Of a stretch of 64,000 nt of DNA, positions 1 to 64,000 are shown one piece after another (the stretch's first letter is position 1; the number at the start of each line of letters is the position of its first letter). The stretch is taken from IMG/VR virus record IMGVR_UViG_3300030333_006991. One strand, 5' to 3'. The notes beneath the pieces are model-generated. The model was not told the origin of the DNA and ran no database searches. It was given only the letters and a program-made list of their open reading frames with translations. The stretch comes from an uncultured virus (IMG/VR IMGVR_UViG_3300030333_006991) (Duplodnaviria > Heunggongvirae > Uroviricota > Caudoviricetes). Both the position numbers and the translations under genes were made by a program.

Positions 1-28
1 CGCCTTTTTAGCCCCTAAAGGAAGAGGT

Positions 29-1288
29 TTGAACATGGAAGATTACACAGGGTTGAATCGAACAGATTTCAACACAGGAGCGTTAGGCAATCGAGAATGT
101 GCTTGGTGCGAAAGTGTAGGTAGAAGTGTAGGAGAAGAGGTTCCCACTACCTTAACGGAAGGTTCTTATTTCACAGGAGATTCATCTTTCCTTTCAATTG
201 AAAGACGAGGAGATGGAGGTAGAAAATTTGACCGTATTGATAAAGATTACGATGCCGATGTGTTTGAAACAATGGACCCCTTTACAGGAATGATGATTCA
301 AGAAGAACACATTAACTACTATAAAATCCGCTTAGTAGGCAATAATATCATCCGTTATTTGCACATTAAACCTGATGATTTAGGTATTGCTATTCCCGTT
401 CCTGATAAAACCCTCGCTCAGAATATTACTTACGCTGAACCTCCTTGTCCTAACGAAGAAGCCAATCTTTTATTCCCTGCTAAATCCTTGTATACAAAAT
501 ATTTGATGGCGAAAGCAAAACAAGAAATGTCTACACCTCAAGTAACAGTATGTGAACAACTCGCATATTCCGCTCGCTTAGGAGAAAATGGGTGGGAACC
601 TGCGGTTTGTCCTGACCGTTATCAAGAAAGCCTGTCTTTTTCCTTCGGCCATCCTCTCTTCACGAAAACAGGAGAAGACATCCAAATTGAAACTTGGGCA
701 GAGGGGAATAAAGCGTGTTGGACTCCTTCAGGCTCAATCGAAAGATTCCCTACTCCTCCTTTCACTCTTCAATCGGCTTCGTTAATCATCACTCCTTATG
801 CAGATAATAGAAGGTCTACAAAATTGAAATCTTATCATATTCTTACTCAAGTGGGAAGCGAGTCGGAAGAAGTGATACTTGCTTCAGGGGAAACTTGTAT
901 CAAAACCACTCCTTATTTGTGGTGTAGAGAATGTGAAAACAGTTATCATGGTGCGCCTAACTTAACTGAAGGTAAAGAGTGGGCTCTACCCAATGCTGTC
1001 GGTAATGAATACAAACGCCCCGATAGCGAGGTAGAACGGAGAGATGATACGGGAGGAGGATATAGTCCAACTTCAAAATGGAATTACACTTTGCCTGTGT
1101 ATCAGTGGACTGAAGGGAAGAGTATTCAAGATGCTATAATGGAGAATCCTTCTAAATGGACTAATATGTTTCCTCAAGAAGTCATCGAGTGGGTTCAAAA
1201 TGGACAGATATTACCTGATGTAGACACACAAGATGATGCGGATGAAGCAGAGATTGAATCTGTAAGTGATGATGAGAGTGGAGATTAA
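29..1288 (+). CDS. hypothetical protein (start uncertain, ATG at 35)
   Basis: 419-aa ORF with several Cys pairs and an acidic C-terminus; GGAGGTG SD links it to the next gene. Confidence 0.7.
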   Translation: MNMEDYTGLNRTDFNTGALGNRECAWCESVGRSVGEEVPTTLTEGSYFTGDSSFLSIERRGDGGRKFDRIDKDYDADVFETMDPFTGMMIQEEHINYYKIRLVGNNIIRYLHIKPDDLGIAIPVPDKTLAQNITYAEPPCPNEEANLLFPAKSLYTKYLMAKAKQEMSTPQVTVCEQLAYSARLGENGWEPAVCPDRYQESLSFSFGHPLFTKTGEDIQIETWAEGNKACWTPSGSIERFPTPPFTLQSASLIITPYADNRRSTKLKSYHILTQVGSESEEVILASGETCIKTTPYLWCRECENSYHGAPNLTEGKEWALPNAVGNEYKRPDSEVERRDDTGGGYSPTSKWNYTLPVYQWTEGKSIQDAIMENPSKWTNMFPQEVIEWVQNGQILPDVDTQDDADEAEIESVSDDESGD

Positions 1289-1297
1289 GGAGGTGCT

Positions 1298-2581
1298 ATG
1301 ATGAGTGACGAAGAAGAGAAAAAGGAAGTAGCGGAAGAAGAGAAACTTGTAGATGCTACTGAGGCGGCTTCTGTTGCGTTGCCTGATGAATGGTGGCGTA
1401 ATAGTGCATTCGTCATCAAGGGTGGAGAAGAAATTAGTTGTAGCCCTCCACCCCCTGAAAGTATGGGTGATTTGTATGCGATTTTGAAGGATTTGTTACC
1501 TGCACTCCGTTCCGAAGGTGAATTGAAATTAAGGGGAAGAGTTTTGCGAGGTTTAACTGAATGGATTCCTGGTGTAGACCCTTTGGGTGACTTGATACCT
1601 GAAACATGGTTGCCTCCTCTACCTCCTGCTATTACAACTTTGATGAAAGTATACGAAGACGAAGTAGGAGATGAACCTGGTGGTGGAGGCCACCTTAATA
1701 TCATGGTGGACTTATCAGGGTCTATGGGCGCACGAATCGGGAAAACGAGTAGTGGGATGGACACAACTATTGTTACGGCTGCTATGTGTTTGGCTATGAT
1801 TATGATTAACGGTTGTGAATCGGGAGGTCACACTTTTGCGATAAACGCCTTTGGCTCAGGAGGAGGAAGTAACACCTTATGGTCAATTCCGAATCCTGAA
1901 GGCGATAGTTTCATCCAAGAGTTGAACAATTACACTCGTATGATTTGGGGTGAAAATCCTGCTCAGAGAAAGGATTACAGAGGGGCTATCGCTTCTATGA
2001 ATTCTGACGCTTCTTCAGGAATCACCCGCCAATCTTTATGGAGTGGTATGGGTGGAACCCAATCAGGAGCAGGAATGGCCCGATTATACTATATGATGAA
2101 AGACCAATTCAAATCATCGGAAATTCGTGTAGCCCCTGCGATTTTCATTAGTGATATGTTGCCTTACGACCTTGACCTTCCTTCAGCATCTTATACTATG
2201 CAAGGAAACTTTCCTGTTATCAATGGTCAAAATATAGATGAATATGGAAAAACTGATACAAGAGATTATGGATTTTGGTATTGGGCTAAGAAGTATCACG
2301 ATGATTTCGGCCCTGTGATTTGTATTCAGTTAGTGGCGGGTTCAGATGACCAAGCAGATTCTATCACACCCGATTATCGTAGAAGATTAGAACAAGGATT
2401 CGTGCAATATATTGGAAATAACGATTCTAAATATGCGAAGTGTTTATTTTCATCAATAGTTTACATGAGTCCAACAGGAGGAAATCTTCGTAAAGTAGCG
2501 AAATTGGTTCAAAACTTTATCGCCAATATGAGTGGAGAAGGTGAAATCAATTGTGGAGGAAAAGGAGTCACATTCGATTGA
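1298..2581 (+). CDS. von Willebrand factor A (vWA) domain protein
   Basis: MIDAS motif VDLSGS, downstream GGT and FISD; SD GGAGGTG. Confidence 0.75.
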   Translation: MMSDEEEKKEVAEEEKLVDATEAASVALPDEWWRNSAFVIKGGEEISCSPPPPESMGDLYAILKDLLPALRSEGELKLRGRVLRGLTEWIPGVDPLGDLIPETWLPPLPPAITTLMKVYEDEVGDEPGGGGHLNIMVDLSGSMGARIGKTSSGMDTTIVTAAMCLAMIMINGCESGGHTFAINAFGSGGGSNTLWSIPNPEGDSFIQELNNYTRMIWGENPAQRKDYRGAIASMNSDASSGITRQSLWSGMGGTQSGAGMARLYYMMKDQFKSSEIRVAPAIFISDMLPYDLDLPSASYTMQGNFPVINGQNIDEYGKTDTRDYGFWYWAKKYHDDFGPVICIQLVAGSDDQADSITPDYRRRLEQGFVQYIGNNDSKYAKCLFSSIVYMSPTGGNLRKVAKLVQNFIANMSGEGEINCGGKGVTFD

Positions 2582-2635
2582 ATGAAAGATGGGAAAGCCC
2601 ATATAGTGGTGCTGTTCAATAAGGTTGGTGAAGAC

Positions 2636-4174
2636 ATGGTTGATGATAATGTGGAACCTTTAGATGCTTCAGCCTTCAGTGCTGTTGATGATATTCCTGA
2701 TGAGATGGCTATGCCTTTGCCTGTCCCATCCACTCAATCTACAAATGGGAACGAGCCGTTTAGTGATATTTTAGATTCCAACCAAAACTCTATGTCGAAA
2801 ACTGATTGGGGTAATACGGTTTCATCAAGCGATGCCAAGAAACCTGCGATTGTGTTAAGCAAGGATGTGCATTTACCTCCTGAAATCGTCTACGCTAAAA
2901 TGTTCATTTGTGGGCAGAGTGGAAGCGGTAAATCTTTTACAACAGGAGTATTCATGGAAGAGATGGCTCGTTTAGGTCTACAATTCGTGTGTTTTGACGC
3001 TCTTGGAGCGCATAAGGGATTAAAGCAACTACCGAATGTCGTAGAAATTGTTCCAACTATGGAAATGCAACCTAACATGGAACGGTTTGTAGATGAAATA
3101 GAGAAGAATCCTGATATGAGTGCTGTTATTGATTGTTCTCATGTGGATGATGCTACCGTGCAAAAGATTATCGCAGAATATGTTGAGAATCTATTCAAGA
3201 AGCGGTTAGGTAGAGGAATAATGACGATTATCGAGGAATGCCAAGATTTAGTCCCGCAACAAAAACCATCATTAGAGTCATACGGGCCTATTGTTAAACT
3301 ATGCAAAAAGGGGAGACAATACGGTTACGGAGTTTGTTTAATTTCACAGAGGCCGCACGAAGTTGGAAAGGCTGCTTTAACACAATGCACGATTCACATT
3401 ATTCACGCTGTTATTCAAACCCGTGATTTAATGGCTGTAAAAGACCAAATCGCACAAGGAACCGACAAAAATGCAACCAATTCTCTTTTAGACAATATCC
3501 GAAACTTTGAATCAGGCGAGTGTCTTGTGTATTCACCATCTCTCGTTCCTCAAATGAGAGGAACCCGTGAACATTTCGTCCAAACTACTATCAGGTCGGA
3601 TAGAAGCACAGAACACACAGGCGACAATGTAGAAGTGCGTGTGAAAGGGATGGACAACAATTGGCAAAATAACACCTTGAATGTCCAAAGACCTGAAACT
3701 TTAGGAGGGATGCGAGTCCACTTCAATGAAAGTGATGACTACAATCCTTACGAATCACTTCCTCAAACTATGCAAGATAAATCTCCAACTACCTCAACCA
3801 CAGTCACATCTATTGAAGATGATGAGTGGTGGCCTGAAACAATGGAAGCCGATTCTCTAATTAGGTCGAGTGAAGGAGAATGGAAAAGTAATGAAGGCTC
3901 GTATGTGAGCCCACTTGCTTATGATGGGCTTCAAAGCGAGGATGTATGGAATGCCGACATCACAGGAGAAATCAAAAAAGCCTTGCCAAATGATGATGAT
4001 TCAAGTATCGTGAAAACTGCAAAGGTTCTTGGTGCGATTCTTTTAACCGCAGGAGGATTATTCTTTATGTTGAAGAAGCCTACAACGCCAACCGTAGTGG
4101 CTAATGCTGAAAAATCTAAATGGGTCAAGAAGGCTGAAACTCTCTACACAGAGGAAGAGCCTGAATCAGAGTAA
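2636..4174 (+). CDS. FtsK/HerA-superfamily ATPase with C-terminal TM segment; candidate genome-packaging ATPase
   Basis: Walker A GQSGSGKS, Walker B IIEECQ, KGRQYG arginine finger, ISQRP; hydrophobic VLGAILLTAGGLFFML. Start 2636 chosen from GGTGA SD and a promoter variant CATATAGTG near 2600. Confidence 0.8.
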   Translation: MVDDNVEPLDASAFSAVDDIPDEMAMPLPVPSTQSTNGNEPFSDILDSNQNSMSKTDWGNTVSSSDAKKPAIVLSKDVHLPPEIVYAKMFICGQSGSGKSFTTGVFMEEMARLGLQFVCFDALGAHKGLKQLPNVVEIVPTMEMQPNMERFVDEIEKNPDMSAVIDCSHVDDATVQKIIAEYVENLFKKRLGRGIMTIIEECQDLVPQQKPSLESYGPIVKLCKKGRQYGYGVCLISQRPHEVGKAALTQCTIHIIHAVIQTRDLMAVKDQIAQGTDKNATNSLLDNIRNFESGECLVYSPSLVPQMRGTREHFVQTTIRSDRSTEHTGDNVEVRVKGMDNNWQNNTLNVQRPETLGGMRVHFNESDDYNPYESLPQTMQDKSPTTSTTVTSIEDDEWWPETMEADSLIRSSEGEWKSNEGSYVSPLAYDGLQSEDVWNADITGEIKKALPNDDDSSIVKTAKVLGAILLTAGGLFFMLKKPTTPTVVANAEKSKWVKKAETLYTEEEPESE

Positions 4175-4221
4175 CTGAAAATACAATACTTCAAATACTA
4201 AATGTGCGTAGTATAGTTAGT

Positions 4222-4316
4222 TGTCGTAAAGGGACTAACCATCCCGACAGCCCAAACTCCCCACATGGAGAAAACGGAACACCACCCATGAACCGTGGCC
4301 GATGAAGTGTGGGGTC
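4222..4316 (+). ncRNA. candidate structured intergenic RNA
   Basis: Lies between convergent genes; stems TGTC..GGGA/TCCC.GACA and CCCCACAT/GTGTGGGG enclosing ACGG/CCGT; AT-rich TATA-like stretch upstream. Confidence 0.3.
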
Positions 4317-4331
4317 TGCGAGGGTATTCTT

Positions 4332-5567
4332 CTAAAGTTTAATCCAATTCATTATCCCTAAGCGGCTTTGTTTCGGAGCGTAGTAATTAACTCCTGTATA
4401 CACATCTTCAAATTGCGACCATTTCAGATGCGGGAAGAATTGGAATGAGTAAGGGAACAATCTACCCCCTTCATCCTCTCCACTCACCATTCTTTGGATG
4501 TCTTCAACCATGAAATCCATTTGTAGAGCCTCTAACTGTCCGTAATCATCATCCCCATGCCTTACATCCTCGTTGATATACGCTTTCGTTACTCTTACGA
4601 ACCAATGCAACCTCTCAAGATGAAACTTGGAGAGGATTTCCACATAAGCGTCAGCCTCTAAATCCATCTTTTCATAACCTTTCGATACAAGTATACCCTC
4701 CTTCGTCATGTTTTCTCTGTAATCACGCCATTCTTCATCTGAAATCTCACCTAAAACACTTCGCAAATATATCTGCTTTGTCGCATTTGTCCTTTTCGCT
4801 ACTTCACTATTGGGGTCTTGTTCTCCGTGAAGCAAGAAAGGAAGAACAGCATTCGTAGTCGGATTTCTTAATCTAATTTCAAAGGCAGTATTCGGTTTCC
4901 ATGTAGGACTCACAACTCGATGCTTATTACTTCTATCGAAGTCAATGGAAAAGGTGAATGGAGATAAATACTCAAAAGGTATATCTCCTCCTCTACGCTC
5001 AGTGGGTAGTGGTGTTTCTGCCTTATCTTCTTCTTTCCAATTCGGTTTAGCAAAATAGAATATCCTCTTCTTTCGGATTTCTTCTAATCTGTGTGGAACC
5101 CAACGATTGCTACGATTAGGGTGTTTATTCGCTTCCCTTTCTTCAGGGGTTCGTAAACTTCTCCAATATTCTATCTCGGTATTCCATGAGCCTCCAATAA
5201 CTTCTTGGACTTGAATATCCCACCAATGTTGGAATTCACATTGAGGATAAGGTCGAAAATGTTCGTAAGTGTTATCTATCGTTCCTGTTAAAGTAGGGAG
5301 GCGAGCGTATACGGAATCGAAATAATGTTTAACCATGAATTGGTTCTCGTATTGTATAGCGTGAGGTCCTTGAACCGTGAATCGTTGATAACTAATATCA
5401 TGCTTTATTTTTTCAAGCCACCAATCTTCTACCGCATTGATGCCTTGACCTGAGACACACTCTCCTAAAGCGGCAAACATCGGTGCAATCAATCTCGCAT
5501 CCAAAATCTTAGGATGAGCGTTATCTTTGAAAACACTCGCCACATTCCAACGATTATAACTGCTCAT
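4332..5567 (-). CDS. hypothetical protein (late-motif promoter)
   Basis: Long ORF; ATG 5567 lies 22 nt after a reverse-strand ATTCTTATAGTC motif. Confidence 0.7.
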   Translation of the reverse strand: MSSYNRWNVASVFKDNAHPKILDARLIAPMFAALGECVSGQGINAVEDWWLEKIKHDISYQRFTVQGPHAIQYENQFMVKHYFDSVYARLPTLTGTIDNTYEHFRPYPQCEFQHWWDIQVQEVIGGSWNTEIEYWRSLRTPEEREANKHPNRSNRWVPHRLEEIRKKRIFYFAKPNWKEEDKAETPLPTERRGGDIPFEYLSPFTFSIDFDRSNKHRVVSPTWKPNTAFEIRLRNPTTNAVLPFLLHGEQDPNSEVAKRTNATKQIYLRSVLGEISDEEWRDYRENMTKEGILVSKGYEKMDLEADAYVEILSKFHLERLHWFVRVTKAYINEDVRHGDDDYGQLEALQMDFMVEDIQRMVSGEDEGGRLFPYSFQFFPHLKWSQFEDVYTGVNYYAPKQSRLGIMNWIKL

Positions 5568-5588
5568 ACATTTATCATACCTACGCAC

Positions 5589-5600
5589 GACTATAAGAAT
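5589..5600 (-). promoter_or_regulatory. TTCTTATAGTC promoter motif
   Basis: GACTATAAGAAT is the reverse complement of the motif. Confidence 0.75.
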
Positions 5601-5607
5601 ACTACAA

Positions 5608-5622
5608 CCAAAAGTTTTATAC
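5608..5622 (+). promoter_or_regulatory. canonical archaeal BRE/TATA promoter
   Basis: CCAAAAG-TTTTATA about 25 nt before ATG 5646. Confidence 0.6.
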
Positions 5623-5645
5623 CTGACCACCCCTTCCTATACTAC

Positions 5646-6023
5646 ATGGGAGCCGAAAGTGAAACAGTCGAACCCTCGGAAGCCGAGGAATCAGAACAGG
5701 AAATCATCGTAGCAGAATGTGAGTGGGTGAAAGGAAACTCTTATGCAGTTTCCACATTCAAAAAGTTATTCCCTCCCATTTATCGGAAGGTTTTACCTGA
5801 AGAAGGAAAATTACGGATTAAAAAAGTCCACCCCACCTCGCACAGATATGGGGGCTATGTGATAGAAGCCGTAGTTGTAGGTGCGAAAACAGAAGAATAC
5901 ACATGGACTCAATTTTGGTGGACTACTCAAGACAAGTTTTACTATGCCAATGTGTCGAAAGTGCGAAATGAAGAGCCCCCTGCGAGGAATACGAGGACGA
6001 GGCGAAAACGGAATACTAAATGA
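5646..6023 (+). CDS. hypothetical protein with basic C-terminus
   Basis: ORF 5514-6023 restarted at the ATG matching the TATA position. Confidence 0.6.
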   Translation: MGAESETVEPSEAEESEQEIIVAECEWVKGNSYAVSTFKKLFPPIYRKVLPEEGKLRIKKVHPTSHRYGGYVIEAVVVGAKTEEYTWTQFWWTTQDKFYYANVSKVRNEEPPARNTRTRRKRNTK

Positions 6024-6060
6024 AAGGGAGTTTGTCTTCTTTCTGCTTCTGAATATGGAA

Positions 6061-6074
6061 GCATTCTTATAGTC
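6061..6074 (+). promoter_or_regulatory. GCATTCTTATAGTC promoter motif
   Basis: Exact motif 33 nt before ATG 6107; 30-bp identity with the copy near 33866. Confidence 0.8.
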
Positions 6075-6106
6075 GGTCAGACGAATAACCTTGAAGGTGC
6101 TTGGAA

Positions 6107-6976
6107 ATGTATCAAGGTATTCCGATTCAGAGTGAAACAACGAGAGCAACGACTACGGTTGGTGGAAGTTATGTTCTTCCTCCTGCACCGCCAAGTCCAA
6201 ACAGAATGGAATTTGATTCTGTAAGTATTTCAAGAGATACTCTACCTGCTCGTAATGCTATGAACAGTATGTCGGAGATTGGTCAAAGAGGTCCTCGACC
6301 TTCACCAACAATGGTGCATGATTCAATGGCAGGTGCAGGTGCGCCTCCATCAGCACAAGGAATGCAGAATCTTACAAGCCTTCCTAATGTGAAGCCTTTT
6401 GGAGAAGGTGGCGATTACATTCGTTCTCCTCTATGGTCTACTGATGAAGAGATTACACAGTATGAAATGAGAGGTCAGCAAATCAGCCCTGATGAGCCCG
6501 TTCATTTCCGTGCGGCTCACACACTTGAAATGTATGGAACCCCTGCGGCTCCAAATATGACGGAGATGCGAATTGGTCGAGAGGAAGTTTACCTTGACCA
6601 ACTCCCAACGAACCACGGTGTTCCTATGAATTTCGGTGGAAACCCTTACAGTGAGAAGGCACGACAATACATTCGTCCACAACCTTCTCATGTGCGGGGG
6701 CCACAGTATAGTGTTCCTCGCTCAACTATTGTTGAACCGATTCTAAGTGTGCCTGTTCGACCTGCACCACCTCGTATCAATATGCCTCGTATTCCAAGAG
6801 TGAGTGCGAACCCTGTTACTGTTCAAGCCAAGCCTGTCTTGCCTCCTGTTGAAGGACCTGATTTCGGTTTAGGAAATAATTCCTCACTACTCGCAGGAAC
6901 ATCACGACACATGGGGCCAATCGGTCAGTCATCGGGACGCTCTTTTGGAGCAGAGGGTAGCATGACTCCCTTTTGA
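6107..6976 (+). CDS. Pro-rich low-complexity virion-type protein
   Basis: Pro/Ser/Met rich; SFGAE linker near the C-terminus. Confidence 0.7.
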   Translation: MYQGIPIQSETTRATTTVGGSYVLPPAPPSPNRMEFDSVSISRDTLPARNAMNSMSEIGQRGPRPSPTMVHDSMAGAGAPPSAQGMQNLTSLPNVKPFGEGGDYIRSPLWSTDEEITQYEMRGQQISPDEPVHFRAAHTLEMYGTPAAPNMTEMRIGREEVYLDQLPTNHGVPMNFGGNPYSEKARQYIRPQPSHVRGPQYSVPRSTIVEPILSVPVRPAPPRINMPRIPRVSANPVTVQAKPVLPPVEGPDFGLGNNSSLLAGTSRHMGPIGQSSGRSFGAEGSMTPF

Positions 6977-6988
6977 GGGGGTTAAGTT

Positions 6989-8497
6989 ATGACGAAACGC
7001 TGTCCTGAATGTCGTTACAAAATGGAACAGCACGGCATCATTGAAAATAATGATGTCTACTATTGTGATGTGTGCGGAGTTTATCTTTCTTACCCTTTAG
7101 AGGAAGATGATGAAGAGGAATTGCTCTACGCTTCGGAAGATGAAGATAAGGTTCCTTGTAGTTTTTGTTGGGAACCTATTGGAACCGTCAAGGAAATGTA
7201 TGAAGATGAAACTGTTGATTATGAGGTTGCTAATGATGAACCTGTTTGCATTTCTTGTTACGAGGAGTGGATTCAGGAATGGAAGAACGATTTAGATATG
7301 CACTACAACCCTTTTCATGCAGAATCTTTTAGAGCCGATGAGGAATTTTACGAAGAATACCCTGCCAAGTATTATCAGACCGATGAAGATGAAGGAGTTT
7401 TCCATCTTCCTGCTACCGACTCTTATTGGGTAGTCAGTGACGATGGATGTGCGGGGCCTTTCGACAAGGAAGAATCTCAAAAATTTGTGTTTGGAGCCGA
7501 AGCAGGAAAATATCATATTACTTGGAAGGATGGAAAAAAAGGAGTCACTTTCGATTTTGAAGGTGGCGATGATATGCACTTCGATGATACATGGACTGAC
7601 TTGTTTTGGGACGCTTCTAATCCTCAAGTTACTGAAGCCCCTGCGAGGAAGAAGAGAGGGTGGTTCAGTGGTAAAAGGGCTGCTGAAACCTTTGAATATA
7701 CAGACGAATGGTATATTTCTGCTTTACCAAGAATCGTTAAGAGGGTGAAAGAACAATTGGTTGATGATGAGAGAATGAAGTTGGATGAGCCTGAAATGTA
7801 TGCTTTGTTTGAGGATGAAATGTTTGATGGTGATGAAACATCTCTTGATTCTTATGTGTATAATGCTTTGGAAATTGAATATCCTACATTGACGGAGCAA
7901 CAAAAAATTGAAATTAGCGAAGATGCTGATATGCTTTCTGATGTTTGGTTTGGTATTGATATGACTGATGAAGAGTTTAGAGATTGGTTGATTACAGAAG
8001 GGCAAGAATATGATGATGAAGGCAATCCCATAAGTAGGGCTGATTGGGGCTTAGATGAAAATTGGGGGGCGGAAGATTTCAACGCAGTAGTAATTGCTCC
8101 TGAGAAACCGAAGGGTGCGGTAGAAAAGGCCATGATGAATCATTACTTGCTAAAAGAAGGTGAGTTGCGGCTCGCACTTGAGGTTTTGGAAAACGAAGTG
8201 CAGTTAGGAATAATTTCCGAGCGAGAAGCACACAAAAGATTACAAAAAATCTTACAATCGCACATGGAGAGAAGATACAGTGAAACTACGGCTTCTACCG
8301 CAGGGAAAAAAACTTTGACGAGCGGAGTTTTCATGCTGATTTCTGTGGCTTCCCTATGGAGAGCGGTTACAGTGACGGAAAATGAGTATTTGTTCCCTAA
8401 TGAAAAGAAATGGATGTCTATTTTAGGTTCGGCTGCTATCGGACTTGGAATACTTGCTCTAAAAGGAGATAGTATACTTGCTGCCGTGGGGGAGTAA
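6989..8497 (+). CDS. FxAE-linker modular protein (Zn fingers, acidic modules, C-terminal TMs)
   Basis: CPEC..CDVC and CSFC..CISC; linkers FHAESFRAD, FGAE, AAETF, WGAEDFNA; two terminal hydrophobic helices. Confidence 0.8.
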   Translation: MTKRCPECRYKMEQHGIIENNDVYYCDVCGVYLSYPLEEDDEEELLYASEDEDKVPCSFCWEPIGTVKEMYEDETVDYEVANDEPVCISCYEEWIQEWKNDLDMHYNPFHAESFRADEEFYEEYPAKYYQTDEDEGVFHLPATDSYWVVSDDGCAGPFDKEESQKFVFGAEAGKYHITWKDGKKGVTFDFEGGDDMHFDDTWTDLFWDASNPQVTEAPARKKRGWFSGKRAAETFEYTDEWYISALPRIVKRVKEQLVDDERMKLDEPEMYALFEDEMFDGDETSLDSYVYNALEIEYPTLTEQQKIEISEDADMLSDVWFGIDMTDEEFRDWLITEGQEYDDEGNPISRADWGLDENWGAEDFNAVVIAPEKPKGAVEKAMMNHYLLKEGELRLALEVLENEVQLGIISEREAHKRLQKILQSHMERRYSETTASTAGKKTLTSGVFMLISVASLWRAVTVTENEYLFPNEKKWMSILGSAAIGLGILALKGDSILAAVGE

Positions 8498-8499
8498 GT

Positions 8500-10839
8500 A
8501 TGGTTAGGAATATCGTATTAGAAGATTATTATGATGAATACCTTGATGAGTTGGGTGAATCCGCTCTCACAGGTTATTCTACCGCATGGTTGTTCAAAAG
8601 AGCCGACCCTACCGCTTACCGTATAGGATTAAATGAATATACGGATGAATTAGAAGAAGAGTGTCGTCCTACGCCTCCTGACTTTGAACCATGTTATACG
8701 GAACGAGACATGGAGGAATACTATGATGAAATGCTCGATGAAATTGGAACCGAATGGCTCGCTGACCGTTACTCGATTGCATGGCTTATCAAAAGAGCCG
8801 ACCCTACGGCTTACCGTGTAGGATTAAATGAGTATGAAGATATGGTGAATGAAGATAATGAGGCGGAAACATTCGCTGCCCATGAAACTAATTGTGATTG
8901 CTACCAATGTGAACGGAAGAAATGGGATGCTCGCTCGTATTGGGAAAAACAGATTCTTTTAGACGACCCTGAGCAATATCATCGGAAAAGTCGGGATTTA
9001 GGGTGGAATGAAACTCGTAAATGTCGAAGGTGTGCAAAATGGGGTGGAGAGGTCTATGGGGCTAAAGTTACGGAATACAATGATGGGCTTCGCTTATACC
9101 ATTATGAAGATTGTGGGTGTGGAGTTTACGACCATTCCATCCGTAATCGTAGACGCAAAAAATGGCGAAGAGAAAAGAGTAGGATTCGTCAAGAGGAGAT
9201 GAATGCTCTCATCCGCAAAAGAGAACAGGAAAACAGGCAACGAGAGGCACGAAAAAAGGCACAGAAAAAATGGTGGCAATTTTGGCGGGCTGAAGATTCT
9301 GATTTAGGGCAATATGCGGCAGAAGAAGAGAGTAAGGGGAGGTATATCCCTGCAACTGAAGGTTACACTAAAGTCGCTCATTGGTCTGTGAATCCTATTT
9401 ACGCAACAAAAGGTAATACTTCATGTAGAGATGGTTGTGGAAAAAGAGCGAAATACAAGTGTCTTAATTGTGACTATGATTGGTGTGAAGACCACTTTGG
9501 TTTGCTCTCGGTAGAGTGGCCTGATGAACCTATGTGTTATAGATGTAAAAATGATATGGATGAATCGTGGGCGGAAGGTTTTGATACAGAATACAATTTC
9601 GTGATGTCGGATATTGGCGAGGCTGATGAACGAGTAGAGGAAAAACTTGATGAAGGTTGGAAACTCTATGGCGACCCTGTGGTTTTTGAGAAACAAGATT
9701 TCACAGTGTTCGGTCAAGGCATGACGAAAGACGCTGAAACTTTTCACGCAGACCCTCTTTTACAGGCTATCAAAGACCGAGAAAAGGCACGAAAGGCAGG
9801 AACGGTGAAACTACAAGGAATGCCACGGACGAAAGGAACGAAAGCCGAAGATGTGAAAGTAGGTGATGTGTTAGTTTGGAATCAAGGAGGCACATCTCAG
9901 GTGATGAGTATTACTCCTAAAGGTAAGCAATCTCTTTTATGGAAAACTCGCACTGAAGATGGTCGTGAATGGGAACGAACCGTGCGAAAGAACAGATTAG
10001 TAGTTGTAGCCCGACCTAACGGTTGGATTGCTAAAAAATATGCTGATATGAAATCAGAATCCTTCACATCCGATGAAAGTCCGTGTAGCCGATGTGGAAA
10101 GGTAGAGTGTAATTGGTGGTATCACGAAGTCCCACTTAAATGTTATTTTTGTAAAAAAGGTGTTGGCTACAAAGGAGAGCCTCTTCAACATGATGCTACG
10201 AGAGAAAGAGTATACCATCCTTCTTGTTACGCTAAATCTCTTGGAGAGGGGAGAGATTTTCACGCTTTTAGGGCAGAAGAAAAGAAAACCGAAATTGATT
10301 GGGGCATACACGATAACCCTCTAAAAGTAGTGGAATTGATTCAGGATGCAGGTTTTACAGACGATTGGGATTTAGCAGCGTTGGGTGGTGAAGGAGCGTT
10401 ATCTTCTAAGATTGGAGCCTCTCACCCTAAAGGAGTCGTTCACGCTTGTAGTGTGTGTGAAGACATGGAGCATACCGCTTCATCTTGTAAAGGTATACGA
10501 TGGGAAGTGTTCAGTAACTTTGAAATGTGGTATATGTGTGACCGAGTTTTACAAGAGAGTATAGAGAACAGAACAGAAGATATGGAGGAAGTGATTGAAA
10601 CTGCTATGTTTAATCGTAATCGGAGTTTAGATGAACCGAAAAAGAGAGCGGCTTTTGACCATCCTATTGACCCTGTGGAGTGGATATACGATGTGCAACC
10701 TATGAATTGGGAAATGCGTCATGGTTTTGACGCAGAATCACAAGTAGAGATGTCTAAGCCTATGAGTTTCTATGTTGGTGTCGTGGCAGGTTTAGGTGGG
10801 TTTTTAGCCCTCAGAAGTTATTTTCAAAATCAGGAATGA
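8500..10839 (+). CDS. FxAE-linker modular protein (duplicated acidic DPTAYR module, several Cys/His Zn modules, SH3-like module, C-terminal TM)
   Basis: Linkers EAETFAA, WAEGFDTE, DAETFHAD, SESFTSD, FRAE, FDAE; terminal FYVGVVAGLGGFLAL. Confidence 0.8.
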   Translation: MVRNIVLEDYYDEYLDELGESALTGYSTAWLFKRADPTAYRIGLNEYTDELEEECRPTPPDFEPCYTERDMEEYYDEMLDEIGTEWLADRYSIAWLIKRADPTAYRVGLNEYEDMVNEDNEAETFAAHETNCDCYQCERKKWDARSYWEKQILLDDPEQYHRKSRDLGWNETRKCRRCAKWGGEVYGAKVTEYNDGLRLYHYEDCGCGVYDHSIRNRRRKKWRREKSRIRQEEMNALIRKREQENRQREARKKAQKKWWQFWRAEDSDLGQYAAEEESKGRYIPATEGYTKVAHWSVNPIYATKGNTSCRDGCGKRAKYKCLNCDYDWCEDHFGLLSVEWPDEPMCYRCKNDMDESWAEGFDTEYNFVMSDIGEADERVEEKLDEGWKLYGDPVVFEKQDFTVFGQGMTKDAETFHADPLLQAIKDREKARKAGTVKLQGMPRTKGTKAEDVKVGDVLVWNQGGTSQVMSITPKGKQSLLWKTRTEDGREWERTVRKNRLVVVARPNGWIAKKYADMKSESFTSDESPCSRCGKVECNWWYHEVPLKCYFCKKGVGYKGEPLQHDATRERVYHPSCYAKSLGEGRDFHAFRAEEKKTEIDWGIHDNPLKVVELIQDAGFTDDWDLAALGGEGALSSKIGASHPKGVVHACSVCEDMEHTASSCKGIRWEVFSNFEMWYMCDRVLQESIENRTEDMEEVIETAMFNRNRSLDEPKKRAAFDHPIDPVEWIYDVQPMNWEMRHGFDAESQVEMSKPMSFYVGVVAGLGGFLALRSYFQNQE
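8521..8835 (+). repeat. two diverged copies of an ~40-aa module (YYDExLDExG...AWLxKRADPTAYRxGLNEY)
   Basis: Near-identical DNA around AAAAGAGCCGACCCTAC.GCTTACCGT.TAGGATTAAATGA at ~8596 and ~8791. Confidence 0.85.
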
Positions 10840-10848
10840 AACCAAATC

Positions 10849-10859
10849 TTCTTATAGTC
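10849..10859 (+). promoter_or_regulatory. TTCTTATAGTC promoter motif
   Basis: 32 nt before ATG 10891. Confidence 0.8.
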
Positions 10860-10890
10860 GGGATGCCCGATAAAGTTAGAAGGTGCTATT

Positions 10891-11310
10891 ATGGCAAAAA
10901 AGTATGGAAAGAGAAATCGTTATGGAAATCGTTATGTTGCTCGTAACGCTAAGGGACAATTTATCAGTAATGTAGATGTAGGTCGAAGCCTAAAGGCAGA
11001 CCGTAGACGAGATGCGAAGAATTACGCAGGACCAGGTTTCGGTCAAATGGGTGATGCTTCTTCAAAGAAGAGAGGTCTGTTCCGCACAGAGATGCCTGTT
11101 CCTCAGAATTATCCTGAGGGAGATGGTCGTATTCTTGGTCAGTCCGACTCAACCACAAACTACACTCCTGCGGGACTTCATGCTGAAACCTTCTTCGGTG
11201 GAGCCAAGCAAGGATTCGGAGTTACTATGGGTGTGCTTGGCGCACTTGTGGTTGGTGGATTCGCTATGAATATGCTCGGAATGGCATCAGGTGACGCTTC
11301 TGAAGAATAA
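10891..11310 (+). CDS. small basic FxAE-linker membrane protein
   Basis: Basic RYVARNAKGQF..DVGRSLKADRR module, PEGDGRILGQ module, LHAETF, terminal TM. Confidence 0.8.
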   Translation: MAKKYGKRNRYGNRYVARNAKGQFISNVDVGRSLKADRRRDAKNYAGPGFGQMGDASSKKRGLFRTEMPVPQNYPEGDGRILGQSDSTTNYTPAGLHAETFFGGAKQGFGVTMGVLGALVVGGFAMNMLGMASGDASEE

Positions 11311-11323
11311 GGAAGTGTCTTAG

Positions 11324-12763
11324 ATGCCAAACATTTACAAGGGTGATATTGGCTTCAAAGGCCAACAAGCACAAATCATAACCTCACGCAATATCGGTGA
11401 AGATTTGAATTACTCTGTAAATTCAGGAACACTTTTACTCACTGATAAGAAATCAGGAGATATGTTTAGTTATGTGGATGAACCTCAAAAGTTGGAAAAT
11501 TATTCCGCAGGTCGTTTGAAAACTACTTCTCCTCCGCTTTACTGCCCTTCTTGTGCAGCACAACTTATTGGATTTACGAGAGGAAAAAGAAAGATTACCA
11601 TTCCTTTTTGTCCTCTGTGCGCCCCTTCTAATCTTGTGAATTACTCTTCTTTGACTTGTAATGCCTATGAAAATAACGCTATCAAACATTTTGACGCAGA
11701 ACATTCACAAGGTTACGATGATAGAGATGATGAATCCATTGGAATGCGTCACCGAGGTAGACACAAGCAATCCCTAAAAGACCGTAGAGATGAGTCGAAG
11801 GGAATGACTGACCACGATGACCCTCATCACCCTTACTCTGATGTTAGCACTATGAGTGCAGAACATTCACAAGGTTACGATGATAGAGATGATGAATCTA
11901 TTGGAATGCGTCACCGAGGTCATCACAAGCAATCCCTAAAAGACCGTAGAGATGAGTCGAAGGGAATGACTGACCATGATGACCCTCATCACCCTTACTC
12001 TGATGTTAGCACTATGAGTGCAGAATTAACAGGTTCACAATACTATCCTGTCGGAGAAGGTCACATTCTTGGTGATATTACTTCGGATGCTCAATACACT
12101 CCTCTTGGTTCCAATGCTGAAGAAACACCGTCATTGTTTGATGATTGGGAAAACCTCACTTGGGATGAAAGGATTCAATTGTTGCATGATGCAGGTTATC
12201 CTGGTTTGGATGATGATGAAATGAGTGCAGAATATGATTCTCCTTACGGTGAAAGACAAACGACTGTTTTTGGTCTTGTTGGCGGTGGAAATGATTTCGC
12301 TCAAAACCGTGCTGAATCTTTGATGGACACCACTTCTGATGAAGTTATGCCATTCGGTGTTATCGGTGGAGGAAACGATTTCGGACAGAATCTTGCAGAA
12401 GATTTCGGGTCGGAATATCATTTGACTGAAGCCGAAAGAAATCGCCTACCAAAAAGTGATTTCGCTATGCCATCGGAAAGAAAATATCCTATGCCTAACA
12501 CTTACTATGCTAAGAAGGCACTGACTTACGCAAAGTGGCCTAACAACCGAGGCGACCTACGAGAAGTGGAAAGAAATGTTCTCGCTAAATACCCTTCATT
12601 GGATGGTTGGTGGTCAAAGCACCGCCCGAAGAATGCAGAAACTTTTGGTGCGGAATCAAAGGGAACAAATATGTGGATGATGGCTGCTATGGCTGCCGTT
12701 GGATTTGTTGCAGGTATCTCTTTGAAAGACCTGAATACCGATATTGATTCTCAAGAATCGTAA
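11324..12763 (+). CDS. FxAE-linker modular protein (His/Asp tandem repeat, DUF6582-like module, C-terminal TM)
   Basis: FDAE, MSAE, NLAEDFGSE, NAETFGAE linkers; LTEAERNRLPKSDFAMPSERKYPM resembles the phage 'LPDSAFA..RKYP' module. Confidence 0.8.
   Translation: MPNIYKGDIGFKGQQAQIITSRNIGEDLNYSVNSGTLLLTDKKSGDMFSYVDEPQKLENYSAGRLKTTSPPLYCPSCAAQLIGFTRGKRKITIPFCPLCAPSNLVNYSSLTCNAYENNAIKHFDAEHSQGYDDRDDESIGMRHRGRHKQSLKDRRDESKGMTDHDDPHHPYSDVSTMSAEHSQGYDDRDDESIGMRHRGHHKQSLKDRRDESKGMTDHDDPHHPYSDVSTMSAELTGSQYYPVGEGHILGDITSDAQYTPLGSNAEETPSLFDDWENLTWDERIQLLHDAGYPGLDDDEMSAEYDSPYGERQTTVFGLVGGGNDFAQNRAESLMDTTSDEVMPFGVIGGGNDFGQNLAEDFGSEYHLTEAERNRLPKSDFAMPSERKYPMPNTYYAKKALTYAKWPNNRGDLREVERNVLAKYPSLDGWWSKHRPKNAETFGAESKGTNMWMMAAMAAVGFVAGISLKDLNTDIDSQES
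11696..12019 (+). repeat. 2 x 162-bp near-perfect tandem repeat (54 aa)
   Basis: Units start at GCAGAA (AE) at 11696 and 11858; the next AE is at 12020. Confidence 0.95.
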
Positions 12764-12779
12764 AGCGGTTAAAGTCGTA

Positions 12780-12793
12780 GCATTCTTATAGTG
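12780..12793 (+). promoter_or_regulatory. GCATTCTTATAGTG promoter motif
   Basis: 31 nt before ATG 12824; TTCTTATAGTGGTTCTGCCAC is shared with 55278. Confidence 0.8.
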
Positions 12794-12823
12794 GTTCTGC
12801 CACATTCACAGTGGAGAATTACT

Positions 12824-14116
12824 ATGTCTTACAAAATTGCATCCCCTTTAGCATCCTACACAGTGGATGAATTAGTTTCCTCTAAGGCAGGACCGCAAGG
12901 AACGGCTGCTTACGATGAAATGGTTTACGACCCTGTTGCTCAAGACCGTTTGAGTGCTGAATTTTCACTTTCCCTTGAAGTGAATGCAGAGATTACCACT
13001 GTTATCCTTGTAGATTTATCAGGTTCAACAGGGCAAGGAATAGGGCAAGCATGGCCGAGCGGTGAATCCTATTCTATGGCTGATTTGTTCTATGAAGAAG
13101 TCAAAGCCCTTGTAAGGGCGTTGCCGAATCGAGATGTCGTGATATTAGGTTATGGTTCATATAATGGCGATGGTTGGCTTGGAGAGAAGCATGGAAGATA
13201 CACAAGAAGGTTATCACTCGATAGGGATGAATCTTGGCGTTCTATGGGTGGCACAATTCCTATCTCCTCTGAGTTGATACAAGCCATTCACACAAAAGTA
13301 GGTGGCTACGGCACTTCTGCTCATACACCAATACAAATTATCAATATCTCAGATGGGCTTCCTATGGATTACTTACCATTGAATATGTCCTTGAGTGCTG
13401 AAACTTTCAATGCTGAGAAAAGAACAAGGAGGCCATCGAGAGATAAAGGCATGGAAGATGTATGGTGGGCTTACAAAATTGATGAAGACCATTGGCAAGA
13501 TTTCCTTCGATACAAACGCAGAAATAAAGATACAGGTTGGTCTGAAAAAGAAATGTTTGTGGAATGGAGACACGAAAGAAATTGGGAAAATGACGAAGAA
13601 ATAAATTATTATTTGAGGTATTTCGACAATCCTGAGTCGGCTAAGAAGTGGATTGGAGGCAGAAGTAAAATAATCTATGACCACGATGAAATTTATTGCG
13701 AGGGTAACGAGGACAATTGCGATGAGCATATCCGAGTTTACGGTATGTTGGATAACGAACACATAGATTACGCTCTTAACGGGGCAGGGATGCCTGAGTG
13801 GGACAATTACCCTCTCCTTTTCAGTAGTAAAGTGGATTCATCCCCTAAATATCATGCAGAAGAGTTTGGGGCGCAGACCGAAGCGAAGAGGGCTTTGAAA
13901 CTTCTACGCAGAAAGTCGTCTAAGCAAAGAACCCAAAATCGCAAACAAGCGAGGAAGGTGAAGGCAGATAAATACGGCTCTGAGGAAAGGGCGGAAACGG
14001 ATTCTTCAAAGGGATTTATTGCTGATGCTAACTATGGAGCAGGTGCAACCTTTGGGGTTATTGGTGCTTTATTCACAGGAGGCTTCTTAATGTCTCTTTT
14101 AGGTAGAAGGTCGTGA
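12824..14116 (+). CDS. FxAE-linker modular protein containing a compact vWA module, C-terminal TM
   Basis: VILVDLSGST..MGGT..ISDGLP bounded by VNAE and LSAETFNAE. Confidence 0.8.
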   Translation: MSYKIASPLASYTVDELVSSKAGPQGTAAYDEMVYDPVAQDRLSAEFSLSLEVNAEITTVILVDLSGSTGQGIGQAWPSGESYSMADLFYEEVKALVRALPNRDVVILGYGSYNGDGWLGEKHGRYTRRLSLDRDESWRSMGGTIPISSELIQAIHTKVGGYGTSAHTPIQIINISDGLPMDYLPLNMSLSAETFNAEKRTRRPSRDKGMEDVWWAYKIDEDHWQDFLRYKRRNKDTGWSEKEMFVEWRHERNWENDEEINYYLRYFDNPESAKKWIGGRSKIIYDHDEIYCEGNEDNCDEHIRVYGMLDNEHIDYALNGAGMPEWDNYPLLFSSKVDSSPKYHAEEFGAQTEAKRALKLLRRKSSKQRTQNRKQARKVKADKYGSEERAETDSSKGFIADANYGAGATFGVIGALFTGGFLMSLLGRRS

Positions 14117-14120
14117 AATA

Positions 14121-14243
14121 ATGGATGATACGATAGAACAAGGAGCCAAATGGGGTGCAGGATTCGCACTTGGATGGGTCGCTGTTTCCATCGGCTTAGG
14201 TGTCGCAGGGATTACTCTTGCCTATTTGTTAAACAATAGGTGA
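14121..14243 (+). CDS. 40-aa single-TM protein (stand-alone anchor-like)
   Basis: Read manually: MDDTIEQGAKWGAGFALGWVAVSIGLGVAGITLAYLLNNR. Confidence 0.65.
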   Translation: MDDTIEQGAKWGAGFALGWVAVSIGLGVAGITLAYLLNNR

Positions 14244-15232
14244 GTCGTGTGGTTAAGAAAAAGGGAAGAGTCCGATATTTAGGGGGAAAACCTCGTAAAC
14301 CTCGGAAGTTGAAACGAGACAAAAATATTACTCCTGAGGAAGCGAAAGACCGTCTTTCTTTTAGCGCAGATTCTATGTTTGTAAGAGGTGAGGATGGGCA
14401 ATTTGGAGGGATGAAATCTCAACAACCACTCCCCCCTAAACAAGAATGCAAAGTTTGTAACAGTAAAAATGTTCAATTAAGTCAAAAAGATGATGTGACC
14501 ACATGGTTGAGAATCAAATGTGATACTTGTGGTGATTTGAGTGATTGGGATAAGGATAACCTGAAAGAAGAGTTTGATGATAAAGGTTATCCAACTTGCA
14601 CTGAATGTTTCCCGTCTTTCGTTGTAGGAGTAGACACTCCTAATTCTTACACTCCTGTTGATACTTGGGAAGAAGAAACCACTACAACGATTGGTTCATG
14701 CCACGAATGCGGCTATGAAGCCCCATACAATCATCGTCAGATGCGTCACTCCTATTTGTTGGGTGCTGAATCTTTTAGCGCAGAAGGCGGTATGGATGTT
14801 TTTACGCAAATGATTATGTTGGGATTTCTTGACCACAGTTACGCTGTTGCAGCCATAGAGCAGCAGGATGTTTCACCATCCCACCTCATACCAATTTATG
14901 AACGGATGCAAGAGGCGTGGGGAGGTCAAGACGGGATGCTTGATTATTTGCGTCTTGCTCAGAATAATCCTGCTGAAGGAAGGTTGTTTGCTAAAACCAT
15001 GATGTATGATAGTGGGCAAGTAAGAGATGATAAAATAAAATATTTGTGGAGTTTCGATGATGAGTATAGTGAAGCCGATTGGAGAAAAGAGTTTGAACAC
15101 ACGCTTAATTCAGCAAGTTTTAAGGCGGAAACCTCTCAATCTTTACTTTCAAGTATTCCGTTGAGTTTGTTAGCCGTAGGAACGGGAATCTTAGCCTCAT
15201 CACTCGTTTATTGGAATAGGCAACGAGAATAG
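14240..15232 (+). CDS. FxAE-linker modular protein (basic N-terminus, Zn ribbons, C-terminal TM)
   Basis: FSAD, LGAESFSAE, FKAE; CKVC..CDTC and CTEC..CHEC. Confidence 0.8.
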   Translation: MSRVVKKKGRVRYLGGKPRKPRKLKRDKNITPEEAKDRLSFSADSMFVRGEDGQFGGMKSQQPLPPKQECKVCNSKNVQLSQKDDVTTWLRIKCDTCGDLSDWDKDNLKEEFDDKGYPTCTECFPSFVVGVDTPNSYTPVDTWEEETTTTIGSCHECGYEAPYNHRQMRHSYLLGAESFSAEGGMDVFTQMIMLGFLDHSYAVAAIEQQDVSPSHLIPIYERMQEAWGGQDGMLDYLRLAQNNPAEGRLFAKTMMYDSGQVRDDKIKYLWSFDDEYSEADWRKEFEHTLNSASFKAETSQSLLSSIPLSLLAVGTGILASSLVYWNRQRE

Positions 15233-15244
15233 TTTTTCGTAGCC

Positions 15245-15255
15245 TTCTTATAGTC
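15245..15255 (+). promoter_or_regulatory. TTCTTATAGTC promoter motif
   Basis: 30 nt before ATG 15285. Confidence 0.8.
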
Positions 15256-15284
15256 CTTCTGTTCAATATCATTGAGTGAACGCT

Positions 15285-17069
15285 ATGTCTAAACAGTTGA
15301 GTCCCAATACTCAAGAAATCTTCATTCTTATAGATGAGAGGTTGATGGCTGCTAAGAATCCTAAAAGAAGTCGCCATCCTCGTTATTTCATAGTCGCAGC
15401 CTATTCGTCTAAAATGAAGGCTGAAGAAGCGGCAGACGGGTATCTTGACGCATTAAGTTTCGCTCCTAAAGGAGGAAGTGGTCAAGGTTGGAAACAAGGA
15501 AAACTCACAGGAGAGATTTCCAAGACCACGACAAGCGGAAAAACCAATGAAAAGTATGGCGAAGTTTACGCTACTTACAGAGATGATGATGCCGTTTTAG
15601 GACATCTACGCATTCTCAAGGTTAATATCAACCGACCACCTGAAGATGAAATTGATTACATGACCGCAGAACATTTTGCAGGAGAAATGAAATCTCTTGT
15701 TCAAACTTATGTGGAATTGCGTTATCCTGATGATGAGGAAATGCAAACTGCTCTTTTTGAAAATATCACTTCAGGTAAGCCCTCAGTTTCACTTGAAGAA
15801 ATCCGAGATTATGTGAACGCTCGCTCGGCTTGGTATGCTGAATCCTTTGGTTCGGAGGCAGAATCCACATATTATCTTGTTACCTTTGAGGTGCGTGATG
15901 GAGAACGAGAATACTTACATCGTTCTATTTATTCTGCCGATGCCAAAGATATGTCCGACAAAGAATTGATTGCGGAGGAGTGGGGGGAAGAGAACCCTCA
16001 AGATGATGATTACAAAGGATTCCATTGGGTCTATGATGAAATCTTGGTGAGAGTTTATTCCAAGAAACCTATGGATGGTAAGACAAGGAAAATATTCAAT
16101 GAATACGGATTATATGCGGAAACCTTTAACGCCCCTTATGCGGGCGCAGGTGCGCTCATGGATATTACGAAAGACACTTCGCTTGGCAACTTTACCTCTA
16201 AGGAATTAACTGAATCGAGTGCGATTCATGGAGATTTCGACCATGCGAGTTTGAATTATTCAGGTCATCAGAACATCGAAGCAAGGGCTGAATCTTTTAG
16301 CGCAGAAACCTCTAAGAACGCTCTTGTTCTCGGAACCGTAGCGGGTGAACCTGCTATGATGGTTTTCATACAAGGGAAGGAAGACGATAACGGTTTTACC
16401 ACAGGAAGAATCATTGGATGTGATTCTGAAGAAGAAGTTATCGAGGAAGCGGAAAAGATTCGTGATGCAGTAGGTCTTGAACGATTGAAGAAATCCACTC
16501 AAAGTTGGGAAAGGAATGTAAAGAGCCATGCAGAATCCTTCGGTGCAGAATATACACCTTTACAAACCGACACTTTGATTTGTGGACAGTGTGATGAGCC
16601 TATGGAACGCCATCATAATGCAAAATGGTTGGAAAATGATTATGTGTGTAGAGCCTGTAATCATGGTTACAGATTTGACGGTATTTGGGATTACACTTGG
16701 GACGATGTTCCTTTGGAAGAAAGAGTTGCTTGGTTTGAGGCGGAATCATTCTCTCAATGGTCACAAGATGAAATGAACGAGCCTTCTCATAAAGGGCGGA
16801 AAATGGAGTTTGACGATTGGTTGGATGAGGAAATAGAATCGCATGGAGATATTCCGTTGTCTGAATGGGGTTACGAAGAAGAACATGACGAACCTGAGCA
16901 TCAACACAGTGAATCATTCAATGCAACAAAAGGAATAGACACTTTTGCAGAACCTTTTGAGGACTTAGACGACTTTTACAGTGGCACGAAAGGAGCCGTA
17001 AAATTTGTCGGCTTAGGTGTCTTGGTAAGTGTCGGAATATGGATGACGAAGAATAAACTACTAAAGTGA
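15285..17069 (+). CDS. FxAE-linker modular protein with at least 7 modules, C-terminal TM
   Basis: TAEHFAGE, YAESFGSE, YAETFNA, RAESFSAE, HAESFGAE, EAESF, HSESFNA. Confidence 0.8.
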   Translation: MSKQLSPNTQEIFILIDERLMAAKNPKRSRHPRYFIVAAYSSKMKAEEAADGYLDALSFAPKGGSGQGWKQGKLTGEISKTTTSGKTNEKYGEVYATYRDDDAVLGHLRILKVNINRPPEDEIDYMTAEHFAGEMKSLVQTYVELRYPDDEEMQTALFENITSGKPSVSLEEIRDYVNARSAWYAESFGSEAESTYYLVTFEVRDGEREYLHRSIYSADAKDMSDKELIAEEWGEENPQDDDYKGFHWVYDEILVRVYSKKPMDGKTRKIFNEYGLYAETFNAPYAGAGALMDITKDTSLGNFTSKELTESSAIHGDFDHASLNYSGHQNIEARAESFSAETSKNALVLGTVAGEPAMMVFIQGKEDDNGFTTGRIIGCDSEEEVIEEAEKIRDAVGLERLKKSTQSWERNVKSHAESFGAEYTPLQTDTLICGQCDEPMERHHNAKWLENDYVCRACNHGYRFDGIWDYTWDDVPLEERVAWFEAESFSQWSQDEMNEPSHKGRKMEFDDWLDEEIESHGDIPLSEWGYEEEHDEPEHQHSESFNATKGIDTFAEPFEDLDDFYSGTKGAVKFVGLGVLVSVGIWMTKNKLLK

Positions 17070-17079
17070 GGTGCGGAAA

Positions 17080-18543
17080 ATGGCTGTTCAAAAAAGAAGA
17101 CAAAAGGATTTCGGAGAAAACTTAGGTGGTCAAGACCTGAATCTATCTGACCGTGCCGCACCACTTCGCATCATTATCGGTGGCCCACCTCATTCAGGAA
17201 AGTCCACTTTGATGCACCTTTTAGAAAATAAATTCAACGAGTATCATGTTCCTGTGGAATTAGTGGATATGGATTTATCAGCCCCTACTGATTTACGAAG
17301 TAAAGAAGGATTTACCCGAACCCGTGATAAAAGAGATTGGACGCTTGATTTAGCAAGAGAGGCGCAACAAATGTTTGAAGATGCGGGAGGTTCAGAAGTT
17401 GTGCTTGGTGATTCCGTAGGATTGATTTCAAGCATCACGGAAATCCTTTCCCAACCTGCCGATGTAGCAATTTTAATTGCATCAGGGAATAAAGGTGATG
17501 ACCACAATGTTTATCGTAAGGTCATCAATAAGTGGAAAGATTTCTTTGGTGATTTACGCAAACCTCTTTTAGTGGTGGTTCGCTCTTCTATGAATCCTGA
17601 TGATATGTCTATGTTCGACCCTCACGACAACTATGGTGTTATCGTAGGGCTTGACCGTAAAGCCTTTGAAGATGGCTTAATCAATCCTCAAGACGCTTGT
17701 GTAGAAGGCATTGTTTTTGAAATTGCACAGGCTTTCGACCTCACTGTTTCCTCTTCACCGACTTCTGCACACTTGGAACGCATTCAAGATAAGTGGCCGA
17801 GTGTTAAAGACATTGATACATGGACACCTGAAAAGGCTCCAAATCTAACACCTGAAAAAAGACAACGCCTTTCAAAGATTGAAAAGGATTATTTCCGTGA
17901 ACGAGAAAATAAAGATTTCGTAGTCGGGGATGACTACCGTAATCGTCAAGCAGAATCATTCCATGCTGAAGTGCATGGATTTGGTGAAGAAGGATATTAT
18001 TCTGTTTACGAAATCATGGAGTTGATAAGCGATAACTACATCTACGCAGGTGTAACACCTATTGATTGGCGAGAGATTTTCACTGATTACGAGTTAGAAG
18101 AAATCCAAGATGAAGCCGATGATATGGGAGAAGACCTTGAAGAGTATCTTTATTCTCATTACACGACAAGAAGTTGGTTGATAGGGCAGGTTTTGGCTGC
18201 TTCTTCCCTACAAAGTATGCAACGAATATTCCGAGAATACAAATTACCATACCGAGTCGAAGGAGACAGAGAATTAGCAGACGGTAGTTACGAATACGAA
18301 TTAACTCTTTTGCCACAATTCAAATCTAAAACTTGGAACGCCCAAATGCTTGAGGCGAAAGGAAAGTTATGGCAAAAAGAAAAACCTAAAAGCAAAGGTC
18401 GTGGTTATTGGGAACAAAAAAGCAGAGCATCTATCCGAAAAGACCCTGATTTCATTAAAGCGCAACGCTATTTCTTAGGGGGTATAGGTATCGGTATTCT
18501 CAGTTTCCTCTACTCAAAGAATAAGCGGCAAGGTGAAGTTTAA
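17080..18543 (+). CDS. FxAE-linker protein with N-terminal P-loop NTPase (GGPPHSGKS type), acidic module, C-terminal TM
   Basis: IIIGGPPHSGKST; linker QAESFHAE; terminal FLGGIGIGILSFLY. Confidence 0.8.
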   Translation: MAVQKRRQKDFGENLGGQDLNLSDRAAPLRIIIGGPPHSGKSTLMHLLENKFNEYHVPVELVDMDLSAPTDLRSKEGFTRTRDKRDWTLDLAREAQQMFEDAGGSEVVLGDSVGLISSITEILSQPADVAILIASGNKGDDHNVYRKVINKWKDFFGDLRKPLLVVVRSSMNPDDMSMFDPHDNYGVIVGLDRKAFEDGLINPQDACVEGIVFEIAQAFDLTVSSSPTSAHLERIQDKWPSVKDIDTWTPEKAPNLTPEKRQRLSKIEKDYFRERENKDFVVGDDYRNRQAESFHAEVHGFGEEGYYSVYEIMELISDNYIYAGVTPIDWREIFTDYELEEIQDEADDMGEDLEEYLYSHYTTRSWLIGQVLAASSLQSMQRIFREYKLPYRVEGDRELADGSYEYELTLLPQFKSKTWNAQMLEAKGKLWQKEKPKSKGRGYWEQKSRASIRKDPDFIKAQRYFLGGIGIGILSFLYSKNKRQGEV

Positions 18544-19232
18544 TGTCGTCATATCCTGAGGCTCAACCCCGAAAAGATTACTACGAAGTCGTAAACATTT
18601 TCACTTTAGGAGATAAAAAAGTAGCCGAATTAACCAACGGAAAATTCATAGTCCTTACTCCTGAAGAATACCTACAAGCCCGTAAAGGTATTTTTCAACA
18701 CTACGCTTCGGAAAAACACCCTGAAGGTGGCTACACCTTAGACCAACTTTTAGATTCCATAGCAGGGTCACAAGGAAGAGAATCTTATAGCGATGCGATG
18801 GCTTACAATCACGGTTTAGCCGAAAACTTTGAAAGCGAGCATTCTTATAGTGTTGCTGCTGAATCTAACCGAGGTGTCGAACCTATGAGTAAAAACAATA
18901 TGATGATGAATGTTATGGTCTTGGGAGGTGCTGCTTTGGTAGGGTTCTATTTTGACCGTATCATGGGTATGTTCCGAGGCGGAAATGGAAATGGAAATGG
19001 AGAAGAATCCAATGCTGAATCTATGCAGAGTGCAGCAAATCAAGGATTCATGGAAGATTGGCAAGGTGGAAACTCAGGAAACCCTGCTGACGACCCACGC
19101 TTAGAGAGCAAGACCTTACAAGGTCCTGTTCAAGACGAGCCGCAAATCCGTTACGATTACCAACCGAACAAGGGGCCGAGTCCAACATTCCACGATTCCA
19201 AAACTCGCCAAACAGGATTCTTTGAATACTGA
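18543..19232 (+). CDS. membrane protein with AE linkers
   Basis: LAENFESE, AAES, NAES; internal TM. Confidence 0.75.
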   Translation: MSSYPEAQPRKDYYEVVNIFTLGDKKVAELTNGKFIVLTPEEYLQARKGIFQHYASEKHPEGGYTLDQLLDSIAGSQGRESYSDAMAYNHGLAENFESEHSYSVAAESNRGVEPMSKNNMMMNVMVLGGAALVGFYFDRIMGMFRGGNGNGNGEESNAESMQSAANQGFMEDWQGGNSGNPADDPRLESKTLQGPVQDEPQIRYDYQPNKGPSPTFHDSKTRQTGFFEY

Positions 19233-19241
19233 GGTGAGCCA

Positions 19242-19640
19242 ATGTCGGGTTGTGGATGTAATGGAGGTAGTGGAATGAAGAAATATGGAGCCGATGACGA
19301 CACCGAAGAAGTGGCTACTAATTCCAACACTATCTGTGATTCAAGTCCTCAAACTTACGCTCGTAATCAAAGAATGAATAAAAGCCTGATGGCAGGTGTT
19401 CTATTCACTGTTTTAGGAGGGGCGATTGCTCCTGCTCTTTCGCAAGGTGATGATTCATGGAAGAATCGTGGTCTTGTAGGGTTTGGAATCGGTTCTCTTG
19501 CAGTTATTGGAAATTACATGGTTATGGGAGGTTCCATTATGGATGCAGCCAAAACTGAGTATGATGAATTATGTCCCGCTTACACAGGTGGAGGACACAC
19601 AGGAGAAGAAGAGGTAGATAACGCTGATGTTCAGCCTTAG
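19242..19640 (+). CDS. two-TM membrane protein
   Basis: SD GAGGTGA; two hydrophobic helices. Confidence 0.75.
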   Translation: MSGCGCNGGSGMKKYGADDDTEEVATNSNTICDSSPQTYARNQRMNKSLMAGVLFTVLGGAIAPALSQGDDSWKNRGLVGFGIGSLAVIGNYMVMGGSIMDAAKTEYDELCPAYTGGGHTGEEEVDNADVQP

Positions 19641-19651
19641 GAGGAATAAAT

Positions 19652-19987
19652 ATGCCAATTAGTTACGACAAGGCTTACCCTCATGTAGAACCTTTTTATC
19701 AAGACACTGATAGGTCAGGCGGTGGCCGTTTATCCTATATTGAAAACAGTGATTACGCATGGAACGCTGAAGACGCTCCTGCGGAAAATCTTATGAGTCA
19801 CATGAGCCATTCGGCTTTGATTGGCGGGCTTAGTTTCGTGGCTATGAAAGCCTTCCGCCAAAATACCCAAACTGCATTTGTGCATTCTGCGCTTATTGGT
19901 GCAGGAGCATTCATTTACATGGGCCTCTTTGGACACGGGCTTCCTACTGAATTAAGAGGACCGTTTGTTCAAAGAGGTGACGAGTAA
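19652..19987 (+). CDS. two-TM membrane protein
   Basis: SD GGAGG; WNAE motif. Confidence 0.75.
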   Translation: MPISYDKAYPHVEPFYQDTDRSGGGRLSYIENSDYAWNAEDAPAENLMSHMSHSALIGGLSFVAMKAFRQNTQTAFVHSALIGAGAFIYMGLFGHGLPTELRGPFVQRGDE

Positions 19988-21369
19988 TGGGTTGGTATCG
20001 CATTTGGAGTCCCGACAGCCCTTACACTAAAGGGACACCTGCCGAGGGTGGAAAATACTACGAAGCATGGATGAGTGGTGATGCTGCGGGCGATTTAGTT
20101 ATGATGCTACGCTTAATCACAGGCGATAAATGGTATTCTAACGAAATGGGATATATGCGTGATAGTGATTATATCCCTCGTAGCGGCTACGATAAGAATA
20201 AAGGTAAAGATGGTAAGTGGATGGCAGCCGAAAATTGGGGTGGCGACCCTGATGGTAAATTAGCAAAGGCACTTGCTAAGGCGAGAGAGAAATCTAAGAA
20301 GCCACGAAAGCCTTTGAAGATTGAGCGATTAGATACTGAATCTTTCAATGCGTTAGATATGGATTTGGATAGAAGTGATTGTTGCGAATTATGGGTTGAA
20401 AAATTGTATGACGAAGGGCGAATTGGTTTCGGAGAAGCAAGCACCCTTTTAGTGAGTATTGAGGATGGAATCAAGTGTTCTTCACTTGGAAGTCCAACTT
20501 GCTCAAAGCATGATTCATCGGCAGAATATCTTCTGCTTGACCGTCTACACCCCTCTGAACCTTCTGAGAAAATAAGTGAGGATGAGTTTGATTATTTTTT
20601 CACTGAGGATGAGAATGGATTTGGCAACTTTTTCGACACTTTAGAAGAGGCTAAATCAAGCAAACCGCATAAGAAGAATAATCTACATACACCTTTTCAT
20701 GTGTATGGTAGGCATGATGGAGAGGATTGGCAATTGATTGAGGGTGATAGGTGGATTTTGGATGAAAGGTGGTGGAATAATCCATATCGTGCTGAAAACC
20801 GACCACCTTCCTATATGGCCGATTCCGATGCACACAAATTGATGGAAGCCTCATGGCGTATCAATTCTTTTGTGGAATCAGGAGAAGAATATCCTGAATG
20901 GTGGAAATCTCGACTTTCCGTGGCTGCTTCCAATGTTGATGATTTGGCTGATTATCTTGATTACGCTATGTCGGACGATTACGATGCAGAAACCTTCCAC
21001 GCTCACGGTTATTATCAAGTTTATCTGTATTACGGAGGAGAATACCCGAATGAAATCCGATACGCCCGAACATTTGCCGAGGCTCAGAGTATTGAAAATA
21101 CGAGTGGAGCAGAGTTTTCTGAAATTGTTAATCCACAAGGAAATGTGGTTGATTCGCAGACAGGCGAGGAATACCCTCCTCTCGTCTTCGATGCAGAATT
21201 CAATGCTAAAGAACGCAGTATTGCTAAAAAGTCGTGGGACACCTTAAACAATGTGGAAACTGCGGTTGGCACAATTGGATTAGCCCACATGATAGGTTTA
21301 GGGGCTCTTTTTGGTGGTGGTTTGGCCTTCTTGAAAGGCAGAAAGTCAAATAGTAAAACTGAGAAGTAA
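19987..21369 (+). CDS. FxAE-linker modular protein, C-terminal TM
   Basis: AAENWGG, TESFNA, YRAE, DAETFHA, FDAEFNA; helical module EEYPEWWKSRLSVAASNVDDLADYLDY. Confidence 0.8.
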   Translation: MGWYRIWSPDSPYTKGTPAEGGKYYEAWMSGDAAGDLVMMLRLITGDKWYSNEMGYMRDSDYIPRSGYDKNKGKDGKWMAAENWGGDPDGKLAKALAKAREKSKKPRKPLKIERLDTESFNALDMDLDRSDCCELWVEKLYDEGRIGFGEASTLLVSIEDGIKCSSLGSPTCSKHDSSAEYLLLDRLHPSEPSEKISEDEFDYFFTEDENGFGNFFDTLEEAKSSKPHKKNNLHTPFHVYGRHDGEDWQLIEGDRWILDERWWNNPYRAENRPPSYMADSDAHKLMEASWRINSFVESGEEYPEWWKSRLSVAASNVDDLADYLDYAMSDDYDAETFHAHGYYQVYLYYGGEYPNEIRYARTFAEAQSIENTSGAEFSEIVNPQGNVVDSQTGEEYPPLVFDAEFNAKERSIAKKSWDTLNNVETAVGTIGLAHMIGLGALFGGGLAFLKGRKSNSKTEK

Positions 21370-21389
21370 TCGTAAGGAGGGAAAAAAGT

Positions 21390-21848
21390 ATGGCTCATCT
21401 ACGCTCAACTCAAATTGACTACGAAGGTATGGGAGACAGAGTTTTCCAACAACAACAAGCCATTATGGAAGATTTGCGTGACCAAATCCCATCTATTGAA
21501 TACGACCCAAGCCGTTACGACCCAAGTAATGAGCAAGGTTCCGTTTTCGGAGGTGGAACAACCCATTACAGTAACGGCAATCGCCCTGCTATGGCGGTTA
21601 ATCAAGCGCAAATGGCAAACAACCCTTCAATGAACAGAACAGGAGCCGTTAGGTCTGTTTTTGATTTACACAGTAACGAAGCGACCTATGATAATATCCC
21701 GCTCAGTAGAAGAGTAAACTATTCCAACGCTTACAATACCCCTCTCAGAATGTCGCAACCTCCTGTGGATGCGGCCAATGCACAATATCAACCAAATGAA
21801 TTACTATTGGTGACGGACTCACGCACTAAAACTCGGAGTCCCTTTTAG
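21390..21848 (+). CDS. Gln/Asn-rich hypothetical protein
   Basis: ORF with GGAGG SD. Confidence 0.7.
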   Translation: MAHLRSTQIDYEGMGDRVFQQQQAIMEDLRDQIPSIEYDPSRYDPSNEQGSVFGGGTTHYSNGNRPAMAVNQAQMANNPSMNRTGAVRSVFDLHSNEATYDNIPLSRRVNYSNAYNTPLRMSQPPVDAANAQYQPNELLLVTDSRTKTRSPF

Positions 21849-21859
21849 GGGGGCTCATC

Positions 21860-24800
21860 GTGCCGTTCAAATCTAAAGAACAGGAAACTTATTTGCGAAT
21901 AAACGAGCCTGAAATCTACGAGCGTTGGAAAAAACGCTATGGGCTTTACAAAGGTGCGGAAACTTTTACGCCTGAATCCGAGTCGGAAGTTTACGATTTA
22001 ATGGACGCCTTTGAAGACGCAGGTTATGAAATACTTCTTGTTGGTGGTGTAGTCCGAGACACTCTTTTAGGACATCTTCCTTCTGATTACGATTTTTCCA
22101 CGAATGCAACTCCCGATGAGGTGGCTGAAGTTGTAGATTCTATGAGTGATTACAAGTATATTCGGGGAGCCGAAGGCGCACAGGCTAAAAGAGCCCTCAC
22201 TTCTTTAGTGTTGAGTCCAAGTGGCGAGGTTTTTGAAATCACGACTTATCGAGCCGAATTAGGTTACGAAGATGGCAACCGAGCGTTACCAATTGCTGTT
22301 CCTGCTGAAACCTTTGCTGAAGACGCTTCTCGTAGAGACATAACGATTAACTCAATGGGAATGGATAAATCAGGTGAGATTCACGACCCTATGAACGGTC
22401 TAAAAGATTTAGAGCAAGGAATTATCCGAGCCGTAGGGAATCCTGAAGATAGATTTACCGAAGACCCGTTGAGGATGATTCGGGCGATTCGTTATTCCGT
22501 CAGATTCGGATTTCCAATGGACGAGGCTACGGAACAAGCCATCATAGACAATGTAGACCTTGTAAACACCTTATCCTCTAAAAGGTTACGAACCGAAGTA
22601 GGCAAAGTTTTGTATTATCCTAACGGTTTCCGAAGATTGATGGAAACAGGTATTCTGCCTACCTTAATGCCTGAATTCCGTGAAATCGAGCAATACGAAC
22701 ATCAACGAGATTATCACCCTGAAGGAAACCTTTACAATCACTATGTTGCCGCCTTCGACACTTTTACGCAACAGCCCGCTCGCACAGAAATGGGTGCGTG
22801 GGGTTTACTATTCCATGATATTGCGAAACCTGCCACCGCAGAGTGGACAGGAGAGTATCACACTTTCAAAGGTCACGACAGCCGAGGAAGAGATTTAATT
22901 CTGAATCAATACAACAATAAAGCAGGGCCTTTTGAGTTTTCCAAGAAGGAATTACAAGCGTTGGCGTGGACGACAGAACATCATTTGAACAAGTTTTGGG
23001 ATATGAAAAAGCCTACAAAGGTAGCAGAAATGGCGAACAGCCCTCATTATCCTCTTTTACTTGAAGTGATTTACGGAGACAGCATGGGAGGCCATGATGA
23101 GAAATTGGCTAAAAGATTACAATTCATCGAAGAAACGAAAAACGAAGTAAACGCTCGCAAAGCCTTAGTCGGTGCAAGACCTGAAGGATTCGCTCTCCGT
23201 GTGTTTCAAGAGTTGGATATTCCGAAAGGTAGAGAGCGAGGAATCGTGATGGCTGAAATTGAAAGATTGGTAAGCACGGGTGAAGCGAGCGATTACGAGC
23301 AAGCATTGGAACAACTGAAAGGCAATCTAAGTGCAGAGTTTACACCATTTATCCCTATTACCGACATCACGATTCACAGCAAACAGTTTGACGAAGATGA
23401 AGGTAGAATGATAGACACTTACACTCCTGTTGAAGACCCTGATGCGAGGAAGGATTGGGTAGGTCGGGTGGTTTATGATAGGTTCCGAAGAAAGGGCGAG
23501 ATAGTGGATGAAGGTTACGGTTTGCAGAACGGGAGAGTTACGCATTTCCTTTACATCATCAAATTAGATGGAGTTGGATTTTTAGAAGTGGCGAACACGA
23601 TGAATTATTATCAGGCTTTTGATAAGTTTGACCCTTACGGTATTTTAATTCAAACGGGAGAGTCATGGGTTCCTCTAAGTGACGATACCACAACATCTTA
23701 TGGGAGTTTGGCTAAACATGAAGTAAAGTTTCCTATATGGGAAGGTGATGGTGGCCCTGATTTTAGTCGCCATAATTGGCAAGAGTGGACGGAGAAATCG
23801 CCTGATACAGTAGAAGAATGGGTCAGAGCGTATCATCAAGATACTCGGCCTGAGTGGGAATCTCATCTTTTGCTAAAAGAGAACCCTGAGGAATATGACC
23901 GAAGACGATTGATGGGTATGTATGGTCGAAGAGATTGTGATATTTGTGGTAATTCTATTGAAGAGGAGAAAATGTCGCAATTACGGATGGAAATGGGTAT
24001 GGATTCTGATATTTACTATGATGTGATTTGTGATACTTGTGCCGAGGCGGAAGGTAATGACGAGTGGACTTGGTTGTGGGACCACATAGAAGATGAATTA
24101 CGAGATGCGGAAAAAAGAGAGGCTGCGTTGGACGACATCCACGCTGCGGAAACTGTGATGACTAAACTCGACATTCCTACGGATGAAAGTTGGTGGATAG
24201 GGAAAGAAGTTAGAGATGTAAACGGCAGAGTAGGACACATTGTAAAGGATAATTGGGCTAAAATACAAGGTATGAAAGCCTCAGGTTTGTTGAATTGGAT
24301 TCCTGTTTCAGATAGTGCCACGGCAACGCATCGAGTGTGGACGATAGATATGGGTAGAGGTAAAGAAATTGAAGTTTCTAACGCTCTCACAGTGTTCGGC
24401 CAAAAACAACTTTTCGACCCTTATGGTATCATCTTTTACGATAGTCGAGATACCGCCCCAAAAGGTCTACGCAAGAGCAGAGAGGAGAAGTGGGTTCCTC
24501 TCAGCGCACACCCTAAGACGGCTTATGGTGTGGAATTGATAGGTTTTGATAAAACTCCTGCGTCTACTGCTCACACTTATACACCGCATAAAGGTTATCC
24601 TCTTGTTTCACCTGCGTTTAACGAGAAAAACATAAAACTCGATTTAGAAACTCGCAACAGAGTTTTCGGAGACAGACATATCATTAAGGATTCCGAGATG
24701 GAAAGATGGGGAGTGATAAAGAACGCCAATAAACACCCTTATTTTATGAGAATGTTGGATGAAATTGTTAGAGAGGAGTTTATCCAATCTATGTGGGCGG

Positions 24801-25330
24801 AGTGGGAAGAGTATTACGCTAATTACGGAAAGCCTTCCATCCACCCACAGCACCCCTACACGCCCCCTCCTTTAGCAACTTTGCACAAGGACTTTTTGAA
24901 CCACGAATTAAGCCCTTATGAGATTTGGGATAGTTATTGTGAATGGTTGGCCTATGACGAGTTTGGTGATGATTACATTCAGGACTATTATCGCACTCCT
25001 GCCGAGTTACAAGATTTGGATATTGATTTGTCTTTTTCTGATGTAGAGGAGGAGATACAAGATATTACTCAAAACTACTTCTCTCAGTATATCGAACCTA
25101 ATTACAAGGAATGGATGAAAGATATGTGGAATAGCGAAAACTCAAGTAGTCGGGCTGAATCTTTTAGGATGATGACTGAAAGGTTGCCTAATGAATCCGT
25201 CCAAGATTGGGCGAAGCGACAGCGAGCAGATGAAACTCTTCGGGTTCTAACGAGCAGCCTCTACACTATGGGCGTTATGGCATTTGGATTAGGATTGGGT
25301 TGGTATGTTTCAAAGAAGTATCTTGGGTGA
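21860..25330 (+). CDS. cca: FxAE-linker polyprotein containing a class II CCA-adding/poly(A) polymerase-family nucleotidyltransferase with HD-type domain, duplicated FDPYGI modules, C-terminal TM
   Basis: LVGGVVRD, DYDFSTNA, RRDITINSM, EDPLRMIRAIR, YHPEG, FHDIAKP, HTFKGHD; flanked by KGAETF and LSAEF. Confidence 0.85.
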   Translation: MPFKSKEQETYLRINEPEIYERWKKRYGLYKGAETFTPESESEVYDLMDAFEDAGYEILLVGGVVRDTLLGHLPSDYDFSTNATPDEVAEVVDSMSDYKYIRGAEGAQAKRALTSLVLSPSGEVFEITTYRAELGYEDGNRALPIAVPAETFAEDASRRDITINSMGMDKSGEIHDPMNGLKDLEQGIIRAVGNPEDRFTEDPLRMIRAIRYSVRFGFPMDEATEQAIIDNVDLVNTLSSKRLRTEVGKVLYYPNGFRRLMETGILPTLMPEFREIEQYEHQRDYHPEGNLYNHYVAAFDTFTQQPARTEMGAWGLLFHDIAKPATAEWTGEYHTFKGHDSRGRDLILNQYNNKAGPFEFSKKELQALAWTTEHHLNKFWDMKKPTKVAEMANSPHYPLLLEVIYGDSMGGHDEKLAKRLQFIEETKNEVNARKALVGARPEGFALRVFQELDIPKGRERGIVMAEIERLVSTGEASDYEQALEQLKGNLSAEFTPFIPITDITIHSKQFDEDEGRMIDTYTPVEDPDARKDWVGRVVYDRFRRKGEIVDEGYGLQNGRVTHFLYIIKLDGVGFLEVANTMNYYQAFDKFDPYGILIQTGESWVPLSDDTTTSYGSLAKHEVKFPIWEGDGGPDFSRHNWQEWTEKSPDTVEEWVRAYHQDTRPEWESHLLLKENPEEYDRRRLMGMYGRRDCDICGNSIEEEKMSQLRMEMGMDSDIYYDVICDTCAEAEGNDEWTWLWDHIEDELRDAEKREAALDDIHAAETVMTKLDIPTDESWWIGKEVRDVNGRVGHIVKDNWAKIQGMKASGLLNWIPVSDSATATHRVWTIDMGRGKEIEVSNALTVFGQKQLFDPYGIIFYDSRDTAPKGLRKSREEKWVPLSAHPKTAYGVELIGFDKTPASTAHTYTPHKGYPLVSPAFNEKNIKLDLETRNRVFGDRHIIKDSEMERWGVIKNANKHPYFMRMLDEIVREEFIQSMWAEWEEYYANYGKPSIHPQHPYTPPPLATLHKDFLNHELSPYEIWDSYCEWLAYDEFGDDYIQDYYRTPAELQDLDIDLSFSDVEEEIQDITQNYFSQYIEPNYKEWMKDMWNSENSSSRAESFRMMTERLPNESVQDWAKRQRADETLRVLTSSLYTMGVMAFGLGLGWYVSKKYLG

Positions 25331-25334
25331 TTTC

Positions 25335-25751
25335 ATGGGGTATTTTGATTTAGACAAATATCTTCCGCTAAAAGAAGAAGACCGACCTGAAGGCGTAATC
25401 ACATTAGAAGGTGTGGAATCTTACGAAGAGTTTGCTGAGAAAGAAGTGACGAAACATCATCAACATGGTGCAGTAAGTCCTTTGATGTCTGTTCTTGGAA
25501 GAGGTGGGGCTACCGCTCAAAATATGTTGATGGCTTCAGAAACTTTTAGCATGGAATCCTATATGGTTCCTGAATACGCTGTTAGGGAAAATTACGGTCA
25601 AACCTTTACTCCGAATATCGAACCCAATTGGATGATACGAGAACAATTGACGGAATTACGAGATGCGTTCCCTGATACCAAACTAAATATTCCGAAAAAG
25701 AAACTAATTGGAGCCTCTTCACTCCTCTCATTATCTCCCTTCGGAGTTTAA
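25335..25751 (+). CDS. hypothetical protein with ASETFSME linker
   Basis: SD GGTGA before ATG 25335. Confidence 0.7.
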   Translation: MGYFDLDKYLPLKEEDRPEGVITLEGVESYEEFAEKEVTKHHQHGAVSPLMSVLGRGGATAQNMLMASETFSMESYMVPEYAVRENYGQTFTPNIEPNWMIREQLTELRDAFPDTKLNIPKKKLIGASSLLSLSPFGV

Positions 25752-25762
25752 TTCTTATGCGA

Positions 25763-25776
25763 GCATTCTTATAGTC
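25763..25776 (+). promoter_or_regulatory. GCATTCTTATAGTC promoter motif
   Basis: 26 nt before ATG 25802. Confidence 0.8.
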
Positions 25777-25801
25777 CTTCGGTTCAATAATAGTGATTGC
25801 T

Positions 25802-26824
25802 ATGGCTAACAATGGTTTAGAAATGTTCAATGCTATCGCTTTATTCACCGTAGGACTTGTCGGAGGCCATGCGGTCATTTCAATGATGACGAATAATAAA
25901 GAGGAAATGGCGACAGAGGAGCAACCCAATCCTACGGATGCAGAAAGTATGATGTATGAAGACACAGAAGCCAAAGTAATCATACCGTATTCACTTTACG
26001 AAGGTGGACAAGGTGCGCTATACAGAGATTATGTTTGGGAAGGTCAAGACCACTTCCCGTTTGATGGTGAAATGTATTCACGACCTGCTCTTACAACTTT
26101 AATGTATGATTCTGCCTTCGGGTCGAGTCCTTCCCGCACTATTGATTTGCCTTATCGTATTCACGAAAATGAGCCGATAATGACTGATACTCTCACTGTT
26201 GCAGGTTCCTACGCTATGGGCTCTCCAACTACATTGGAACACTATGGCTCGGAATCTTTTGCAGCGAATGGGGCTGATGAATGTCCACAAGGAATGAAGT
26301 GGGATGCAAGTCGGAAGATTTGCGTTCCGCCCGAACAACCTATGCACGATTATGGGGCTGAAACTTTTAGAAGTCAAGCAACACCTCAAATGCAACTTGG
26401 AGACAAGATTGAAGGAAGTCAGAACGCCTTGAATGAGGTTAGCACTTCAGCATGGGTAGGAGATAATTGGAAAAAGGTAGGTTATCATCCTGAAGCAGCA
26501 AATTATCCACTTATACGCCCACGCACTAACAATCCTGTGGTTTCAGATATGATTGATGAGGTTTCCTCTATTCGGATGCCTCCTGCACAACATCTGAGTG
26601 TAGGTAGAGACAGCATCAGAATGTATGACCCATACACTTTCATGGAAGAAAATCCAAATGTGAATGTTCAATATCGTCCTACCGACACGGAATTCGGAGA
26701 AGGAGCAGAAACAAAGACAAGTCGAGAGTGGCAGACCTCTAATACAGTTTTCGATTACAGTGACCAACAAATAGAAACACAAAGTAAGTTTGGCGGTTTC
26801 CGCCAACGCCTGAGGAGAGTGTAA
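25802..26824 (+). CDS. N-terminal TM protein with FxAE linkers and a small Cys module
   Basis: YGSESFAA, YGAETFRS; CPQGMKWDASRKICV. Confidence 0.75.
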   Translation: MANNGLEMFNAIALFTVGLVGGHAVISMMTNNKEEMATEEQPNPTDAESMMYEDTEAKVIIPYSLYEGGQGALYRDYVWEGQDHFPFDGEMYSRPALTTLMYDSAFGSSPSRTIDLPYRIHENEPIMTDTLTVAGSYAMGSPTTLEHYGSESFAANGADECPQGMKWDASRKICVPPEQPMHDYGAETFRSQATPQMQLGDKIEGSQNALNEVSTSAWVGDNWKKVGYHPEAANYPLIRPRTNNPVVSDMIDEVSSIRMPPAQHLSVGRDSIRMYDPYTFMEENPNVNVQYRPTDTEFGEGAETKTSREWQTSNTVFDYSDQQIETQSKFGGFRQRLRRV

Positions 26825-26827
26825 ATC

Positions 26828-26837
26828 TTCTTATAGT
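26828..26837 (+). promoter_or_regulatory. TTCTTATAGT promoter motif
   Basis: About 30 nt before ATG 26868. Confidence 0.75.
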
Positions 26838-26867
26838 TGAGAGGACAAAGAAAGGTAGGTGCAAAAT

Positions 26868-28406
26868 ATGAAATCTCTACTCCTATACAGCGATGATGCG
26901 TGGAATAATGACCGCACAGACAACTTTACTAACGCTGTGGTAAAGAAGGAATCGGAATTAACCGAAGAAGAAAGAGAAACATTTTACCCTTGTTCCATGT
27001 ATTTTGAAGTTGGAGCAACCGATGATACAGGATATGAAACACTTAGGATTGAAGAACAACCTATCAGTTACGATGGTCAGGATTTCAAGATGTTCGTCAT
27101 TACTATGAAAGGTCCTAACGGAGAAATTGCTACACAGAATTTCCCTAATCCTGAAACTATTGATTGCAGTAAGTTTGAATGGGCTAAAACAGGGTTTGGT
27201 GGCGAACAAGGAGACACCGTTAAATTCTGTCTAACGGGAGCGGAAACTTCCAATAAAATTGACCGTAAAAAGATTGAAGATTTCATTAGTAATAAAATAA
27301 CAAACATTCGTGGTGAAGAAGAGGAAGAAGAAGAAGATTCCGAAGCCGAATTCTATCCTGTTGGCGAAGGTCGCATCCTCGGAGATATTACAGCCACAAC
27401 AGAATACCAACCAATTGCTAACGCAGAAGAAATGGCTTCAGAGTATTCCGTTGAAAGAATCAATCCCACACCTGTTACAGGCAAGAACGATGTAAGGGCT
27501 GAAACCTTTGCTTCTGAAGGTTCTTGCACAAAATGTGCAGAAACCTTTGCAGCCTGTGGGTGTTCAAGTGAAACCATGAACACGGAAGCCAATCCTGAGG
27601 TTGCTGATGTGTCGTTGTGGGATGATATGAGTATGCCTGAAGGAACAGGAAATATTGTTGGTCAAGCAACGCCTGAAACGGATTTCACTCCTTTTAGCGT
27701 TTCCGCAGAAACCTTCAACAGTAGTGTGCAAACTTACGCTTCTCACGCTGTTCCTCTTGGTGTAGGTTCCGTCATGGGTCAAGCAACTCCTGATACTGAT
27801 TTTACTCCTTTTGGAACAAGGGCAGAAAACTTCCATGCAGGGCGTTATGGAGTAACTGATAAACCTATTGAGGGATATTGGGGGGCAACCATTGACTCTC
27901 TGATTGCAGATTTGGAAGGATTCAAGATGTCTTACGGAGGTAATACTCCTGTGAAGATTCGGGCAGGTATCGGATGGAGTGGTGTTGGAAGTTATGATAT
28001 AGGTTTCCAAGAATACACAACAACCTTAGAGAAACTCAGTAAAGATGAATATGATGCAGATAGAGAAGAAATTAAGGCTGATTTGGATAGCGGAAAAGAA
28101 ACCATTAACGCTTTAGCCCTTGTAAAAGAGAATTATGACCCTCCTTATGTTTCCAAGTGGAACGCAGAAAACTTTGATGCGGAACAAGTTGTTCCCTTCG
28201 GAGTGGTCGGAAGTGGAAACGATTTCGGACAGAATCTTGCAGAAGATTTCAGCGCAGAATCTCGTCATGGCACTTGGGTAGGTCTTGGACTTGCTCTATT
28301 GGCAGGAATGGGAGCGAAGATGGCGTTAGACAGAATGGATAAAAAGGAAGAGGCTCCTGATTCGGAGGAACCCTCAGAAGAATCAGATGAGGCCCCTGAC
28401 GCATGA
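26868..28406 (+). CDS. FxAE-linker modular protein rich in PxGxG..G[QD] repeats, C-terminal TM
   Basis: RAETFASE, CAETFAA, SAETFNS, RAENFHA, WNAENFDAE, LAEDFSAE. Confidence 0.8.
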   Translation: MKSLLLYSDDAWNNDRTDNFTNAVVKKESELTEEERETFYPCSMYFEVGATDDTGYETLRIEEQPISYDGQDFKMFVITMKGPNGEIATQNFPNPETIDCSKFEWAKTGFGGEQGDTVKFCLTGAETSNKIDRKKIEDFISNKITNIRGEEEEEEEDSEAEFYPVGEGRILGDITATTEYQPIANAEEMASEYSVERINPTPVTGKNDVRAETFASEGSCTKCAETFAACGCSSETMNTEANPEVADVSLWDDMSMPEGTGNIVGQATPETDFTPFSVSAETFNSSVQTYASHAVPLGVGSVMGQATPDTDFTPFGTRAENFHAGRYGVTDKPIEGYWGATIDSLIADLEGFKMSYGGNTPVKIRAGIGWSGVGSYDIGFQEYTTTLEKLSKDEYDADREEIKADLDSGKETINALALVKENYDPPYVSKWNAENFDAEQVVPFGVVGSGNDFGQNLAEDFSAESRHGTWVGLGLALLAGMGAKMALDRMDKKEEAPDSEEPSEESDEAPDA

Positions 28407-28420
28407 GAGGGGGTTAAAGT

Positions 28421-29476
28421 ATGGCTCGACAAAAACTTAGCGCAGAATTTTTACAAAGCCTTTACAAACTGTTTGGTAAAGGTGCTTTAACAGACGCTCA
28501 ACAATTAGCCTTTCAACGAGGTGCTTTAGAAGCGATGCAGCAATCTGCTTCAAGACACTTAGGAGATTCGGCTCAACAAACGGTGCAAGACATCGCAGCA
28601 CAAGTGGCTCAAGTTAGTGGAGCGAATCAAAAAGCAAACACAAACACTTTGAAAAGCCTCTTGACGAATCTACATAGAGATGGTGGCGATGATGCAATCT
28701 ATGATTGGATGACTGTTATGGCAAAAGATACCACTCCTGATGGAAAGGCCAATTTCCGTCATTTAGTAGCAAACGCCCATGATGGGCAGTTGAAAAAGGT
28801 CTTTAGTGGTCTTGCCGACACAGGTGATGATTTGATACTGAAAGGTCGGCTCAAAGAAGTTATCCCTGCGGCAAAGGGTGTGGATTGGGATGATTGGGTT
28901 CCTCCACCTCGTAATGTAGCAGACCCGTCTACCATGACGAGAGAAGAGGCGAGGGCGTGGTTGGCAGCAGGACTTTTAGCAAGAGGTGTAGACCCTGCGG
29001 ATGATGCTGCCGTTAAAAGTTGGGCGGCCAAGTCCTTAGGTATTGCTAAGGGAGCAGCCGTTCCCGTCACTACGGCTTGGATTCTTATAGACCTTGCACA
29101 CGGTCTTACAGGTGCATCATACGCTGACTTGCTTCTAACTTTCTTCAATCCCTCAAGATTATTCGATACAGAGGATGGTGAAGAAGACAGACCACCTTCA
29201 TGTTCTATTACTAAATCTGCTTCCTGTTCCGTGACTAAAGATGATGGAACCGCTTACACCACTCAAACCGAGTGTGAAGATAATGAAGGGGTTTGGGATG
29301 AAGGTGGAGAATACACGACCAAAGCCGAGTGTGAAGACAACAATGGGGTTTGGGATGAAGGAAGCGATGGGAGTGGAAGCCTCCTTTCAACCTTAGGTTG
29401 GGTTCTCATCGGTTTAGTCGGTATTGTAAGCCTGACCTTTATCATGCGCCTCATCAGTATGATGACGGGCAGATAA
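28421..29476 (+). CDS. membrane protein with YTTxxECEDNxGVWDEG tandem repeat
   Basis: Helical N-terminus, two-copy Cys repeat, terminal TM. Confidence 0.75.
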   Translation: MARQKLSAEFLQSLYKLFGKGALTDAQQLAFQRGALEAMQQSASRHLGDSAQQTVQDIAAQVAQVSGANQKANTNTLKSLLTNLHRDGGDDAIYDWMTVMAKDTTPDGKANFRHLVANAHDGQLKKVFSGLADTGDDLILKGRLKEVIPAAKGVDWDDWVPPPRNVADPSTMTREEARAWLAAGLLARGVDPADDAAVKSWAAKSLGIAKGAAVPVTTAWILIDLAHGLTGASYADLLLTFFNPSRLFDTEDGEEDRPPSCSITKSASCSVTKDDGTAYTTQTECEDNEGVWDEGGEYTTKAECEDNNGVWDEGSDGSGSLLSTLGWVLIGLVGIVSLTFIMRLISMMTGR

Positions 29477-29481
29477 GAAAT

Positions 29482-30516
29482 TTACGCTTGCCCTTCGGAC
29501 GACTTAACGCCATCCAAAATAGCCATCGCTTCTTTGTAACGATTGCGAATGGTGACTTCAGTGATTTCCAATTCACGGGCGATTTGCCTTTGCGTTCTGC
29601 GCTCATTACATTCCACACAAGAGATGTAAATACAAGCCGCTACAATACCAATCGGGTTTCGACCTTGATTCATTCCTCCATTGAAACAAATATCCATCAA
29701 TTTAGAAGCACGATTACGAACCTCTAAAGATAGATTCAAGGCTCCAATATACCTATCCAAGTATTGGTCAGGAGAAGGAGGGCGCATTTTCTTCAATCGC
29801 ACGATGTTCTTCTTGAGTGTGTTGTAGTTACGAGCAATTTCCTTGCGCCCTGTTCTTGTTAAGTCAGCAATCTCATCGAGAGAACGAGGCACACCGACCA
29901 TACGGCAAGCCGTGTAAAGTGAGGCCGCAACCATTCCTTCAATGGAACGACCACGAATCAATTGCTTATCAACTGCATCTCGATAAACTCTTACCGCTTC
30001 ATTGTGAACGGATTTCGGAAGTCCTCCACGACTCACTACTCTTTCAATATCTCTCAAAGCAACTGCAAGGTTTCTCTCCTTATTCGTCACGGTTTGTTGA
30101 TTGATACGCTTCAAAATGAAACTCTTTCTGCGGGTTTCAGGAGAGGCTTCCATTGGATTAAAGGTAGTTGGCAACCCCTTGTCTGCATACAAATCAGAAA
30201 TAGGCGCACCGTAATGAGCGTTATCCACTGACGGGTCATCCGCACTGAATCTGCGAGTTGGAGCCGACATATCAATGACTACATTTTCGACACAATTACC
30301 ACAAGCCTTACAGAACACTTCGCCTCTTTCATCGTCTAATTGGAAATTATTTTGATTCGCTTCACCACATTCATCACAAGTGTAAATAGGGTCGCCCTTT
30401 GAATCAACGGCATGAAGACCATCATCCCATTCCGTTTCGTTTCCTCGACCTTTCATGGCCTCATCCCACATTCCATCATCATACACGCTTTCATTTTCGA
30501 TTTTATCTTCGCTCAT
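29482..30516 (-). CDS. tfb: archaeal transcription initiation factor B (TFB/TFIIB)
   Basis: Zn ribbon CDEC..ERGEVFCKACG, KERNLAVAL, LIRGRSIEGMVAASLYTACR, PRSLDEIA, GRNPIG, TEVTIRNRYKE. Confidence 0.95.
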   Translation of the reverse strand: MSEDKIENESVYDDGMWDEAMKGRGNETEWDDGLHAVDSKGDPIYTCDECGEANQNNFQLDDERGEVFCKACGNCVENVVIDMSAPTRRFSADDPSVDNAHYGAPISDLYADKGLPTTFNPMEASPETRRKSFILKRINQQTVTNKERNLAVALRDIERVVSRGGLPKSVHNEAVRVYRDAVDKQLIRGRSIEGMVAASLYTACRMVGVPRSLDEIADLTRTGRKEIARNYNTLKKNIVRLKKMRPPSPDQYLDRYIGALNLSLEVRNRASKLMDICFNGGMNQGRNPIGIVAACIYISCVECNERRTQRQIARELEITEVTIRNRYKEAMAILDGVKSSEGQA

Positions 30517-30547
30517 TTCACTCGCCTCAATAGTCAAATAGGGGCTC

Positions 30548-30644
30548 TCGGTATTTAAGTGTTACGCTTTCTTCATTAAGCACAACCTTCAATTTCGCAC
30601 CCCTACATTACTACAATAAGGGTCAGCGCATTTAAGGCTTTCGG
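30548..30644 (-). promoter_or_regulatory. two tandem canonical BRE/TATA-like boxes upstream of tfb
   Basis: Reverse strand GTAACAC-TTAAATA (~30552-30565) and CCGAAAG-CCTTAAAT (~30630-30644). Confidence 0.55.
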
Positions 30645-30697
30645 TGTTTTGCATCAGTAAAACGCCAATAAACCTCGTTTTCACCTTGCGCCACACC

Positions 30698-30943
30698 CTA
30701 ATCATCTACATTTTCTCTTGATTCCACACTTCTTATCTGATTGAAATAACACCAAAACCGTCCAAAACTCACCGCTCCTGTGTAACCCATTTCCGTATGA
30801 TACTCTTCTACATTAACTGCGGTATCTGATTCTGCTGCGGGGTCGTAAGGCGACATCGCAATAGAAATCGCTTCAATTACACCTGTCCTTCCCTTGTCGT
30901 CTGTTAAAACATCTCCTACTCGCAAAACTAAATCTTCCATCAT
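30698..30943 (-). CDS. small SH3-like hypothetical protein
   Basis: LRVGDVL..GRTGVIEAI; BRE/TATA CCGAAGG-TTTTATTA upstream (~30980-30994). Confidence 0.65.
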   Translation of the reverse strand: MMEDLVLRVGDVLTDDKGRTGVIEAISIAMSPYDPAAESDTAVNVEEYHTEMGYTGAVSFGRFWCYFNQIRSVESRENVDD

Positions 30944-31016
30944 ACCGCTCGCCCCTGTTTACTGTGAAGAGGTCGGCAGTAATAAAACCTTCGGTTATTC
31001 GGGTCTAAAATGGCGA

Positions 31017-31030
31017 GCATTCTTATAGTC
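31017..31030 (+). promoter_or_regulatory. GCATTCTTATAGTC promoter motif
   Basis: 30 nt before ATG 31060. Confidence 0.8.
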
Positions 31031-31059
31031 CTTCTGATTTATTGTAGTGAGGGTTCACA

Positions 31060-31674
31060 ATGGATTTGGATAATGCAATCTCAAACAGCCTCCAACCAAC
31101 GCCTATCGAGAAGGCCAACCGAGGAGCGCAAATGTCGTTAGGACAACATTACAATATTTACACTTCCTCCGTCTTGAATCCAAGCCCTGAACAACAAGTT
31201 ATTCTACAACAAGTAAAGTCACCCGTTCCGAAACCTAAGTTTCACTATGACGAAACTCGCAGCCTACCTAAGCAATCATGGTCATTCGGGCCTTACCATC
31301 TTGAATACGATGGCAACAACTACATTTTCAGTGAAACAGTGGAAGAACCGTTTTTGTTTATCTTCCGTAGAGAGCGATTGGTCGGTATTTACAAGATTGG
31401 TGGACATTATGCAGCCAACGCTTTTATGACTTGGATTGACGACTCTAAAATGAGTCCACAAGTGAAAACTTATTTCTCTAATGCCGTTGCCGCTCACAAC
31501 AACACTCACGAAAAGGCTCGACAAACTAAAAGTCCATTGGCTGATACTTTCCAAGAAGTGCAAACTTCAGACGATATTTTCACAGGAGTAGACCCTACGG
31601 GACTCGTTAATTCAGATTTCTTTGGAACCCGTTATCAATGGGGCGATTCCGTAGAACACCTTCCTGACCTATGA
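31060..31674 (+). CDS. hypothetical protein
   Basis: 204-aa ORF after the promoter motif. Confidence 0.7.
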   Translation: MDLDNAISNSLQPTPIEKANRGAQMSLGQHYNIYTSSVLNPSPEQQVILQQVKSPVPKPKFHYDETRSLPKQSWSFGPYHLEYDGNNYIFSETVEEPFLFIFRRERLVGIYKIGGHYAANAFMTWIDDSKMSPQVKTYFSNAVAAHNNTHEKARQTKSPLADTFQEVQTSDDIFTGVDPTGLVNSDFFGTRYQWGDSVEHLPDL

Positions 31675-31705
31675 CTTATACAGTAGGTGTCGCCAACATA
31701 GATAC

Positions 31706-31840
31706 ATGGGCAAAAGAGGGCGATTTGAAAGGTGGTTAGACAGACATAATCACAAAATGGAGTTAATTAGAACATTCGGTTCTCTAATCGCTTCTGTTAC
31801 AGGCTTCTTAGTGTTTCTCAAAGTATTCTCATTTATTTGA
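31706..31840 (+). CDS. 44-aa single-TM protein
   Basis: Read manually: MGKRGRFERWLDRHNHKMELIRTFGSLIASVTGFLVFLKVFSFI. Confidence 0.55.
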   Translation: MGKRGRFERWLDRHNHKMELIRTFGSLIASVTGFLVFLKVFSFI

Positions 31841-31911
31841 GTGAAGCCTCATATAACAGGTGTCCTTCATAAGGGTGTTACCCGAAGGGTGTAAACAAGG
31901 AGGTGAACAGC

Positions 31912-32025
31912 ATGAAATGTCCCAATTGTGGCAGATATTTTAGTTGGAGTCCCAAGATGACTTTGTTCTGTTCCGATAAATGTTACGAAGAATACAGTAA
32001 AGCCACTTCTGAAGAAGATAACTAA
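31912..32025 (+). CDS. 37-aa Zn-finger protein (CPNC..FCSDKC)
   Basis: Strong SD GGAGGTGA; read manually. Confidence 0.65.
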   Translation: MKCPNCGRYFSWSPKMTLFCSDKCYEEYSKATSEEDN

Positions 32026-32061
32026 GCACAGGTTTATTTCCTTTGTGTGCTTAATGAGAGT

Positions 32062-32259
32062 ATGGTATCTTTTAGATGTAGAGATTGTGAAGAGTGGGTT
32101 GAGTCACCACAACAAGTGAATGCGTGGAACAACTGTTCCTGCCAACAACTTTATGTTCAAACACAAGCCTCAGGCTACAAGGTTCACGGAAAATACATCG
32201 GCTTTTGGAATCCTGTAAAGAACCTACACTATGAATACGATTCACCACGGGGCTATTGA
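32062..32259 (+). CDS. small Zn-ribbon protein
   Basis: CRDC..CSC. Confidence 0.55.
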   Translation: MVSFRCRDCEEWVESPQQVNAWNNCSCQQLYVQTQASGYKVHGKYIGFWNPVKNLHYEYDSPRGY

Positions 32260-32399
32260 GCCCCCTTTTCCATAGAGTCATATACTATCCGACCTCGATA
32301 GGGGTATGGTGGTTGGGTTCGTTACTTTGTCTTCTTTACATAGAGGGCGAATGCTTAAAGACAATCCACTGTTAGTGATGAGGAAGAACAGGTGAAAAA

Positions 32400-32645
32400 A
32401 TGGTGCAACCTTTTAGTATTACCCCTTGCGAGGAAATGGTGTGTGTAGATGATGCTCTTGCGGCTCAGGCGGCTATCGAAAAGGAAATTGTTCGCCTTCA
32501 GGAACAGGTTACGGCTTTGAGGAAAAAACAGATAGAGTATCATCGGGTGGCTCATCAACTTTGCGAACAGCATGAATACGAGCGTTCACCTTACGACCCT
32601 TATTCTCCTTTGTTTTGTGTTCATTGTCGCCATCAAAAGCATTAA
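32400..32645 (+). CDS. small coiled-coil/Zn-finger protein
   Basis: SD GGTGA; CEQH..CVHC. Confidence 0.6.
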   Translation: MVQPFSITPCEEMVCVDDALAAQAAIEKEIVRLQEQVTALRKKQIEYHRVAHQLCEQHEYERSPYDPYSPLFCVHCRHQKH

Positions 32646-32676
32646 ATGGTTTCTGCCTCACATGATTTTGATTAAC

Positions 32677-32997
32677 ATGGTAGATGTAGCACTTATTTTA
32701 GTATCGCTTGTGTTTGGTATCGCTATGGGTTTCATGGTTCGTTATTTCACAGGAATCTACGAGGCTCAATTCACGATTACTGATAAATTGATACACAAGG
32801 TTAATGATTTGCGGAACGAAGTGGCTGAAATACGAGGTCATAGTAAAGAATTAGTGGATGATTTTGATATTACAGGGAATGAAGTTATGCAACACATTAG
32901 AGATGACGACTCTGAGAGGACACATATTCTCGGAGGTTTCGTGCAAGGAGATGCGGTTTGTGCAGATGAGTGTTGGTGTAATGGAGAGGAGGAGTAA
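32677..32997 (+). CDS. single-TM coiled-coil protein
   Basis: Hydrophobic N-terminus from MVDVAL. Confidence 0.6.
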   Translation: MVDVALILVSLVFGIAMGFMVRYFTGIYEAQFTITDKLIHKVNDLRNEVAEIRGHSKELVDDFDITGNEVMQHIRDDDSERTHILGGFVQGDAVCADECWCNGEEE

Positions 32998-32999
32998 AC

Positions 33000-33230
33000 A
33001 TGATGGAAAGTATTTGGAACGATGGATTGACTGAGTTAGGAACGCACACTCTTCTTTTCGGGCTTTTGTTCATGTTCTGTGGTAATGCGTTTTGGTCACG
33101 AATTGTTAGAGCAAGAAACTCACGACTTTTAGCAGGGCTTGTAAACGAAGTTTCCGCTATGGAAGAAGAAGTGGCTGCGGTGAAGGCGTGGGCTAAGGAT
33201 TTCTACGAATACATTACTCAATCCAAGTGA
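33000..33230 (+). CDS. small membrane protein
   Basis: SD GGAGGAG; TM segment. Confidence 0.6.
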   Translation: MMESIWNDGLTELGTHTLLFGLLFMFCGNAFWSRIVRARNSRLLAGLVNEVSAMEEEVAAVKAWAKDFYEYITQSK

Positions 33231-33234
33231 TACT

Positions 33235-33462
33235 ATGACGCCTGAAAATAAAAAGTCCTTGTGGGCATACATACGCAAGGCGGGAGATAACTTAGACGGT
33301 AAATTACCTCAATCTCCTCGTCACCCCAAAGGTCGGAACCCTTATGCACACATCGCTAAGTGTATCAAATCTAAATATGGGCGTTCTTATGGTGAATTAT
33401 CAGATGATGACTATGATGATGTGGTTCGCTTTATTGATTATTTAGTGGAGAATCCTTTTTGA
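33235..33462 (+). CDS. conserved-looking small hypothetical protein (HPKGRNPYAH)
   Basis: 75-aa ORF within the operon. Confidence 0.65.
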   Translation: MTPENKKSLWAYIRKAGDNLDGKLPQSPRHPKGRNPYAHIAKCIKSKYGRSYGELSDDDYDDVVRFIDYLVENPF

Positions 33463-33471
33463 GGTGAGTGT

Positions 33472-33666
33472 ATGGAGGATAAGTGGGTCGTGATTGGAGT
33501 AGTCGCAGGTGTTGTTCTATTATTTTTTGTTATCATGGTTACATTGAAATTAAGAGAAATGATTTCAGCATTAACTTTGGAGAACCTTTCTCTCCATGAC
33601 CAAACCTTTGTTGTGGAAGAAGAGCCTCCCGATATACGCAGATTAAATCCTTATCGCAAATATTGA
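33472..33666 (+). CDS. small single-TM protein
   Basis: SD GAGGTGA. Confidence 0.6.
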   Translation: MEDKWVVIGVVAGVVLLFFVIMVTLKLREMISALTLENLSLHDQTFVVEEEPPDIRRLNPYRKY

Positions 33667-33672
33667 TAAGTT

Positions 33673-33861
33673 ATGTGTGTGTATAGTGAAATGGTGAAAA
33701 ATATGGAATGTCCAACTTGTGGGTGGGGTGTGCGAGTAATCAGAGAATATGAAGAGAACGGTATGGTTGTAGGCATTTATGAGTGTCGTGAAAGTTGTCC
33801 TACTCAGATTAGAGTGGCTTCTCCTATTGAGTTTATGCGCCAACTGAATAAGTGGGAGTGA
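33673..33861 (+). CDS. small Zn-ribbon protein
   Basis: CPTC..C.ESC; start uncertain. Confidence 0.5.
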   Translation: MCVYSEMVKNMECPTCGWGVRVIREYEENGMVVGIYECRESCPTQIRVASPIEFMRQLNKWE

Positions 33862-33867
33862 ATGAAA

Positions 33868-33881
33868 GCATTCTTATAGTC
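33868..33881 (+). promoter_or_regulatory. GCATTCTTATAGTC promoter motif
   Basis: 26 nt before ATG 33907. Confidence 0.8.
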
Positions 33882-33906
33882 GGTCAGACGAATAAGTTTG
33901 ATTCAC

Positions 33907-34707
33907 ATGGCGATTAAGGAAACCGTATCAGATGTAGGCTCAACTGTTGAAACAGGAGCCCGTGACTTAGTGAGCATCCCTTCTCTACTCGGAGTAGCGG
34001 CTGTTTTATCTTCAGGTGCGGTGATTTCTTCTTACATGGGATTGTTCGGTAAGCGCACTCGTCTTGTTCGTATGACCGCTCTTGGTGTTCTTGCATCTTC
34101 TCTCGTAGGATATGCCGCAACAGGCGCAAGAGGCTTCACAGGAGATATGCGAACAGGGGCTCAGGCTTTTACTGCAACTCTTGGTTTGATGGCTTTTGCT
34201 CAACTTGTTAGAGATTTAATGCAAGGTGGACTTCCGAAGATTGAGTTTGGTTCTGAAGGAGAGATTTTGAATGAGCCTTCAGGTGATGGAAGAATTATCG
34301 GACAGCAAACTGCAACTGAATCTTTTACACCAATCGCTGAAGACCCTGTGCCTAATGATATTCTACTTGAACAAAAGGAATACCGCCATAAATATGATAC
34401 AGTAGAGTGGCGTGACCTCGGACAATACCAACCTTTGGATAGCCACCGTTCTGATATTGGTCATGCACCTCCTGTTTGGATGGCTGAAAAGGTTCCTTCT
34501 GTTTCACAACAACCTTTAGAGGCTAACGCTTCAACGATTAGTCCAACAGGAGTTTCTCAAACTGTATACAACGAATGGATTCGACCATCTGTTACTATGG
34601 GAAGTGCATCACCAAGCGGTCATGGAGTGATTGAATGGTGGGGTGCAGAAAGAATGGGTAACAATGTTCAGGCTGCTGACGGCTTCGGTTCTGTTATCGG
34701 ACAGTAG
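33907..34707 (+). CDS. multi-TM virion membrane protein with PSGDGRIIGQ module
   Basis: Three N-terminal hydrophobic helices; FGSE, WMAE, WGAE. Confidence 0.75.
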   Translation: MAIKETVSDVGSTVETGARDLVSIPSLLGVAAVLSSGAVISSYMGLFGKRTRLVRMTALGVLASSLVGYAATGARGFTGDMRTGAQAFTATLGLMAFAQLVRDLMQGGLPKIEFGSEGEILNEPSGDGRIIGQQTATESFTPIAEDPVPNDILLEQKEYRHKYDTVEWRDLGQYQPLDSHRSDIGHAPPVWMAEKVPSVSQQPLEANASTISPTGVSQTVYNEWIRPSVTMGSASPSGHGVIEWWGAERMGNNVQAADGFGSVIGQ

Positions 34708-34862
34708 GTGGGCTCTTTGCCCCCGAATGATAATTCAGAAGATTCTCTGAGTTTAACTGATTCTTTTCTCTTGATAACTGCTCTTATAGTGGTTCCGTAT
34801 GCTGCTTTTTCACTATATGGTTTTGGAAAATATCTTGCGACTCGGTAAGGGTGGAAATGCAA

Positions 34863-34876
34863 GCGTTCATATAGTC
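34863..34876 (+). promoter_or_regulatory. variant promoter GCGTTCATATAGTC
   Basis: Variant of the motif ahead of the capsid-like gene pair, with a longer leader. Confidence 0.6.
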
Positions 34877-34943
34877 AAAAAAGTTGAGTAATATCAGAGT
34901 CGCTGAAAACGACACGATAAAAAATAAAATGGAGATGAAGAAA

Positions 34944-35597
34944 ATGGCGATGAGAAGTCAAATTTATGAATGGAGCAACCTCGCCCCTAATGGGACAGGT
35001 TCAACACTACAACGAAGAGCAGGAGATATGCCTGTTGCTATCACACAAGGGCAGCAGTTTAGTATCTTTACAGGTAGCATTGGTTACAACTGCACAAAGC
35101 CCGCAGAGACAACTGCTACGCAGTTTGTCGTAATCGAAGATATTGCTTGCACACCTGCTACACAGTCGGCTGACCCAAAGTTGGCAAACGAGAATGGTGG
35201 AGCGGTTCAAGTAAGAATCAACACAACTGAATACTTCCAAAACCCTGATGTAACTGCTATGGCAGGTGTTACAGGAATGGCAAGTCCTTACCCAAGAGGT
35301 ATCGCTGTGACTACTCCTACTGCAACTAACCTACTAAAGTCCTTCGACCTTTACCCTGATGTATATGTTCTACCAGGTCAGGTTTGGGATGTCCTTTACA
35401 CACAAGAGGGAGGAACCCTATCAGCCAACACTACTTCCTGTGGTGTCGCTGTATTCGTCAAGTATACACTTTACGATGGGCCTGACGCTCTAATTGCTAA
35501 CAAACTTCTTGAATTGGGTATCACCGTAAACCCTGCGAATGTTGATTGGTATAAGAGAACATTGATTGAACAGCAAATGGGCGGAGGTATGGCTTAA
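34944..35597 (+). CDS. putative major capsid protein 1 (beta-rich, possibly single jelly-roll)
   Basis: Paralogue of the next gene; alternating beta-strand pattern and C-terminal helix DALIANKLLELG; no TM. Confidence 0.55.
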   Translation: MAMRSQIYEWSNLAPNGTGSTLQRRAGDMPVAITQGQQFSIFTGSIGYNCTKPAETTATQFVVIEDIACTPATQSADPKLANENGGAVQVRINTTEYFQNPDVTAMAGVTGMASPYPRGIAVTTPTATNLLKSFDLYPDVYVLPGQVWDVLYTQEGGTLSANTTSCGVAVFVKYTLYDGPDALIANKLLELGITVNPANVDWYKRTLIEQQMGGGMA

Positions 35598-35640
35598 TCG
35601 GCCACCCGTTTTAGGAGATAAAAAATAGGAGATGAGAAAT

Positions 35641-36222
35641 ATGGCGATGAGAAGTCAAGTATATGAATTTACAGCAGCAAGCGCAGGTGCAGCGAGAGAT
35701 GCACAGAACAGTATCTTTACAGGTGGTCCAACCTTCGGAACCTCAATTACCAAGCCCGCAGAGACAACCGCAACACAATTCGTGGTTATCGAGCAGGTAG
35801 CGTCCTCAGGTTCAACCCCTGCAACATACGCAGGAACAGGTATTCAAGGTTACACTCAAGTTAGAATTAACACAACTGAGTATTTCCTGAAGCCCGACAA
35901 CATCCCTAACGATGGAGTCCCAGGCGCAGCAAGTCCTTACCCACGAAGCGTTGATTTCCAACCTTCCTTCAACCTTTACCCTGATGTATATGTTCTACCA
36001 GGTCAGGTTTGGGATGTATTGTATGTAACCCGTGGACCTGCTAACACAAATGACGGACTTGTATTCGTCAAGTATACACTTTACGATGGGCCTGATGCTC
36101 TAATCGCTAACAAGTTGTTGGAGTTGGGTATTTCAGTCAGCCCTGCAAATGTGGATTGGTATAAGCGCAGCCTAATTTCGGCACAGAGCGCACCTGCCCC
36201 TGCACCTGCTAACGGTGCATAA
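35641..36222 (+). CDS. putative major capsid protein 2 (paralogue)
   Basis: Shares MAMRSQ, KPAETTATQFVVIE, VRINTTEYF, LYPDVYVLPGQVWDVLY, VFVKYTLYDGPDAL. Confidence 0.55.
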   Translation: MAMRSQVYEFTAASAGAARDAQNSIFTGGPTFGTSITKPAETTATQFVVIEQVASSGSTPATYAGTGIQGYTQVRINTTEYFLKPDNIPNDGVPGAASPYPRSVDFQPSFNLYPDVYVLPGQVWDVLYVTRGPANTNDGLVFVKYTLYDGPDALIANKLLELGISVSPANVDWYKRSLISAQSAPAPAPANGA

Positions 36223-36237
36223 GCAGGAACCAAGTGA

Positions 36238-36294
36238 ACAGGTTTGCTACTACTTGATAGCCGTAAGGCTAAATGATGGTTGGAGCAATACTGT
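36238..36294 (+). ncRNA. 3'-UTR hairpin with box C/D-type kink-turn and GNRA loop
   Basis: TT-GA TAGCC GTAA GGCTA AAT-GA-TGG with extended lower stem ACAG..TTGCT/AGCAA..CTGT. Confidence 0.55.
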
Positions 36295-36323
36295 AACCTC
36301 TGTATGAGGAAGTTTTACTTCTT

Positions 36324-37598
36324 CTATGAGTTTACTATGCTTTCAAGGAATGCTTTGAGAGATTTACTCTCTTGTGTTTGTCGTTGATGTAGATGTTGTT
36401 TGGTTTCTTCCGTTTGGTTCAACCATTTCGCATAGTTATCTTTTACATCGTGTAAAGCCTGATTCCACGCATCCATGTTTAGATATTCTTCACGACTCAC
36501 ATACTTTGCACTATTCCCACTTGCTTCTTCAATAGTTGGATATTGTTTACAAATAACAGGGCAACCTCTTGAAATTGCTTCTGTGGCAACCTGCCCATAG
36601 CCTTCTGAGGCTGAAGGAAAGAGGAAGACATCAATTTCATCATAAAAGGTTTGAATGTCTTTCACATATTTTATTATTTCATAGTTAGTCGGTATAGGAG
36701 TGCTATACACTTCTGCACCTAAAGCGATGTAATCTTCAAATCCTCTTACTCCGTCACCCCAACCTCCGCCAAGAATCTTGAAGTGAATGTTGGGGTTCTC
36801 TGTGATAAGATGTCTCAAGTGTTGGCTACCTTTTCTTGGAATGGGGTTGATGAATCCCACTGTGAAGGGTTCGCTAAAGTTTGGATTTCTTTTGTTCTTA
36901 GACCACCATGTTTCATCTAACGGAGGGTGAAATACGATTGAATTACCTTTTCCGAAAAAACATTCGACTACCTTTTCATTGAAATCCGTAATGTGTATAC
37001 GGCCTTGTTCACCTTTACACACATGAGTTTTGGTTAGAGGTAATTTGCTCAATTCGTCTTGGAGTGTAACACCTTCTTCATTCTCATCTTTCATTATGCT
37101 GCGGAAATACTCTAAGGTTTTGTCGTAACTCTTGGTGTGCAAAACATCGTTTTCCAATTCAGCCGAAATGTGTCTATCAAAGTCATACGATAGCGTTACA
37201 AATTTAGGGAACAATTTTTTAACTTGTTCGATGTGACCCTCATCTTCGGTAAGAGGTATCTTCTGAGCAAGGATGATAGCACAATCAAAACTCTTGTAAT
37301 CTACTTCTTTCTCTATTTGGTCTAACCATTTTGTAATCAAATGTTTTAGAGAAGGCTCTTTGAGGCACGGAATAATCTTGTAACCATAATCCATCCCTTC
37401 AGCCAATTCTAAAATTTCTCTATTCAATACTCTTATCACAGGAGCAGAACCATTATCCTGTTCTTCTACCTCAGGGACAGGTGTTATTCCCCAAGCATCT
37501 ACACCTTCAGAGCATAAAGCCTCTACTAAACGATGTGGATATACCTCTCCACCCCCCCATAAAGGAGGCCAACCTAAAGATAAAACGGCTACTTTCAT
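36324..37598 (-). CDS. glycosyltransferase family 4 (GT-B)
   Basis: PPLWGGGE, KGS, DVFLFPSASEGYGQVATEAISRGCPVI. Confidence 0.9.
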   Translation of the reverse strand: MKVAVLSLGWPPLWGGGEVYPHRLVEALCSEGVDAWGITPVPEVEEQDNGSAPVIRVLNREILELAEGMDYGYKIIPCLKEPSLKHLITKWLDQIEKEVDYKSFDCAIILAQKIPLTEDEGHIEQVKKLFPKFVTLSYDFDRHISAELENDVLHTKSYDKTLEYFRSIMKDENEEGVTLQDELSKLPLTKTHVCKGEQGRIHITDFNEKVVECFFGKGNSIVFHPPLDETWWSKNKRNPNFSEPFTVGFINPIPRKGSQHLRHLITENPNIHFKILGGGWGDGVRGFEDYIALGAEVYSTPIPTNYEIIKYVKDIQTFYDEIDVFLFPSASEGYGQVATEAISRGCPVICKQYPTIEEASGNSAKYVSREEYLNMDAWNQALHDVKDNYAKWLNQTEETKQHLHQRQTQESKSLKAFLESIVNS

Positions 37599-37603
37599 AG
37601 TAA

Positions 37604-37744
37604 TCACAGATGGAAAATTAAATGGTATGCTCCTATCATGGCAGCCGTAACAATAGCGGAAAACACATTAGCGATGAATTGAACATAAATCTCATCGTGC
37701 AAATCATCATGCACTTCTTTACCAAACAGAATCCATTTCTTCAT
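37604..37744 (-). CDS. 46-aa membrane peptide
   Basis: ATGA overlap with the FkbM stop; MKKWILFGKE..IFHL. Confidence 0.45.
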   Translation of the reverse strand: MKKWILFGKEVHDDLHDEIYVQFIANVFSAIVTAAMIGAYHLIFHL

Positions 37745-38442
37745 GCAACCACCCTTGAAAACAAATAATCTGCTTGGTGTTCATCAGCGTATAAACTCCC
37801 TTCGTTGTTACTTACCTCTTGGAAACCGTATTCAGCCAACAAACTCCGAATATCATCTAAAGGGGGTGCATCCTCATATTCAGGATTTCGACAACCTTCC
37901 GTAATTATGTATTTAATTTCAGGTAAAAGTGTGGAGGCTCCTTTCAAGGCTTCAATTTCTGCCCCTTGTAAATCTAAACAAAGCAAATCAATAGTTTTGC
38001 CTTCACGATTTGTCTGCCACCATGATTCTAAAGTTTCAGTTTCTACTGATACAGATTGCTGTTCAAGTTGCGGCCTTCCTTCTTCGTTTTTACCTTTGAA
38101 AACACTTGACGCTCCTACATTACCGTTTACTACGATATGAAACTCCAAGTTAGTTTTTTCAGACCATACGGCTTTATCAACTAATTCTATTTCGGGGAAA
38201 AACTGTATGTGGTGTTTGACTAATTCAATAAGGTCGGGGTGGCATTCCCAACATACTACTTCAGCAGCGAAATGTTTGTGTAGCCAAATAGCATCTAACC
38301 CATCTCTACTACCTAATTCTACAACCGTATTGATTTCTCCTTTAGGTATATCATCTTTGAATAAAAAGTAAGCCCCTCCTCCGCCTTGATTGTGTTTTAC
38401 GGCAAACTCTACTGCCCTTTTGTGTATACTATCATCCACCAT
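37741..38442 (-). CDS. FkbM-family SAM methyltransferase
   Basis: VELGSRDG, ECHP, GASS, IDLLCLDLQGAE. Confidence 0.9.
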   Translation of the reverse strand: MVDDSIHKRAVEFAVKHNQGGGGAYFLFKDDIPKGEINTVVELGSRDGLDAIWLHKHFAAEVVCWECHPDLIELVKHHIQFFPEIELVDKAVWSEKTNLEFHIVVNGNVGASSVFKGKNEEGRPQLEQQSVSVETETLESWWQTNREGKTIDLLCLDLQGAEIEALKGASTLLPEIKYIITEGCRNPEYEDAPPLDDIRSLLAEYGFQEVSNNEGSLYADEHQADYLFSRVVA

Positions 38443-39325
38443 TAACACCACCCTTAGTTTGGGTCACATAGTATAAGTGGTCTAACTCTTCTTCAGTAGG
38501 GAAAATTAAATCTTCAGGTTTAGGAACCTCGTATGAACCATCTCCTATCCAAGTGTGAAACTTCACTGTTTCTTCGTAGATATTAGTGTTGTCCAATCCT
38601 GCGTTATTCTCCGAAGTTATCCCTGTAAAAGTCCCAACCTCTCCAATGTTTTGAATCCGTGAAACCGCAGGTTCAATACAAACCCTACCTTTAATCCAAT
38701 AATGAGCCATAGGTGTCGCCCATGAACCTTTCAAATCACAATGAGTTTCTTGGATATGTTTCCATAACCATGCTTTATTCCATTGGTGAGGCATAGATAC
38801 ATACGCAAAATCTTTGCTAATTCCGAACCACCCTTCAGAATCAATTTCTTCCCACACTCTTTTCCATGTGGCGAACCCGCAACAATTAAACCAATCGAGT
38901 GCATTTACTTGATTAGCAGCGAGGTTTTCTCTTTTATTACTGCTCATCATTGTTACCGAAAAAACTCTTTCATCGTCTTCGTAGCGTTCTAAAAGACGAG
39001 ATACAAAATTAAGTGCGGATTCTGCTAACACTACATCATCTTCGATTACAATAACACGGTCTGCCTCTTCTTCGTTGAAAGCCCACGATAAAACATATCC
39101 CATATTCCCTGCACAACCAAGATTATCTGCGTGATTACGATATTCGATTTCTAAGTTAGAGTTTTCAAGAACATTTTGATTTTTCAATTGATTCTTTTCA
39201 TCGCCTCCATCAAGAGAGCAAATAATCGGATATTTTTCTACCCCTTTACATCTTTCTAAAGCAGTAATAACTTCTTGAAAATATTCAGGTCTGTTATACG
39301 CACTTATGCAAATAATGGTTTTCAT
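38432..39325 (-). CDS. GT-A fold glycosyltransferase (GT2/GT13-like)
   Basis: AYNRPEY, SLDG, NLGC, VIEDD, SRIQNIG. Confidence 0.85.
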   Translation of the reverse strand: MKTIICISAYNRPEYFQEVITALERCKGVEKYPIICSLDGGDEKNQLKNQNVLENSNLEIEYRNHADNLGCAGNMGYVLSWAFNEEEADRVIVIEDDVVLAESALNFVSRLLERYEDDERVFSVTMMSSNKRENLAANQVNALDWFNCCGFATWKRVWEEIDSEGWFGISKDFAYVSMPHQWNKAWLWKHIQETHCDLKGSWATPMAHYWIKGRVCIEPAVSRIQNIGEVGTFTGITSENNAGLDNTNIYEETVKFHTWIGDGSYEVPKPEDLIFPTEEELDHLYYVTQTKGGVNGG

Positions 39326-40341
39326 CCTTGACCCAATCCTTGTAATCTTTCCAAATCAGAGGCGACCATGATTTTCACCATTTGCTGCAAATCGGTTTTA
39401 GGCTCCCACCCTAATTCTGTTTTAGCCTTTGTTGCATCACCTCTAAGAACATCTACTTCGGCAGGACGCATGAAACGAGGGTCTTGTTTCACATACGGTT
39501 TCCAATCTTCAATACCGACTTCTTGGAAAGCCAACTCAAGAAAATCTCTAATACTGAAAGTTTTTCCTGTGGCAAGCACATAATCCTTAGGCTCATCTTG
39601 TTGAAGCATTAACCACATACCTTCCACATAATCAGGAGCATACCCCCAATCTCTCTTAGCATCAAGTGTTCCAAGAGCGATATGGTCTTGTAGACCTAAA
39701 TGAATCCGAGCCACACCATCCGTAATTTTCCGAGTTACAAACTCTATCCCTCGCCTTTCTGATTCGTGATTGAATAAAATGCCTGAACACGCAAACATAT
39801 CATAGGATTCTCGATAATTTTTCACCATCCAAAAACCGTAAAGTTTAGCCACACCATAAGGAGAGCGAGGATAAAATGGGGTTGTTTCCGAGGCAGGATT
39901 TTCTACCATCTTTCCAAACATTTCTGAAGTTGAGGCTTGATAGAAGCGAAGGGGCGGAGTAGATTCCTCATTTTGATATTCTCTAACCGCTTCCAACATT
40001 CTCAACACACCTAAAGCATTCACATCACTTGTTTGCATAGGGATTTCCCACGAAGAACCCACAAACGATTGCGCTGCGAGGTTATAGACCTCATGTGGAG
40101 TGGATTTCTTTAGGGCTCGTAAAAGGGAGTTTTGGTCAGTTAAATCGCCTGTGAGGAAGTGAAAATTAGGGTGGTCTTCAAGGTGGGCTGTATTCGTTCT
40201 ATTCGGTTTAGATGTTCTGCGTTCCAAACCGTATACGATGTAACCCTTTTCTAAAAGGAAGTCGGCTAAATGACTCCCATCCATTCCGTTTACACCTGTT
40301 ATCAAGGCTCTCTTTTCCTTGTTGTTATCTTGTATTTCCAT
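39322..40341 (-). CDS. gmd: GDP-mannose 4,6-dehydratase
   Basis: ALITGVNGMDGSHLA, YNLAAQS, FYQASTSE, PRSPYGVAK, ILFNHES, FVTRKIT, RDWG, RPAEV. Confidence 0.97.
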   Translation of the reverse strand: MEIQDNNKEKRALITGVNGMDGSHLADFLLEKGYIVYGLERRTSKPNRTNTAHLEDHPNFHFLTGDLTDQNSLLRALKKSTPHEVYNLAAQSFVGSSWEIPMQTSDVNALGVLRMLEAVREYQNEESTPPLRFYQASTSEMFGKMVENPASETTPFYPRSPYGVAKLYGFWMVKNYRESYDMFACSGILFNHESERRGIEFVTRKITDGVARIHLGLQDHIALGTLDAKRDWGYAPDYVEGMWLMLQQDEPKDYVLATGKTFSIRDFLELAFQEVGIEDWKPYVKQDPRFMRPAEVDVLRGDATKAKTELGWEPKTDLQQMVKIMVASDLERLQGLGQG

Positions 40342-40342
40342 A

Positions 40343-41239
40343 TTATCCTCTCTTGAATGTTTTGGTTCCGTTCAGGACGGAGTATTCTATTTTTTCATCT
40401 CCTGCACAACCTCTTTCTAAATTGAGTGTTTCTTCAAACCATTTCCAATACTCTTCATCGTTGATGTTGTTATCTACCATTTTCAATGCCGCAAACATTT
40501 CACTAAAACCATCTCCTCGACTTATGGACTTGATTCCTGATTCATCTTTATGAGTCGCTCCTTGTTGAGTTGTTTGATTGATATGCACTCGATAGGTTCC
40601 TAAAATTGCCTCTATTTGGTGGCAATCTTCAGGCCATCTTTTCGCAATCTTACAATTCAATTCAGTGTCTTCTCCCATTGTGTGCTTGATGTTCCATCCA
40701 CCCACAGTTTCTACTGCTTTTCGTGAGTAGATATGTGTGGAAGTCATCAAGGGACTCCAAAATATTCTGAACCATCTGTGAGGAGGATATGTTTTTTCCC
40801 ACTCTCTGTGATAGCCTCCTACATTCGTGGTTTTGTATTCGTTACCTTTGTTAGAAACAACTATTACATCTACATCAGCCGCACCCCAAATAAACTTCAG
40901 ATTTGGATTCTCTTTGAGAAGATTCGCACAATCTTCTAATTTCAAATCATACCATGTATCATCCGAATCTAAAAGAGCGAGATAAGGATTATTTCCTGCT
41001 TCTGTGGCTTGATTACGGGCGTCAGCGATTCCAATACCTTCTTGTTGTATGATATGGATTCTATCATCTTCGTAATCGGCAAGTATTTTCTTTGAATGCC
41101 ATTCGTGGTCTTCAGGTGTTCCGTCTGAAATGTAAATCTGAAATTTTTGATAAGTTTGTTTCAATACCGAATCAATGGCTTCTCTTAGATGATGCGGTTC
41201 TGTTTTGTAAACAGGTATGATAATATCAAACTCAACCAT
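40343..41239 (-). CDS. glycosyltransferase family 2
   Basis: IIIPVYK, GIADARN, LLDSDD, GED. Confidence 0.9.
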   Translation of the reverse strand: MVEFDIIIPVYKTEPHHLREAIDSVLKQTYQKFQIYISDGTPEDHEWHSKKILADYEDDRIHIIQQEGIGIADARNQATEAGNNPYLALLDSDDTWYDLKLEDCANLLKENPNLKFIWGAADVDVIVVSNKGNEYKTTNVGGYHREWEKTYPPHRWFRIFWSPLMTSTHIYSRKAVETVGGWNIKHTMGEDTELNCKIAKRWPEDCHQIEAILGTYRVHINQTTQQGATHKDESGIKSISRGDGFSEMFAALKMVDNNINDEEYWKWFEETLNLERGCAGDEKIEYSVLNGTKTFKRG

Positions 41240-41338
41240 ACCTCAACTATGGGCAGATGGTATTTATCTATTACCTCTTTTCATCAACACTCGATGTTAT
41301 CGTTTATAGCCTTGTTTGTAGAAATAGGTATGAGAGGC

Positions 41339-42715
41339 ATGGCAAAGACGCAGGAAAAAACAGTGTTTTCCTTGATGGGGAACGACATTACAGAGACACA
41401 AATTAAGCATTTAGTGTCGCTTCTGCGTGAAAATCCCAACCTCGATGAGGAGATGTGTATAGATGGTCAAGCAGAAGAATATCTTGGGCGACCTGACTAT
41501 CATCAAACGGTTCAATCGTTTTACGACCACGAATCTCCTGTAATGAGTTATTGTGCTTACCAAGTCATGCAAGAACACTTCATCATTGAAGATGAGTGTT
41601 GGTTCAAAGATTCTCACTACTCGGCTTCGGCTAAACGGATTCCTGCTTTGTATGATACTTTGCCTTTGAAAAAAACTCCTCAGCATAAGGATGACCGTGT
41701 AAGGATTCCGAAAAAGGGTCATTACTTTTGTAAACACAAAAAGGATAATACAAAGTGGGTGTTTTCTTTTCAAACATGGGAAGGAGCGGAATTGGATATA
41801 CGAATATCCACAGCAGAAAGCCACGATAGAATAAAAGGAGTGTTTGATGCTATTGACTCTTTTTTTGCTCTCAAAGGCCCTCTGAAAGGGGCTTGCTTCA
41901 ATCCTCATTGGAAATGGGTGGAGCCTGAATATGCGAATTGGGATTCCGTCATTTTGGGTGAAGAAGTGAAAGACGCATTAGATTTGAACATCGTCACATT
42001 TCTCGATAATTTGGAATTATATGAACAGCACAATTTACCGACATCCCGTGGAATACTACTTTCAGGATTGCCAGGCACAGGAAAAACTCTGACTATGGAA
42101 GTATTGCTTAACGAGTTTTCACAATTCACTCGTATCTATGCTCCTGCTGAAACTTTGAGCCAACCCAATGCCATTAACGACACATACGCTTTGGCTCGGA
42201 AATTAAGTCCTACACTCGTTATTATTGAAGATATTGATACACTTGGTCAATCTCAAGACCACCAAGATAGGTCAATCTATGTTTCTCAATTACTTTCTTC
42301 TCTCAACAGTGCGGAGCCGAATAGTGGAGTTATCACAGTGGCATCTACAAATTATCCTCAAGCCTTAGACATCGCTCTGAGAGATAGACCAGGTCGTTTC
42401 GATGCTCGGATTAACTTCACTTTGCCCAACTCTGAGGAAAGGATGAAGATTCTGAAGAAGTATTCTTCTCCCTTCAAGATTTCTGATGTGAAATGGAAAA
42501 ATTGGGCTAAGAAAACAGAAAACTTCACAGGAGCGTGGTTGCGTGAGTTAGTTACTACTGCTTTCACCCTTGCCGTGAGAGAAGCAAAGAGTAATAAGAA
42601 ACCTGTCCTCAAAGAGAAATACATGGAACAAGCATTTTCTATCGTAGAGAAAACTCGGTCTTTGGTTAATCAAAGAAGGAGTCAAGAAGAAGAGAATGAA
42701 ACTTTGTTCATGTAG
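41339..42715 (+). CDS. AAA+ ATPase (single AAA domain, CDC48/PAN/FtsH-like)
   Basis: GLPGTGKT, IIEDID, ASTN, DRPGRFD, FTGA. Confidence 0.9.
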   Translation: MAKTQEKTVFSLMGNDITETQIKHLVSLLRENPNLDEEMCIDGQAEEYLGRPDYHQTVQSFYDHESPVMSYCAYQVMQEHFIIEDECWFKDSHYSASAKRIPALYDTLPLKKTPQHKDDRVRIPKKGHYFCKHKKDNTKWVFSFQTWEGAELDIRISTAESHDRIKGVFDAIDSFFALKGPLKGACFNPHWKWVEPEYANWDSVILGEEVKDALDLNIVTFLDNLELYEQHNLPTSRGILLSGLPGTGKTLTMEVLLNEFSQFTRIYAPAETLSQPNAINDTYALARKLSPTLVIIEDIDTLGQSQDHQDRSIYVSQLLSSLNSAEPNSGVITVASTNYPQALDIALRDRPGRFDARINFTLPNSEERMKILKKYSSPFKISDVKWKNWAKKTENFTGAWLRELVTTAFTLAVREAKSNKKPVLKEKYMEQAFSIVEKTRSLVNQRRSQEEENETLFM

Positions 42716-42717
42716 AT

Positions 42718-43374
42718 GTGATTGAGTTGATAACAACCATAGATGAGTTTGAAAAAAGTGCAGCAGAATGGCAATTGAAGTTTCCTCGGAAATACCGAGC
42801 AGAACGCATCCGAGGATTGCCCTCGATGAGAAATACTTTTGATGGATTGTTCCGAAGTAATGGGGAGCCACCAAGTCCTGAAATCTTTTCGCAAGCAGTA
42901 TGGGATGGTTGTAAAGGTGTGCGAGATGACCTTGAAGAAGATGTTAAGGCGAGGGCTCGCAGAGCCCACCCTTCTTTTGTTAGGGAAGCACATTTCTATC
43001 TGATTCTAAAGGAAAAATTAGAGGGAGTAGCAGAAGTTTTTACCTCTGCTGAATTAGATATGCACTATAAGACCGATTTTTTGATTTCTGCTCTAAACGC
43101 ACCCATAGAAATTCGTATTCACACCTACACCGATACACAGAGAGCGCATCATTTTGCTGCTACGGAAACTAAACAACCACTCGCCTACAAACCTTACAAT
43201 CCTGTAAACGGAGATGTGGAGGAAGAAGCCATTATTCTTGACTTGAGATTACCTATTGTTAGAGGTATTGGAAAGGAATTAGAAAATGGTCTTTGGTTGT
43301 ATAATGCTGACCATGCAGAAGAAGTTTTAGAGGCTCTCAAGCAGATTCACGCAGATAATGGTTTTGACTTTTAA
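42718..43374 (+). CDS. putative PD-(D/E)xK endonuclease (restriction-enzyme-like)
   Basis: RAHPSFVREAH helix, LDMHYKTDFLI. Confidence 0.45.
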   Translation: MIELITTIDEFEKSAAEWQLKFPRKYRAERIRGLPSMRNTFDGLFRSNGEPPSPEIFSQAVWDGCKGVRDDLEEDVKARARRAHPSFVREAHFYLILKEKLEGVAEVFTSAELDMHYKTDFLISALNAPIEIRIHTYTDTQRAHHFAATETKQPLAYKPYNPVNGDVEEEAIILDLRLPIVRGIGKELENGLWLYNADHAEEVLEALKQIHADNGFDF

Positions 43375-43441
43375 GTTTTTGGCTTGTTTAACCGCAACGG
43401 TCATATAGTCGTGGCACTACATCGGGATTGAAGTGATTTTA

Positions 43442-43657
43442 ATGTCTGATTTAGATGATGTTCTTCAGCGTGATTTAGAAGGAAAGGTCACATGGTTAGT
43501 TTCAAAAGTAAGTGAAATAGATAATAGGGTCGAAGTTATTGAAACCAATCATCTTACTCACATTGAAAAGGAATTGAAATCTCTAACTAAAACCGTCAGC
43601 ATCATTATGGCTATCGGTATGACTTTGATGACGGGAATCAACTTCGTTGGTCTTTGA
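43442..43657 (+). CDS. small coiled-coil plus C-terminal TM protein
   Basis: IETNHLTHIE; variant motif TCATATAGTC at 43401. Confidence 0.65.
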   Translation: MSDLDDVLQRDLEGKVTWLVSKVSEIDNRVEVIETNHLTHIEKELKSLTKTVSIIMAIGMTLMTGINFVGL

Positions 43658-43679
43658 ATATATTCATTGTAAAAGGCGA

Positions 43680-43693
43680 GCATTCTTATAGTC
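43680..43693 (+). promoter_or_regulatory. GCATTCTTATAGTC promoter motif
   Basis: 29 nt before ATG 43722. Confidence 0.8.
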
Positions 43694-43721
43694 CTTCGGG
43701 ATAGTAAGGGTGGTGAAAACA

Positions 43722-44168
43722 ATGGCAGGTATAGGTTCGTTTCTCCGTAATAACGCTTGGCTCATTATTGGAGGAGCCGTTATAGGATTTGTTTTTAGAA
43801 GACAGATTTCTGATTTTGCTACATCTTTGAGTGGGCGTCTATTGAAACGAGATGAAAAGGCAACAGAAATTGTTTATCGCCCTCAACCTATTGCAGGAAC
43901 AGGTCAATTTGGTCGCACTTTAGGGCAAACAAGAGTTATGTCCACAGGCGAAGCCCCTCCTATGTTCGATAGAGGGAGAGCAGTTGGTCAAACCGTAGCC
44001 ACTAATCCTGAGTCGGAAATAACAGATACGCCACTTCCTATGGGTCCTGTGCATGACCCTGCTACTGATACCCAAATGTTTAATGGAGCATTTACTGATG
44101 GAGCCTTGAAGTATACGGTTGCAGGTTTCGGAGCGAATTATTCGGGTTCTGCGATTGGGGTTCATTGA
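43722..44168 (+). CDS. N-terminal TM virion-type protein
   Basis: AWLIIGGAVIGFVF; GRTLGQ and GRAVGQ repeats. Confidence 0.75.
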   Translation: MAGIGSFLRNNAWLIIGGAVIGFVFRRQISDFATSLSGRLLKRDEKATEIVYRPQPIAGTGQFGRTLGQTRVMSTGEAPPMFDRGRAVGQTVATNPESEITDTPLPMGPVHDPATDTQMFNGAFTDGALKYTVAGFGANYSGSAIGVH

Positions 44169-44184
44169 TTCGTGAGGAATAAAT

Positions 44185-44736
44185 ATGAGAAAAAGATTCA
44201 TGGATAAAGGCTCAGAGATGGGACTTTGGAAGGCTGAAGATTTCAGTGCTGAAGATGGAGATGGTGAAGAAGTTTCCATTCCTAAAAGAGATTTCACAAT
44301 TCCTTTTCTATCTTCTTTGAGAGATGATACTCTCACATTAGGCAGCCTTTGTCTTTCCGTAACCGCAGGTGCAGCAGGTATTTTTACAAAAGAAAGCCTT
44401 GTAGATAACACATGGAAAAGTGTTCTTCGTTACGCTTCGATTGGACTTGGAGCGTTTGCTTTAGGAAGGATAACACGAAATGGAGATGTTAATTCACTTG
44501 CTGAAACCTTTGCTCAAGAGAGAAACATGATGGAACAGGTCTTGGATAAAATGGAACATGATATTGAAGAAATTGAGGAAGAAGCCGCCACTAATGCAAG
44601 GAAACAGGTTTTAGATGTAGGCGGAGGGATGTTGAATGCGTTCCACGCCACAATGGGTCCTTCTTTGACGAGTAGTAACAATGCTTACACAACAAGAGCG
44701 CATGGTCAAGACCCGTTCTCACAAATCCGCTACTGA
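44185..44736 (+). CDS. two-TM protein with WKAEDFSAE and LAETFAQE linkers
   Basis: Linker motifs and hydrophobic helices. Confidence 0.75.
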   Translation: MRKRFMDKGSEMGLWKAEDFSAEDGDGEEVSIPKRDFTIPFLSSLRDDTLTLGSLCLSVTAGAAGIFTKESLVDNTWKSVLRYASIGLGAFALGRITRNGDVNSLAETFAQERNMMEQVLDKMEHDIEEIEEEAATNARKQVLDVGGGMLNAFHATMGPSLTSSNNAYTTRAHGQDPFSQIRY

Positions 44737-44769
44737 TAGGCTTATTACATAGGACGGTTTAGTAACTGT

Positions 44770-45669
44770 ATGAATACTCTTGAGAATGTCTATTGTCTTG
44801 GTTGTAAAACACGCCATGAAAAAGTCGTTATCAGCGAAATAAACACTATTCAAGTCCGTGGGTCTACTCGGCATCAAGCGAAAGGCGTCTGTCCTGAAGG
44901 TAAAACTTGGACAAAAATCTTGAAGGCTTCGGAAATACCCACTATGCAAGATGCAGTAGGGGAAACTGTTGAAGTCGAGAGCGTAAAAGAGGAACCCCTT
45001 TCTGAAACCCCTTCTAACGAGGTAGTTGAAGAAGAGAAAGAAACCACAGTAGATGTTTTTGAACGGGCGAAGCGGGAGGCTCAAATAGTTGAGGAATCGC
45101 AACCTCCAAGTGTTGAACAGGTTGTCGTTGTTGAAGATGTGGAGTCCGTAAGTGTGGAAACGGGGGAAGAAGATATTCAAATCGAACAACCACGGATTCA
45201 AATGGAAGAGGAAGAGATGGAAGATGAAGAGGAGGATGGTGGCGAAATACACACTCTTCATACCACTTATCCTCGACCTCGTAAAAGAGTGGAATTGCGA
45301 GAACCTCTTAGACAGCCTCCTAAAAAGGAAACTCCTTCGCCTTCACCTCATGTGGAAAAACAGAATCGGGAGCGAGCATATCGAATCGGTTTTGAAATAG
45401 GTGGTCGTGTTGCAGAGGAAGAAGGTATTGAGTTTGGTCATTTTATCGAAGAGTGTTGGGAAGATACACGCATCCCCCGACAATATAGCGAGGATTTTGT
45501 TCAAGGTTATCTTGCGGGAGGTATGCAAGTAGTTGAAGAATCCATTGGAACCGAATCTCCTGATGAAATGCCAACAAATAACATGAAGCCTACTACCGTA
45601 GCAGGAATCGCAGGATTAGGGATTTTTGGAGCGTGGTTAGCGAGTAGATTGAATCAGGGACAACGATAG
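44770..45669 (+). CDS. Zn-binding (DUF5679-like) N-terminus, Glu-rich linker, C-terminal TM
   Basis: YCLGCK..AKGVCP; terminal AGIAGLGIFGAWLA. Confidence 0.7.
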   Translation: MNTLENVYCLGCKTRHEKVVISEINTIQVRGSTRHQAKGVCPEGKTWTKILKASEIPTMQDAVGETVEVESVKEEPLSETPSNEVVEEEKETTVDVFERAKREAQIVEESQPPSVEQVVVVEDVESVSVETGEEDIQIEQPRIQMEEEEMEDEEEDGGEIHTLHTTYPRPRKRVELREPLRQPPKKETPSPSPHVEKQNRERAYRIGFEIGGRVAEEEGIEFGHFIEECWEDTRIPRQYSEDFVQGYLAGGMQVVEESIGTESPDEMPTNNMKPTTVAGIAGLGIFGAWLASRLNQGQR

Positions 45670-45719
45670 AGCCTCCATAGGTTTTTATTGTCGTTCTGTT
45701 TCATAAGGAGGGGAATCCT

Positions 45720-46199
45720 ATGGGAATTAGAAGACAGGTTATTGAGTTTTCTTACGGTGATGATGGTTCTCAACCCGTAGAAGATTTAGAAGAGTTTCCC
45801 GAAAAACAGCAAAGTATCATCTCTTCGGGCTTCGGCAACGCTACTGAGCCGAGTGCTGCAACAAAGGTTAATCAATTCATAACTGTTGAAGCGATGGGTT
45901 CAACACCTGGTCTATGGGCGACAGAAACTAATTGGTGTCCTGTGGGATATATGCAGATTCAAGTAGAGAACACTTTCTTTTACAATTTACCTGACGGGAG
46001 GATGAGTGATGGGCTTTCAGGAACAGCAGCCCCTTATCCTATTTCTGTTCAATATCAGAGGTCGTATAATTCATTTCCGAGAGTTTATCTTTCACAAGGA
46101 ACCTCTTTTGATGTCTTATACTATATGGTAGAATCTTTTATCGGCACTCCTGATAATTTTTCAGGTTTGCCAATGGAATACAACACAGTGAATTATTGA
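45720..46199 (+). CDS. N-terminal part of a third capsid-protein paralogue
   Basis: EPSAATKVNQFITVE, MQIQVENTFFY, GTAAPYP, FPRVYLSQGTSFDVLY align with MCP1/2; last strand and helix missing. Confidence 0.75.
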   Translation: MGIRRQVIEFSYGDDGSQPVEDLEEFPEKQQSIISSGFGNATEPSAATKVNQFITVEAMGSTPGLWATETNWCPVGYMQIQVENTFFYNLPDGRMSDGLSGTAAPYPISVQYQRSYNSFPRVYLSQGTSFDVLYYMVESFIGTPDNFSGLPMEYNTVNY

Positions 46200-46208
46200 G
46201 GTGAAAAT

Positions 46209-48353
46209 ATGGGATGGACTACGATGCTAAACGACTTTACTTCTACCAATGAGTATACTCCTATCCTTGAACAGACAGCAATAAACAATCTTGTAGATTA
46301 TACTCCTGAAACTCTGATGATAACTTGTGCTGCTATGAATACTCTTGGTTCAGGAGAATACACTATTTGCTTAGGAGGTTATTACATCTGTAATGGAACG
46401 AGCGGCATTCCTTTAGGAGATTCTTCGCCTGTGATTATGAGTGGGTTACAAACTGCCACGGATGCCACGACAGGAGAACCTGTTTTTGGGATGTGGAGAG
46501 CAATCTCGCTACGAGATGTAGTGAGTAATCCTGCTCTAACTTGTCCTGAATTATCTACTGTTACACAAATTGTGGCTATTCCTTCTACCTCCGCAAATTT
46601 TCAGGCTAAAAGCCAAGATTATATGATTTTTGGACATACTGCTATTGATTATACAGGATTAGGTTATGGGGCTAACTTACCTTCGGCTCCTAACTCTGAA
46701 GTTTCTCCTTTTGGAATGCTGTTTAATACTCTAACCTCGATAGCCTCAGTATATTTTACTGATACATTAGCAACAAACCCTCCTCAAGCATGGGTCGAGA
46801 CAGATTCAGGGGCAGCCGCAGCGATTCACCCTAACACTCTGACTGATGCCGTGTATGATGCTCGTATGGACCGCATTGTAGCGGTGGGAAATGCCTCTGA
46901 AGGAGGTGGCGGGCAGACATCTGTGGGAATATGGATAGAAATGTTGGATGATGCTACCGCTCCGACTTTTGCTTACAATGGGAATATCGCAGGAACCACG
47001 GGAACACCCGTTTATCCGTGTTATTATCGTAGTGTTGATATTGTGAGTGCGGAAGCAGGTTTACCTACTATTTTCATGGCAGGAGGAGCGACCTACGCTT
47101 GGCCTAATCCTGACCCTCCTGCGACAGGCATTCTTACTTTGTATCAGGCGAATTATGATAAGGCGTGGGGAGGAGGTAATCCTCGTATAGCAGGTTTGGA
47201 TAATGGGCAGTTAAATCCCGCAGGATTGTGGGAAACCTTATTTGTGGGGGTTCTTGAGGATATGCCTACAAATATCACTATGGTTCAAAGAGTTGTCGCT
47301 GATGGAGAAGATGTAATCTTTGTCGGAGGTTCTAATGGACTCGGACCTTTCCTATATTCTATTAGTGGGCTGACCACTCAAGGAGGAACGAATCTTATCG
47401 AGCCTATTGGTTCCTCGACAAAAGTAGAGTTTGCTGAACAGAAAGTGGATTCAGGCTCCTTAATCTCTACGGTGGAACAAATTCCTACATACACCACAGG
47501 GGTCTTGACGGCTCCTCTTTCCGTAGTTGGCTTCACAGGAAGGAAGGCTAAATTGATGTCGGGAGGGCTCGTTTATCGTTCCTATATCTATCCTCGCACA
47601 CCTCCTGCATACAGTCCTACATTTGGTTCTGATAATGGATTTTTAATTTCTCTGAGCCGAGGTGCAAATCTATGGAATTTCACCATTAACCAAGACGCTC
47701 CTTCAACTCAATTATCGAATCTAAGAATAGGATATTTAGAAAACGATGGAACAGGGAATCCTGATGTATGTTACCTAATCAATTCTGAATATGGTTTAGG
47801 GGCGACACCTGCAACTAATTTCGCAACAGGAGCGTTTGCTACCAATAATATTGCCCGATGTTACTTTGAATATATTCTGTATGATGGGGTTGATGCTTTA
47901 GTTGCTAAAAAGTTACAACAATTAGGCATCAGAGTCACAATTACCAATACTGAATGGTATAAGCAAACTATTCTTGGACAGGGGCTTGATGTGGATGCTG
48001 ATTTCTTCCGAGAGTGGAGCGATTTACAAGATGAACAAAATGCTAACCGTCAAAAGTTGGCCGAAAAGTATGGAGCAAAACGACCTGCTAAAAGACCTGT
48101 GCGAACCGAATTGTTCGATGAGTATGCACACATGGAAGAATTGATGCAAGAAATGGATGCTATGAGAGAAAACGAGGCTGACTTTGAGGTTCCGTGGAGT
48201 GATGAAATCGGAGACATGAGAGAAGCCCGAATACGAGAAAAGACAACTCAAGATGTCGTGAGAATAAATGAGTTGGTCGAGTCAGGGGAATTGGCCGATT
48301 TAGGTGAAGTCGAAGTTGAGGAAAATGAAAAACAAACAGAAAAGGATGAGTAA
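46209..48353 (+). CDS. large beta-rich spike/vertex-like protein carrying the C-terminal part of the capsid paralogue
   Basis: CYFEYILYDGVDALVAKKLQQLGIRVTITNTEWYKQTIL matches VFVKYTLYDGPDALIANKLLELGITVNPANVDWYKRTLI. Confidence 0.75.
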   Translation: MGWTTMLNDFTSTNEYTPILEQTAINNLVDYTPETLMITCAAMNTLGSGEYTICLGGYYICNGTSGIPLGDSSPVIMSGLQTATDATTGEPVFGMWRAISLRDVVSNPALTCPELSTVTQIVAIPSTSANFQAKSQDYMIFGHTAIDYTGLGYGANLPSAPNSEVSPFGMLFNTLTSIASVYFTDTLATNPPQAWVETDSGAAAAIHPNTLTDAVYDARMDRIVAVGNASEGGGGQTSVGIWIEMLDDATAPTFAYNGNIAGTTGTPVYPCYYRSVDIVSAEAGLPTIFMAGGATYAWPNPDPPATGILTLYQANYDKAWGGGNPRIAGLDNGQLNPAGLWETLFVGVLEDMPTNITMVQRVVADGEDVIFVGGSNGLGPFLYSISGLTTQGGTNLIEPIGSSTKVEFAEQKVDSGSLISTVEQIPTYTTGVLTAPLSVVGFTGRKAKLMSGGLVYRSYIYPRTPPAYSPTFGSDNGFLISLSRGANLWNFTINQDAPSTQLSNLRIGYLENDGTGNPDVCYLINSEYGLGATPATNFATGAFATNNIARCYFEYILYDGVDALVAKKLQQLGIRVTITNTEWYKQTILGQGLDVDADFFREWSDLQDEQNANRQKLAEKYGAKRPAKRPVRTELFDEYAHMEELMQEMDAMRENEADFEVPWSDEIGDMREARIREKTTQDVVRINELVESGELADLGEVEVEENEKQTEKDE

Positions 48354-48512
48354 TCATGTCGCTTCACAATGCTCACATAACTCTGTGTGTAAAGTGTGAA
48401 AAAAAACCTGCAACCATAAATTACACCCCTCCTCATTTGAAGGAAACACGAACCAAATGGGCTTTATGTAGGGATTGTTACAACACCTTTTCCTCTATTT
48501 AGATGTTGAGTA

Positions 48513-48526
48513 GCATTCTTATAGTC
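48513..48526 (+). promoter_or_regulatory. GCATTCTTATAGTC promoter motif
   Basis: 29 nt before ATG 48555. Confidence 0.8.
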
Positions 48527-48554
48527 CTTCTGTTCAATTAAGTTGAGGGATGAT

Positions 48555-50462
48555 ATGAGCGAAGACATTGAAATCGAAGATGTTGAAGACGCTCTGCGTA
48601 GAGCAGACGAATTAGCCGACTTAACAGGCCGCTCAAAAAAGGACATCATAGCCGATTTGCTTGATGATGGACAATTGAATATGAGTGCGGGAGAAGATTC
48701 AGAAGAAAAAAAGGATTTCCTTGATGTCGCTCAAGAGCAAGCGGAAAAGTTGAAATCACTTTTAACCACTCTCATCCCTGTCTTTGCGTTGCTTATGGGA
48801 ATAGGTGCTGAAGGACTCGGTGTGGTTGATGTAACAGGATGGGGTGAAGATTCTATGTGGGATGATAGTAACCCTTACACACCTCCACCTACTGTTTGGG
48901 GTTGCATGGATTCCAATGCGAGGAATTACGACTCGATGGCAACGGCAGATGACGGTTCTTGTGAATATGATGATAATAATGGTGGAGGAGGTGGCCCTCC
49001 TGTAAATTGCCAATGGTCGTGGGAGGATAATTCTTATTTGGATAACGGAAACTTTTTAGTGATTCGGGCTACTTTCTCTGACGATTCATGCCCCCATGAA
49101 ATGGAAGGCCACTTCACTGTGGAAATAATCAAAGATAATGAATACTACGATGAAGATGAATGGCACAATATCAGATTCAAACACCACTACGACTTAGAAC
49201 ATCAATTTGTCGAGTTAGAAGCAGGTGTTTATCGAAATCACTTCAAGTTTGAAACAAATGACGGTTCACAGTGGACTTGGGACTCTCCTGAAACCCATGA
49301 AGTATTTGATGATACTTGTTATCCTCAAACAGAATTGGATGCGCCCACTCTAAGCACAGATGGTAACGACTTAATTGTGGATTTGGTTTTCTCTGATATG
49401 GGTGGTTGTGGGCAAGATATTGAAGTGGAAATGGAAGTTTGGAGAGCAGGAGAGTTATATGATAGTTTAGATTATGGCGAAGTCCATAGTGGTGTCTTTT
49501 GGATTGAACCTGAGGGTGATTCAACTATGCGTGTGCAAGGCAAGGCTGAATTAAGTGACCTTCCTGATGGTGATGATTGGACAGTTAAGGCAAGATACGC
49601 TCATGCTAACGCTGATGATGCACCGTATGAAAGCGGATGGCGAGAATCTAATTCTGTTGTTATTGACGAAATTGATGATAACATTTACGGTTGCACCGAT
49701 TCCGAAGCCACCAATTATGATTCTATGGCTACCTCAGATGATGGTTCATGTGAATATCCTCCCGAAGACCCTTGTGATGTGGAAATACACAATCATTATC
49801 GGGGCCATGTAGCGGAGGATGCAGAACAAGATGCTATCTTAGTCGCCTTTAGAGTTGTGCCGAGCAATTGTGAAGAAGAACAGATTGAAATAGACATCGA
49901 GTTATTCCAAAATGGCTACGAGGCAAATTACACTCATTGGTTAGAAGTCAGTGGAGATGATGAATACACTGATGTATCTCATGTTTTTGATGGTGTAGCC
50001 GTGGGTAATTCTTGGATTCCGAAAATCACAGCCTCTCTTAACGATGAAGTTTTAGAGCAGGTTAATTTTTGGGGTATAGATGTTGAAGAACAAGAGCCTG
50101 AAATATGTGAAATAAACCTTTATTGGATTGGCTTCGCTACGAATGCTACTCATGCTCAAGTTGGATATGACCTTGATTGTGGTGAAGAACAAAACGACCT
50201 TGACGGCTACAATGTATCGGTTCAATTCTTGGTGTATGAAGTTGGTTCAGCGAACAATTCTTCCGCTCAACCTATTCTCTATGAAACACGCTTGCATTAC
50301 ATTCAAGGATGGGTTGAAGACAACCAATTGATTACTTTGACTAATTTCACACAGTCGAACAACACCCATTACGATTTCTATTGTTATTTCACATGGATTG
50401 ATGGTGAAGGAGAATCACGAATGATGGAATACAAATGGTTGAATAGAGAATTGGAGGCGTAG
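48555..50462 (+). CDS. acidic membrane-anchored surface protein with GCxDxxAxNYDxxATxDDGSC repeats and Ig-like domains
   Basis: Two repeat copies (~48900 and ~49690); TM near residue 80. Confidence 0.8.
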   Translation: MSEDIEIEDVEDALRRADELADLTGRSKKDIIADLLDDGQLNMSAGEDSEEKKDFLDVAQEQAEKLKSLLTTLIPVFALLMGIGAEGLGVVDVTGWGEDSMWDDSNPYTPPPTVWGCMDSNARNYDSMATADDGSCEYDDNNGGGGGPPVNCQWSWEDNSYLDNGNFLVIRATFSDDSCPHEMEGHFTVEIIKDNEYYDEDEWHNIRFKHHYDLEHQFVELEAGVYRNHFKFETNDGSQWTWDSPETHEVFDDTCYPQTELDAPTLSTDGNDLIVDLVFSDMGGCGQDIEVEMEVWRAGELYDSLDYGEVHSGVFWIEPEGDSTMRVQGKAELSDLPDGDDWTVKARYAHANADDAPYESGWRESNSVVIDEIDDNIYGCTDSEATNYDSMATSDDGSCEYPPEDPCDVEIHNHYRGHVAEDAEQDAILVAFRVVPSNCEEEQIEIDIELFQNGYEANYTHWLEVSGDDEYTDVSHVFDGVAVGNSWIPKITASLNDEVLEQVNFWGIDVEEQEPEICEINLYWIGFATNATHAQVGYDLDCGEEQNDLDGYNVSVQFLVYEVGSANNSSAQPILYETRLHYIQGWVEDNQLITLTNFTQSNNTHYDFYCYFTWIDGEGESRMMEYKWLNRELEA

Positions 50463-50466
50463 AGAA

Positions 50467-50640
50467 ATGAATAACACGCAAATTATAGGGGCAGGAATTT
50501 TTATCATCGGTATGGCGACCCATGTTAAATTCCGTTCTCATCCTTCAGGAACCTTTTTATTCATTGTTGGAGGATTTTTGCTGTGGAATGGTTGGGTGGC
50601 GTCTGTTAATGATGACCGCAACTTTGCTATATTTGGATAG
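50467..50640 (+). CDS. 57-aa two-TM protein
   Basis: Read manually; SD GGAGG. Confidence 0.55.
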   Translation: MNNTQIIGAGIFIIGMATHVKFRSHPSGTFLFIVGGFLLWNGWVASVNDDRNFAIFG

Positions 50641-50650
50641 GTGATGTAAA

Positions 50651-50881
50651 ATGGAATTGGATGCTTTTGGATTAGTTGCAGAATATGGATTGCCTTTGGT
50701 TTTGTTGTTAGGGGCGATTTACGCTCTTTACAAGTTTATGGTGTTCAGCCTCTACGAAGTAAAAAATGAGTTTGGTAAAAGGCATGAAGAAAATGCACAG
50801 GCTAATGAGGACATCAAAATAGCGTTGGCAGAAATTAAATCCGACTTGAAATTATTCTTAGAGATTATGAGGGATAGGTGA
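50651..50881 (+). CDS. holin-like small membrane protein
   Basis: N-terminal TM plus coiled coil; SD GGTGA. Confidence 0.55.
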
Positions 50882-50885
50882 AAAG

Positions 50886-51161
50886 ATGACTCATGTAGTA
50901 ACTTCAGCGTGTGTGAATCACAAATATCAAGATTGTGTAACGGTATGTCCTGTGGAAGCGTTCCGAGAATTAGAAAAATATCTCGTTATTCATCCTGACG
51001 ATTGTATTGATTGTGGGGCTTGTATAAGTGTGTGTCCTGTGAATGCAATCTTTGAAGAGAGCGATGTTCCTGAGGAAGAATGGGAATGGATTAAACGAAA
51101 TGAAATCGAGGCGGAAGACGCTCCAATTGCCGAAGGAGATTCAGAGGTTTTAGGTGATTAA
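50886..51161 (+). CDS. fdxA: ferredoxin (FdxA-like dicluster)
   Basis: [32 protein letters not shown]. Confidence 0.92.
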
Positions 51162-51162
51162 G

Positions 51163-51531
51163 ATGAGTAAAATAGATTGGGATGTAAGAATTACTTTCAA
51201 CAATTTGATGGTGGCTATGGTGTCTTTACCACTAATTTTAGTGTTCATGGTGTTGTCTTATCAATTGATAACTACGGCTTTCGTAGACGACCAAGTGCGA
51301 GAAGATATTGAAGCGTATATCGCTGTTCTTGGTATTTTGAGCGGTCCTGCATACATGGCTATTTCAAGGTTCTTTGATAGGTGGAATGCCGAAGAAGAGG
51401 AATATATCGAATCTGTGCGTAGACAACATAAAACAGAAAACGATATTCGCAGAGCGCAAGGACGATTACAAGAAGATGAAGAACCGATTATTATTGAACC
51501 TGAACCTGATACAGATGAGGTGATAGAGTGA
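51163..51531 (+). CDS. two-TM protein
   Basis: SD GGTGA; hydrophobic helices. Confidence 0.7.
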   Translation: MSKIDWDVRITFNNLMVAMVSLPLILVFMVLSYQLITTAFVDDQVREDIEAYIAVLGILSGPAYMAISRFFDRWNAEEEEYIESVRRQHKTENDIRRAQGRLQEDEEPIIIEPEPDTDEVIE

Positions 51532-51719
51532 GAGATGGCGTGGTTTTAGAAAGTGTAGTAGTAGGCTTGACGACTTTAGGAATAGGGTCTGCTTTGATGT
51601 TTGTTCCTATTGAAAACAAGTGGTGGCCTTTTGCAGGAACCTTTTTAGTAGGGTTTTTAGCCCACCTCGGCTATGAATGTGTGGGTTTGAATAAGTGGTT
51701 TTGTGAAAACCGAATGTAG
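51528..51719 (+). CDS. small two-TM protein
   Basis: SD GAGGTGA; GLNKWFC. Confidence 0.65.
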   Translation: MRDGVVLESVVVGLTTLGIGSALMFVPIENKWWPFAGTFLVGFLAHLGYECVGLNKWFCENRM

Positions 51720-51756
51720 AAATAGTCGAACAGCGAAGTTGAAATAGGTGAGATAA

Positions 51757-52350
51757 ATGACGGGTTACAATATCACTTGTAATAATGCAGGAGGTTTGTA
51801 TAATCAACAATGCTATGATTCTCAAGGCCACGAAATTATTGCTTACACTTCTACGGGTGCGCCCATTGGTTACGATGCTCAATCAGGAAAAACTTATCTG
51901 AGTGCATTGGATAGTAGTGGGAATGTGTATCAACCCTATGGGTCAGCAGGTATTCCTTACACCATTCAAGATTCAGGACCGATTTCCTCTGTTGTAGGTA
52001 ATTGGATGCCCTCAGGAGGAGCAGACCCCCAAGCATTTCTCAGATTGATGACGATGCCTGGTGCAGCCGCTCGTCAAAGAGAAGCCTCCACTACGGTTCC
52101 GTGGTATTACAATGTCTTTGGATTGAAAACACAACCTGAAGTAGTCGGAGGTCAATGGTGGCCTTCTTGGATGTCGTTTTCGTCTGAAAGTAAGCCAAAG
52201 GGTGGCTCCAATCCCACTCAAACCATCTTTGGTAAGATAGCCAATTGGTTTAACTTTGTGGAAGCAAGTGGAACACGAATGGCAAGAGCAGGAATAGCAA
52301 CCGTAGGCGTTCTTGGGATTATGATGGTGATGCGTAATAAAGGTGAGTAA
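51757..52350 (+). CDS. C-terminal TM protein with SFSSES linker
   Basis: SD GGTGA. Confidence 0.7.
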   Translation: MTGYNITCNNAGGLYNQQCYDSQGHEIIAYTSTGAPIGYDAQSGKTYLSALDSSGNVYQPYGSAGIPYTIQDSGPISSVVGNWMPSGGADPQAFLRLMTMPGAAARQREASTTVPWYYNVFGLKTQPEVVGGQWWPSWMSFSSESKPKGGSNPTQTIFGKIANWFNFVEASGTRMARAGIATVGVLGIMMVMRNKGE

Positions 52351-52558
52351 AATGGTCAGTAGCGAAGATTTACAAGACACAGGCGATGAAAAAGAGGCTA
52401 TCGCAGAACACCACCAAGATAAGGTGGCACAACTCCGAAGTAGATTTTTTATTGAAACGCTCGCTTTTATGGGTGTTACTATTGGTTTTACACTCTCCCT
52501 ATACAATGTATGGAGAACCCATCGCCAAATACAAGGTCAAATCAACAATCTTAATTGA
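52343..52558 (+). CDS. small single-TM protein
   Basis: ORF with TM. Confidence 0.6.
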   Translation: MSKMVSSEDLQDTGDEKEAIAEHHQDKVAQLRSRFFIETLAFMGVTIGFTLSLYNVWRTHRQIQGQINNLN

Positions 52559-52616
52559 TACTCTTGATAGTGTGCTTACGCTTAAAGCGTAGAAATGTTA
52601 CTTTACACTGATACCC

Positions 52617-53129
52617 ATGACGGATGAGTGTGAAACAACCTCTGATGACGCCCCTAACGAGGGTATTGAAGGTGAAGATGATGTCGTGGTGGAAAGGGAT
52701 ATTGTGGATTTTTGGCAGTTTACTGAGTATGCTCGTTTGACTATCGGAGAAGAGGAGTATAAGAGTGACCCTGATTTTTGGGCGGCACAGTTTCAACGAG
52801 ATTATGATACTATCAAGGAAAGGCTTGAAATTGAAAGAAAGGTTATTTCGGGCGAGATGGTTTTGGGTGATTTTGAAGAAGATTTAACACCGCATGAGTT
52901 TGTTTGGGAAAAGGTAGGTGGATTGCGGTTACTAAGCCTTGACCAATTGATTTTAGAGTGTAATCAAGGTATTTTCCGTGAAGATAGATTTTACTGTGAT
53001 AAGGGGCGGGCGTGGATGAAAAAGGTGGTAAAAACATTAAACGCTTACGGTTTTCCTTATGTGAGAAAGGTGGAAGTGGAAAAACGACTTCTTTTAGAAG
53101 TGAGTAAGAATCCAATGGGAGTGATATGA
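52617..53129 (+). CDS. hypothetical protein
   Basis: 170-aa ORF. Confidence 0.65.
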   Translation: MTDECETTSDDAPNEGIEGEDDVVVERDIVDFWQFTEYARLTIGEEEYKSDPDFWAAQFQRDYDTIKERLEIERKVISGEMVLGDFEEDLTPHEFVWEKVGGLRLLSLDQLILECNQGIFREDRFYCDKGRAWMKKVVKTLNAYGFPYVRKVEVEKRLLLEVSKNPMGVI

Positions 53130-53611
53130 TGAGCGATGATGTAGATTGGGACAGGTTATCGAATCCTCAAATTATTTCGGCTAAATTCATGGTATTCCTT
53201 GTTTTAGGAATTATGTGTGTCGTGCAAACCTTTTCCATCTTGGTTGCCCCTACTGAATGGTGGACTTGGCAATTACTTGGATTTATTACCGCTACGAATC
53301 TTGGGGCTGTGATATTGGCGATTATGGCACAAAACACGGCTAATGATATTGGGAGGCAGACGAAAAACGCCTTCACTCCTGAGTTTTACAAAACCATTAC
53401 TGTTTTATCGAGTTTCCATCGTCTATTTGAAGAAGAGGCTGAAAAGGAAGGAAAGGATTTGAATGCGGAAGTCGAAGATTTAGCCCCGAAGGTTTGGAGC
53501 CTTGTTAGGGCGAAAATAGATGTTGATGCTTCTGAGGGGGTGGAACCGATGGACGCCTCACAGTTTGTAGATGAGGCTACGAGTGACGAATTAACCTTTG
53601 AGAATGCGTAG
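53126..53611 (+). CDS. two-TM protein
   Basis: ATGA overlap; hydrophobic helices. Confidence 0.7.
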   Translation: MMSDDVDWDRLSNPQIISAKFMVFLVLGIMCVVQTFSILVAPTEWWTWQLLGFITATNLGAVILAIMAQNTANDIGRQTKNAFTPEFYKTITVLSSFHRLFEEEAEKEGKDLNAEVEDLAPKVWSLVRAKIDVDASEGVEPMDASQFVDEATSDELTFENA

Positions 53612-53659
53612 ATAAGCATTTTGCCGATAATTGATATAGTCGGCCTGTGGAAGTAAGTT

Positions 53660-53917
53660 GTGAACACTTTACGCAAGATTGCATTTATTCTATGGTTGTG
53701 TCTATGTTTCTTTATCGTGGTAGGTATTGTTCAGTTGTCTTACTTTGCGGAAACAGGGAATTATCTCATGTTCAATCCTGAAGAAGTGTATGATTTATTG
53801 AGTGTCTACGCCCCTCTCGGCTTCCTAATAGATATTGTCGTTATCGGTCTGATATTTCGTTACTTTGTCCGAAGACAAAACCGTAAAAGAGAAGAGAGTC
53901 GGCCTTTGAAAGAATAA
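53660..53917 (+). CDS. two-TM protein
   Basis: Variant motif GATATAGTC upstream. Confidence 0.6.
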   Translation: MNTLRKIAFILWLCLCFFIVVGIVQLSYFAETGNYLMFNPEEVYDLLSVYAPLGFLIDIVVIGLIFRYFVRRQNRKREESRPLKE

Positions 53918-53922
53918 ATACC

Positions 53923-53933
53923 TTCTTATAGTC
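53923..53933 (+). promoter_or_regulatory. TTCTTATAGTC promoter motif
   Basis: Upstream of the beta-rich structural gene pair. Confidence 0.75.
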
Positions 53934-54007
53934 GTCCTGCCGTGTAAGATTAGTCAAAGCGCACAGTTAAGTAGTAGTGATGATGAATAAGAACGGAAGT
54001 GAATAGT

Positions 54008-54469
54008 ATGGCAAACCAAGACCCACAACCTGAGATTTACAATGTCCAATCCAACTTTGCACAAACAGCAACAGCAGGAGTTGTGACTAACATTCAAACC
54101 TCTCAGGCGAATAATGAAGAAGTTAGAATTTACGCTATGATGGTTAATATCACCACTACGGCAGGTGCAGCAGTTAGCCCAACGGCTGACCCTGATATTG
54201 ATTTCAATGTGCAAATCACAGTTGGCCCGAACAATATTCCTACCAATCCTTTTAGTATTGCTCCAACTTTTTGTAGTGAATCGAAGATGCTAACTTTCCC
54301 AACCCCAATTCTTGTTCTCTATCAATATCCACTACAAGTTACAATTACACCTAACAATGCAATAGCCTCAGCAGATGGCAGAACAGTTACACTTCAACTA
54401 ATCAGCGAATTGGCTCTACAAAAGGTGGCAGGAACATATACGGACAGCGACTTCCCTCGCTCACGCTGA
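54008..54469 (+). CDS. beta-rich putative structural protein (minor capsid/penton candidate)
   Basis: Thr/Asn/Val rich, strand periodicity, no TM. Confidence 0.55.
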   Translation: MANQDPQPEIYNVQSNFAQTATAGVVTNIQTSQANNEEVRIYAMMVNITTTAGAAVSPTADPDIDFNVQITVGPNNIPTNPFSIAPTFCSESKMLTFPTPILVLYQYPLQVTITPNNAIASADGRTVTLQLISELALQKVAGTYTDSDFPRSR

Positions 54470-54503
54470 GGTGGTTGAGGCCACTAAAGCGGAGGGATAA
54501 AAA

Positions 54504-55256
54504 ATGGTAGCACCCACACAAGGACAACGAAACCTGAAAAATGCGTATCGCAAAAAGGGTTTTCAAACTCCTTACACTAAACAGGGTGACTCCGTAGACC
54601 CAAGCCCACCCCCTGTTAGCAGTTATGGAACCACATTAACGGCTCCAACGAGTCCACATCGTAAAGGATTAACGAGTCCTGTTCAGCAGCGTCCTGTAAG
54701 GTCGAGGTTCGGTGATAAGTCAGCCTTTCGTTCCTATAACTACAATATTACACCGTGGCATCTCTATCCTAAAGCGGATTCTTCAAATGTAATCAAGAGA
54801 GAAAACTTAGCCACAGGAACATTAGCCAATGGTGGCGCAAGTGTAGATATTCAGACGGTTTTTCTCACTGATAACGGATTGGCTCCAAACGCAGGAGGAA
54901 GTCCTTTAGGAGAGTTTTGGAGAATTAGTAGATTTGGTCATGCAGAATTGGCTTATGGAGCGGGATTTGCAGGAAATATTACATATCAAATCGTCATTGA
55001 CGGACAGGTTTCTTTAGAATGGCAAAACTTTCAACTTGGGCCTACCACACCGAGCAACCAAATGTTCCATTTTGAAAATCCTCTTGTTGTTAAACAATCC
55101 TTTGTTTTCCGTGTAATTAACAATGCTACGGGAGGAACCCCAAGTCCGAGTTACAATTTCGCCACTGATGGTAATGTGGATAGTCAAATTGTTGGTTGGA
55201 CTGAACAATACGCTGCTTCTTCCGAAACCTCACACGAAGATATTGAACAATCTTGA
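54504..55256 (+). CDS. putative structural protein (basic N-arm plus beta domain)
   Basis: SD GGAGG; beta-rich C-terminal half. Confidence 0.55.
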   Translation: MVAPTQGQRNLKNAYRKKGFQTPYTKQGDSVDPSPPPVSSYGTTLTAPTSPHRKGLTSPVQQRPVRSRFGDKSAFRSYNYNITPWHLYPKADSSNVIKRENLATGTLANGGASVDIQTVFLTDNGLAPNAGGSPLGEFWRISRFGHAELAYGAGFAGNITYQIVIDGQVSLEWQNFQLGPTTPSNQMFHFENPLVVKQSFVFRVINNATGGTPSPSYNFATDGNVDSQIVGWTEQYAASSETSHEDIEQS

Positions 55257-55277
55257 GCGTGATGCTCTTTGCGAGTG

Positions 55278-55288
55278 TTCTTATAGTG
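55278..55288 (+). promoter_or_regulatory. TTCTTATAGTG promoter motif
   Basis: 31 nt before ATG 55319. Confidence 0.8.
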
Positions 55289-55318
55289 GTTCTGCCACTT
55301 TTTACATGAGGGCTCAAT

Positions 55319-57004
55319 ATGGGAATGAATACAGGAACCAATAGAAGTCGAGGCGGCTTACAAGTTAATGATAATAATGGAGCCTCCACTATTTGGGCCT
55401 ACGGTGTAAATGAAATTGTAGTTACCGCAGGAACATTAGTCAATAACGGACAAGGAAAAGTTACCATCACTACGGGTGGCGGGGGTGGTGGTGGTTCAGG
55501 AACCGTTACTTCTATCACTAATGCAGCAGATTCAGGCACAGGAACAGCCATTACTACTTCAGGAACATTCACTTATACGGGTGGAACAAATATCACTACT
55601 TCAGTTTCAGGAACCACAGTTACTATCAACAGCGATAGTGCTTCTACGGTGGCTGCGGGTGTGGCTAACGAAGTAGCCTTTTACACAGGAGCCAATGCTT
55701 TAGGAGGTTCAACAAAATTCACATGGGATGATACTGTCGGTGCGGAAAGATTGACTATCTCAGGAGGTTCTGCTTCAGATATGGTTAGAGTTATTTCTAC
55801 TGATACAAGCACAGGAACAGCCCCCGATATTGCTTTTGTAAGGGACAGAACCTATTCGGCAGGTCTTGATTTAGGGGTTATTTTGTTCAAAGGCCCTGAT
55901 GCGGCTGATGCTGAACACACTTACTGTTACATTACAGCAGATGCAAAGGATGGCACAGTAGGGGCTGAAAAGGGTCAGTTAGATTTTAGAATCAGTAATG
56001 GGTCGGGAAGTTATGATTATCCTTTGAGATTAAGTGATACGGGTGCATGGTTCAATGTGACTAATGATAGTGTAGTAAATGTCCGAATGGACACAGGCTC
56101 GACTGATGAAGCATTCAAACTTGATGGAGGAACAGACACGCTCACGCTAAATGTTCCTATGACTATCAATCAGCAAACCACAGGAACAGCAGGTTTAACG
56201 CTCCAAATTGACGATGATGGGGCTACTGCTTCACCCGACCTTAAATTATTCCACAATTCTGCTACTCCTGCCGTGAATGATGATTTAGGCCATGTTCACT
56301 TTCAAGGTAGGAATACCACCCCTGCAACCGTTTCTTATGCCGACATTTATGCCGACATTTTAGACCCTACCGACACGGTGGAAGCAGGGCGATTCAATTT
56401 CCGTGTTAGAACAGCGACCAATGGTGGCGCACTTACCGATATGATGAGTATTCGTGGTGATGGAAACCCTGCGGTAGTAGTGAATGATAGTGGCCGTGCT
56501 GATGTGGATTTCCGAGTGGAAACCGATAATCAAAACTCTGCATTCTTTATGGATGCTTCGGCTGATACTGCGACTTTCAATGTGCCTGTAACAGCCAACG
56601 CAACAAGCGTAACCGCAGGGACAACTGTAACCGCAGGGACAACTGTAACAGGAACAACAGGTCTTATTACGGGAACCTCTTCCACCGTCCAATATCAAGG
56701 GGTTGTGAATGGAAGCCTAAGTATTGATTTATCCTCTTCTCCTGCGACTCACTTCTTTTGTGAACCTGGTTCTAATCCTGAATTAGTCGGACCTCTCGTT
56801 GCAGGAAATCAAATTGTAATTATGCGATTGGCTGCATTAGGTCCCGATGTAGTTATTGATTGTTCGGGTCTAACAGGAATCGGAGGTGCGCCCGCTACCT
56901 CAATCACTTTGAGAGAAAATACTCAAGCCTCGATTACTTTGTATTCCATAGATGGGTTAGAATGGAATGTTGTAGGTGAATCAGGGACAGTTGTATTCGC
57001 CTGA
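55319..57004 (+). CDS. fibre/spike-like receptor-binding protein
   Basis: GGGGGGGSGTVTS, Thr/Gly rich; duplicated [AS]PDx..DLGxxxFxG..YxxIxAD..E.G..FR module; DVDFRVETD. Confidence 0.75.
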   Translation: MGMNTGTNRSRGGLQVNDNNGASTIWAYGVNEIVVTAGTLVNNGQGKVTITTGGGGGGGSGTVTSITNAADSGTGTAITTSGTFTYTGGTNITTSVSGTTVTINSDSASTVAAGVANEVAFYTGANALGGSTKFTWDDTVGAERLTISGGSASDMVRVISTDTSTGTAPDIAFVRDRTYSAGLDLGVILFKGPDAADAEHTYCYITADAKDGTVGAEKGQLDFRISNGSGSYDYPLRLSDTGAWFNVTNDSVVNVRMDTGSTDEAFKLDGGTDTLTLNVPMTINQQTTGTAGLTLQIDDDGATASPDLKLFHNSATPAVNDDLGHVHFQGRNTTPATVSYADIYADILDPTDTVEAGRFNFRVRTATNGGALTDMMSIRGDGNPAVVVNDSGRADVDFRVETDNQNSAFFMDASADTATFNVPVTANATSVTAGTTVTAGTTVTGTTGLITGTSSTVQYQGVVNGSLSIDLSSSPATHFFCEPGSNPELVGPLVAGNQIVIMRLAALGPDVVIDCSGLTGIGGAPATSITLRENTQASITLYSIDGLEWNVVGESGTVVFA

Positions 57005-57059
57005 GCATAACTCCTACTGAAACACAAGCATCCAAATAGAATAACTGCTTAGTTTAGGT

Positions 57060-57437
57060 ATGAGCGATAGCGAGAAGGATGGGGAAACGGAAGTTATCAA
57101 AGCCGTAAAAGATTTAGGAGCCGACATGGTTGATGTTCTTGACGCTATTCATGCGTCCTTGATGGATTTGAATAAGAAAATCGCTGAGATGAAAGGCCAC
57201 CTTGACCTTGCTACGGCTTTGAGTTTGAGTGAAAGAATCGGTGTTAGTGCTTCGACCTTAGGTATCGAAGTCAGTGTTCCAACGGTGAAAACAAATACCG
57301 AGTTAGATGGTAAAAAAACTTCACGGAAAACTGATACTGATGTTGAAGAAGTCGTAGATAAAGACGCTAAGGAGCGTGGTGACGACTCTTCAGAAGACGA
57401 CCCTTGTGACGATGGTAGTGTGTGCCACTACGGTTAA
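57060..57437 (+). CDS. hypothetical coiled-coil protein
   Basis: 125-aa ORF. Confidence 0.6.
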   Translation: MSDSEKDGETEVIKAVKDLGADMVDVLDAIHASLMDLNKKIAEMKGHLDLATALSLSERIGVSASTLGIEVSVPTVKTNTELDGKKTSRKTDTDVEEVVDKDAKERGDDSSEDDPCDDGSVCHYG

Positions 57438-57439
57438 GA

Positions 57440-57763
57440 TTACGACCACGCTTGTTCAGTGTAACCATTCGTGTTACGGTCAAAATGCCTCAAAACAAGA
57501 GAGGGTGCGTAAGGAAATTCCGTATACGCTTGAATAGTAGCGACCAACGCTGAAGTCAATCCTGTAACAAATAGATGAATAGGTTCTTCTCCCACAGATT
57601 CCGTGTTCAATAAGTCCGACCAAAAGGCGAGGGCGTGTTCTCTCATACCTGTAAAATCGTGTGGGTCAGCAATCGCTTCCGAGAAAACAAAAGTTGTTAC
57701 TTGATTATCTCCATCAACAATATCATGCCTACCTTCACACAGTCCAATTCTCGCCACACTCAT
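57440..57763 (-). CDS. small phage-type protein (GLCEGRH...LFVTGLT...HFD)
   Basis: 107-aa ORF with SD GGTGA and canonical BRE/TATA (57794-57810, reverse strand). Confidence 0.7.
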   Translation of the reverse strand: MSVARIGLCEGRHDIVDGDNQVTTFVFSEAIADPHDFTGMREHALAFWSDLLNTESVGEEPIHLFVTGLTSALVATIQAYTEFPYAPSLVLRHFDRNTNGYTEQAWS

Positions 57764-57828
57764 TTGCTCACCATACCTAACGAAGGGCTCCCCCTATAAA
57801 ACACTTTCGGTGCTACACACTCAAAGCC

Positions 57829-57839
57829 TTCTTATAGTC
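57829..57839 (+). promoter_or_regulatory. TTCTTATAGTC promoter motif
   Basis: 28 nt before ATG 57867. Confidence 0.8.
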
Positions 57840-57866
57840 CTACTGTTACATGGGAGCGGGAGAATC

Positions 57867-58829
57867 ATGTGGGAACATCCAAATTTACCAACTTTGCTGC
57901 AAATAGGCCCTGAGGTGCAAGCCCTACCTGATGCTATGCGTAGAGGCCCTTCTCCAAGTGCAGGAAATCCTCTTTATCGTAGTTTAGAAACATCGGAAAC
58001 TCAAACCATGACGGCATGGGAAAGTGGATATGTGATGCAACCTAACCCTGATGGCACACTAAAGGCCATACCGAAGAATGGATGGGGTATAACTTTAACC
58101 TTGACCCCTATTCAAACAATGGCGAGTGAATCTTTTAGAGATGAAACCGACCCGAAACCATCTTCTTTCAAGTGGTTTGATGTAGATACAGGTGCAGTTG
58201 CTCCTTTTACTTTTGCTCCTGCTGCGGGTAAAAAAATTGATGTAACAATTACGATTCCACACTATTTCGCACCCTTTGTTGAGTCCAATGAGGGAGTGGC
58301 TATTGGAGATAACGGCTCAGGAACCTTCAGTTTCACTCTAAATGGGGATGCTAATGATAGTTTGACTATTGGAAATACGACTTCAATCACTCTTCCTGAC
58401 CCGAACACAGGAACCACAGCCTCTATTCTTTTACCAACACTAACCTTCCAACATAGCGGGGTTCCTTACTCGTTGAATTGGTCTAAATGGGGTGCAGACA
58501 AAAAGATGGTATTCGGAGCCTACGCTCACGGGTGGGGTTACAATATCCCTCAGAATACTGTCTCAACCTTATCAGGTGGAAAAAAGGCATTTGGAACAGC
58601 AAGCCTTTACGAGGAAAACACTACGATTCATCTAACATGGGGCTCTGAAAAAGACACGAATGGAAAGCAAGATTGTTCTGCGGGTTACAAATGGGACACC
58701 ACCACGAATAAGTGTGTAAAAGAAGGTTCTGATACTGATGAAGACGAAGACGGACTTGATTTAGAAAAGTATGCTCAATGGGGTCTAATCGGACTAATTG
58801 CGATTGGTGCGATTTCCATGTTAGGATAA
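57867..58829 (+). CDS. beta-rich C-terminal-TM virion protein with ASESF linker and Cys module
   Basis: CSAGYKWDTTTNKCV; WGLIGLIAIGAISML. Confidence 0.75.
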   Translation: MWEHPNLPTLLQIGPEVQALPDAMRRGPSPSAGNPLYRSLETSETQTMTAWESGYVMQPNPDGTLKAIPKNGWGITLTLTPIQTMASESFRDETDPKPSSFKWFDVDTGAVAPFTFAPAAGKKIDVTITIPHYFAPFVESNEGVAIGDNGSGTFSFTLNGDANDSLTIGNTTSITLPDPNTGTTASILLPTLTFQHSGVPYSLNWSKWGADKKMVFGAYAHGWGYNIPQNTVSTLSGGKKAFGTASLYEENTTIHLTWGSEKDTNGKQDCSAGYKWDTTTNKCVKEGSDTDEDEDGLDLEKYAQWGLIGLIAIGAISMLG

Positions 58830-59129
58830 TTAGGACAACGCCATTATTCAAGAGGTGAAACTTGTGAATGTCGTTGATACTTTGCCTGTGGTTATAGTAA
58901 TAGGAATATCCTTCATCATTTTATTTCACATGGTAATCGAGTCATGGCGGGCTAAAAAAGCCTCAAAGTAAGCCTTAAAATAGTTGAAGTGTCTCTTCTT
59001 AGTGAGGTTCAGTTTACTTGCTCTTGGTTTCGGCTTTGCGTTTGTGTTCAGTGTCCTCACCCTTACATTCAAATAGTCCTTCCGAGAAATACGGTTGGCT
59101 ATCCGTTTAGGCGGTGTGCCTCCAATTCA

Positions 59130-62100
59130 CTACATCCAATCCTCTAAAGAGGTCTGTTCACCCTTATCTTTCAATCCAAACATATCTCTCGTCCATTCTT
59201 TGAATTGATAGTATTTCTGTTCGTTATAGGTTGAGCAACCGTAAGTGCGAATCAAATGTTCGATGAGGTTTTCATATTTCATTACACTACCTGCGTAAAC
59301 AGTTTGAATAATTTTACCGTCACATTTCACATCAACTAAAAGAGTAAATGCACATTTTTCACAAGTTTCAGGCAGTTTACCTGTTTTACTATGTGAGCGG
59401 TTATGATGACCACATTTCCTACAAAAAGGGGATGCCTCTTGTTTCACGATTTCTCGACAAGTTTTAGCAAGAGGAGGTCTACGATAAGAGTGATTACACT
59501 TCACACACCTGACCTTTTGTTGCCCGAAAGCACGAATGTTACCTCGTAAATCACGCAGTAAATGTCTATCCAATAAACGGCTTGATTGGTCTACATTATC
59601 CACACCCCTCAAAATCTCTCCTAAGCGGAATTGAGCGTCTACCTTTTCTCTCATGTTTTTCAAATCAGTATACGGATTCACCTTTAGACCTGCTCCTATA
59701 TCACTCATATCATGGGTGTAACCGATACCTTCAAACTGACCTTCGGTTCCGAGCCTGTCTTCAACAAACTCTGAATCTAAATCCTTTGGATTAACTGCAT
59801 CCCATGTTCTTTCATAATCTGTCGTAGTGTAGAACCACGCTGAATCCACATTCAAGGCTTCTTTATCAATTTCCGCAGGATTTATCTGTGTGGTTAAAAT
59901 CAATGGAGCATCCATTTGCCCTCCTCTGTGTTCAGAAAGGAAGTTACGACTAAAATTCAAAATACAATCTAAAAGCAGAATAATGGAATCAATATCTCCA
60001 TCACTGTTTCTTCTTCGCCCTGCAATAGAGAAAGGATGGAAATAGCCTCCCTTAATATCAGAAAATCCAATCAACCTACAAAGAATCGCTCCTGATGTGT
60101 GTGGTGCTAAGGTGGCGAACAAATGACCAATAAGTTGTTCAGGTTTTTCCAATGCGTAAAACGGTTTCTCCTCGTATAGCCGAGTCAAAATATCATCCAC
60201 ACAGTTAGCGGTTCGGAACAAAATATCTTTTAGGGATGAGGGGGCAACGAAATCTTGTGACCTTAATTCGCACATCTGAGTATCGGAACGCAATTCTTCT
60301 CCGTGGCAATCATGCGTGTAGCCAAGTTGATGTGCCTTTTCAAGAGTGAGTCCGATTTCTTTAGGTGTGAAGTGCGTTAAAGTCATATCTACCATATCGA
60401 ATCTAACCGTGCCGTCACGGAAGACGGATAATCCATGCTTGTGTCTCAGCATAGCCTTCGCAGGATGCTCAGGTATCTTTTCCTTAGAAGTCAGTCCTTT
60501 TACTCCTTTTACACCTCTATCCCCATAACCTGCTATTTGATACCCTTTAGACCACATATCTGTGAAATCTACTTCAGGCCATTCATCCTTTGGTGTTCGA
60601 TAGGAAGGGGTAAAGGCGAAAGTGGTTTCCGTTCCATGCTTCGGACACACTTGCTCCGTAGTAAATCCTCTTGGAACACTTGCGTTACCTGAATTAACTT
60701 CTGCTTGAATCTGTTCAGGATTGATAGCGTAGTTTAGACATTCAGAACAAAATCTCCATCCCACCTGTAAAGATTTTTTTCCTTGTCCTGCCGCTTCTTT
60801 TAGAGAACGAGATTTCAAATCATGCCCGACAGGAATCAAACCGTGAATTGGAGGTTTCATTTCTCTGATAGCCACTTTCTCAGGTTTAGCCATTCGGGTT
60901 CCTATTCTAAAAGTGACTCTTGGCCTGACTTCATAGGAAGAGAGTGCGTTGATTAAATCTAATCCGTTAGTAAACTCCTCAGTAGAACCTTCGTATTTCA
61001 CCCCTGCGAGGTAGTTGTTGAGGTATACTGCCGCTTTCTCACCGTAAAGGGTGCGGTTTTTATCCACATTTATGTTTAATTGGTATATGGTTTCTAAGGC
61101 TGATTCGCTAACTGTGGCTTCGTTATTACAAAGGTCAATAGTGGTTTCTTTGAAACAACGGAGTAATTCATCGGCTGTTACATCTGAAAAGTGGGCGACA
61201 TAATCAGGAGCCATAGGGATTTTATGTGTTGAAGATTGTTCTAATGCTTCATCGAAATCATTCGGATAAGATAACGATTTCTCTTTTAGGACTTCTTTGT
61301 GCCAATCTTCGTTGTATGGACTCGGCATCAGATTGTGATTGTTTTCCTTAAACTCTCCAAACGGAATCAACATCTCTCCTATGTCCCATACTTGTTCCAC
61401 TTTTCCTGTAAACAAGATATTTTCACCTTCAAGAGCCTGAATTAACTCGTTTTCATCATTGAAACGGCAAGCCGAGCCGTCTTTGAATTGGATATACGGT
61501 CCTTCGATAGAATCACATGGAGAGACAACTGTGGCTTTACCTGGTCTTTCCACCTTCATTTGCGTAGCAGCAATAATAAATCCTCCTGTCGCTCTCATAG
61601 ACGCAGGATGGATTGATGTAGCAGCGAGTCCTGCGGCACGACTCCTTCCATAGCGTAGACGAAAGCCTCCTTTAGCCATTGGTTGGGAAATTGTCGGCCT
61701 ACCTGCAACAGCATCGGAAATGTATTTGTCTTTCGGTTTGAATGTGACTTTCTCATCGGTTTCCTTTGTAGATGTGCAGTAGTGTTCAAGGAAACTCCAT
61801 CCATCGAGTTGAAGTTGGTCTGTGTATTTTTTCAATTTAGGTGCTTTCAACAGCATCCCTTCACACATCACAAGAAGCATTCCTTCTCGGACTCGATTAT
61901 CTTTTACTCGTTCTAAATCACGCCCACCTGAAACCTCTTTTCCAACACCTTCACCTGTAATGTAAACAGGCACTTCTTGGCATATTGACCTCATTTCATC
62001 AGCCGCAGGTTTGTATTGGAGATTGTGATACAACATTACCTCTTCGATATACCGTTCAACCTCGGCAGATTCCATTATAGGAACACTAAGTCCGAAATCT

Positions 62101-62681
62101 CTCCTCAAGTAATCAGCCAAAAGAACAGATAATGCTTGACCTGTTCCTCCTGCTGAACGAATCGGACCTGCGAAGTTGATAGCAAGACATTTAGAACCGT
62201 CTTTGTTTTTCAAGATGTGGCAATCCACAACGCCTTCCAAAGGAGCCACAAGAATCCCTTCCGTGACGACAGCCAAACCTGCACACACACCATGATATAT
62301 GGCTACTCCAATATCAATATCCGTGCTATTCCCTTTTACATTGTTGAAGCGAACCTCTAAATCTTCCGCACTCAACGAGTAATCATCAACAATCGTTTCA
62401 CGACAAACGAGCCGAGCGATGTCTATGGCGACTAATTCACGGTTGCCATCGTGTTTATCGTTCAAATGTCTAATTTGTTCAGCCGTTTGCCTCCCCTCTA
62501 AGAACGAGAGTAATTGTTGAACACGGGAAGCCATATCTTTCGCTTGAGGTATTTCGACCCTCATTCTTGAATCGTGACCTTTTTTCCTACACGCTTCTGC
62601 AAGAGTGTAAATATCATCCACATCACTTTGTAAACTATCCAAATAATCGGATTGTGAAGTAGACATAGAAACATTCGTCAT
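59130..62681 (-). CDS. polC: DNA polymerase D large (catalytic) subunit DP2
   Basis: TEGILVAPLEG, FAGPIRSAGGT, GGFRLRYGRSR, DGTVRFD, LAPHTS, catalytic RRNSDGDID, GGQMDAPL, DLRGNIRAF, C-terminal Zn finger, QTSLEDWM PIP-like tail. Confidence 0.97.
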   Translation of the reverse strand: MTNVSMSTSQSDYLDSLQSDVDDIYTLAEACRKKGHDSRMRVEIPQAKDMASRVQQLLSFLEGRQTAEQIRHLNDKHDGNRELVAIDIARLVCRETIVDDYSLSAEDLEVRFNNVKGNSTDIDIGVAIYHGVCAGLAVVTEGILVAPLEGVVDCHILKNKDGSKCLAINFAGPIRSAGGTGQALSVLLADYLRRDFGLSVPIMESAEVERYIEEVMLYHNLQYKPAADEMRSICQEVPVYITGEGVGKEVSGGRDLERVKDNRVREGMLLVMCEGMLLKAPKLKKYTDQLQLDGWSFLEHYCTSTKETDEKVTFKPKDKYISDAVAGRPTISQPMAKGGFRLRYGRSRAAGLAATSIHPASMRATGGFIIAATQMKVERPGKATVVSPCDSIEGPYIQFKDGSACRFNDENELIQALEGENILFTGKVEQVWDIGEMLIPFGEFKENNHNLMPSPYNEDWHKEVLKEKSLSYPNDFDEALEQSSTHKIPMAPDYVAHFSDVTADELLRCFKETTIDLCNNEATVSESALETIYQLNINVDKNRTLYGEKAAVYLNNYLAGVKYEGSTEEFTNGLDLINALSSYEVRPRVTFRIGTRMAKPEKVAIREMKPPIHGLIPVGHDLKSRSLKEAAGQGKKSLQVGWRFCSECLNYAINPEQIQAEVNSGNASVPRGFTTEQVCPKHGTETTFAFTPSYRTPKDEWPEVDFTDMWSKGYQIAGYGDRGVKGVKGLTSKEKIPEHPAKAMLRHKHGLSVFRDGTVRFDMVDMTLTHFTPKEIGLTLEKAHQLGYTHDCHGEELRSDTQMCELRSQDFVAPSSLKDILFRTANCVDDILTRLYEEKPFYALEKPEQLIGHLFATLAPHTSGAILCRLIGFSDIKGGYFHPFSIAGRRRNSDGDIDSIILLLDCILNFSRNFLSEHRGGQMDAPLILTTQINPAEIDKEALNVDSAWFYTTTDYERTWDAVNPKDLDSEFVEDRLGTEGQFEGIGYTHDMSDIGAGLKVNPYTDLKNMREKVDAQFRLGEILRGVDNVDQSSRLLDRHLLRDLRGNIRAFGQQKVRCVKCNHSYRRPPLAKTCREIVKQEASPFCRKCGHHNRSHSKTGKLPETCEKCAFTLLVDVKCDGKIIQTVYAGSVMKYENLIEHLIRTYGCSTYNEQKYYQFKEWTRDMFGLKDKGEQTSLEDWM

Positions 62682-62705
62682 ACTTCTATGTAGGACACCA
62701 TGTAT

Positions 62706-63014
62706 TTAATTCTGTCGTATCTCTACATTGTAACCATCTGAAAGCAGGATTTCTTTGGCTCTGCGGATTTGGTTGCCTTGAAGCACGATACAGTCGTCTT
62801 TAATCGTCCCACCTGTTGCACATTTCGACTTCAATTTTTTAGCAATCTTTTTCATATCGCTACCTTTCTCAAATCCTTTTACGAGAGTAACCTTTTTGCC
62901 GAATCTTCGGACTTCCGTAGAAACAAATAATCGAGAGGCTTCAACATTAAGTTGGTCAAGGATGTCGCCCATACTATCAGGCACAAAACTGTCTAAGTCG
63001 TCTTTCCAACTCAT
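62706..63014 (-). CDS. sui1: translation initiation factor 1 (SUI1/aIF1)
   Basis: RRFGKKVTLVKG, KLKSKCATGGTIKD, LQGNQ. Confidence 0.93.
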   Translation of the reverse strand: MSWKDDLDSFVPDSMGDILDQLNVEASRLFVSTEVRRFGKKVTLVKGFEKGSDMKKIAKKLKSKCATGGTIKDDCIVLQGNQIRRAKEILLSDGYNVEIRQN

Positions 63015-63054
63015 CGGCTCACACACATTTCACTTTTCAACTATTTGACTGTTC

Positions 63055-63978
63055 TCAACGACACTCTTCTTCGTCCTTTACATTTACTCTGTAAGGGATT
63101 TTCATAGGAGTTTTTGGATAGTATTCCGCATAACCCTTTTTCAAAACGATGATTTGGAATTTTCCGATAGGTTGGAAATACTTTTTAGCGGCCTCTTTCA
63201 TGGGTAGCAAGCCCACAGGTCGTGGACTCATATTATCATCTACACCCCAATTGTAATCATCATCGAATTGTAAGTCGTATCTTTGGAATATGTTCTCTAA
63301 AGGAGAAATTAAGGTATCATTAGGGTTGGTTCCTCGGCCTGTTGAAAGAATATCTTGAGCGATACGAGGGTCTGTGTTAAAAGAAGTAACCATTGTGGGA
63401 TTCGTCAGAGAAGGGGTTTCCAATCGGTCTTTTAGCATTTGGAAAATCTTGGGAGCATGGCATTCACCAACATCGAGCGCATCAAGAGTGGATTTGAATT
63501 TATCGAAATCAATCTGCCACCATATTTCAGCGTAGTCCTTGTCTAAGTTTTTATCAGTAGCCTTGTTTGGAGATACTTGATTTCTACCAAGTGTGTTTCC
63601 ATTGAATCCCGTCATGGTTCCGTAAACTACAAGACGATGAGTGTAAATAGGTAAGAATTGAGCCTTCCATCTACCCTTGACCTTTTTGATAATGTTCACT
63701 CCATCGTGTTTTACCTTCGACATGGTTCGGACAGTTGTTTTCAATTCTCTTGCTGCCGCAGAAGCCGACTTTCCTTTCGACATAGCCCAAATGAAATCAA
63801 TTTTTTTCTGCAACGGCATCCTACGGATGAAAACCTGACCTCTCGGCCCTCGCCTAACGGTTCTAATCCCTTCTCTTTGAAGATACCTGTAAACGGTTCT
63901 TCTGTCCGTGCCAACCATTTTAGCCGCTCTATCCACTCCTATTCCTCTTCTTTCCATAAGAGCAAGTGCCTTTTTCAC
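63055..63978 (-). CDS. tandem HTH DNA-binding protein (start may lie outside the window)
   Basis: VDRAAKMVGTDRRTVYRY and ASAAARELKTTVRTM. Confidence 0.7.
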   Translation of the reverse strand: MKKALALMERRGIGVDRAAKMVGTDRRTVYRYLQREGIRTVRRGPRGQVFIRRMPLQKKIDFIWAMSKGKSASAAARELKTTVRTMSKVKHDGVNIIKKVKGRWKAQFLPIYTHRLVVYGTMTGFNGNTLGRNQVSPNKATDKNLDKDYAEIWWQIDFDKFKSTLDALDVGECHAPKIFQMLKDRLETPSLTNPTMVTSFNTDPRIAQDILSTGRGTNPNDTLISPLENIFQRYDLQFDDDYNWGVDDNMSPRPVGLLPMKEAAKKYFQPIGKFQIIVLKKGYAEYYPKTPMKIPYRVNVKDEEECR

Positions 63979-64000
63979 ACGACCTATAACAGCAGGTGAT

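What the first reader, a model, noticed from the sequence alone, without database searches (positions are those of the whole stretch)
6107..28406. Array of membrane-anchored modular polyproteins punctuated by an F-x-A-E / AE[STDN]F linker: candidate protease-processed virion cargo system
Seen: more than a dozen consecutive co-oriented genes are built of unrelated blocks of tens to hundreds of residues. The blocks are joined by a recurring linker, often doubled (FHAESFRAD, WGAEDFNA, DAETFHAD, NAETFGAE, LSAETFNAE, GAESFSAE, YAESFGSE, QAESFHAE, WNAENFDAE, LAEDFSAE), and most of these proteins end in one TM helix. The linker is essentially absent from PolD, TFB, the glycosyltransferases and the AAA ATPase. 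Established: viral maturation proteases cut short motifs in packaged proteins (T4 gp21 after [ILV]xE, phiKZ-type after [SAG]xE, poxvirus I7 at AG|X, ASFV at GG|X in polyproteins). Inference: the precursors are tethered to a viral membrane and cleaved at FxAE to release many small effectors, or the motif is a docking/packaging signal. I know of no described archaeal virus system like this.
Basis: partly seen in the sequence, partly recalled or inferred. Interest (0 to 1): 0.95.

Follow-up and report, generated by a model that had tools for sequence, protein, structure and literature searches.

The report
Shuffled membrane-anchored proteins with junction motif
A large virus-like element of marine archaea carries a row of membrane-anchored proteins built from interchangeable blocks that are always joined by the same short peptide (A-E-S/T-F), which marks the exact points where related strains gain, lose or swap blocks and may be a protease cutting site.

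Summary
AE[STDN]F occurs 28 times in 17 co-oriented array proteins, against 0.42 expected from shuffles. It occurs only in the coding frame. 14 of 19 array proteins end in a hydrophobic anchor.

The motif marks module boundaries:
- Homology to relatives breaks at it.
- In-frame deletions and swaps between strains run motif to motif.
- In one AlphaFold model, 4 of 5 copies lie in low-confidence linkers.

The same motif pervades hundreds of unnamed marine proteins.

The element looks like a large archaeal virus. It has a HerA/FtsK packaging ATPase. Its paralogous jelly-roll proteins are nearest to capsid proteins of the membrane-containing viruses SPV1 and HHIV-2. It also has PolD and TFB, and no ribosomal genes.

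What the motif does remains inferred. I favour a cut after Glu that frees modules from tail-anchored precursors (about 0.4). No protease was found, and one copy lies inside a folded enzyme domain. Rival readings are a docking motif, or a junction kept only for in-frame recombination. I found no description of this system in print.

The parts
2582..4174 (+). Context: HerA/FtsK-type ATPase with a C-terminal hydrophobic segment. Likely genome-packaging ATPase. No strict motif.
   Evidence: Pfam DUF87/HerA_C; phrog_2666 'terminase large subunit' E 1.8e-18; NCBIfam CedD/HerA; motif count 0
6101..6976 (+). First gene of the co-oriented row. Pro-rich, 291 aa, no strict motif, no anchor. Ends in a loose F-G-A-E variant followed by ...PF.
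   Evidence: conserved nearly full length in relatives, 9 of 11 HSPs cover more than 70%
6989..8497 (+). Modular tail-anchored protein, 502 aa. Strict motifs start at 7319, 7682 and 8069. N-terminal zinc ribbon.
   Evidence: relatives match pieces only, 0 of 4 HSPs cover more than 70%
8500..10839 (+). Modular tail-anchored protein, 779 aa. Motifs at 8863, 9571 and 9733. Contains modules matching phrog_9294 and DUF1737.
   Evidence: a strain lacks exactly 8862-9569, motif to motif
10891..11310 (+). Small tail-anchored protein, 139 aa. Motif at 11182, preceded by the P.G.G.I.G...[FY]TP cassette.
11324..12763 (+). Modular tail-anchored protein, 479 aa. Motifs at 12395 and 12635. Tandem 162-nt repeat at 11696-12025, whose unit begins with Ala-Glu codons.
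   Evidence: strain joints at loose motifs 11851>12221 and 12016>28182
12791..14116 (+). Modular tail-anchored protein, 441 aa. Motifs at 13397 and 13856.
14240..15232 (+). Modular tail-anchored protein, 330 aa. Motif at 14765.
   Evidence: strain deletion 14356>14771 between a loose and a strict motif, with 14 shared letters
15276..17069 (+). Modular tail-anchored protein, 597 aa. Motifs at 15837, 16116, 16287, 16530 and 16740. The module at 16116-16307 is the most widely conserved piece of the array.
   Evidence: strain deletion 15843>16123, motif to motif
17071..18543 (+). Tail-anchored protein, 490 aa. Weak P-loop kinase-like N-terminus. Motif at 17950.
   Evidence: (KTI12/AAA_18, E about 0.005, below cut-off)
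18543..19232 (+). 229-aa protein with one internal hydrophobic segment. Motif at 18819.
   Evidence: conserved full length, 6 of 6 HSPs; a strain joins 18815 to 17948, motif to motif
19242..19987 (+). Two small membrane proteins (19242-19640 and 19652-19987) without a strict motif. Conserved full length in relatives.
19987..21369 (+). Modular tail-anchored protein, 460 aa. Motif at 20986.
21390..21848 (+). 152-aa protein with no motif and no anchor. Ends in ...PF.
21860..25330 (+). 1156-aa tail-anchored protein. After a 32-residue leader comes motif 21956, then a class II CCA-adding enzyme core. Motif 22304 lies inside the head domain. Motif 25154 lies before the anchor.
   Evidence: Pfam PolyA_pol 60-190 and RNA-binding domain; phrog_2244; NCBIfam CCA tRNA nucleotidyltransferase; leader shared with other proteins
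25305..25751 (+). 148-aa protein without a strict motif.
25793..26824 (+). 343-aa protein with an N-terminal hydrophobic anchor. Motif at 26357.
26859..28406 (+). Modular tail-anchored protein, 515 aa. Motifs at 27498, 27537, 27705, 27822, 28164 and 28239. Three copies of the P.G.G.I.G...[FY]TP cassette.
28421..29476 (+). Last co-oriented gene, 351 aa, tail-anchored, no strict motif.
44185..44736 (+). Outlying 183-aa membrane protein with two strict motifs, at 44233 and 44500.
34884..36222 (+). Context: two adjacent paralogous jelly-roll proteins (34884-35597 and 35632-36222). Candidate capsid proteins. No motif.
   Evidence: 53% identical to each other; AlphaFold pLDDT 73; best structural matches are SPV1 capsid 6oj0_T (Z 8.0) and HHIV-2 6h82_b (Z 6.7)

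Best explanation
The array 6989-28406 is a hypervariable cassette region of a large, uncultured, virus-like element of marine archaea. Each gene encodes a precursor made of small autonomous modules and held in a membrane by a C-terminal helix. The modules are separated by a conserved junction peptide: hydrophobic-x-Ala-Glu-[Ser/Thr]-Phe, often followed by x-Ala-Glu.

Shown:
- The junction marks module borders.
- Related strains lose, gain and reorder modules in frame, by crossovers inside the junction.

Inferred:
- The junction is a processing site. An unidentified, Glu-specific protease, of the element or of its host, would cut after Ala-Glu.
- Where the site is doubled it would cut twice. 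This would free the modules from each other and from the anchor, as jumbo-phage prohead proteases do with head and ejection proteins.
- Because every module ends in the same site, any recombinant between two junctions stays in frame and processable. That would let the array evolve by shuffling.
For: Enrichment.
- The motif is 67-fold over shuffles and occurs only in the coding frame.
- 206 copies against 3.8 expected in 127 further cluster representatives.
- 312 copies on the coding strand against 2 on the other, in 80 related loci.

Boundaries.
- In gene 15276-17069, coverage by relatives steps at motif positions 185, 278, 335 and 486.
- Across the array, 33% of 75 homology breakpoints lie within 10 aa of a motif, against 12.8% for random placement (maximum 25% in 2000 trials). 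20 of 30 motifs have a breakpoint within 10 aa.

Strain variants.
- Joints 8861>9570, 15843>16123, 14356>14771 and 18815>17948 run motif to motif, with 5-14 shared letters where 'both' is non-zero.
- Every joint whose inserted length is known keeps the frame.
- 12 of 39 joint ends lie in a strict motif footprint (4.5% expected, p 8.5e-8).
- 26 of 39 lie in a strict or loose footprint (11.6% expected, p 9e-16).

Linker position. 4 of 5 motifs of the modelled protein lie in pLDDT<50 segments, and the fifth borders one.

Selection on the peptide. The Ala, Phe and middle codons vary among synonyms while the residues are kept.

Features that fit cutting.
- The site is doubled in tandem in 14 of 28 copies.
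- The -2 position is Tyr, Met, Phe or Leu, so both halves read hydrophobic-x-A-E.
- A copy sits just before many anchors.
- A conserved leader of about 32 residues followed by the motif heads different proteins.
- Some modules match families of small stand-alone phage proteins: phrog_9294 (127 positions), phrog_16160 (69) and DUF1737 (53).

Precedent. The SPN3US prohead protease cuts after A-X-E with Ser preferred at P1', at several sites per propeptide (PMC10052503, passages read).
Against: - No protease family was recognised. I scanned 53 window proteins with Pfam, 43 each with PHROGs and NCBIfam, and 32 again with Pfam at E up to 0.5. I also scanned 79 motif-bearing and 127 other ORFs from related loci. 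The window is only part of the element, and whole contigs could not be read.
- One strict copy (22304) lies inside the catalytic head domain of the CCA-adding enzyme. Cutting there would destroy the enzyme.
- Only 1 of 893 complete ORFs of the family ends in Ala-Glu. So gene fission gives no hint that mature ends lie there.
- The first Glu is GAA in 168 of 170 quasi-independent sites. In pooled strict sites it is 99.2%, against 90-91% in matched contexts. A protease model does not predict this codom bias.
- From recall: prokaryotic jelly-roll membrane viruses (PRD1, SH1, HHIV-2, SPV1) are not known to use a maturation protease.
- The AlphaFold model is of low confidence (mean pLDDT 54.7).
- Neither packaging into virions nor any effector activity is shown.
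Confidence: 0.4

Rival explanations
1. The junction is a short linear docking motif. Many copies in disordered linkers would bind one hub, such as the capsid inner face, the packaging vertex, the AAA ATPase or a membrane protein. This would recruit the tethered modules into particles or a replication compartment. The proteins would stay uncut.
For: - The motif is short, aromatic plus acidic, multi-copy, and mostly in low-confidence segments. This is the usual make-up of linear motifs (general knowledge).
- The 64-residue module flanked by two copies is strongly conserved: mean column identity 73% and 20 invariant positions in 44 sequences. It has 188 cluster representatives. Yet it is modelled without stable structure, as expected of a peptide that folds on a partner.
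- No protease was found.
Against: - No partner is identified.
- Docking does not explain why the motif sits at nearly every module border and just before the anchors.
- It does not explain why modules that resemble stand-alone small phage proteins are fused at all.
- Tandem doubling fits both readings.
Confidence: 0.25
2. The junction is kept mainly as a DNA-level device or by-product of recombination. A shared codon block gives microhomology for in-frame cassette exchange. The peptide would be only a tolerated linker.
For: - Crossovers lie inside the motif, with 5-14 shared letters.
- Joint ends are strongly enriched at motifs.
- Third-position bias at the motif: GAA in 168 of 170 sites, GCA in 100 of 170, and C at the third position of the middle codon in 104 of 170. 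Conserved Glu columns of the capsid-like protein are 72% GAA.
Against: - All four Ala codons and both Phe codons are used, and the middle residue varies among S, T, N and D, yet the peptide is kept.
- The DNA pattern is absent from the other two frames (0 of 32 in the array) and near background on the other strand. So the constraint is read in frame.
- Only about 9 fixed bases is little for homology-driven exchange.
- Much of the GAA excess is a general context effect: 90-91% in AE[ST]x and xE[ST]F contexts.
- Enrichment of surviving breakpoints at domain borders is expected under any model in which modules are autonomous.
Confidence: 0.15
3. The motif is the recognition part of a C-terminal sorting signal of the sortase/archaeosortase kind: a motif, then a helix, then a short charged tail. 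It would be cut for attachment to a lipid or surface layer.
For: Several proteins carry a copy 5-30 residues before the C-terminal helix, and basic residues often follow the helix (8 of 50 cases within 20 residues).
Against: - Most copies are internal and far from any helix (inter-motif spacing median 80 aa).
- The distance from the last motif to the helix exceeds 30 residues in 42 of 50 anchored proteins.
- The proteins lack N-terminal signal peptides. Their domains (zinc ribbons, nucleotidyltransferase, P-loop) are of cytoplasmic type.
- No sortase-like gene was seen.
Confidence: 0.03
4. Context rival: the window is not viral. It would be part of a small uncultured archaeal cell genome or a plasmid, and the array would encode cell-membrane proteins.
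For: - PolD, TFB, aIF1/SUI1, and in relatives PCNA, RNR, Spt5 and the PolD small subunit, are cellular-type genes.
- The jelly-roll match is modest (Z 8.0). Bacterial Ena pilus subunits score 6.4-6.6.
- Homologues of the capsid-like protein lie on contigs of up to 236 kb.
Against: - No ribosomal protein, aminoacyl-tRNA synthetase or rRNA family appears among 53 window proteins and 206 ORFs of relatives.
- The window's 64 kb has no tRNA. Relatives have only single scattered tRNAs.
- About three quarters of the proteins match no family.
- There is a packaging-type ATPase.
- One cluster member comes from a <0.22 micrometre Tara size fraction.
- Several longest contigs cluster at 157-177 kb.
- PolD is only 33-37% identical to the nearest species genomes.
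Confidence: 0.12

Closest known systems
Head and ejection proteins of T4-like and jumbo phages, processed by prohead proteases (T4 gp21, phiKZ gp175, SPN3US gp245)
   Same: - A short motif ending in Glu recurs in many proteins encoded near the capsid genes.
- SPN3US cuts after A-X-E with Ser preferred at P1', and at several sites within one propeptide (PMC10052503, passages).
- Short N-terminal leaders are removed there, and here a conserved leader precedes a motif.
   Different: - Here Ala is at P2 rather than P3, and Phe follows at P2'.
- The sites separate unrelated modules rather than trimming propeptides.
- The proteins are tail-anchored.
- The capsid candidates are jelly-roll, not HK97-fold.
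- No protease gene was found.
- Cleavage is not shown.
Polyvalent proteins of phages and conjugative elements (Iyer et al. 2017, PMC5512222)
   Same: - Long polypeptides of many unrelated small domains in mobile elements.
- Extensive mosaicism between relatives.
- Some are processed by proteolysis and delivered with the DNA (passages read).
- A WGR domain occurs here in relatives.
   Different: - The paper's text holds no occurrence of 'linker'.
- Their processing is ascribed to built-in zincin-like peptidase domains, which are absent here.
- Nearly all modules here match no family.
- The membrane anchor and the archaeal setting are different.
Junction motifs of polymorphic toxins (VENN in CdiA, PxxxxDPxGL in Rhs).
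   Same: A short conserved peptide marks the border to interchangeable modules. It provides the recombination point, and in Rhs it is also the cleavage site.
   Different: - There is one junction per protein, before one C-terminal toxin with an immunity gene.
- Here there are up to six junctions per protein, no immunity-like pairs were seen, and no toxin domains were recognised.
Polyprotein processing in large eukaryotic DNA viruses (ASFV pp220/pp62 at GG|X, poxvirus AG|X, adenovirus).
   Same: Structural precursors of membrane-containing DNA viruses are cut at a short repeated motif.
   Different: - Different motif and a cysteine protease of the adenain/Ulp1 kind. None was recognised here.
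- Those products are fixed core proteins, not shuffled modules.
Internal-membrane archaeal viruses with single jelly-roll capsid proteins (SPV1, HHIV-2/SH1)
   Same: - Two adjacent paralogous jelly-roll proteins plus a HerA/FtsK-type ATPase.
- Many small membrane proteins.
   Different: - Genomes of 20-31 kb (recalled), against contigs of 157-177 kb here.
- No PolD, TFB or modular array is known there.
- The structural match is modest (Z 8.0 and 6.7).

Membership tests
Prohead-protease maturation system (T4 gp21 / phiKZ gp175 / SPN3US gp245 type) | A prohead protease gene in the genome | tested here: inconclusive
   No peptidase family among 53 window proteins or 206 ORFs of relatives. The window is only part of the element, and whole contigs were not readable.
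Prohead-protease maturation system (T4 gp21 / phiKZ gp175 / SPN3US gp245 type) | Substrates cut after Glu in a short motif | not testable with these tools
   A motif with invariant Glu exists. Cutting needs proteomics or an assay.
Prohead-protease maturation system (T4 gp21 / phiKZ gp175 / SPN3US gp245 type) | HK97-fold capsid with portal and terminase | tested here: not met
   The candidate capsid proteins are jelly-roll. The ATPase is of HerA/FtsK type. No portal or HK97 family was hit.
Polyvalent proteins (Iyer et al. 2017) | Several unrelated domains in one polypeptide of a mobile element, mosaic between relatives | tested here: met
   The conserved module lies anywhere from residues 3-62 to 965-1024 of proteins of 86-1189 aa.
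Polyvalent proteins (Iyer et al. 2017) | Domains of the known conflict repertoire (zincin-like peptidase, ParB-like, ArdC-N, methylases and others) | tested here: not met
   Pfam on 79 motif-bearing ORFs found only DUF1737 (2), WGR (2) and two sub-threshold hits. In the window it found the CCA-adding enzyme core and DUF1737.
Archaeosortase/exosortase-type C-terminal sorting signal | Motif directly before the C-terminal helix, followed by a short basic tail, at the end of a secreted protein | tested here: not met
   Most copies are internal. The last motif lies more than 30 residues from the helix in 42 of 50 cases. There are no N-terminal signal segments.
Tail-anchored membrane proteins | A single hydrophobic segment within about 60 residues of the C-terminus and no N-terminal signal | tested here: met
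   14 of 19 array proteins, by hydropathy only. An ArsA/Get3-like ATPase occurs in one relative (L026:10232-11131, E 1.1e-63).
Single jelly-roll, internal-membrane archaeal viruses (SPV1 / HHIV-2 kind) | Jelly-roll major capsid proteins | tested here: inconclusive
   The model has pLDDT 73. The best of 48161 chains is SPV1 6oj0_T (Z 8.0, 127 aligned), then HHIV-2 6h82_b (Z 6.7). Non-viral jelly rolls score 6.3-6.6. The Foldseek best E-value is 3.9e-3.
Single jelly-roll, internal-membrane archaeal viruses (SPV1 / HHIV-2 kind) | FtsK/HerA-type packaging ATPase | tested here: met

The most novel reading that the evidence does not exclude
A globally distributed, undescribed lineage of large, membrane-containing archaeal viruses runs a dedicated cassette-shuffling system. 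One conserved junction would act twice. As a codon block, it guides in-frame exchange of modules between genes and strains. As a peptide, it is cut after Glu to release a changing set of small effectors from tail-anchored precursors. The partial nucleotide-level conservation (GAA, GCA) would be selected for this dual use.
Probability: 0.2. Interest if true: 0.9.

Novelty: new variant of a known kind. Interest (0 to 1): 0.72.

Why it matters
If the junction is a processing site, this would be the first polyprotein-like maturation system proposed for an archaeal virus. It would be a simple rule for finding cargo or effector modules in a very abundant but unnamed group of marine elements. The capsid-like protein alone has at least 1785 clusters at 90% identity, all unnamed.

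Whatever the function, the array is a clear natural case of in-frame domain shuffling at a defined short junction, visible between co-occurring strains. It gives a testable handle on how large viruses diversify accessory proteins.

The setting also deserves description in its own right. It is a 160-kb-class element with PolD, TFB and aIF1, and with jelly-roll capsid candidates.

Tried and rejected
- **Whole genome.** None is held for the window. The records behind the loci are not held. So a protease search over complete contigs was not possible.
- **Viral contig scans.** Scans with the ATPase and with gene 26859-28406 found no relatives.
- **Earlier scan notes.** Nothing by place, sequence or words.
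- **Literature.** Searches on PolD-encoding archaeal viruses, jelly-roll marine archaeal viruses, Halopanivirales and tail-anchored/Get3 in archaeal viruses gave no paper on this group or motif. I saw listings and abstracts only.
- **Protein-complex prediction.** I tested the conserved 64-residue module against the two capsid-like proteins. The result was 'no answer', score 0.00, with the controls not run (collected). This is no evidence either way.
- **ESM Atlas.** A conserved unknown neighbour (L041:728-1642) gave no usable hit.
- **PDB profile search.** The capsid-like family gave only one chance-level hit, E 0.45.
- **RNA evidence.** No RNA holder was listed among the sequencing runs. So expression and RNA-level processing at the motif could not be examined.
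- **Rfam and tRNA scans of the window.** Nothing found.
- **Gene fission at the motif.** I looked for ORFs ending in Ala-Glu or starting with M-[ST]-F. There was 1 of 893 for the former and no clear excess for the latter.
- **Chance or low complexity.** Rejected by shuffles and by frame and strand specificity.
- **Frameshift or ribosome-skipping signal.** I considered this because of the GAA bias. I did not pursue it: no slippery pattern is evident, and matched contexts already give 90% GAA.

Full report

Yes.
- A six-frame scan finds AE[STDNEG]F 32 times in the three + frames and twice in the three - frames. 30 of the 32 lie in the co-oriented genes between 6989 and 28406. The other two lie in one small membrane protein at 44185-44736.
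- Against residue shuffles of the same 17 proteins (7003 aa), AE[STDN]F is seen 28 times where 0.42 is expected. The maximum was 3 in 2000 shuffles.
- The doubled form AE[STDN]F.[AS][ED] is seen 14 times against 0.01.
- The other 53 proteins of the window (13244 aa) hold two copies.
- PolD, TFB, the glycosyltransferases, the AAA ATPase and the HerA-type ATPase hold none.
- The matching DNA pattern GCNGAANNNTTY lies in frame 0 in 32 of 32 cases inside the array. It occurs three times on the opposite strand of the whole window.
- 14 of 19 array proteins have a hydrophobic 17-mer in their last 60 residues, against 7 of 37 other proteins. Only one array protein has an N-terminal hydrophobic segment. 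By sequence they are tail-anchored.

**2. What the motif looks like**

- In the window, and in 258 distinct contexts from relatives, the core is A-E-[T>S>N,D]-F.
- Ala is frequent at +5, and Glu, Pro or Asp at +6.
- Tyr, Met, Phe or Leu is frequent two residues before the Ala.
- Longer cassettes recur in front of it. P.G.G.I.G(6-10)[FY][TQ]P occurs six times and PFG.[VI]G[GS]GNDF.QN.AE.[FL] three times.

**3. The motif marks module borders**

- The 597-aa protein 15276-17069 has 375 relatives at E 0.001 or better among the 8000 candidates scored. Most cover only 8-25% of it, at 50-90% identity.
- Coverage along the query steps at motif positions 185, 278, 335 and 486.
- Over all array genes there are 75 collapsed homology breakpoints. 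Of these, 33% lie within 10 aa of a motif, against 12.8% for random motif placement (maximum 25% in 2000 trials).
- 20 of 30 motifs have a breakpoint within 10 aa.
- Modular genes match relatives in pieces. The small membrane proteins and the capsid-like proteins match full length.
- An AlphaFold model of the 597-aa protein is poor overall (mean pLDDT 54.7). It shows folded blocks separated by low-confidence stretches.
- Four of the five motifs lie in pLDDT<50 segments. The fifth starts one residue after such a segment and is modelled in a helix.
- One strict copy, at 22304, lies inside the PolyA_pol head domain of the CCA-adding enzyme. It is an exception.

**4. Strains differ by in-frame module changes at the motif**

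- Twenty public DNA runs hold parts of the stretch. They come from marine, seawater, sponge and sediment metagenomes in 16 studies. No RNA run is listed.
- Laying the contigs of four runs on 8407-28406 shows deletions, replacements and re-orderings.
- The joints 8861>9570, 15843>16123 and 18815>17948 run from one strict motif to another.
- 14356>14771 runs from a loose copy to a strict one with 14 shared letters.
- 9285>9583 replaces 297 bases by 15.
- Every joint whose inserted length is given keeps the reading frame.
- Of 39 distinct joint ends, 12 lie in a strict motif footprint (4.5% expected, p 8.5e-8). 26 lie in a strict or loose footprint (11.6% expected, p 9e-16).
- These 39 ends come from the 15 of 27 joints printed in table 5, plus five further joints in table 5c.
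- The one tandem repeat of the array (11696-12025, period 162, two copies) begins with Ala-Glu codons.

**5. The same system is widespread**

- A scan of metagenome contigs with the 64-residue module 16116-16307 found 123 relatives. 80 loci (823,820 bases) were kept, all marine, on contigs of up to 162 kb.
- In these loci the motif occurs 312 times on the coding strand and twice on the other. 147 of 883 ORFs carry it.
- A profile of the module finds 188 cluster representatives among 1.84 billion proteins. The proteins are 86-1189 aa long, and the module sits at almost any position in them.
- In 127 of these not seen before, the motif occurs 206 times against 3.8 expected from composition.
- Pfam recognises almost nothing in 79 motif-bearing ORFs.

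**6. What the element is**

- The window holds PolD large subunit, TFB, aIF1/SUI1, an AAA ATPase, a glycosylation cluster and a HerA/FtsK-type ATPase. That ATPase matches a PHROG called terminase.
- It holds no tRNA or Rfam family. About three quarters of its proteins match nothing.
- Relatives add RNR, ligase, PolX, PCNA, the PolD small subunit, Hjc, a flap nuclease, ERCC4, Spt5-NGN and helicases, but no ribosomal or synthetase family.
- Two adjacent paralogues (34884-35597 and 35632-36222), a third (45720-46199) and the end of 46209-48353 form one family.
- The model of 35632-36222 (pLDDT 73) is a jelly roll. Its best matches among 48161 chains are the capsid of Sulfolobus polyhedral virus 1 (Z 8.0) and of HHIV-2 (Z 6.7).
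- Both are membrane-containing archaeal viruses. Non-viral jelly rolls follow closely at 6.3-6.6, and Foldseek gives only weak capsid hits.
- This family has at least 1785 clusters, all unnamed.
- One member of a related cluster comes from a <0.22 micrometre Tara fraction.
- PolD is 33-37% identical to the nearest species genomes.
- I read this as a large uncultured virus, or virus-like element, of marine archaea, probably with a membrane. I allow about 0.12 for a cellular or plasmid origin.

**7. How it most likely works**

Shown: autonomous modules, a conserved junction, tail anchors, and in-frame shuffling at the junction.

The peptide itself is under selection. All four Ala codons and both Phe codons are used while the residues are kept. 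The DNA pattern is absent from the other frames. So a protein-level reader of the motif must exist.

I favour a protease that cuts after Ala-Glu (0.4). The reasons:
- The site stands at nearly every border and before many anchors.
- It is often doubled.
- It has an invariant Glu with a small polar residue after it.
- A conserved leader plus motif heads different proteins.
- Some modules resemble free-standing small phage proteins.
- Jumbo-phage prohead proteases cut after A-X-E, with Ser at P1', at several sites per precursor (PMC10052503, passages).

Against this reading:
- No protease was recognised.
- The copy at 22304 lies inside the enzyme domain.
- No ORFs end at Ala-Glu.
- No cleavage data exist.

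A docking motif (0.25) fits the disordered, multi-copy, aromatic-acidic character. It also fits the highly conserved yet unstructured 64-residue module.

A purely DNA-level junction (0.15) fits the crossovers and the codon bias. The first Glu is GAA in 168 of 170 quasi-independent sites. Over all distinct strict sites it is 99.2%, against 90-91% in matched contexts (p 5.6e-7). Conserved Glu columns of the capsid-like protein are 72% GAA. But this model does not explain conservation of the peptide across synonymous codons.

The readings are not exclusive. A junction that is both cut and used for exchange would explain most of the data.

**8. Comparison and novelty**

- The system works like protease-processed head and ejection proteins of large phages, and like polyvalent proteins (PMC5512222, passages).
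- Its junction logic resembles the VENN and DPxGL borders of polymorphic toxins (recalled, not read here).
- It is not a member of any of these. The capsid fold, the absence of built-in peptidases and known conflict domains, the tail anchors and the many junctions per protein all differ.
- Five literature searches found no description of the group or the motif (listings and abstracts only).
- Supplements of metagenomic virus surveys were not examined and could list such contigs.
- I rate it a new variant of a known kind, in an apparently undescribed virus lineage.

Noticed in passing
window 1-64000: The window looks like part of a large uncultured virus-like element of marine archaea. It has PolD large subunit (59130-62681, -), aIF1/SUI1 (62706-63026, -), TFB (29482-30537, -), an AAA ATPase (41189-42715) and a HerA/FtsK ATPase (2582-4174). 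It has no tRNA or Rfam hit, and most proteins have no family. Related contigs reach 157-177 kb, and one homologue lies on a 236-kb contig.
   Followed up: partly
window 34884-36222, 45720-46199, 46209-48353: A family of jelly-roll proteins shares a conserved C-terminal helix pair. They are candidate capsid proteins. The best structural matches are SPV1 (Z 8.0) and HHIV-2 (Z 6.7). At least 1785 unnamed clusters exist in public data.
   Followed up: partly
window motif sites; loci L005-L084: The first Glu of the motif is almost always GAA: 30 of 30 in the window and 168 of 170 quasi-independent sites. The preceding Ala is GCA in 59% of sites, and the middle codon ends in C in 61%. Matched contexts give 90-91% GAA, so this is a real but moderate excess. 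It is unexplained.
   Followed up: partly
L037:7189-7265, L045:2555-2628, L046:4038-4114, L068:2354-2427, L075:2035-2108: Five of 37 related loci scanned carry a lone tRNA-Ala(UGC) near the capsid-like genes. This tRNA reads GCA, the Ala codon favoured in the motif. One locus has tRNA-Lys(UUU) and one has tRNA-Leu(GAG).
   Followed up: no
L026:10232-11131: A relative encodes an ArsA/Get3-type ATPase (Pfam E 1.1e-63). This is the family that inserts tail-anchored proteins. Only two such ORFs were seen among the loci, and none in the window.
   Followed up: no
window 16116-16307: This 64-residue module is flanked by two motifs. It has 20 invariant positions in 44 sequences and 188 cluster representatives, yet it is modelled as unstructured. 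It contains invariant Ser, His and Asp residues. Its role is unknown.
   Followed up: partly
window 21860-25330: A bacterial-type (class II) CCA-adding enzyme core is fused, after a 32-residue leader and a motif, into a 1156-aa tail-anchored protein. From recall, archaea use class I enzymes. The same leader heads other proteins in L055 and L058.
   Followed up: partly
window 11696-12025: Tandem repeat of 162 bases, two copies, 97% alike, inside gene 11324-12763. Strain contigs show joints that go back within this region (12121>11870 and 12123>11708), which may reflect other copy numbers, and a deletion between two M-S-A-E sites.
   Followed up: partly
window 6101-6976, 21390-21848 and loci ORFs: Pro-Phe is the commonest C-terminal dipeptide of the family's ORFs (37 of 893). 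Glu is the commonest last residue (127 of 893). This may be a second, C-terminal signal.
   Followed up: no
window 36324-41239 (-): A glycosylation cluster lies on the opposite strand. It holds a GT4 and two GT2-type glycosyltransferases, an FkbM methyltransferase and a GDP-mannose 4,6-dehydratase.
   Followed up: no
window 33898-34707 and 43710-44168: The P.G.G.I.G...[FY]TP cassette also occurs outside the array, in a membrane protein just upstream of the capsid-like genes. A looser version occurs at 43710-44168.
   Followed up: no

Follow-up and report, generated by a model that had tools for sequence, protein, structure and literature searches.

A class II CCA-adding-family enzyme as an exchangeable module of a predicted tail-anchored protein in a probable marine archaeal virus

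A composite reading frame in a probable virus

The window analysed here is a 64,000-nucleotide stretch of DNA from an uncultured virus (IMG/VR IMGVR_UViG_3300030333_006991). One of its open reading frames, ORF 21860..25330, joins a predicted nucleotidyltransferase to a short leader, several further modules and a hydrophobic C-terminus (Table 1). This arrangement is no assembly artefact, because contigs from three other runs (X3, X8 and X10) cover the entire frame.

Table 1. Features of the ORF and of its surroundings (positions are those of the window)
Feature	Position	Strand	Remarks
HerA/FtsK-type ATPase, candidate packaging ATPase	2582..4174	+	C-terminal hydrophobic segment
AE-rich block of 18 same-strand ORFs	6989..29476	+	Rich in A-E-[TS]-F-x-[AS]-E; many with an AE-preceded C-terminal anchor
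Whole ORF	21860..25330	+	1156 aa, GTG start; order: leader, CCA/HD cassette, two beta modules and zinc ribbon, acidic/helical region, tail anchor
N-terminal leader	21860..21961	+	MPFKSKEQETYLRINEPEIYERWKKRYGLYKG-AE, residues 1-34
Junction 1	21956..21967	+	A33-E34 then T-F; putative cleavage after Glu
CCA-adding enzyme / HD phosphohydrolase cassette (predicted)	21962..23338	+	Residues 35-493, ~459 residues
Pol-beta-type nucleotidyltransferase head	22037..22429	+	GGVVRD..DYD, RRDITIN; Pfam PF01743 E 4.1e-26
HD-type region	22700..23080	+	H286, H319-D320, H339-D340, H375, D407
Junction 2	23333..23338	+	A492-E493 (LSAE then F)
Beta module copy 1	23423..23704	+	Ends FDPYGI..WVPLS; internal duplication
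CxxC..CxxC zinc-ribbon-like element	23936..24040	+	CxxC at residues 693 and 724
Beta module copy 2	24161..24529	+	Internal duplication
Junction 3	25154..25159	+	A1099-E1100 (RAE then SF), ~30 residues ahead of anchor
C-terminal hydrophobic tail anchor (predicted)	25247..25309	+	..LYTMGVMAFGLGLGWYV.., then SKKYLG; read from sequence
Adjacent paralogous beta-sandwich (jelly-roll-like) pair, candidate capsid proteins	34884..36222	+	Pair in all related loci

The initial annotation, made from the DNA letters, had described a short MPFKSKEQ..W module ahead of the enzyme and, downstream of it, duplicated FDPYGI..WVPLS modules, a Zn finger and a C-terminal transmembrane segment. All are present. The two beta modules align with each other (28% identity, E 1e-8); FDPYGI stands at residue 590 in the first and 852 in the second, WVPLS at 603 and 878. 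Zinc-ribbon residues C230 and C233 (numbering of the C-terminal piece) are invariant in 9/9 aligned rows. The hydrophobic C-terminus was read directly from the sequence and falls below the 1.6 hydropathy threshold used in our scan; similar tails end at least 7 neighbouring ORFs. With a hydrophilic N-terminus and a single hydrophobic helix in its last ~30 residues, the protein has the layout of a tail-anchored membrane protein, and membrane insertion is predicted. The protein does not fit an archaeosortase/exosortase sorting signal of the PGF-CTERM or PEF-CTERM kin: NCBIfam gave 0 families for residues 495-1156 at E 0.01, the N-terminus is hydrophilic where a secretory one would be expected, and most copies of the junction motif are remote from hydrophobic stretches.

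The element is probably an apparently undescribed large marine archaeal virus. It looks linear and ~160 kb long with terminal repeats, and it encodes TFIIB and its own PolD, transcription and replication genes of archaeal type. Four relatives are listed in IMG/VR as virus records (123-166 kb; inverted terminal repeats in two). One relative of 160 kb encodes an ArsA/Get3-type ATPase (E 3.5e-61), the family that inserts tail-anchored proteins. The enzyme gene belongs to a run of same-strand genes flanked by the packaging-type ATPase and the jelly-roll pair, and this block is probably the morphogenesis region of the virus.

In a fold search with the jelly-roll model (pLDDT 65.8), the best solved matches were capsid proteins of two membrane-containing archaeal viruses, SPV1 (Z 7.7) and HHIV-2 (Z 6.5), at middling scores below 8. 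A viral fold library gave only generic beta-sandwich matches. The element could instead be some other linear mobile element, its HerA/CedD-like ATPase, vWA proteins and AE-rich anchored proteins forming a DNA-transfer or surface apparatus. The capsid fold evidence is modest, the ATPase matches HerA, CedD and TraG-type models weakly, and searches of the window and of the 160 kb relative recognised no portal, HK97 capsid or classic double jelly-roll. Against this reading, the jelly-roll pair is kept in all relatives, capsid proteins of archaeal viruses head its solved matches, its nearest protein-atlas clusters are labelled 100% viruses, and four relatives are virus records. We consider a non-viral element very improbable.

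The enzyme module

Pfam, PHROG, PDB and NCBIfam all rank a CCA tRNA nucleotidyltransferase first. Pfam PolyA_pol (PF01743) matches the head domain at residues 60-190 and PolyA_pol_RNAbd (PF12627) the neck/body region at residues 217-273 (E 1.5e-10), both exceeding their cut-offs. The PHROG tRNA nucleotidyltransferase family matches residues 55-414 (E 1.2e-56), and the closest solved structures are the CCA-adding enzymes 6ibp (E 4e-34) and 1miv (E 7e-33). The stretch VGGVVRDTLLGHLPSDYDF aligns with its equivalent in both structures and carries the head's GG-x-x-RD motif and its pair of catalytic carboxylates (DxD); RRDITINSM and FTEDPLRMIRAIRY, bearing the RRD motif and the nucleotide-selecting E-D-x-x-R motif, align likewise.

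These residues are highly constrained. G62-G63, R66-D67, D76 and D78 are invariant in 12/12 aligned family members, as are R158-R159-D160, E201-D202 and R205, and the same holds for every HD-type residue listed in Table 1. The first claim made for this gene, a class II (bacterial-type) nucleotidyltransferase joined to an HD-type domain with motifs intact, is borne out, the HD-type part as a set of invariant residues. The Pfam HD match itself is weak in this ORF (residues 314-380, 14.4 bits against a cut-off of 22) and passes the cut-off in three of eight scanned relatives (P0006, P0016 and P0009, at 24-27 bits). By sequence-based prediction, and at the level of the family, the module is a member of the class II (Pol-beta superfamily) CCA-adding enzymes.

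Class II CCA enzymes and poly(A) polymerases are not safely separable by sequence. The module could be a poly(A) polymerase, or some other nucleotidyltransferase that works without a template and tags RNA of the host or the virus. Indeed, all NCBIfam matches lie under their curated cut-offs (best equivalogs 173.4 bits against 438.8 and 290), and PcnB models match too (E 1e-37). However, the CCA models score best and span the whole module (TIGR02692 aligns over 12-445 of 466), the closest solved relatives are CCA enzymes, and an HD domain is typical of CCA addition/repair enzymes. We give this alternative little credence.

A phylogeny, as the initial annotation had proposed, places all viral CCA modules in a single clade (SH-aLRT 99). 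In the midpoint-rooted tree, the close fused forms (groups A and B) have the stand-alone form as their sister. Less survives of a second argument, that a class II enzyme stands out in a virus whose archaeal host would use class I. The contrast is weak, because the only linked archaeal MAG carries a class II enzyme, cellular-looking and on another contig, and gave no class I match. Moreover, Halogranum tailed virus 1 already provides a record of an archaeal virus with a class II enzyme.

Ala-Glu junctions and cassette exchange

The enzyme had been placed between KGAETF and LSAEF, and both were located (A33, nt 21956; A492, nt 23333). The Ala-Glu of junction 1 is kept in 6/6 relatives aligned there, that of junction 2 in 6/6 relatives and that of junction 3 in 4/4 relatives possessing the region. 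In P0001, Ala-Glu is kept only at residues 33 and 492 (6/6), 1048 and 1099 (4/4) and 728 in the zinc ribbon (6/7), and the dipeptides within the enzyme fold vary among relatives.

The junction motif is seven residues long and often doubled (AEDFGAE, AESFSAE). The 18 ORFs of the AE-rich block hold 32 AExF copies against a shuffle mean of 1.77 (500 shuffles, maximum 7 per shuffle); the other 38 ORFs hold 3 against 2.27 expected. The four letters alone do not mark a site, since one non-conserved AETF, at residue 149, falls within the fold of the head domain. The motif is weaker in G004, where bare AE occurs at 10.0 against 5.8 per 1000 aa and T/S-F is scarce.

The leader is shared far more widely than the enzyme. 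Its profile matches 476 cluster representatives, nearly always at residue 1 (~140 of the 150 matches listed start within the first 5 residues). Of the 57 matches that reach 140 aa or more, 45 carry A/S-E between residues 26 and 60, 30 end in a hydrophobic tail and 3 have any Pfam match. Within the block, six of the seven scored tail-anchored ORFs have Ala-Glu 5-27 residues ahead of the anchor; in the seventh the distance is 121.

Relatives fill this frame in different ways. P0123 has the leader, a 30-aa Cys mini-module, a beta module, a zinc ribbon, Sod_Cu and the anchor, and is without CCA; P0124 has the leader with both the mini-module and CCA; an ORF in G004 has other cargo between leader and anchor. 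In 13 loci the CCA module ends in NAE followed by G and a 22-aa hydrophobic tail, and in other relatives it comes last in different multi-module proteins. In G005 the CCA gene stands alone on the opposite strand and is 43% identical across the full module. Sod_Cu (E 8e-41) and NUDIX modules are likewise flanked by AE.

The module limits match natural protein ends in relatives. At 69 related metagenome loci that could be judged, the ORF stops at the module end in 38, mostly as ..KTKRNA and a stop codon. Among the 31 that continue, A/S-E stands at the junction in 25 and is absent in 6. The same dipeptide is found in 16/18 close-family and 14/14 distant-family proteins (13 AE, 1 SE), sets that overlap with the 69 loci. 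CCA modules that follow Sod_Cu are often preceded by ..PSPFETIEW.., with the nearest AE ~25 residues upstream. Together, these sequence comparisons support the view that the enzyme is a swappable cargo cassette between two conserved Ala-Glu junctions in a leader/anchor frame. The initial annotation had called the enzyme cargo embedded in a membrane-anchored polyprotein, and a frame that carries other cargo, or none, agrees with that description.

Cleavage after the Glu of these junctions would release the modules. Pfam, searched to E 1, turned up no protease family in the window, and neither did Pfam (148 ORFs) or PHROGs (116 ORFs) in the 160 kb relative; since most ORFs match no family, this does not demonstrate absence. 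Alternatively, the protein might stay uncut as one tethered multi-domain protein, with A-E-T/S-F-x-A-E serving as flexible linkers or as docking peptides for a shell, scaffold or membrane partner, in the manner of cargo-loading peptides of protein compartments. The CCA enzyme would then work in its tethered state. Besides the failure to find a protease, the length and doubling of the motif exceed a minimal P2-P1 signal and would suit a binding peptide, and GNDFGQNLAEDFGAE-type repeats recur as units. Nevertheless, stand-alone and last-position modules end at the AE junction (the 38 loci above), and Ala-Glu ahead of the anchor, including the 13 NAE-G loci, is the pattern needed for anchor release. 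We judge an uncut protein unlikely.

A proposed cargo precursor and known systems

We propose, with about even confidence, that the ORF encodes a precursor of a modular tail-anchored family, its interchangeable modules delimited by Ala-Glu and its enzyme cut free and active on tRNA. The frame itself is constant: a 32-residue leader closing on Ala-Glu, then a middle that varies, one final Ala-Glu and a predicted membrane anchor at the C-terminus. Interchangeable modules set off by Ala-Glu, here usually as A-E-T/S-F, make up this middle, the first being a complete class II CCA enzyme fused to a predicted HD phosphohydrolase. The anchor would bring the precursor to what becomes the particle's internal membrane, and a Glu-specific protease would cut after the Ala-Glu junctions and release the ~459-residue enzyme. 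The HD domain would then heal 3' phosphate or cyclic-phosphate ends, and the enzyme would rebuild the tRNA 3' CCA, either at an early stage of the following infection or within the cell already infected. The sequence comparisons show the identity of the domain, the conservation of its catalytic residues, a non-random motif, the exchange of cassettes and a conserved frame; cleavage, a place in the virion, delivery and the substrate are what we infer.

Delivery into the next host is not self-evident, because a tail anchor inserted from the cytoplasm leaves the protein on the cytoplasmic side. In PRD1-type assembly, that side of the membrane faces the capsid and not the genome-filled lumen. This topology also fits a protein that is not a virion component but enters membranes of the host or of a viral factory during infection, its CCA/HD enzyme maintaining or repairing the tRNA pool of the infected cell, a role also ascribed to stand-alone CCA enzymes of phages, and its polyprotein layout only co-ordinating expression. 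G005 indeed encodes the enzyme in an ordinary gene of its own, on the opposite strand, and CCA enzymes, matched in 504 phage records, are common non-structural genes of phages. On the other hand, the gene shares a strand with the packaging-type ATPase and the jelly-roll pair between which it lies, and the frame is common to many enzyme-less proteins (the 3 Pfam matches among 57), as would be expected of structural or cargo proteins more than of metabolic ones. A purely intracellular role seems to us improbable. A counter-defence role for the enzyme, as put forward in the initial annotation, is conceivable; no tRNA-targeting defence was linked to any host.

Extending the precursor proposal to the whole lineage is more tentative. 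The lineage may load interchangeable enzymes by means of the leader, the Ala-Glu sites, a cleavable anchor (possibly inserted by a virus-encoded Get3/ArsA-type ATPase) and a Glu-specific protease, and so deliver them ready-made. Such a lineage would be linear and ~160 kb with terminal repeats, have an internal membrane and encode jelly-roll capsid proteins, TFIIB/TBP and its own PolD. Its CCA/HD enzyme, Cu/Zn superoxide dismutase and NUDIX hydrolases could, speculatively, be three of the cargoes that disarm the first responses of the host.

If this is true, the order leader, Ala-Glu, cassette, Ala-Glu, anchor is a rule by which virus-carried cargo can be read from sequence in abundant uncultured marine archaeal viruses; related loci number >180 in marine metagenomes, with near-identical DNA in 16 studies. 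The enzyme would be the first repair enzyme for tRNA 3' ends to form part of a structural-type precursor, and tRNA damage, oxidative stress and nucleotide signals would be early battlegrounds in archaeal infection. The frame could act as a natural cargo-loading tag. Even without packaging, domain shuffling is seen here in an unusual and clean form, with cassettes exchanged at a motif of seven residues.

The nearest enzymes in known viruses are the stand-alone class II CCA enzymes of jumbo phages and gene 242 of HGTV-1, which belong to the same family as our module. The matching phage records reach up to 30.5% identity and HGTV-1 27.6%. Section 3.4.9 of PMC7824862 reads the jumbo-phage enzymes as RNA-repair counter-defence. 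All of these are separate soluble proteins, whereas here the enzyme is a cassette in an 1156-aa leader/anchor protein and its clade is distinct from theirs (SH-aLRT 99). The head and HD-type region are also common to the E. coli-type multifunctional CCA protein, although the match to that model (PRK10885, CCA addition/repair; residues 148-382, E 1.1e-29) scores 103.5 bits, far under the equivalog cut-off of 451. The E. coli CCA enzyme has known phosphatase and cyclic phosphodiesterase activities.

The processing that we predict has counterparts elsewhere. T4 internal proteins and Alt, and the inner-body proteins of phiKZ, are cut after Glu by a prohead protease, at L/I-x-E for T4 gp21 and at S/A/G-x-E for phiKZ gp175. 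As predicted here, an N-terminal targeting leader is removed after Glu, there are several cuts and enzymes end up in the particle. Unlike in T4 and phiKZ, the motif here is x-A-E followed by T/S-F, the precursors are tail-anchored, and the particle is probably membrane-containing with jelly-roll proteins; no T4-/HK97-type protease, portal or capsid family was detected in the window or the 160 kb relative. African swine fever virus (ASFV) pp220 and pp62 lie beneath the inner envelope as precursors attached to the membrane, and a viral cysteine protease cuts them at Gly-Gly-X. ASFV, too, combines a membrane-attached polyprotein with a large dsDNA virus, an internal membrane and cuts at a short consensus, features that are predicted here. 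It differs in using an N-terminal myristate in place of a C-terminal helix, in its structural products and in its motif and protease, and there is no sequence relation. Finally, the giant virus Megavirus chilensis packages a Cu/Zn superoxide dismutase in its virion. There the enzyme is a separate protein, whereas in our relatives Sod_Cu is a cassette between AE sites, beside the CCA module or in its place.

The enzyme module of ORF 21860-25330

The initial annotation had placed a CCA-adding-type enzyme, as cargo in a membrane-anchored polyprotein, at nucleotides 21860-25330. These nucleotides are exactly one plus-strand ORF with a GTG start, and every element it had named is found on reading the encoded 1156-residue protein (P0001). 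The fusion is not an assembly artefact, because three other sequencing runs yielded contigs that cover the ORF from end to end at ~95-98% identity. Near-identical DNA occurs in 18 non-source runs from 16 studies, and the sources are all marine, seawater, sponge or sediment.

Features of P0001, of its virus and of a 160 kb relative (window nucleotides unless residues or a locus are named)
Feature	Location	Strand	Evidence or remark
Leader MPFKSKEQ..YKG	N-terminus of P0001	+	sequence
AETF junction	from nt 21956	+	sequence; nucleotidyltransferase comes next
LSAEF junction	A at nt 23333	+	sequence
FDPYGI..WVPLS modules, two	residues 590/603 and 852/878	+	28% mutual identity, E 1e-8
CxxC pairs, two	residues 693 and 724	+	sequence
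Hydrophobic tail	P0001 C-terminus, last residues SKKYLG	+	sequence
PolD large subunit DP2, complete	59130-62681; related loci L169-L176	-	three Pfam domains, E 1e-82 to 1e-108
TFIIB	29482-30537	-	77% identity, same place in five syntenic related loci
SUI1/aIF1	62706-63026	-	window
TBP	L180:15740-16381		160 kb relative

The enzyme looks intact. Pfam recognizes a PolyA_pol head (E 4.1e-26) and an RNA-binding region (E 1.5e-10), and PHROGs a tRNA nucleotidyltransferase over residues 55-414 (E 1.2e-56). The NCBIfam matches, which are all under the curated cut-offs, are led by CCA models (TIGR02692 over positions 12-445 of 466, E 6.8e-51) with PcnB behind (E 1e-37). The closest solved structures are the CCA-adding enzymes 6ibp and 1miv, and the motifs GGVVRD..DYD, RRDITIN, DPMNG and FTEDPLRMIRAIRY align with both residue for residue. 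The intact motifs reported in the initial annotation are borne out by a 12-member family alignment, in which the catalytic residues and the HD-type set (H286, H319-D320, H339-D340, H375 and D407) are invariant. The Pfam HD match is sub-threshold in P0001 and above threshold in three relatives. On sequence, we assign the module to the class II CCA-type nucleotidyltransferases that bear an HD domain; its specificity may be for CCA or for poly(A).

A passage of PMC7824862 discusses the class II CCA enzymes of jumbo phages as RNA repair. The enzyme is unlikely to serve mainly in maturing tRNAs of the virus itself, since tRNA genes are nearly absent: a scan of the window and 19 related loci gave none in the window, one in the 160 kb relative (G004) and one in locus L157. 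A phylogeny, which had been named as a check, places the viral CCA modules of P0001 and its relatives all in one clade (SH-aLRT 99; quick maximum-likelihood tree, 97 rows), with bacterial neighbours that are a biased sample because the rows were fetched by pattern. With midpoint rooting, the stand-alone viral form and the close fused forms are sister groups (support 98).

The C-terminal 662 residues matched no Pfam or NCBIfam family, and a homologue search with them found only four. A scan of viral contigs with whole P0001 as the query found no close relatives. The AlphaFold model of residues 495-1156, built from 9 alignment rows, is unusable (pLDDT 47.6, pTM 0.24).

Junction motif, cassettes, leader and anchor

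The boundary motif is not random. Across the 18 same-strand ORFs of the block at 6989-29476 (+), AExF occurs 32 times against a shuffle mean of 1.77 (maximum 7 in 500 shuffles); the remaining 38 window ORFs hold 3, with 2.27 expected. The junction logo reads A-E-[T/S]-F-x-[A/S]-E. Orthologues of ORF 26859-28406 carry the motifs within conserved islands such as GNDFGQNLAEDFGAE, and one relative carries an extra module between two copies of that island. Only five Ala-Glu (AE) dipeptides of P0001 are kept in relatives—AE33 and AE492 (6/6 each), AE1048 and AE1099 (4/4 each) and AE728 of the zinc ribbon (6/7)—and those within the enzyme fold are variable, AETF at residue 149 included. We also considered an archaeosortase-type sorting signal and rejected it: NCBIfam gave no family in P0001 residues 495-1156, the N-terminus is hydrophilic and most motifs lie far from hydrophobic segments.

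Cassettes are exchanged at this motif. The limits of the CCA module match natural protein ends in relatives. Among 80 related metagenome loci the module is present in 79, and its end could be judged in 69. The ORF stops at the end of the module in 38 of the 69, mostly with ..KTKRNA and the stop, and runs on in 31. An A/S-E stands at the junction in 25 of these 31 and is lacking in 6. Twelve of the 25 junctions lead into long extensions; the other 13 have NAE followed by G (or a close variant) and then a hydrophobic tail, which in 12 of the 13 loci measures 22 residues. In a protein-database set that overlaps with the metagenome loci, the same module-end pattern holds for 16 of 18 close relatives and for all 14 distant ones (13 AE, 1 SE).

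Relatives differ in the cargo that the frame of leader and anchor carries. P0123, which has no CCA module, runs from the leader through AETY, a 30-residue Cys mini-module, NAET, the same beta module and zinc ribbon, and Sod_Cu to the anchor; P0124 has the Cys mini-module and CCA together. The leader and an anchor recur with other modules in the syntenic ORF of the 160 kb relative, and another relative (G005) has a stand-alone CCA gene with 43% identity across the full module. CCA is the final module, after DUF5872, DUF5754 and Sod_Cu, in the commoner relatives; in a group at 35% identity it is internal to proteins of 1300-2000 residues that also bear NUDIX.

The window possibly holds another enzyme cassette. 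The N-terminal ~290 residues of ORF 17071-18543 (+), which are followed by RQAESFHAE, weakly match P-loop nucleoside/nucleotide kinases, and the polynucleotide kinase matches are at Walker-A level only (Pfam E at least 0.0045, NCBIfam E 4e-4, PDB E at least 0.26). A kinase here, if real, would be of interest for RNA repair. By eye, D-x-S-G-S type (vWA/MIDAS-like) stretches that match no Pfam family occur in ORFs 1298-2581 (+) and 12791-14116 (+), in the latter between AE motifs at residues 56 and 203.

The leader and anchor are conserved. A profile of the 39-residue leader, searched against cluster representatives, matched 476 at E <=0.001 and 58 at E <=1e-10. The match begins within the first five residues in ~140 of the 150 matches listed, and the proteins among them range from 33 to 1022 residues. 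Among the 57 listed leader proteins of at least 140 residues, 45 carry A/S-E between residues 26 and 60 (typically ..KGAESFSAE), 30 have a hydrophobic C-terminal tail (often ..SAESIDSFSPARL-ILGASIGVALGLY..) and only 3 have any Pfam family. Lower-scoring matches (MPFKSEKQRRYLWANEPEIA..; P0241, P0253, P0260-P0271 and similar) share a related N-terminus without AE motifs or anchor, so the leader domain may be older than the cassette system. The leader search gave nothing in cultured phages (best E 0.3).

A simple hydropathy scan found a hydrophobic segment in the last ~30 residues of 7 block ORFs, with an AE 5-27 residues upstream in 6 and 121 upstream in the seventh. P0001 and ORF 26859-28406 have the same layout by eye and fall under the threshold of the scan. 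The packaging-type ATPase likewise has a C-terminal hydrophobic segment. An ArsA/Get3-type ATPase in the 160 kb relative (L182:6473-7618, E 3.5e-61) is in keeping with a virus rich in tail-anchored proteins; the 64 kb window showed no homologue of it.

The probable virus and its possible host

We consider it probable that the element belongs to large archaeal viruses of a new lineage, whose particles probably contain a membrane. Of the 55 window ORFs, 12 match a Pfam family. Their products include a HerA/FtsK-type ATPase, which PHROGs also matches as 'terminase large subunit' (E 1.8e-18), the complete PolD large subunit, TFIIB and SUI1, besides a Cdc48/PAN-like AAA ATPase and a sugar/glycosyltransferase cluster. 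Gene order across the 17-36 kb region, including TFIIB, is shared with five contigs (35-107 kb). The 160 kb relative is one of four related IMG/VR records; its full gene complement comprises TBP, PCNA, RNR, a flap-type exonuclease, PolX, ligase, primase, helicases and three C5 methylases beside its ArsA/Get3-type ATPase, among other genes, and no recognizable portal, HK97 capsid or protease. With TFIIB and SUI1/aIF1 in the window and TBP in the 160 kb relative, the virus seems to encode basal factors for transcription and for the initiation of translation.

PolD DP2 appears to be virus-encoded. It is present in all four related IMG/VR records at 50-55% identity to that of the window; the DP2 of the linked archaeal metagenome-assembled genome (MAG) has 41-44%. 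Neither the window nor the 160 kb relative showed a DP1 family; in the latter, the neighbouring gene has PolX domains. Published abstracts describe PolD as exclusive to Archaea.

The capsid candidates are an adjacent paralogous pair at 34884-36222 (+) that is kept in all related loci. A model of one pair protein (pLDDT 65.8) is a beta sandwich, and among solved structures it best matches, with middling scores, the capsid proteins of Sulfolobus polyhedral virus 1 (Z 7.7 over 130 aligned residues) and HHIV-2 (Z 6.5). In the Foldseek viral library its matches were to generic beta sandwiches only. Four IMG/VR records of 123-166 kb contain the pair, two with inverted terminal repeats. The beta-sandwich family of 34884-36222, 45720-46199 and 46209-48353 (+) has a conserved C-terminal helix pair (..YTLYDGPDALIANKLLELGI..NVDWYKR..), with which the 714-residue ORF 46209-48353 closes, and at least four paralogues in the 160 kb relative.

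Separately, an opposite-strand cluster at 36324-41239 (-) encodes GDP-mannose 4,6-dehydratase (E 1e-131), an FkbM methyltransferase and three glycosyltransferases, and suggests glycan modification of the virion or host surface. One glycosyltransferase and the adjoining AAA ATPase are kept in all four IMG/VR relatives. The 125-residue product of ORF 51154-51531 (+) has two hydrophobic helices and keeps 87-95% identity between lineages in which the other shared proteins show 30-60%; its gene always adjoins a homologue of the 639-residue ORF 48543-50462, and one group has the CCA gene 2-5 kb downstream of it.

The initial annotation had argued that archaea characteristically use class I CCA enzymes. 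This held in control genomes, where the class I family matched only in the four archaea and PF01743 only in ten bacteria, in agreement with the textbook split. The only archaeal MAG with a contig of the virus group, an incomplete Tara Red Sea 'Methanobacteriota archaeon', gave no class I match and encodes a cellular-looking class II CCA enzyme (L188, G001:C59; 452 residues, no HD; 32% identity, head only). If the binning is right, the cells of the probable host group may themselves rely on a bacterial-type CCA enzyme.

Proposed mechanism and known systems

We propose that the anchor would take the precursor to the viral membrane, that a Glu-specific protease would release the modules and that the freed enzyme would mend tRNA 3' ends. 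Cleavage is slightly more likely than not. No protease was found by Pfam to E 1 in 18 window ORFs, by Pfam (148 ORFs) or PHROGs (116 ORFs) in the 160 kb relative, or by a G-x-S/C-G pattern scan. Packaging of the enzyme into particles, which the initial annotation had proposed, is a tentative idea with the odds a little against it, and a counter-defence role is doubtful. Delivery carries a caveat: a tail-anchored protein that enters the membrane from the cytoplasm is exposed on its cytoplasmic side, and in PRD1-like assembly that side is towards the capsid, not the lumen.

Title and abstract listings yielded no description of this virus group, of giant archaeal viruses like it, of a virus-encoded PolD or of the motif, and the terms sought are absent from the article text of PMC11706807 (Poseidoniales viruses). 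Virus-encoded class II CCA enzymes are common among phage and virus records; the new feature is the architecture around the enzyme. Head proteins of T4 and phiKZ are cut after Glu, and the polyproteins of ASFV are attached to the membrane. These two systems would be the nearest analogues of the architecture of P0001.

Follow-up and report, generated by a model that had tools for sequence, protein, structure and literature searches.

No building block of viral capsids is more widespread than the jelly-roll shell protein, which is treated as a single folding unit. In viruses that build their shells from two single-jelly-roll capsid proteins, the corresponding genes are arranged as two adjacent paralogues of ~200 amino acids each. 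Vertex proteins such as the adenovirus penton base, PRD1 P31/P5 and STIV A223 combine a jelly roll with an outward domain, and capsid proteins can also bear extensions produced by readthrough, as do Qbeta A1 and the luteovirus CP-RTD. Outside capsids, chaperone-usher pili polymerise by donor-strand complementation of an Ig-like fold, the donor being the next subunit or a chaperone. According to published abstracts, the Sphaerolipoviridae, the Simuloviridae and similar viruses possess two single-jelly-roll capsid proteins together with five-fold spike complexes. Here we describe a jelly roll divided between two adjacent genes, ORF1 and ORF2, in a stretch of 64,000 nucleotides from an uncultured virus (IMG/VR IMGVR_UViG_3300030333_006991; hereafter the window). 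A group of large archaeal-type viruses, marine and uncultured, retains this division. We consider it likely that a third jelly-roll paralogue underwent an ancient fission at an insertion in its HI loop and that the two resulting genes are translated separately, yielding two coupled chains that complete the fold in trans.

ORF1 (45720–46199, plus strand, like all features given here) encodes 159 amino acids, comprising jelly-roll strands B to H (residues 1–134) and then 25 residues of tail in which the motif FIGTPD is conserved; it has no strand I. ORF2 (46209–48353) encodes 714 amino acids and ends in TAA. The junction reads TAT TGA GGT GAA AAT ATG, with the stop of ORF1 at 46197–46199 and the start of ORF2 at 46209–46211. 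Since the two starts lie 489 nt (163 codons) apart, the genes share a frame, as the first-pass annotation had noted, with the same junction sequence. The TGA stop overlaps the ribosome-binding site of ORF2, GAGGTGA (46198–46204, the two together spanning 46197–46204), which is placed 4–6 nt ahead of the ATG and is conserved in the window and in the related contigs L002 and L003. Likewise, TGAGGTGA at the junction is invariant in these three sequences at dS values of 0.4–1.7. GGTGA-type sites precede 26 of the 59 gene starts of the window, where GAGGTGA followed by ATG is the usual start signal, and ORF1 itself is preceded by the Shine-Dalgarno-like AAGGAGGGG (45705–45713). The run of genes holding ORF1 and ORF2 is headed by a promoter-like motif, CTTATAGTCCTTC (43685–43697), which is matched 15 times in the window against 1.57 expected. 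The next copy is found at 48518–48530 and none between 43697 and 48518, a spacing that suggests co-transcription of 43710–48353. Among the public sequencing runs listed as containing this stretch there is no RNA run.

The relationship of the two products to a pair of unsplit proteins is evident from BLASTP searches of ORF1 and ORF2 against all six-frame ORFs of the window. Paralogue A (34884–35597) has 237 amino acids when read from a TTG, its true start being probably one of the ATGs just ahead of MAMRSQ, and paralogue B (35632–36222; P0002), our reference for the unsplit fold, has 196; both are full-length jelly rolls. ORF1 residues 1–134 match paralogue B with 34.6% identity over 136 columns (E 1e-21), and its match to paralogue A has E 2e-11, with 29% identity over 117 columns. 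Paralogue B continues straight on into a part that is matched by ORF2 residues 538–589 (42% over 52 columns, E 3e-9), and the end of paralogue A is matched by ORF2 residues 552–591 (52.5% over 40 columns, E 5e-9). These matches are far above chance, as the next, unrelated ones have E values of at least 2.1 for ORF1 and at least 0.13 for ORF2. Pieces that are contiguous in the paralogue thus lie ~560 residues apart in the split gene (ORF1 135–159 plus ORF2 1–537), close to the ~550-residue insertion that the first-pass annotation had estimated. That annotation also saw the likeness of ORF1 to the paralogue pair and placed the missing last strand and helix near 47860–47975, where we indeed find them, YFEY starting at nucleotide 47862 and WYKQ at 47955.

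Calling this gene a third paralogue of a major capsid protein pair, as was done at first, is well founded as to homology, while the word capsid goes further: we infer a capsid or vertex role for the jelly-roll family from the generic fold, the gene order and the viral nature of the contigs, with no family match behind it. The AF2 model of paralogue B (pLDDT 67.5, pTM 0.66) shows eight strands followed by two C-terminal helices, and its top fold matches are all jelly rolls or cupins, with 4ind and 1yq5, listed as examples of vertex proteins that join a jelly roll to an outward domain, also among the matches. The best VIA-align match is the capsid protein of SPV1 (6oj0; Z 6.6, rmsd 4.3, 130 of 178 residues aligned), a score barely above those of cupins, Ena fibres and GOLD domains (Z 6.1–6.4) that does not separate it from other jelly rolls, and nucleoplasmin domains match as well as capsid proteins do. 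In Foldseek, where all matches have E values of 0.014 or weaker, SPV1 6oj0 ranks second (E 0.019); against BFVD only unnamed or unrelated viral proteins were retrieved, the single match below 0.001 being unnamed. No Pfam or PHROGs family was found for ORF1, ORF2 or the two paralogues, nor any Pfam family for 18 related proteins, 12 of them long and ORF2-type, and a profile of the jelly-roll family matched no chain among PDB sequences at E ≤ 10. The nearest clusters in the ESM Atlas are labelled 100% viruses, the nearest named ones carrying PF18628 (0.77) and PF25513 (0.76), both below the level that counts as more than a lead.

Relatives of paralogue B are numerous in marine metagenomes (1584). 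Searches with ORF2 and with the ORF2 alignment A4 found no relative in IMG/VR, and a search with the ORF1 alignment found none in GTDB genome contigs. Adjacency of paralogous genes in a viral genome, looked for as the mark of a capsid family, is seen in the A–B pair (34884–36222), which is conserved in all seven whole pair-centred loci (L004–L007, L011–L013). Related IMG/VR records measure 123–166 kb, two of four having inverted terminal repeats, with CheckV completeness of 53–65%, and the elements encode PolD, TFIIB and SUI1. Like stray viral contigs, they are found in bins that bear the names of unrelated bacteria. The ORF1/ORF2 locus lies among many small genes for membrane proteins.

The split and the complementation might be real and the family nevertheless serve another purpose in a large archaeal extrachromosomal element or in a cell, where it would be a different kind of jelly-roll or cupin-like protein, for instance in a surface or carbohydrate-binding complex. 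We hold this to be unlikely. The lack of a sequence match to any capsid family speaks for it, as do the equally good fit of cupins, Ena fibres, GOLD and nucleoplasmin domains to the fold, the cell-like character of the genes for PolD, TFIIB and SUI1, and a CheckV completeness of just 53–65%. However, the SPV1 capsid protein, aligned over 130 residues, heads the VIA-align ranking and takes second place in Foldseek; the contigs are classified as viral by IMG/VR, and inverted terminal repeats occur in two of four; the longest contigs with the jelly-roll family are all below 175 kb; and the scatter among bins of unrelated bacteria, the small membrane-protein genes near the locus and the two adjacent ~200-residue paralogues, an arrangement familiar from viruses with two single-jelly-roll capsid proteins, all argue for a viral shell.

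Beyond the junction, ORF2 has a modular structure. Residues 1–546 (46209–47846) are modelled by AF2 as a seven-bladed beta-propeller with pLDDT mostly between 70 and 92, in which seven four-stranded blades close into a ring. Residues 3–546 align with seven-bladed propellers in VIA at Z 24–26 (rmsd 2.6–3.7, 290–315 residues aligned), and Foldseek retrieves CylK and sialidase propellers with E values down to 2.6e-8. The ‘spike domain’ that the first-pass annotation saw inserted here is modelled as a propeller, and it may act as a spike. With a dN of 0.325 against 0.087 for the C-terminal module, the propeller is the fast-evolving domain, and it probably faces outward. Residues 547–640 (47847–48128), delimited by BLASTP, alignments and the complex model, contain the donated strand I (CYFEYILYDG), a helix, WYKQ and, past the jelly-roll part, a conserved extension, DFFxEW / RPxKRxVRTExFD, that is specific to ORF2-type proteins; this module is common to all of them. 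A charged, mostly acidic helical tail (residues 641–714; 48129–48353) leads to the TAA stop.

The strand-helix module has a pLDDT below 50 when ORF2 is folded alone. When ORF1 and ORF2 are predicted together, the complex scores 0.68 in the median run against 0.08 for the best control, in which ORF1 was swapped for an unrelated protein, although the score may simply reflect the homology of both halves to the single-chain paralogue family. Of 157 solved complexes, 116 attain the mark applied to such scores, as against 2 of 215 mismatched pairs; these counts hold only roughly here because custom alignments were supplied. Contact agreement between runs is at least 72% and partner pLDDT at least 58, with a modest complex pLDDT of 56–64. 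In the predicted complex, ORF2 residues 544–564 occupy the position of jelly-roll strand I, contacting ORF1 1–16 and 51–62 between strands B and D, and residues 553–558 touch ORF1 5–8 and 52–58, the counterparts of strands B and D in the unsplit model. Strand I of ORF2 is thus predicted to complete the ORF1 barrel in trans, an outcome that agrees with the fold completion put forward in the first-pass annotation, for which modelling of the heterodimer had been suggested.

An improbable alternative would leave ORF1 as a stand-alone, truncated jelly roll of seven strands and make the strand-helix unit of ORF2 a general docking or oligomerisation module that would anchor many different large proteins in the shell or link them together. 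The same unit of ~100 residues does end at least 36 otherwise unrelated proteins of 870–1515 amino acids, and the DFFxEW and RPxKRxVRTE extension is specific to ORF2-type proteins. Yet in seven of seven contigs the ORF2-type gene directly follows an ORF1-type gene whose product is missing precisely this strand, which in the unsplit paralogue is an integral and confidently modelled part of the sheet, and the complex model places it at the I position of ORF1, the score falling to 0.08 once an unrelated protein replaces ORF1. We thus retain completion of the ORF1 barrel by ORF2 as the preferred reading.

The split is conserved well beyond the window. An ORF1-type gene adjoins an ORF2-type gene in all seven distinct contigs (the window, L002, L003 and G001–G004). 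Homologues of ORF1 form 20 clusters from several sources, 16 of them with products of 158–162 amino acids, and all four ORF2-type clusters have lengths of 709–714. Six more diverged orthologues of ORF2 (33–80% identity) have 692–711 residues and align from their first residues, as all nine orthologues do, and the start MG(W/L) is conserved among relatives. At least 36 ORF2-type representatives of 800 residues or more (870–1515) have only the C-terminal module in common with ORF2; the DNA upstream of these 36 long proteins was inspected for copies in three IMG/VR records (L008–L010). The N-terminal jelly-roll half occurs in none of the 43 ORF2-type proteins of at least 690 residues from the libraries. 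In one, P0139, a weak match to the ORF1 profile (iE 0.009) precedes the C-terminal module, so that some ORF2-type proteins may retain a larger part of the barrel. Purifying selection acts on both ORFs (dN/dS 0.05–0.21; ORF1 0.05–0.12). Homology, the conserved split, the unfused state in relatives and purifying selection are directly supported.

Against this background, the alternative that the first-pass annotation had left standing beside separate translation, a readthrough or recoding of UGA giving a single protein of ~873 amino acids with the propeller inside the HI loop, perhaps alongside the separate products in the window's clade, is very unlikely. The window, L002 and L003, all three contigs of that clade, do have both ORFs in one frame, with one TGA and three sense codons between them, so that low-level readthrough may occur there, and TGA is the stop of ORF1 in all six junctions listed. 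However, the pair is out of frame in four of the seven contigs (L008, L009, L010 and L017, the IMG/VR records of 123–166 kb), with shifts in both directions (+1 in L008 and L009, −1 in L010) and gaps of 4–11 nt, which makes a fused readthrough product impossible in these more distant relatives, and one in three neighbouring gene pairs is in frame by chance. A search of homologues for fused versions, which the annotation had recommended, found no fused protein among 79 library matches. Moreover, TGA serves as a normal stop codon in the window, where it terminates 23 of 59 genes; the RNA around the stop and downstream of it (46170–46290) folds no better than shuffled sequences (z 0.52); an Rfam scan of the window gave no family at gathering score; and ARAGORN detected no tRNA gene in the window, which we count against a recoded UGA. 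The spacer is accounted for by the ATG, the perfect GAGGTGA site and the conserved MGW N-terminus, in agreement with the early view that this site favours separate translation, which the conservation of the split, TGA and GAGGTGA in L002 and L003 and the frames of the relatives reinforce. Programmed frameshifting in the out-of-frame relatives was also considered and rejected, because the required shifts differ in direction and every ORF2 begins at a start of its own. That the stop is an error of sequencing or assembly, or the gene a decaying pseudogene, has virtually negligible probability, the in-frame stop itself being all that suggests it, against the presence of TGA and GAGGTGA in L002 and L003 at ORF2 identities of 89% and 67%, contigs of runs X3, X4 and X5, three further runs that belong to different studies, which cover 46197–46199 with no change listed, ORF1 products of 158–162 residues in 16 of 20 clusters and dN/dS of 0.05–0.21 on either side of the stop; the support for the TGA that had been called for is thereby at hand, and the split is a real feature.

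Under separate translation with completion in trans, the break would fall where a large insertion in the H–I loop begins. ORF1 would supply strands B to H, and ORF2 the propeller, then strand I, the two C-terminal helices as in the unsplit paralogues and the charged helical tail. With the ORF1 stop inside the ribosome-binding site of ORF2, translation of the second gene would be coupled to that of the first, and the products would associate as an obligate heterodimer, in which strand I from ORF2 would slot between strands B and D of ORF1 and complete the BIDG sheet, with the propeller placed at the barrel's loop end. The complex may be a shell or vertex component of the virion of a large archaeal-type virus, in which the exposed propeller would be an interchangeable module for contact with the host, and the strand-helix unit its conserved plug. 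More tentatively, and judging it somewhat short of probable, we propose that the two-gene jelly roll is a plug-and-socket spike system in a so far undescribed clade of archaeal-type viruses from the sea, ~160 kb in size and equipped with inverted terminal repeats and PolD. ORF1 would be the constant socket and the C-terminal ~100 residues of ORF2 the constant plug; the parts ahead of the plug would be freely exchangeable, and the host-facing module would be held by one donated strand and helix. The plug is common to at least 36 N-terminal parts (700–1350 amino acids) unrelated in sequence, as well as to the seven-bladed propeller described here. Fission would then have been selected because spike cassettes could be swapped without touching the shell lattice.

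A split jelly-roll shell protein gene is without published precedent in the literature that we searched: no paper was found on such a gene with strand complementation, and none with phrases for virus-encoded PolD. Titles and abstracts yielded nothing on PolD-encoding elements of ~160 kb that have terminal inverted repeats, and the passages of PMC11706807 that came up were unrelated. If the strand is really supplied by the next gene, the jelly-roll fold tolerates fission at the HI loop, viruses gain a way to swap host-contact modules behind a constant anchor, and a natural split pair would be ready for use in engineering display or assembly. Our observation draws attention, too, to elements of ~160 kb that form a group and have both terminal inverted repeats and a gene for a family D DNA polymerase.

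Compared with known systems, the locus resembles those of Sphaerolipoviridae and Simuloviridae type, with which it shares two adjacent jelly-roll paralogues of ~200 amino acids, a linear genome with inverted terminal repeats (here in relatives), many small membrane-protein genes nearby and a further jelly-roll protein that could occupy the vertices; chain 6h82_b of HHIV-2 (structure 6h82) matches the paralogue B model at Z 6.1. By contrast, there is no sequence or profile similarity, the genomes of those viruses are of ~30 kb whereas the elements here are about five times larger (160–166 kb), they rely on terminal-protein priming where PolD is encoded here and, as far as the descriptions found go, only here is the third paralogue split into two genes. 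The SPV1 capsid protein (6oj0), the best structural match of the unsplit paralogue, has an identity of 13–15% and shows no sign of common descent. Like the adenovirus penton base, PRD1 P31/P5 and STIV A223, the protein pair would have a jelly-roll base with a large exposed domain at the loop end of the barrel, but those are single polypeptides or separate complete domains, whereas here the barrel is divided between two products. In the window's clade, an in-frame stop that separates a jelly-roll coat domain from a large domain further downstream recalls Qbeta A1 and the luteovirus CP-RTD; unlike these, ORF2 has its own ribosome-binding site and start, lies in another frame in relatives and carries a piece of the barrel. 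With chaperone-usher pili, of whose usher and chaperone families there is none among the Pfam matches of the window, the system would have in common an incomplete beta-sandwich completed by a strand of another polypeptide, as predicted here. It differs from them in its jelly-roll fold and would differ in having a dedicated donor encoded by the next gene and an origin by gene fission.

The third jelly-roll paralogue of this element is divided between two plus-strand genes, ORF1 (45720-46199, 159 aa) and ORF2 (46209-48353, 714 aa). In a BLASTP comparison with all six-frame ORFs of the window, residues 1-134 of ORF1 match both unsplit paralogues, encoded at 35632-36222 (196 aa; E 1e-21) and at 34884-35597 (E 2e-11), and residues 538-591 of ORF2 match the C-terminal ~50 residues of both (E 3e-9 and 5e-9), with unrelated matches only from E 0.13 upward. 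The segment matched by ORF2 directly follows that matched by ORF1; pieces contiguous in the unsplit paralogue thus lie ~560 residues apart in the split gene. The junction reads TAT TGA GGT GAA AAT ATG and, with 163 codons from one start to the next, both genes share one frame. The first-pass annotation had described this arrangement correctly in every detail that could be checked (junction, paralogue and ORF2 sequences).

The predicted folds place the break within the barrel. The model of P0002, the product of 35632-36222, built with 45 relatives (pLDDT 67.5, pTM 0.66), shows a beta-sandwich whose strands lie at 7-14, 24-27, 49-58, 71-79, 82-84, 119-121, 126-134 and 143-152, with two helices behind them (154-164 and 171-185). 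In the alignment, ORF1 stops right after the seventh strand (DVLYY), and the eighth strand and the helices correspond to ORF2 547-600. In the ORF2 model, built with 9 orthologues (pLDDT 68.5), residues ~3-546 form a confident all-beta domain matching seven-bladed propellers (VIA Z 24-26), with CylK and sialidase propellers as Foldseek matches; residues 546-604 have pLDDT <50 when modelled without partner, and the final ~110 residues form charged helices. The propeller evolves faster than the C-terminal module of ORF2 (dN 0.325 versus 0.087).

Modelling the heterodimer, with ORF1 (20-row alignment) and ORF2 530-660 (9-row alignment) as input, predicted a complementary fold, with scores of 0.68, 0.71 and 0.61 in three runs and 0.08 for the best control. 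The mark passed is attained by 116 of 157 solved complexes and 2 of 215 mismatched pairs, counts that are only rough for this complex since custom alignments were supplied. Contact agreement among runs was at least 72% and partner pLDDT at least 58. The tightest predicted contacts join ORF2 553-558 with ORF1 5-8 and 52-58, the counterparts of strands B and D (49-58) in the unsplit model, so that, in the strand naming established for the jelly-roll fold, ORF2 553-558 is predicted to occupy the strand I position of the BIDG sheet. Nevertheless, the score may merely reflect homology of the two proteins to halves of one single-chain family.

A second explanation is that UGA readthrough yields a single protein with the propeller inserted in a loop. 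An exhaustive ORF2 search returned 79 proteins, of which six are full-length orthologues (692-711 aa, 33-80% identity) aligned from near both N-termini. Another 36 are at least 800 aa long (872-1515 aa) and share only ORF2 profile positions ~475-650, near their own C-termini, with unrelated sequence in place of the propeller. Searched with the unsplit-family and ORF1 profiles, none of these 36 carries a jelly-roll half at its N-terminus, the one exceptional match being a weak ORF1-profile hit (iE 0.009) in P0139 (872 aa), just upstream of its C-terminal module. Four IMG/VR records of 123-166 kb (G001-G004), two of which are flagged for inverted terminal repeats, contain members of the family as well; in each there is exactly one adjacent ORF1-type and ORF2-type pair, alongside the unsplit pair and further unsplit paralogues. 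The open frames of the split pairs measure 166 + 977 aa (locus L008), 180 + 966 aa (L009) and 181 + 982 aa (L010), and the ORFs 215 + 431 aa in L017; all four pairs are out of frame, with gaps of 4-11 nt and offsets that vary in direction. With the window's clade included, all seven distinct contigs examined carry the split pair, in frame in the three of that clade and out of frame in four. This points to an old split with unfused products, and readthrough cannot be the general mechanism because the pair is out of frame in 4/7 contigs; the shared frame in the window's clade is what one gene pair in three shows by chance.

Nor is TGA reassigned; it ends 23 of the 59 listed window genes (TAA 23, TAG 13). 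Folding of the RNA around and downstream of the ORF1 stop is no stronger than that of shuffled sequences (z 0.52), and the window contains no tRNA gene (ARAGORN) and no Rfam family at gathering score. As far as sequence evidence allows, readthrough can be rejected on the frames, the ordinary use of TGA and the lack of structure. The first-pass annotation had favoured separate translation on account of the GAGGTGA spacer; a GGTG/GAGG/AGGT-type site stands before 26 of the 59 gene starts, sites of the same form as that of ORF2 include TGAGGTGA, AGAGGTGA and TAGGTGA, and the MG(W/L)-type N-terminus is kept in ORF2 orthologues. A 13-mer, CTTATAGTCCTTC, occurs 15 times in the window with up to two mismatches (1.57 expected), 14 copies being on the plus strand and most preceding a gene start by 15-40 nt (for example at 15247, 25768, 31022, 43685 and 48518), and is likely a promoter element with a TATA-like core. 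The copies at 43685 and 48518 flank five same-strand genes, the last two being ORF1 and ORF2; this bracketing and the start signals suggest that both would be expressed from a single transcript with coupled translation. Separate translation with completion of the fold in trans is thus the supported reading, its second part as a structural prediction.

The third explanation, a sequencing error, is rejected, again within the reach of sequence data, by the two same-clade contigs L002 and L003, by contigs of three other public runs and by the selection on both genes. L002 and L003, found in a metagenome scan (ORF2 identity 89% and 67%), show the same layout of a ~160-aa ORF1, TGA, GGTGA and an ATG 6 nt past the stop; TGAGGTGA is unchanged in the three copies although flanking third positions differ. 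They diverge by 0.4 to 1.7 at synonymous sites, and the dN/dS of 0.05-0.21 in ORF1 and in both the propeller and C-terminal parts of ORF2 places both genes under purifying selection. Contigs of the runs X3, X4 and X5, from different studies, span 46197-46199 without change or indel among the differences listed, outside which 23 less-supported ones fall, and do depart from the window sequence at 46172-46173. The homologues of ORF1 group into 20 clusters (16 of 158-162 aa, one of 173 aa and three short fragments), and a word-indexed search found four ORF2 clusters of 709-714 aa. The stop is genuine.

The architecture varies within the family. In L017 (358-2991, minus strand, from G002), the split pair, with an 11-nt gap, directly adjoins the unsplit pair, with a further unsplit paralogue (285 aa) coming after it; its ORF2-type protein has only ~340 aa ahead of the strand-I module, so insert sizes differ widely. 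Two unsplit members, P0165 (405 aa) and P0185 (530 aa), have a large insertion between profile positions ~70 and ~71-74; the family accepts insertions at more than one loop. Towards each end of G003, which bears ITRs (1622-1672, minus; 164505-164558, plus), and close to one end of a contig from a MAG (L014, 513-578) there are short strand-I/helix fragments (profile ~145-166), which may be relics within terminal repeats.

Pfam, PHROGs and PDB profile searches gave no family match for the jelly-roll proteins. For the unsplit model, VIA-align puts the SPV1 capsid protein (6oj0) at the top (Z 6.6 over 130 aligned residues) and Foldseek puts it second, a weak match with cupins, Ena fibres and GOLD domains within 0.5 Z; STIV A223, HHIV-2 and PRD1 P5 are also among the fold matches. 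The context points to a virus: the contigs are classed as viral in IMG/VR, two of them with terminal inverted repeats, the longest all end below 175 kb, the closest ESM Atlas clusters carry virus labels, numerous small predicted membrane proteins are encoded around the locus, and relatives have GT2 glycosyltransferase and AAA+ ATPase genes within a few kb after the paralogue pair. Element-type contigs binned in Acidiferrobacteraceae and Rickettsiales MAGs (L011-L013) are probably mis-binned strays, given their inconsistent labels. We consider it reasonably probable that the unsplit pair are capsid proteins. If so, the split paralogue would probably be a vertex or decorated-capsomer protein with its propeller outward, because HI-loop insertions point outward in known vertical jelly-roll capsid proteins.

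A glycosylation island (36324-41239, minus; GT4, FkbM-type methyltransferase, GT2/GNT-I-like, GDP-mannose 4,6-dehydratase and GT2) lies between the paralogue pair and the AAA+ ATPase gene (41189-42715), where relatives have just a GT2 gene. Downstream of ORF2, a 639-aa protein (48543-50462, plus), kept in L002 and without Pfam or PHROGs family, combines an acidic N-terminus with a single hydrophobic segment and carries the Cys-framed motif GCxDSxAxNYDSxAxxDDGSCEY twice. The element carries cell-like genes: a full PolD large subunit (DP2; 59130-62681, minus), TFIIB (29482-30537, minus), SUI1 (62706-63026, minus) and a 1156-aa protein with a bacterial-type CCA-adding/poly(A) polymerase head domain (21860-25330, plus). 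DP2 is also present in all four related IMG/VR records, and these elements appear to form an undescribed group, made up of large archaeal-type viruses or extrachromosomal elements.

A full-text search found no report of jelly-roll capsid gene fission with strand complementation, and the listings and abstracts searched, like the term-matched passages of PMC11706807, contained nothing relevant on this virus group or on virus-encoded PolD; the surrounding group may be a larger novelty than the split itself. Among known systems, readthrough coat extensions have three features, all tested here, that ORF1/ORF2 lack. Jelly-roll vertex proteins with an inserted spike domain look similar, but here the barrel is divided over two gene products. 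Donor-strand complementation works alike, although fold, origin and purpose differ in ORF1/ORF2.
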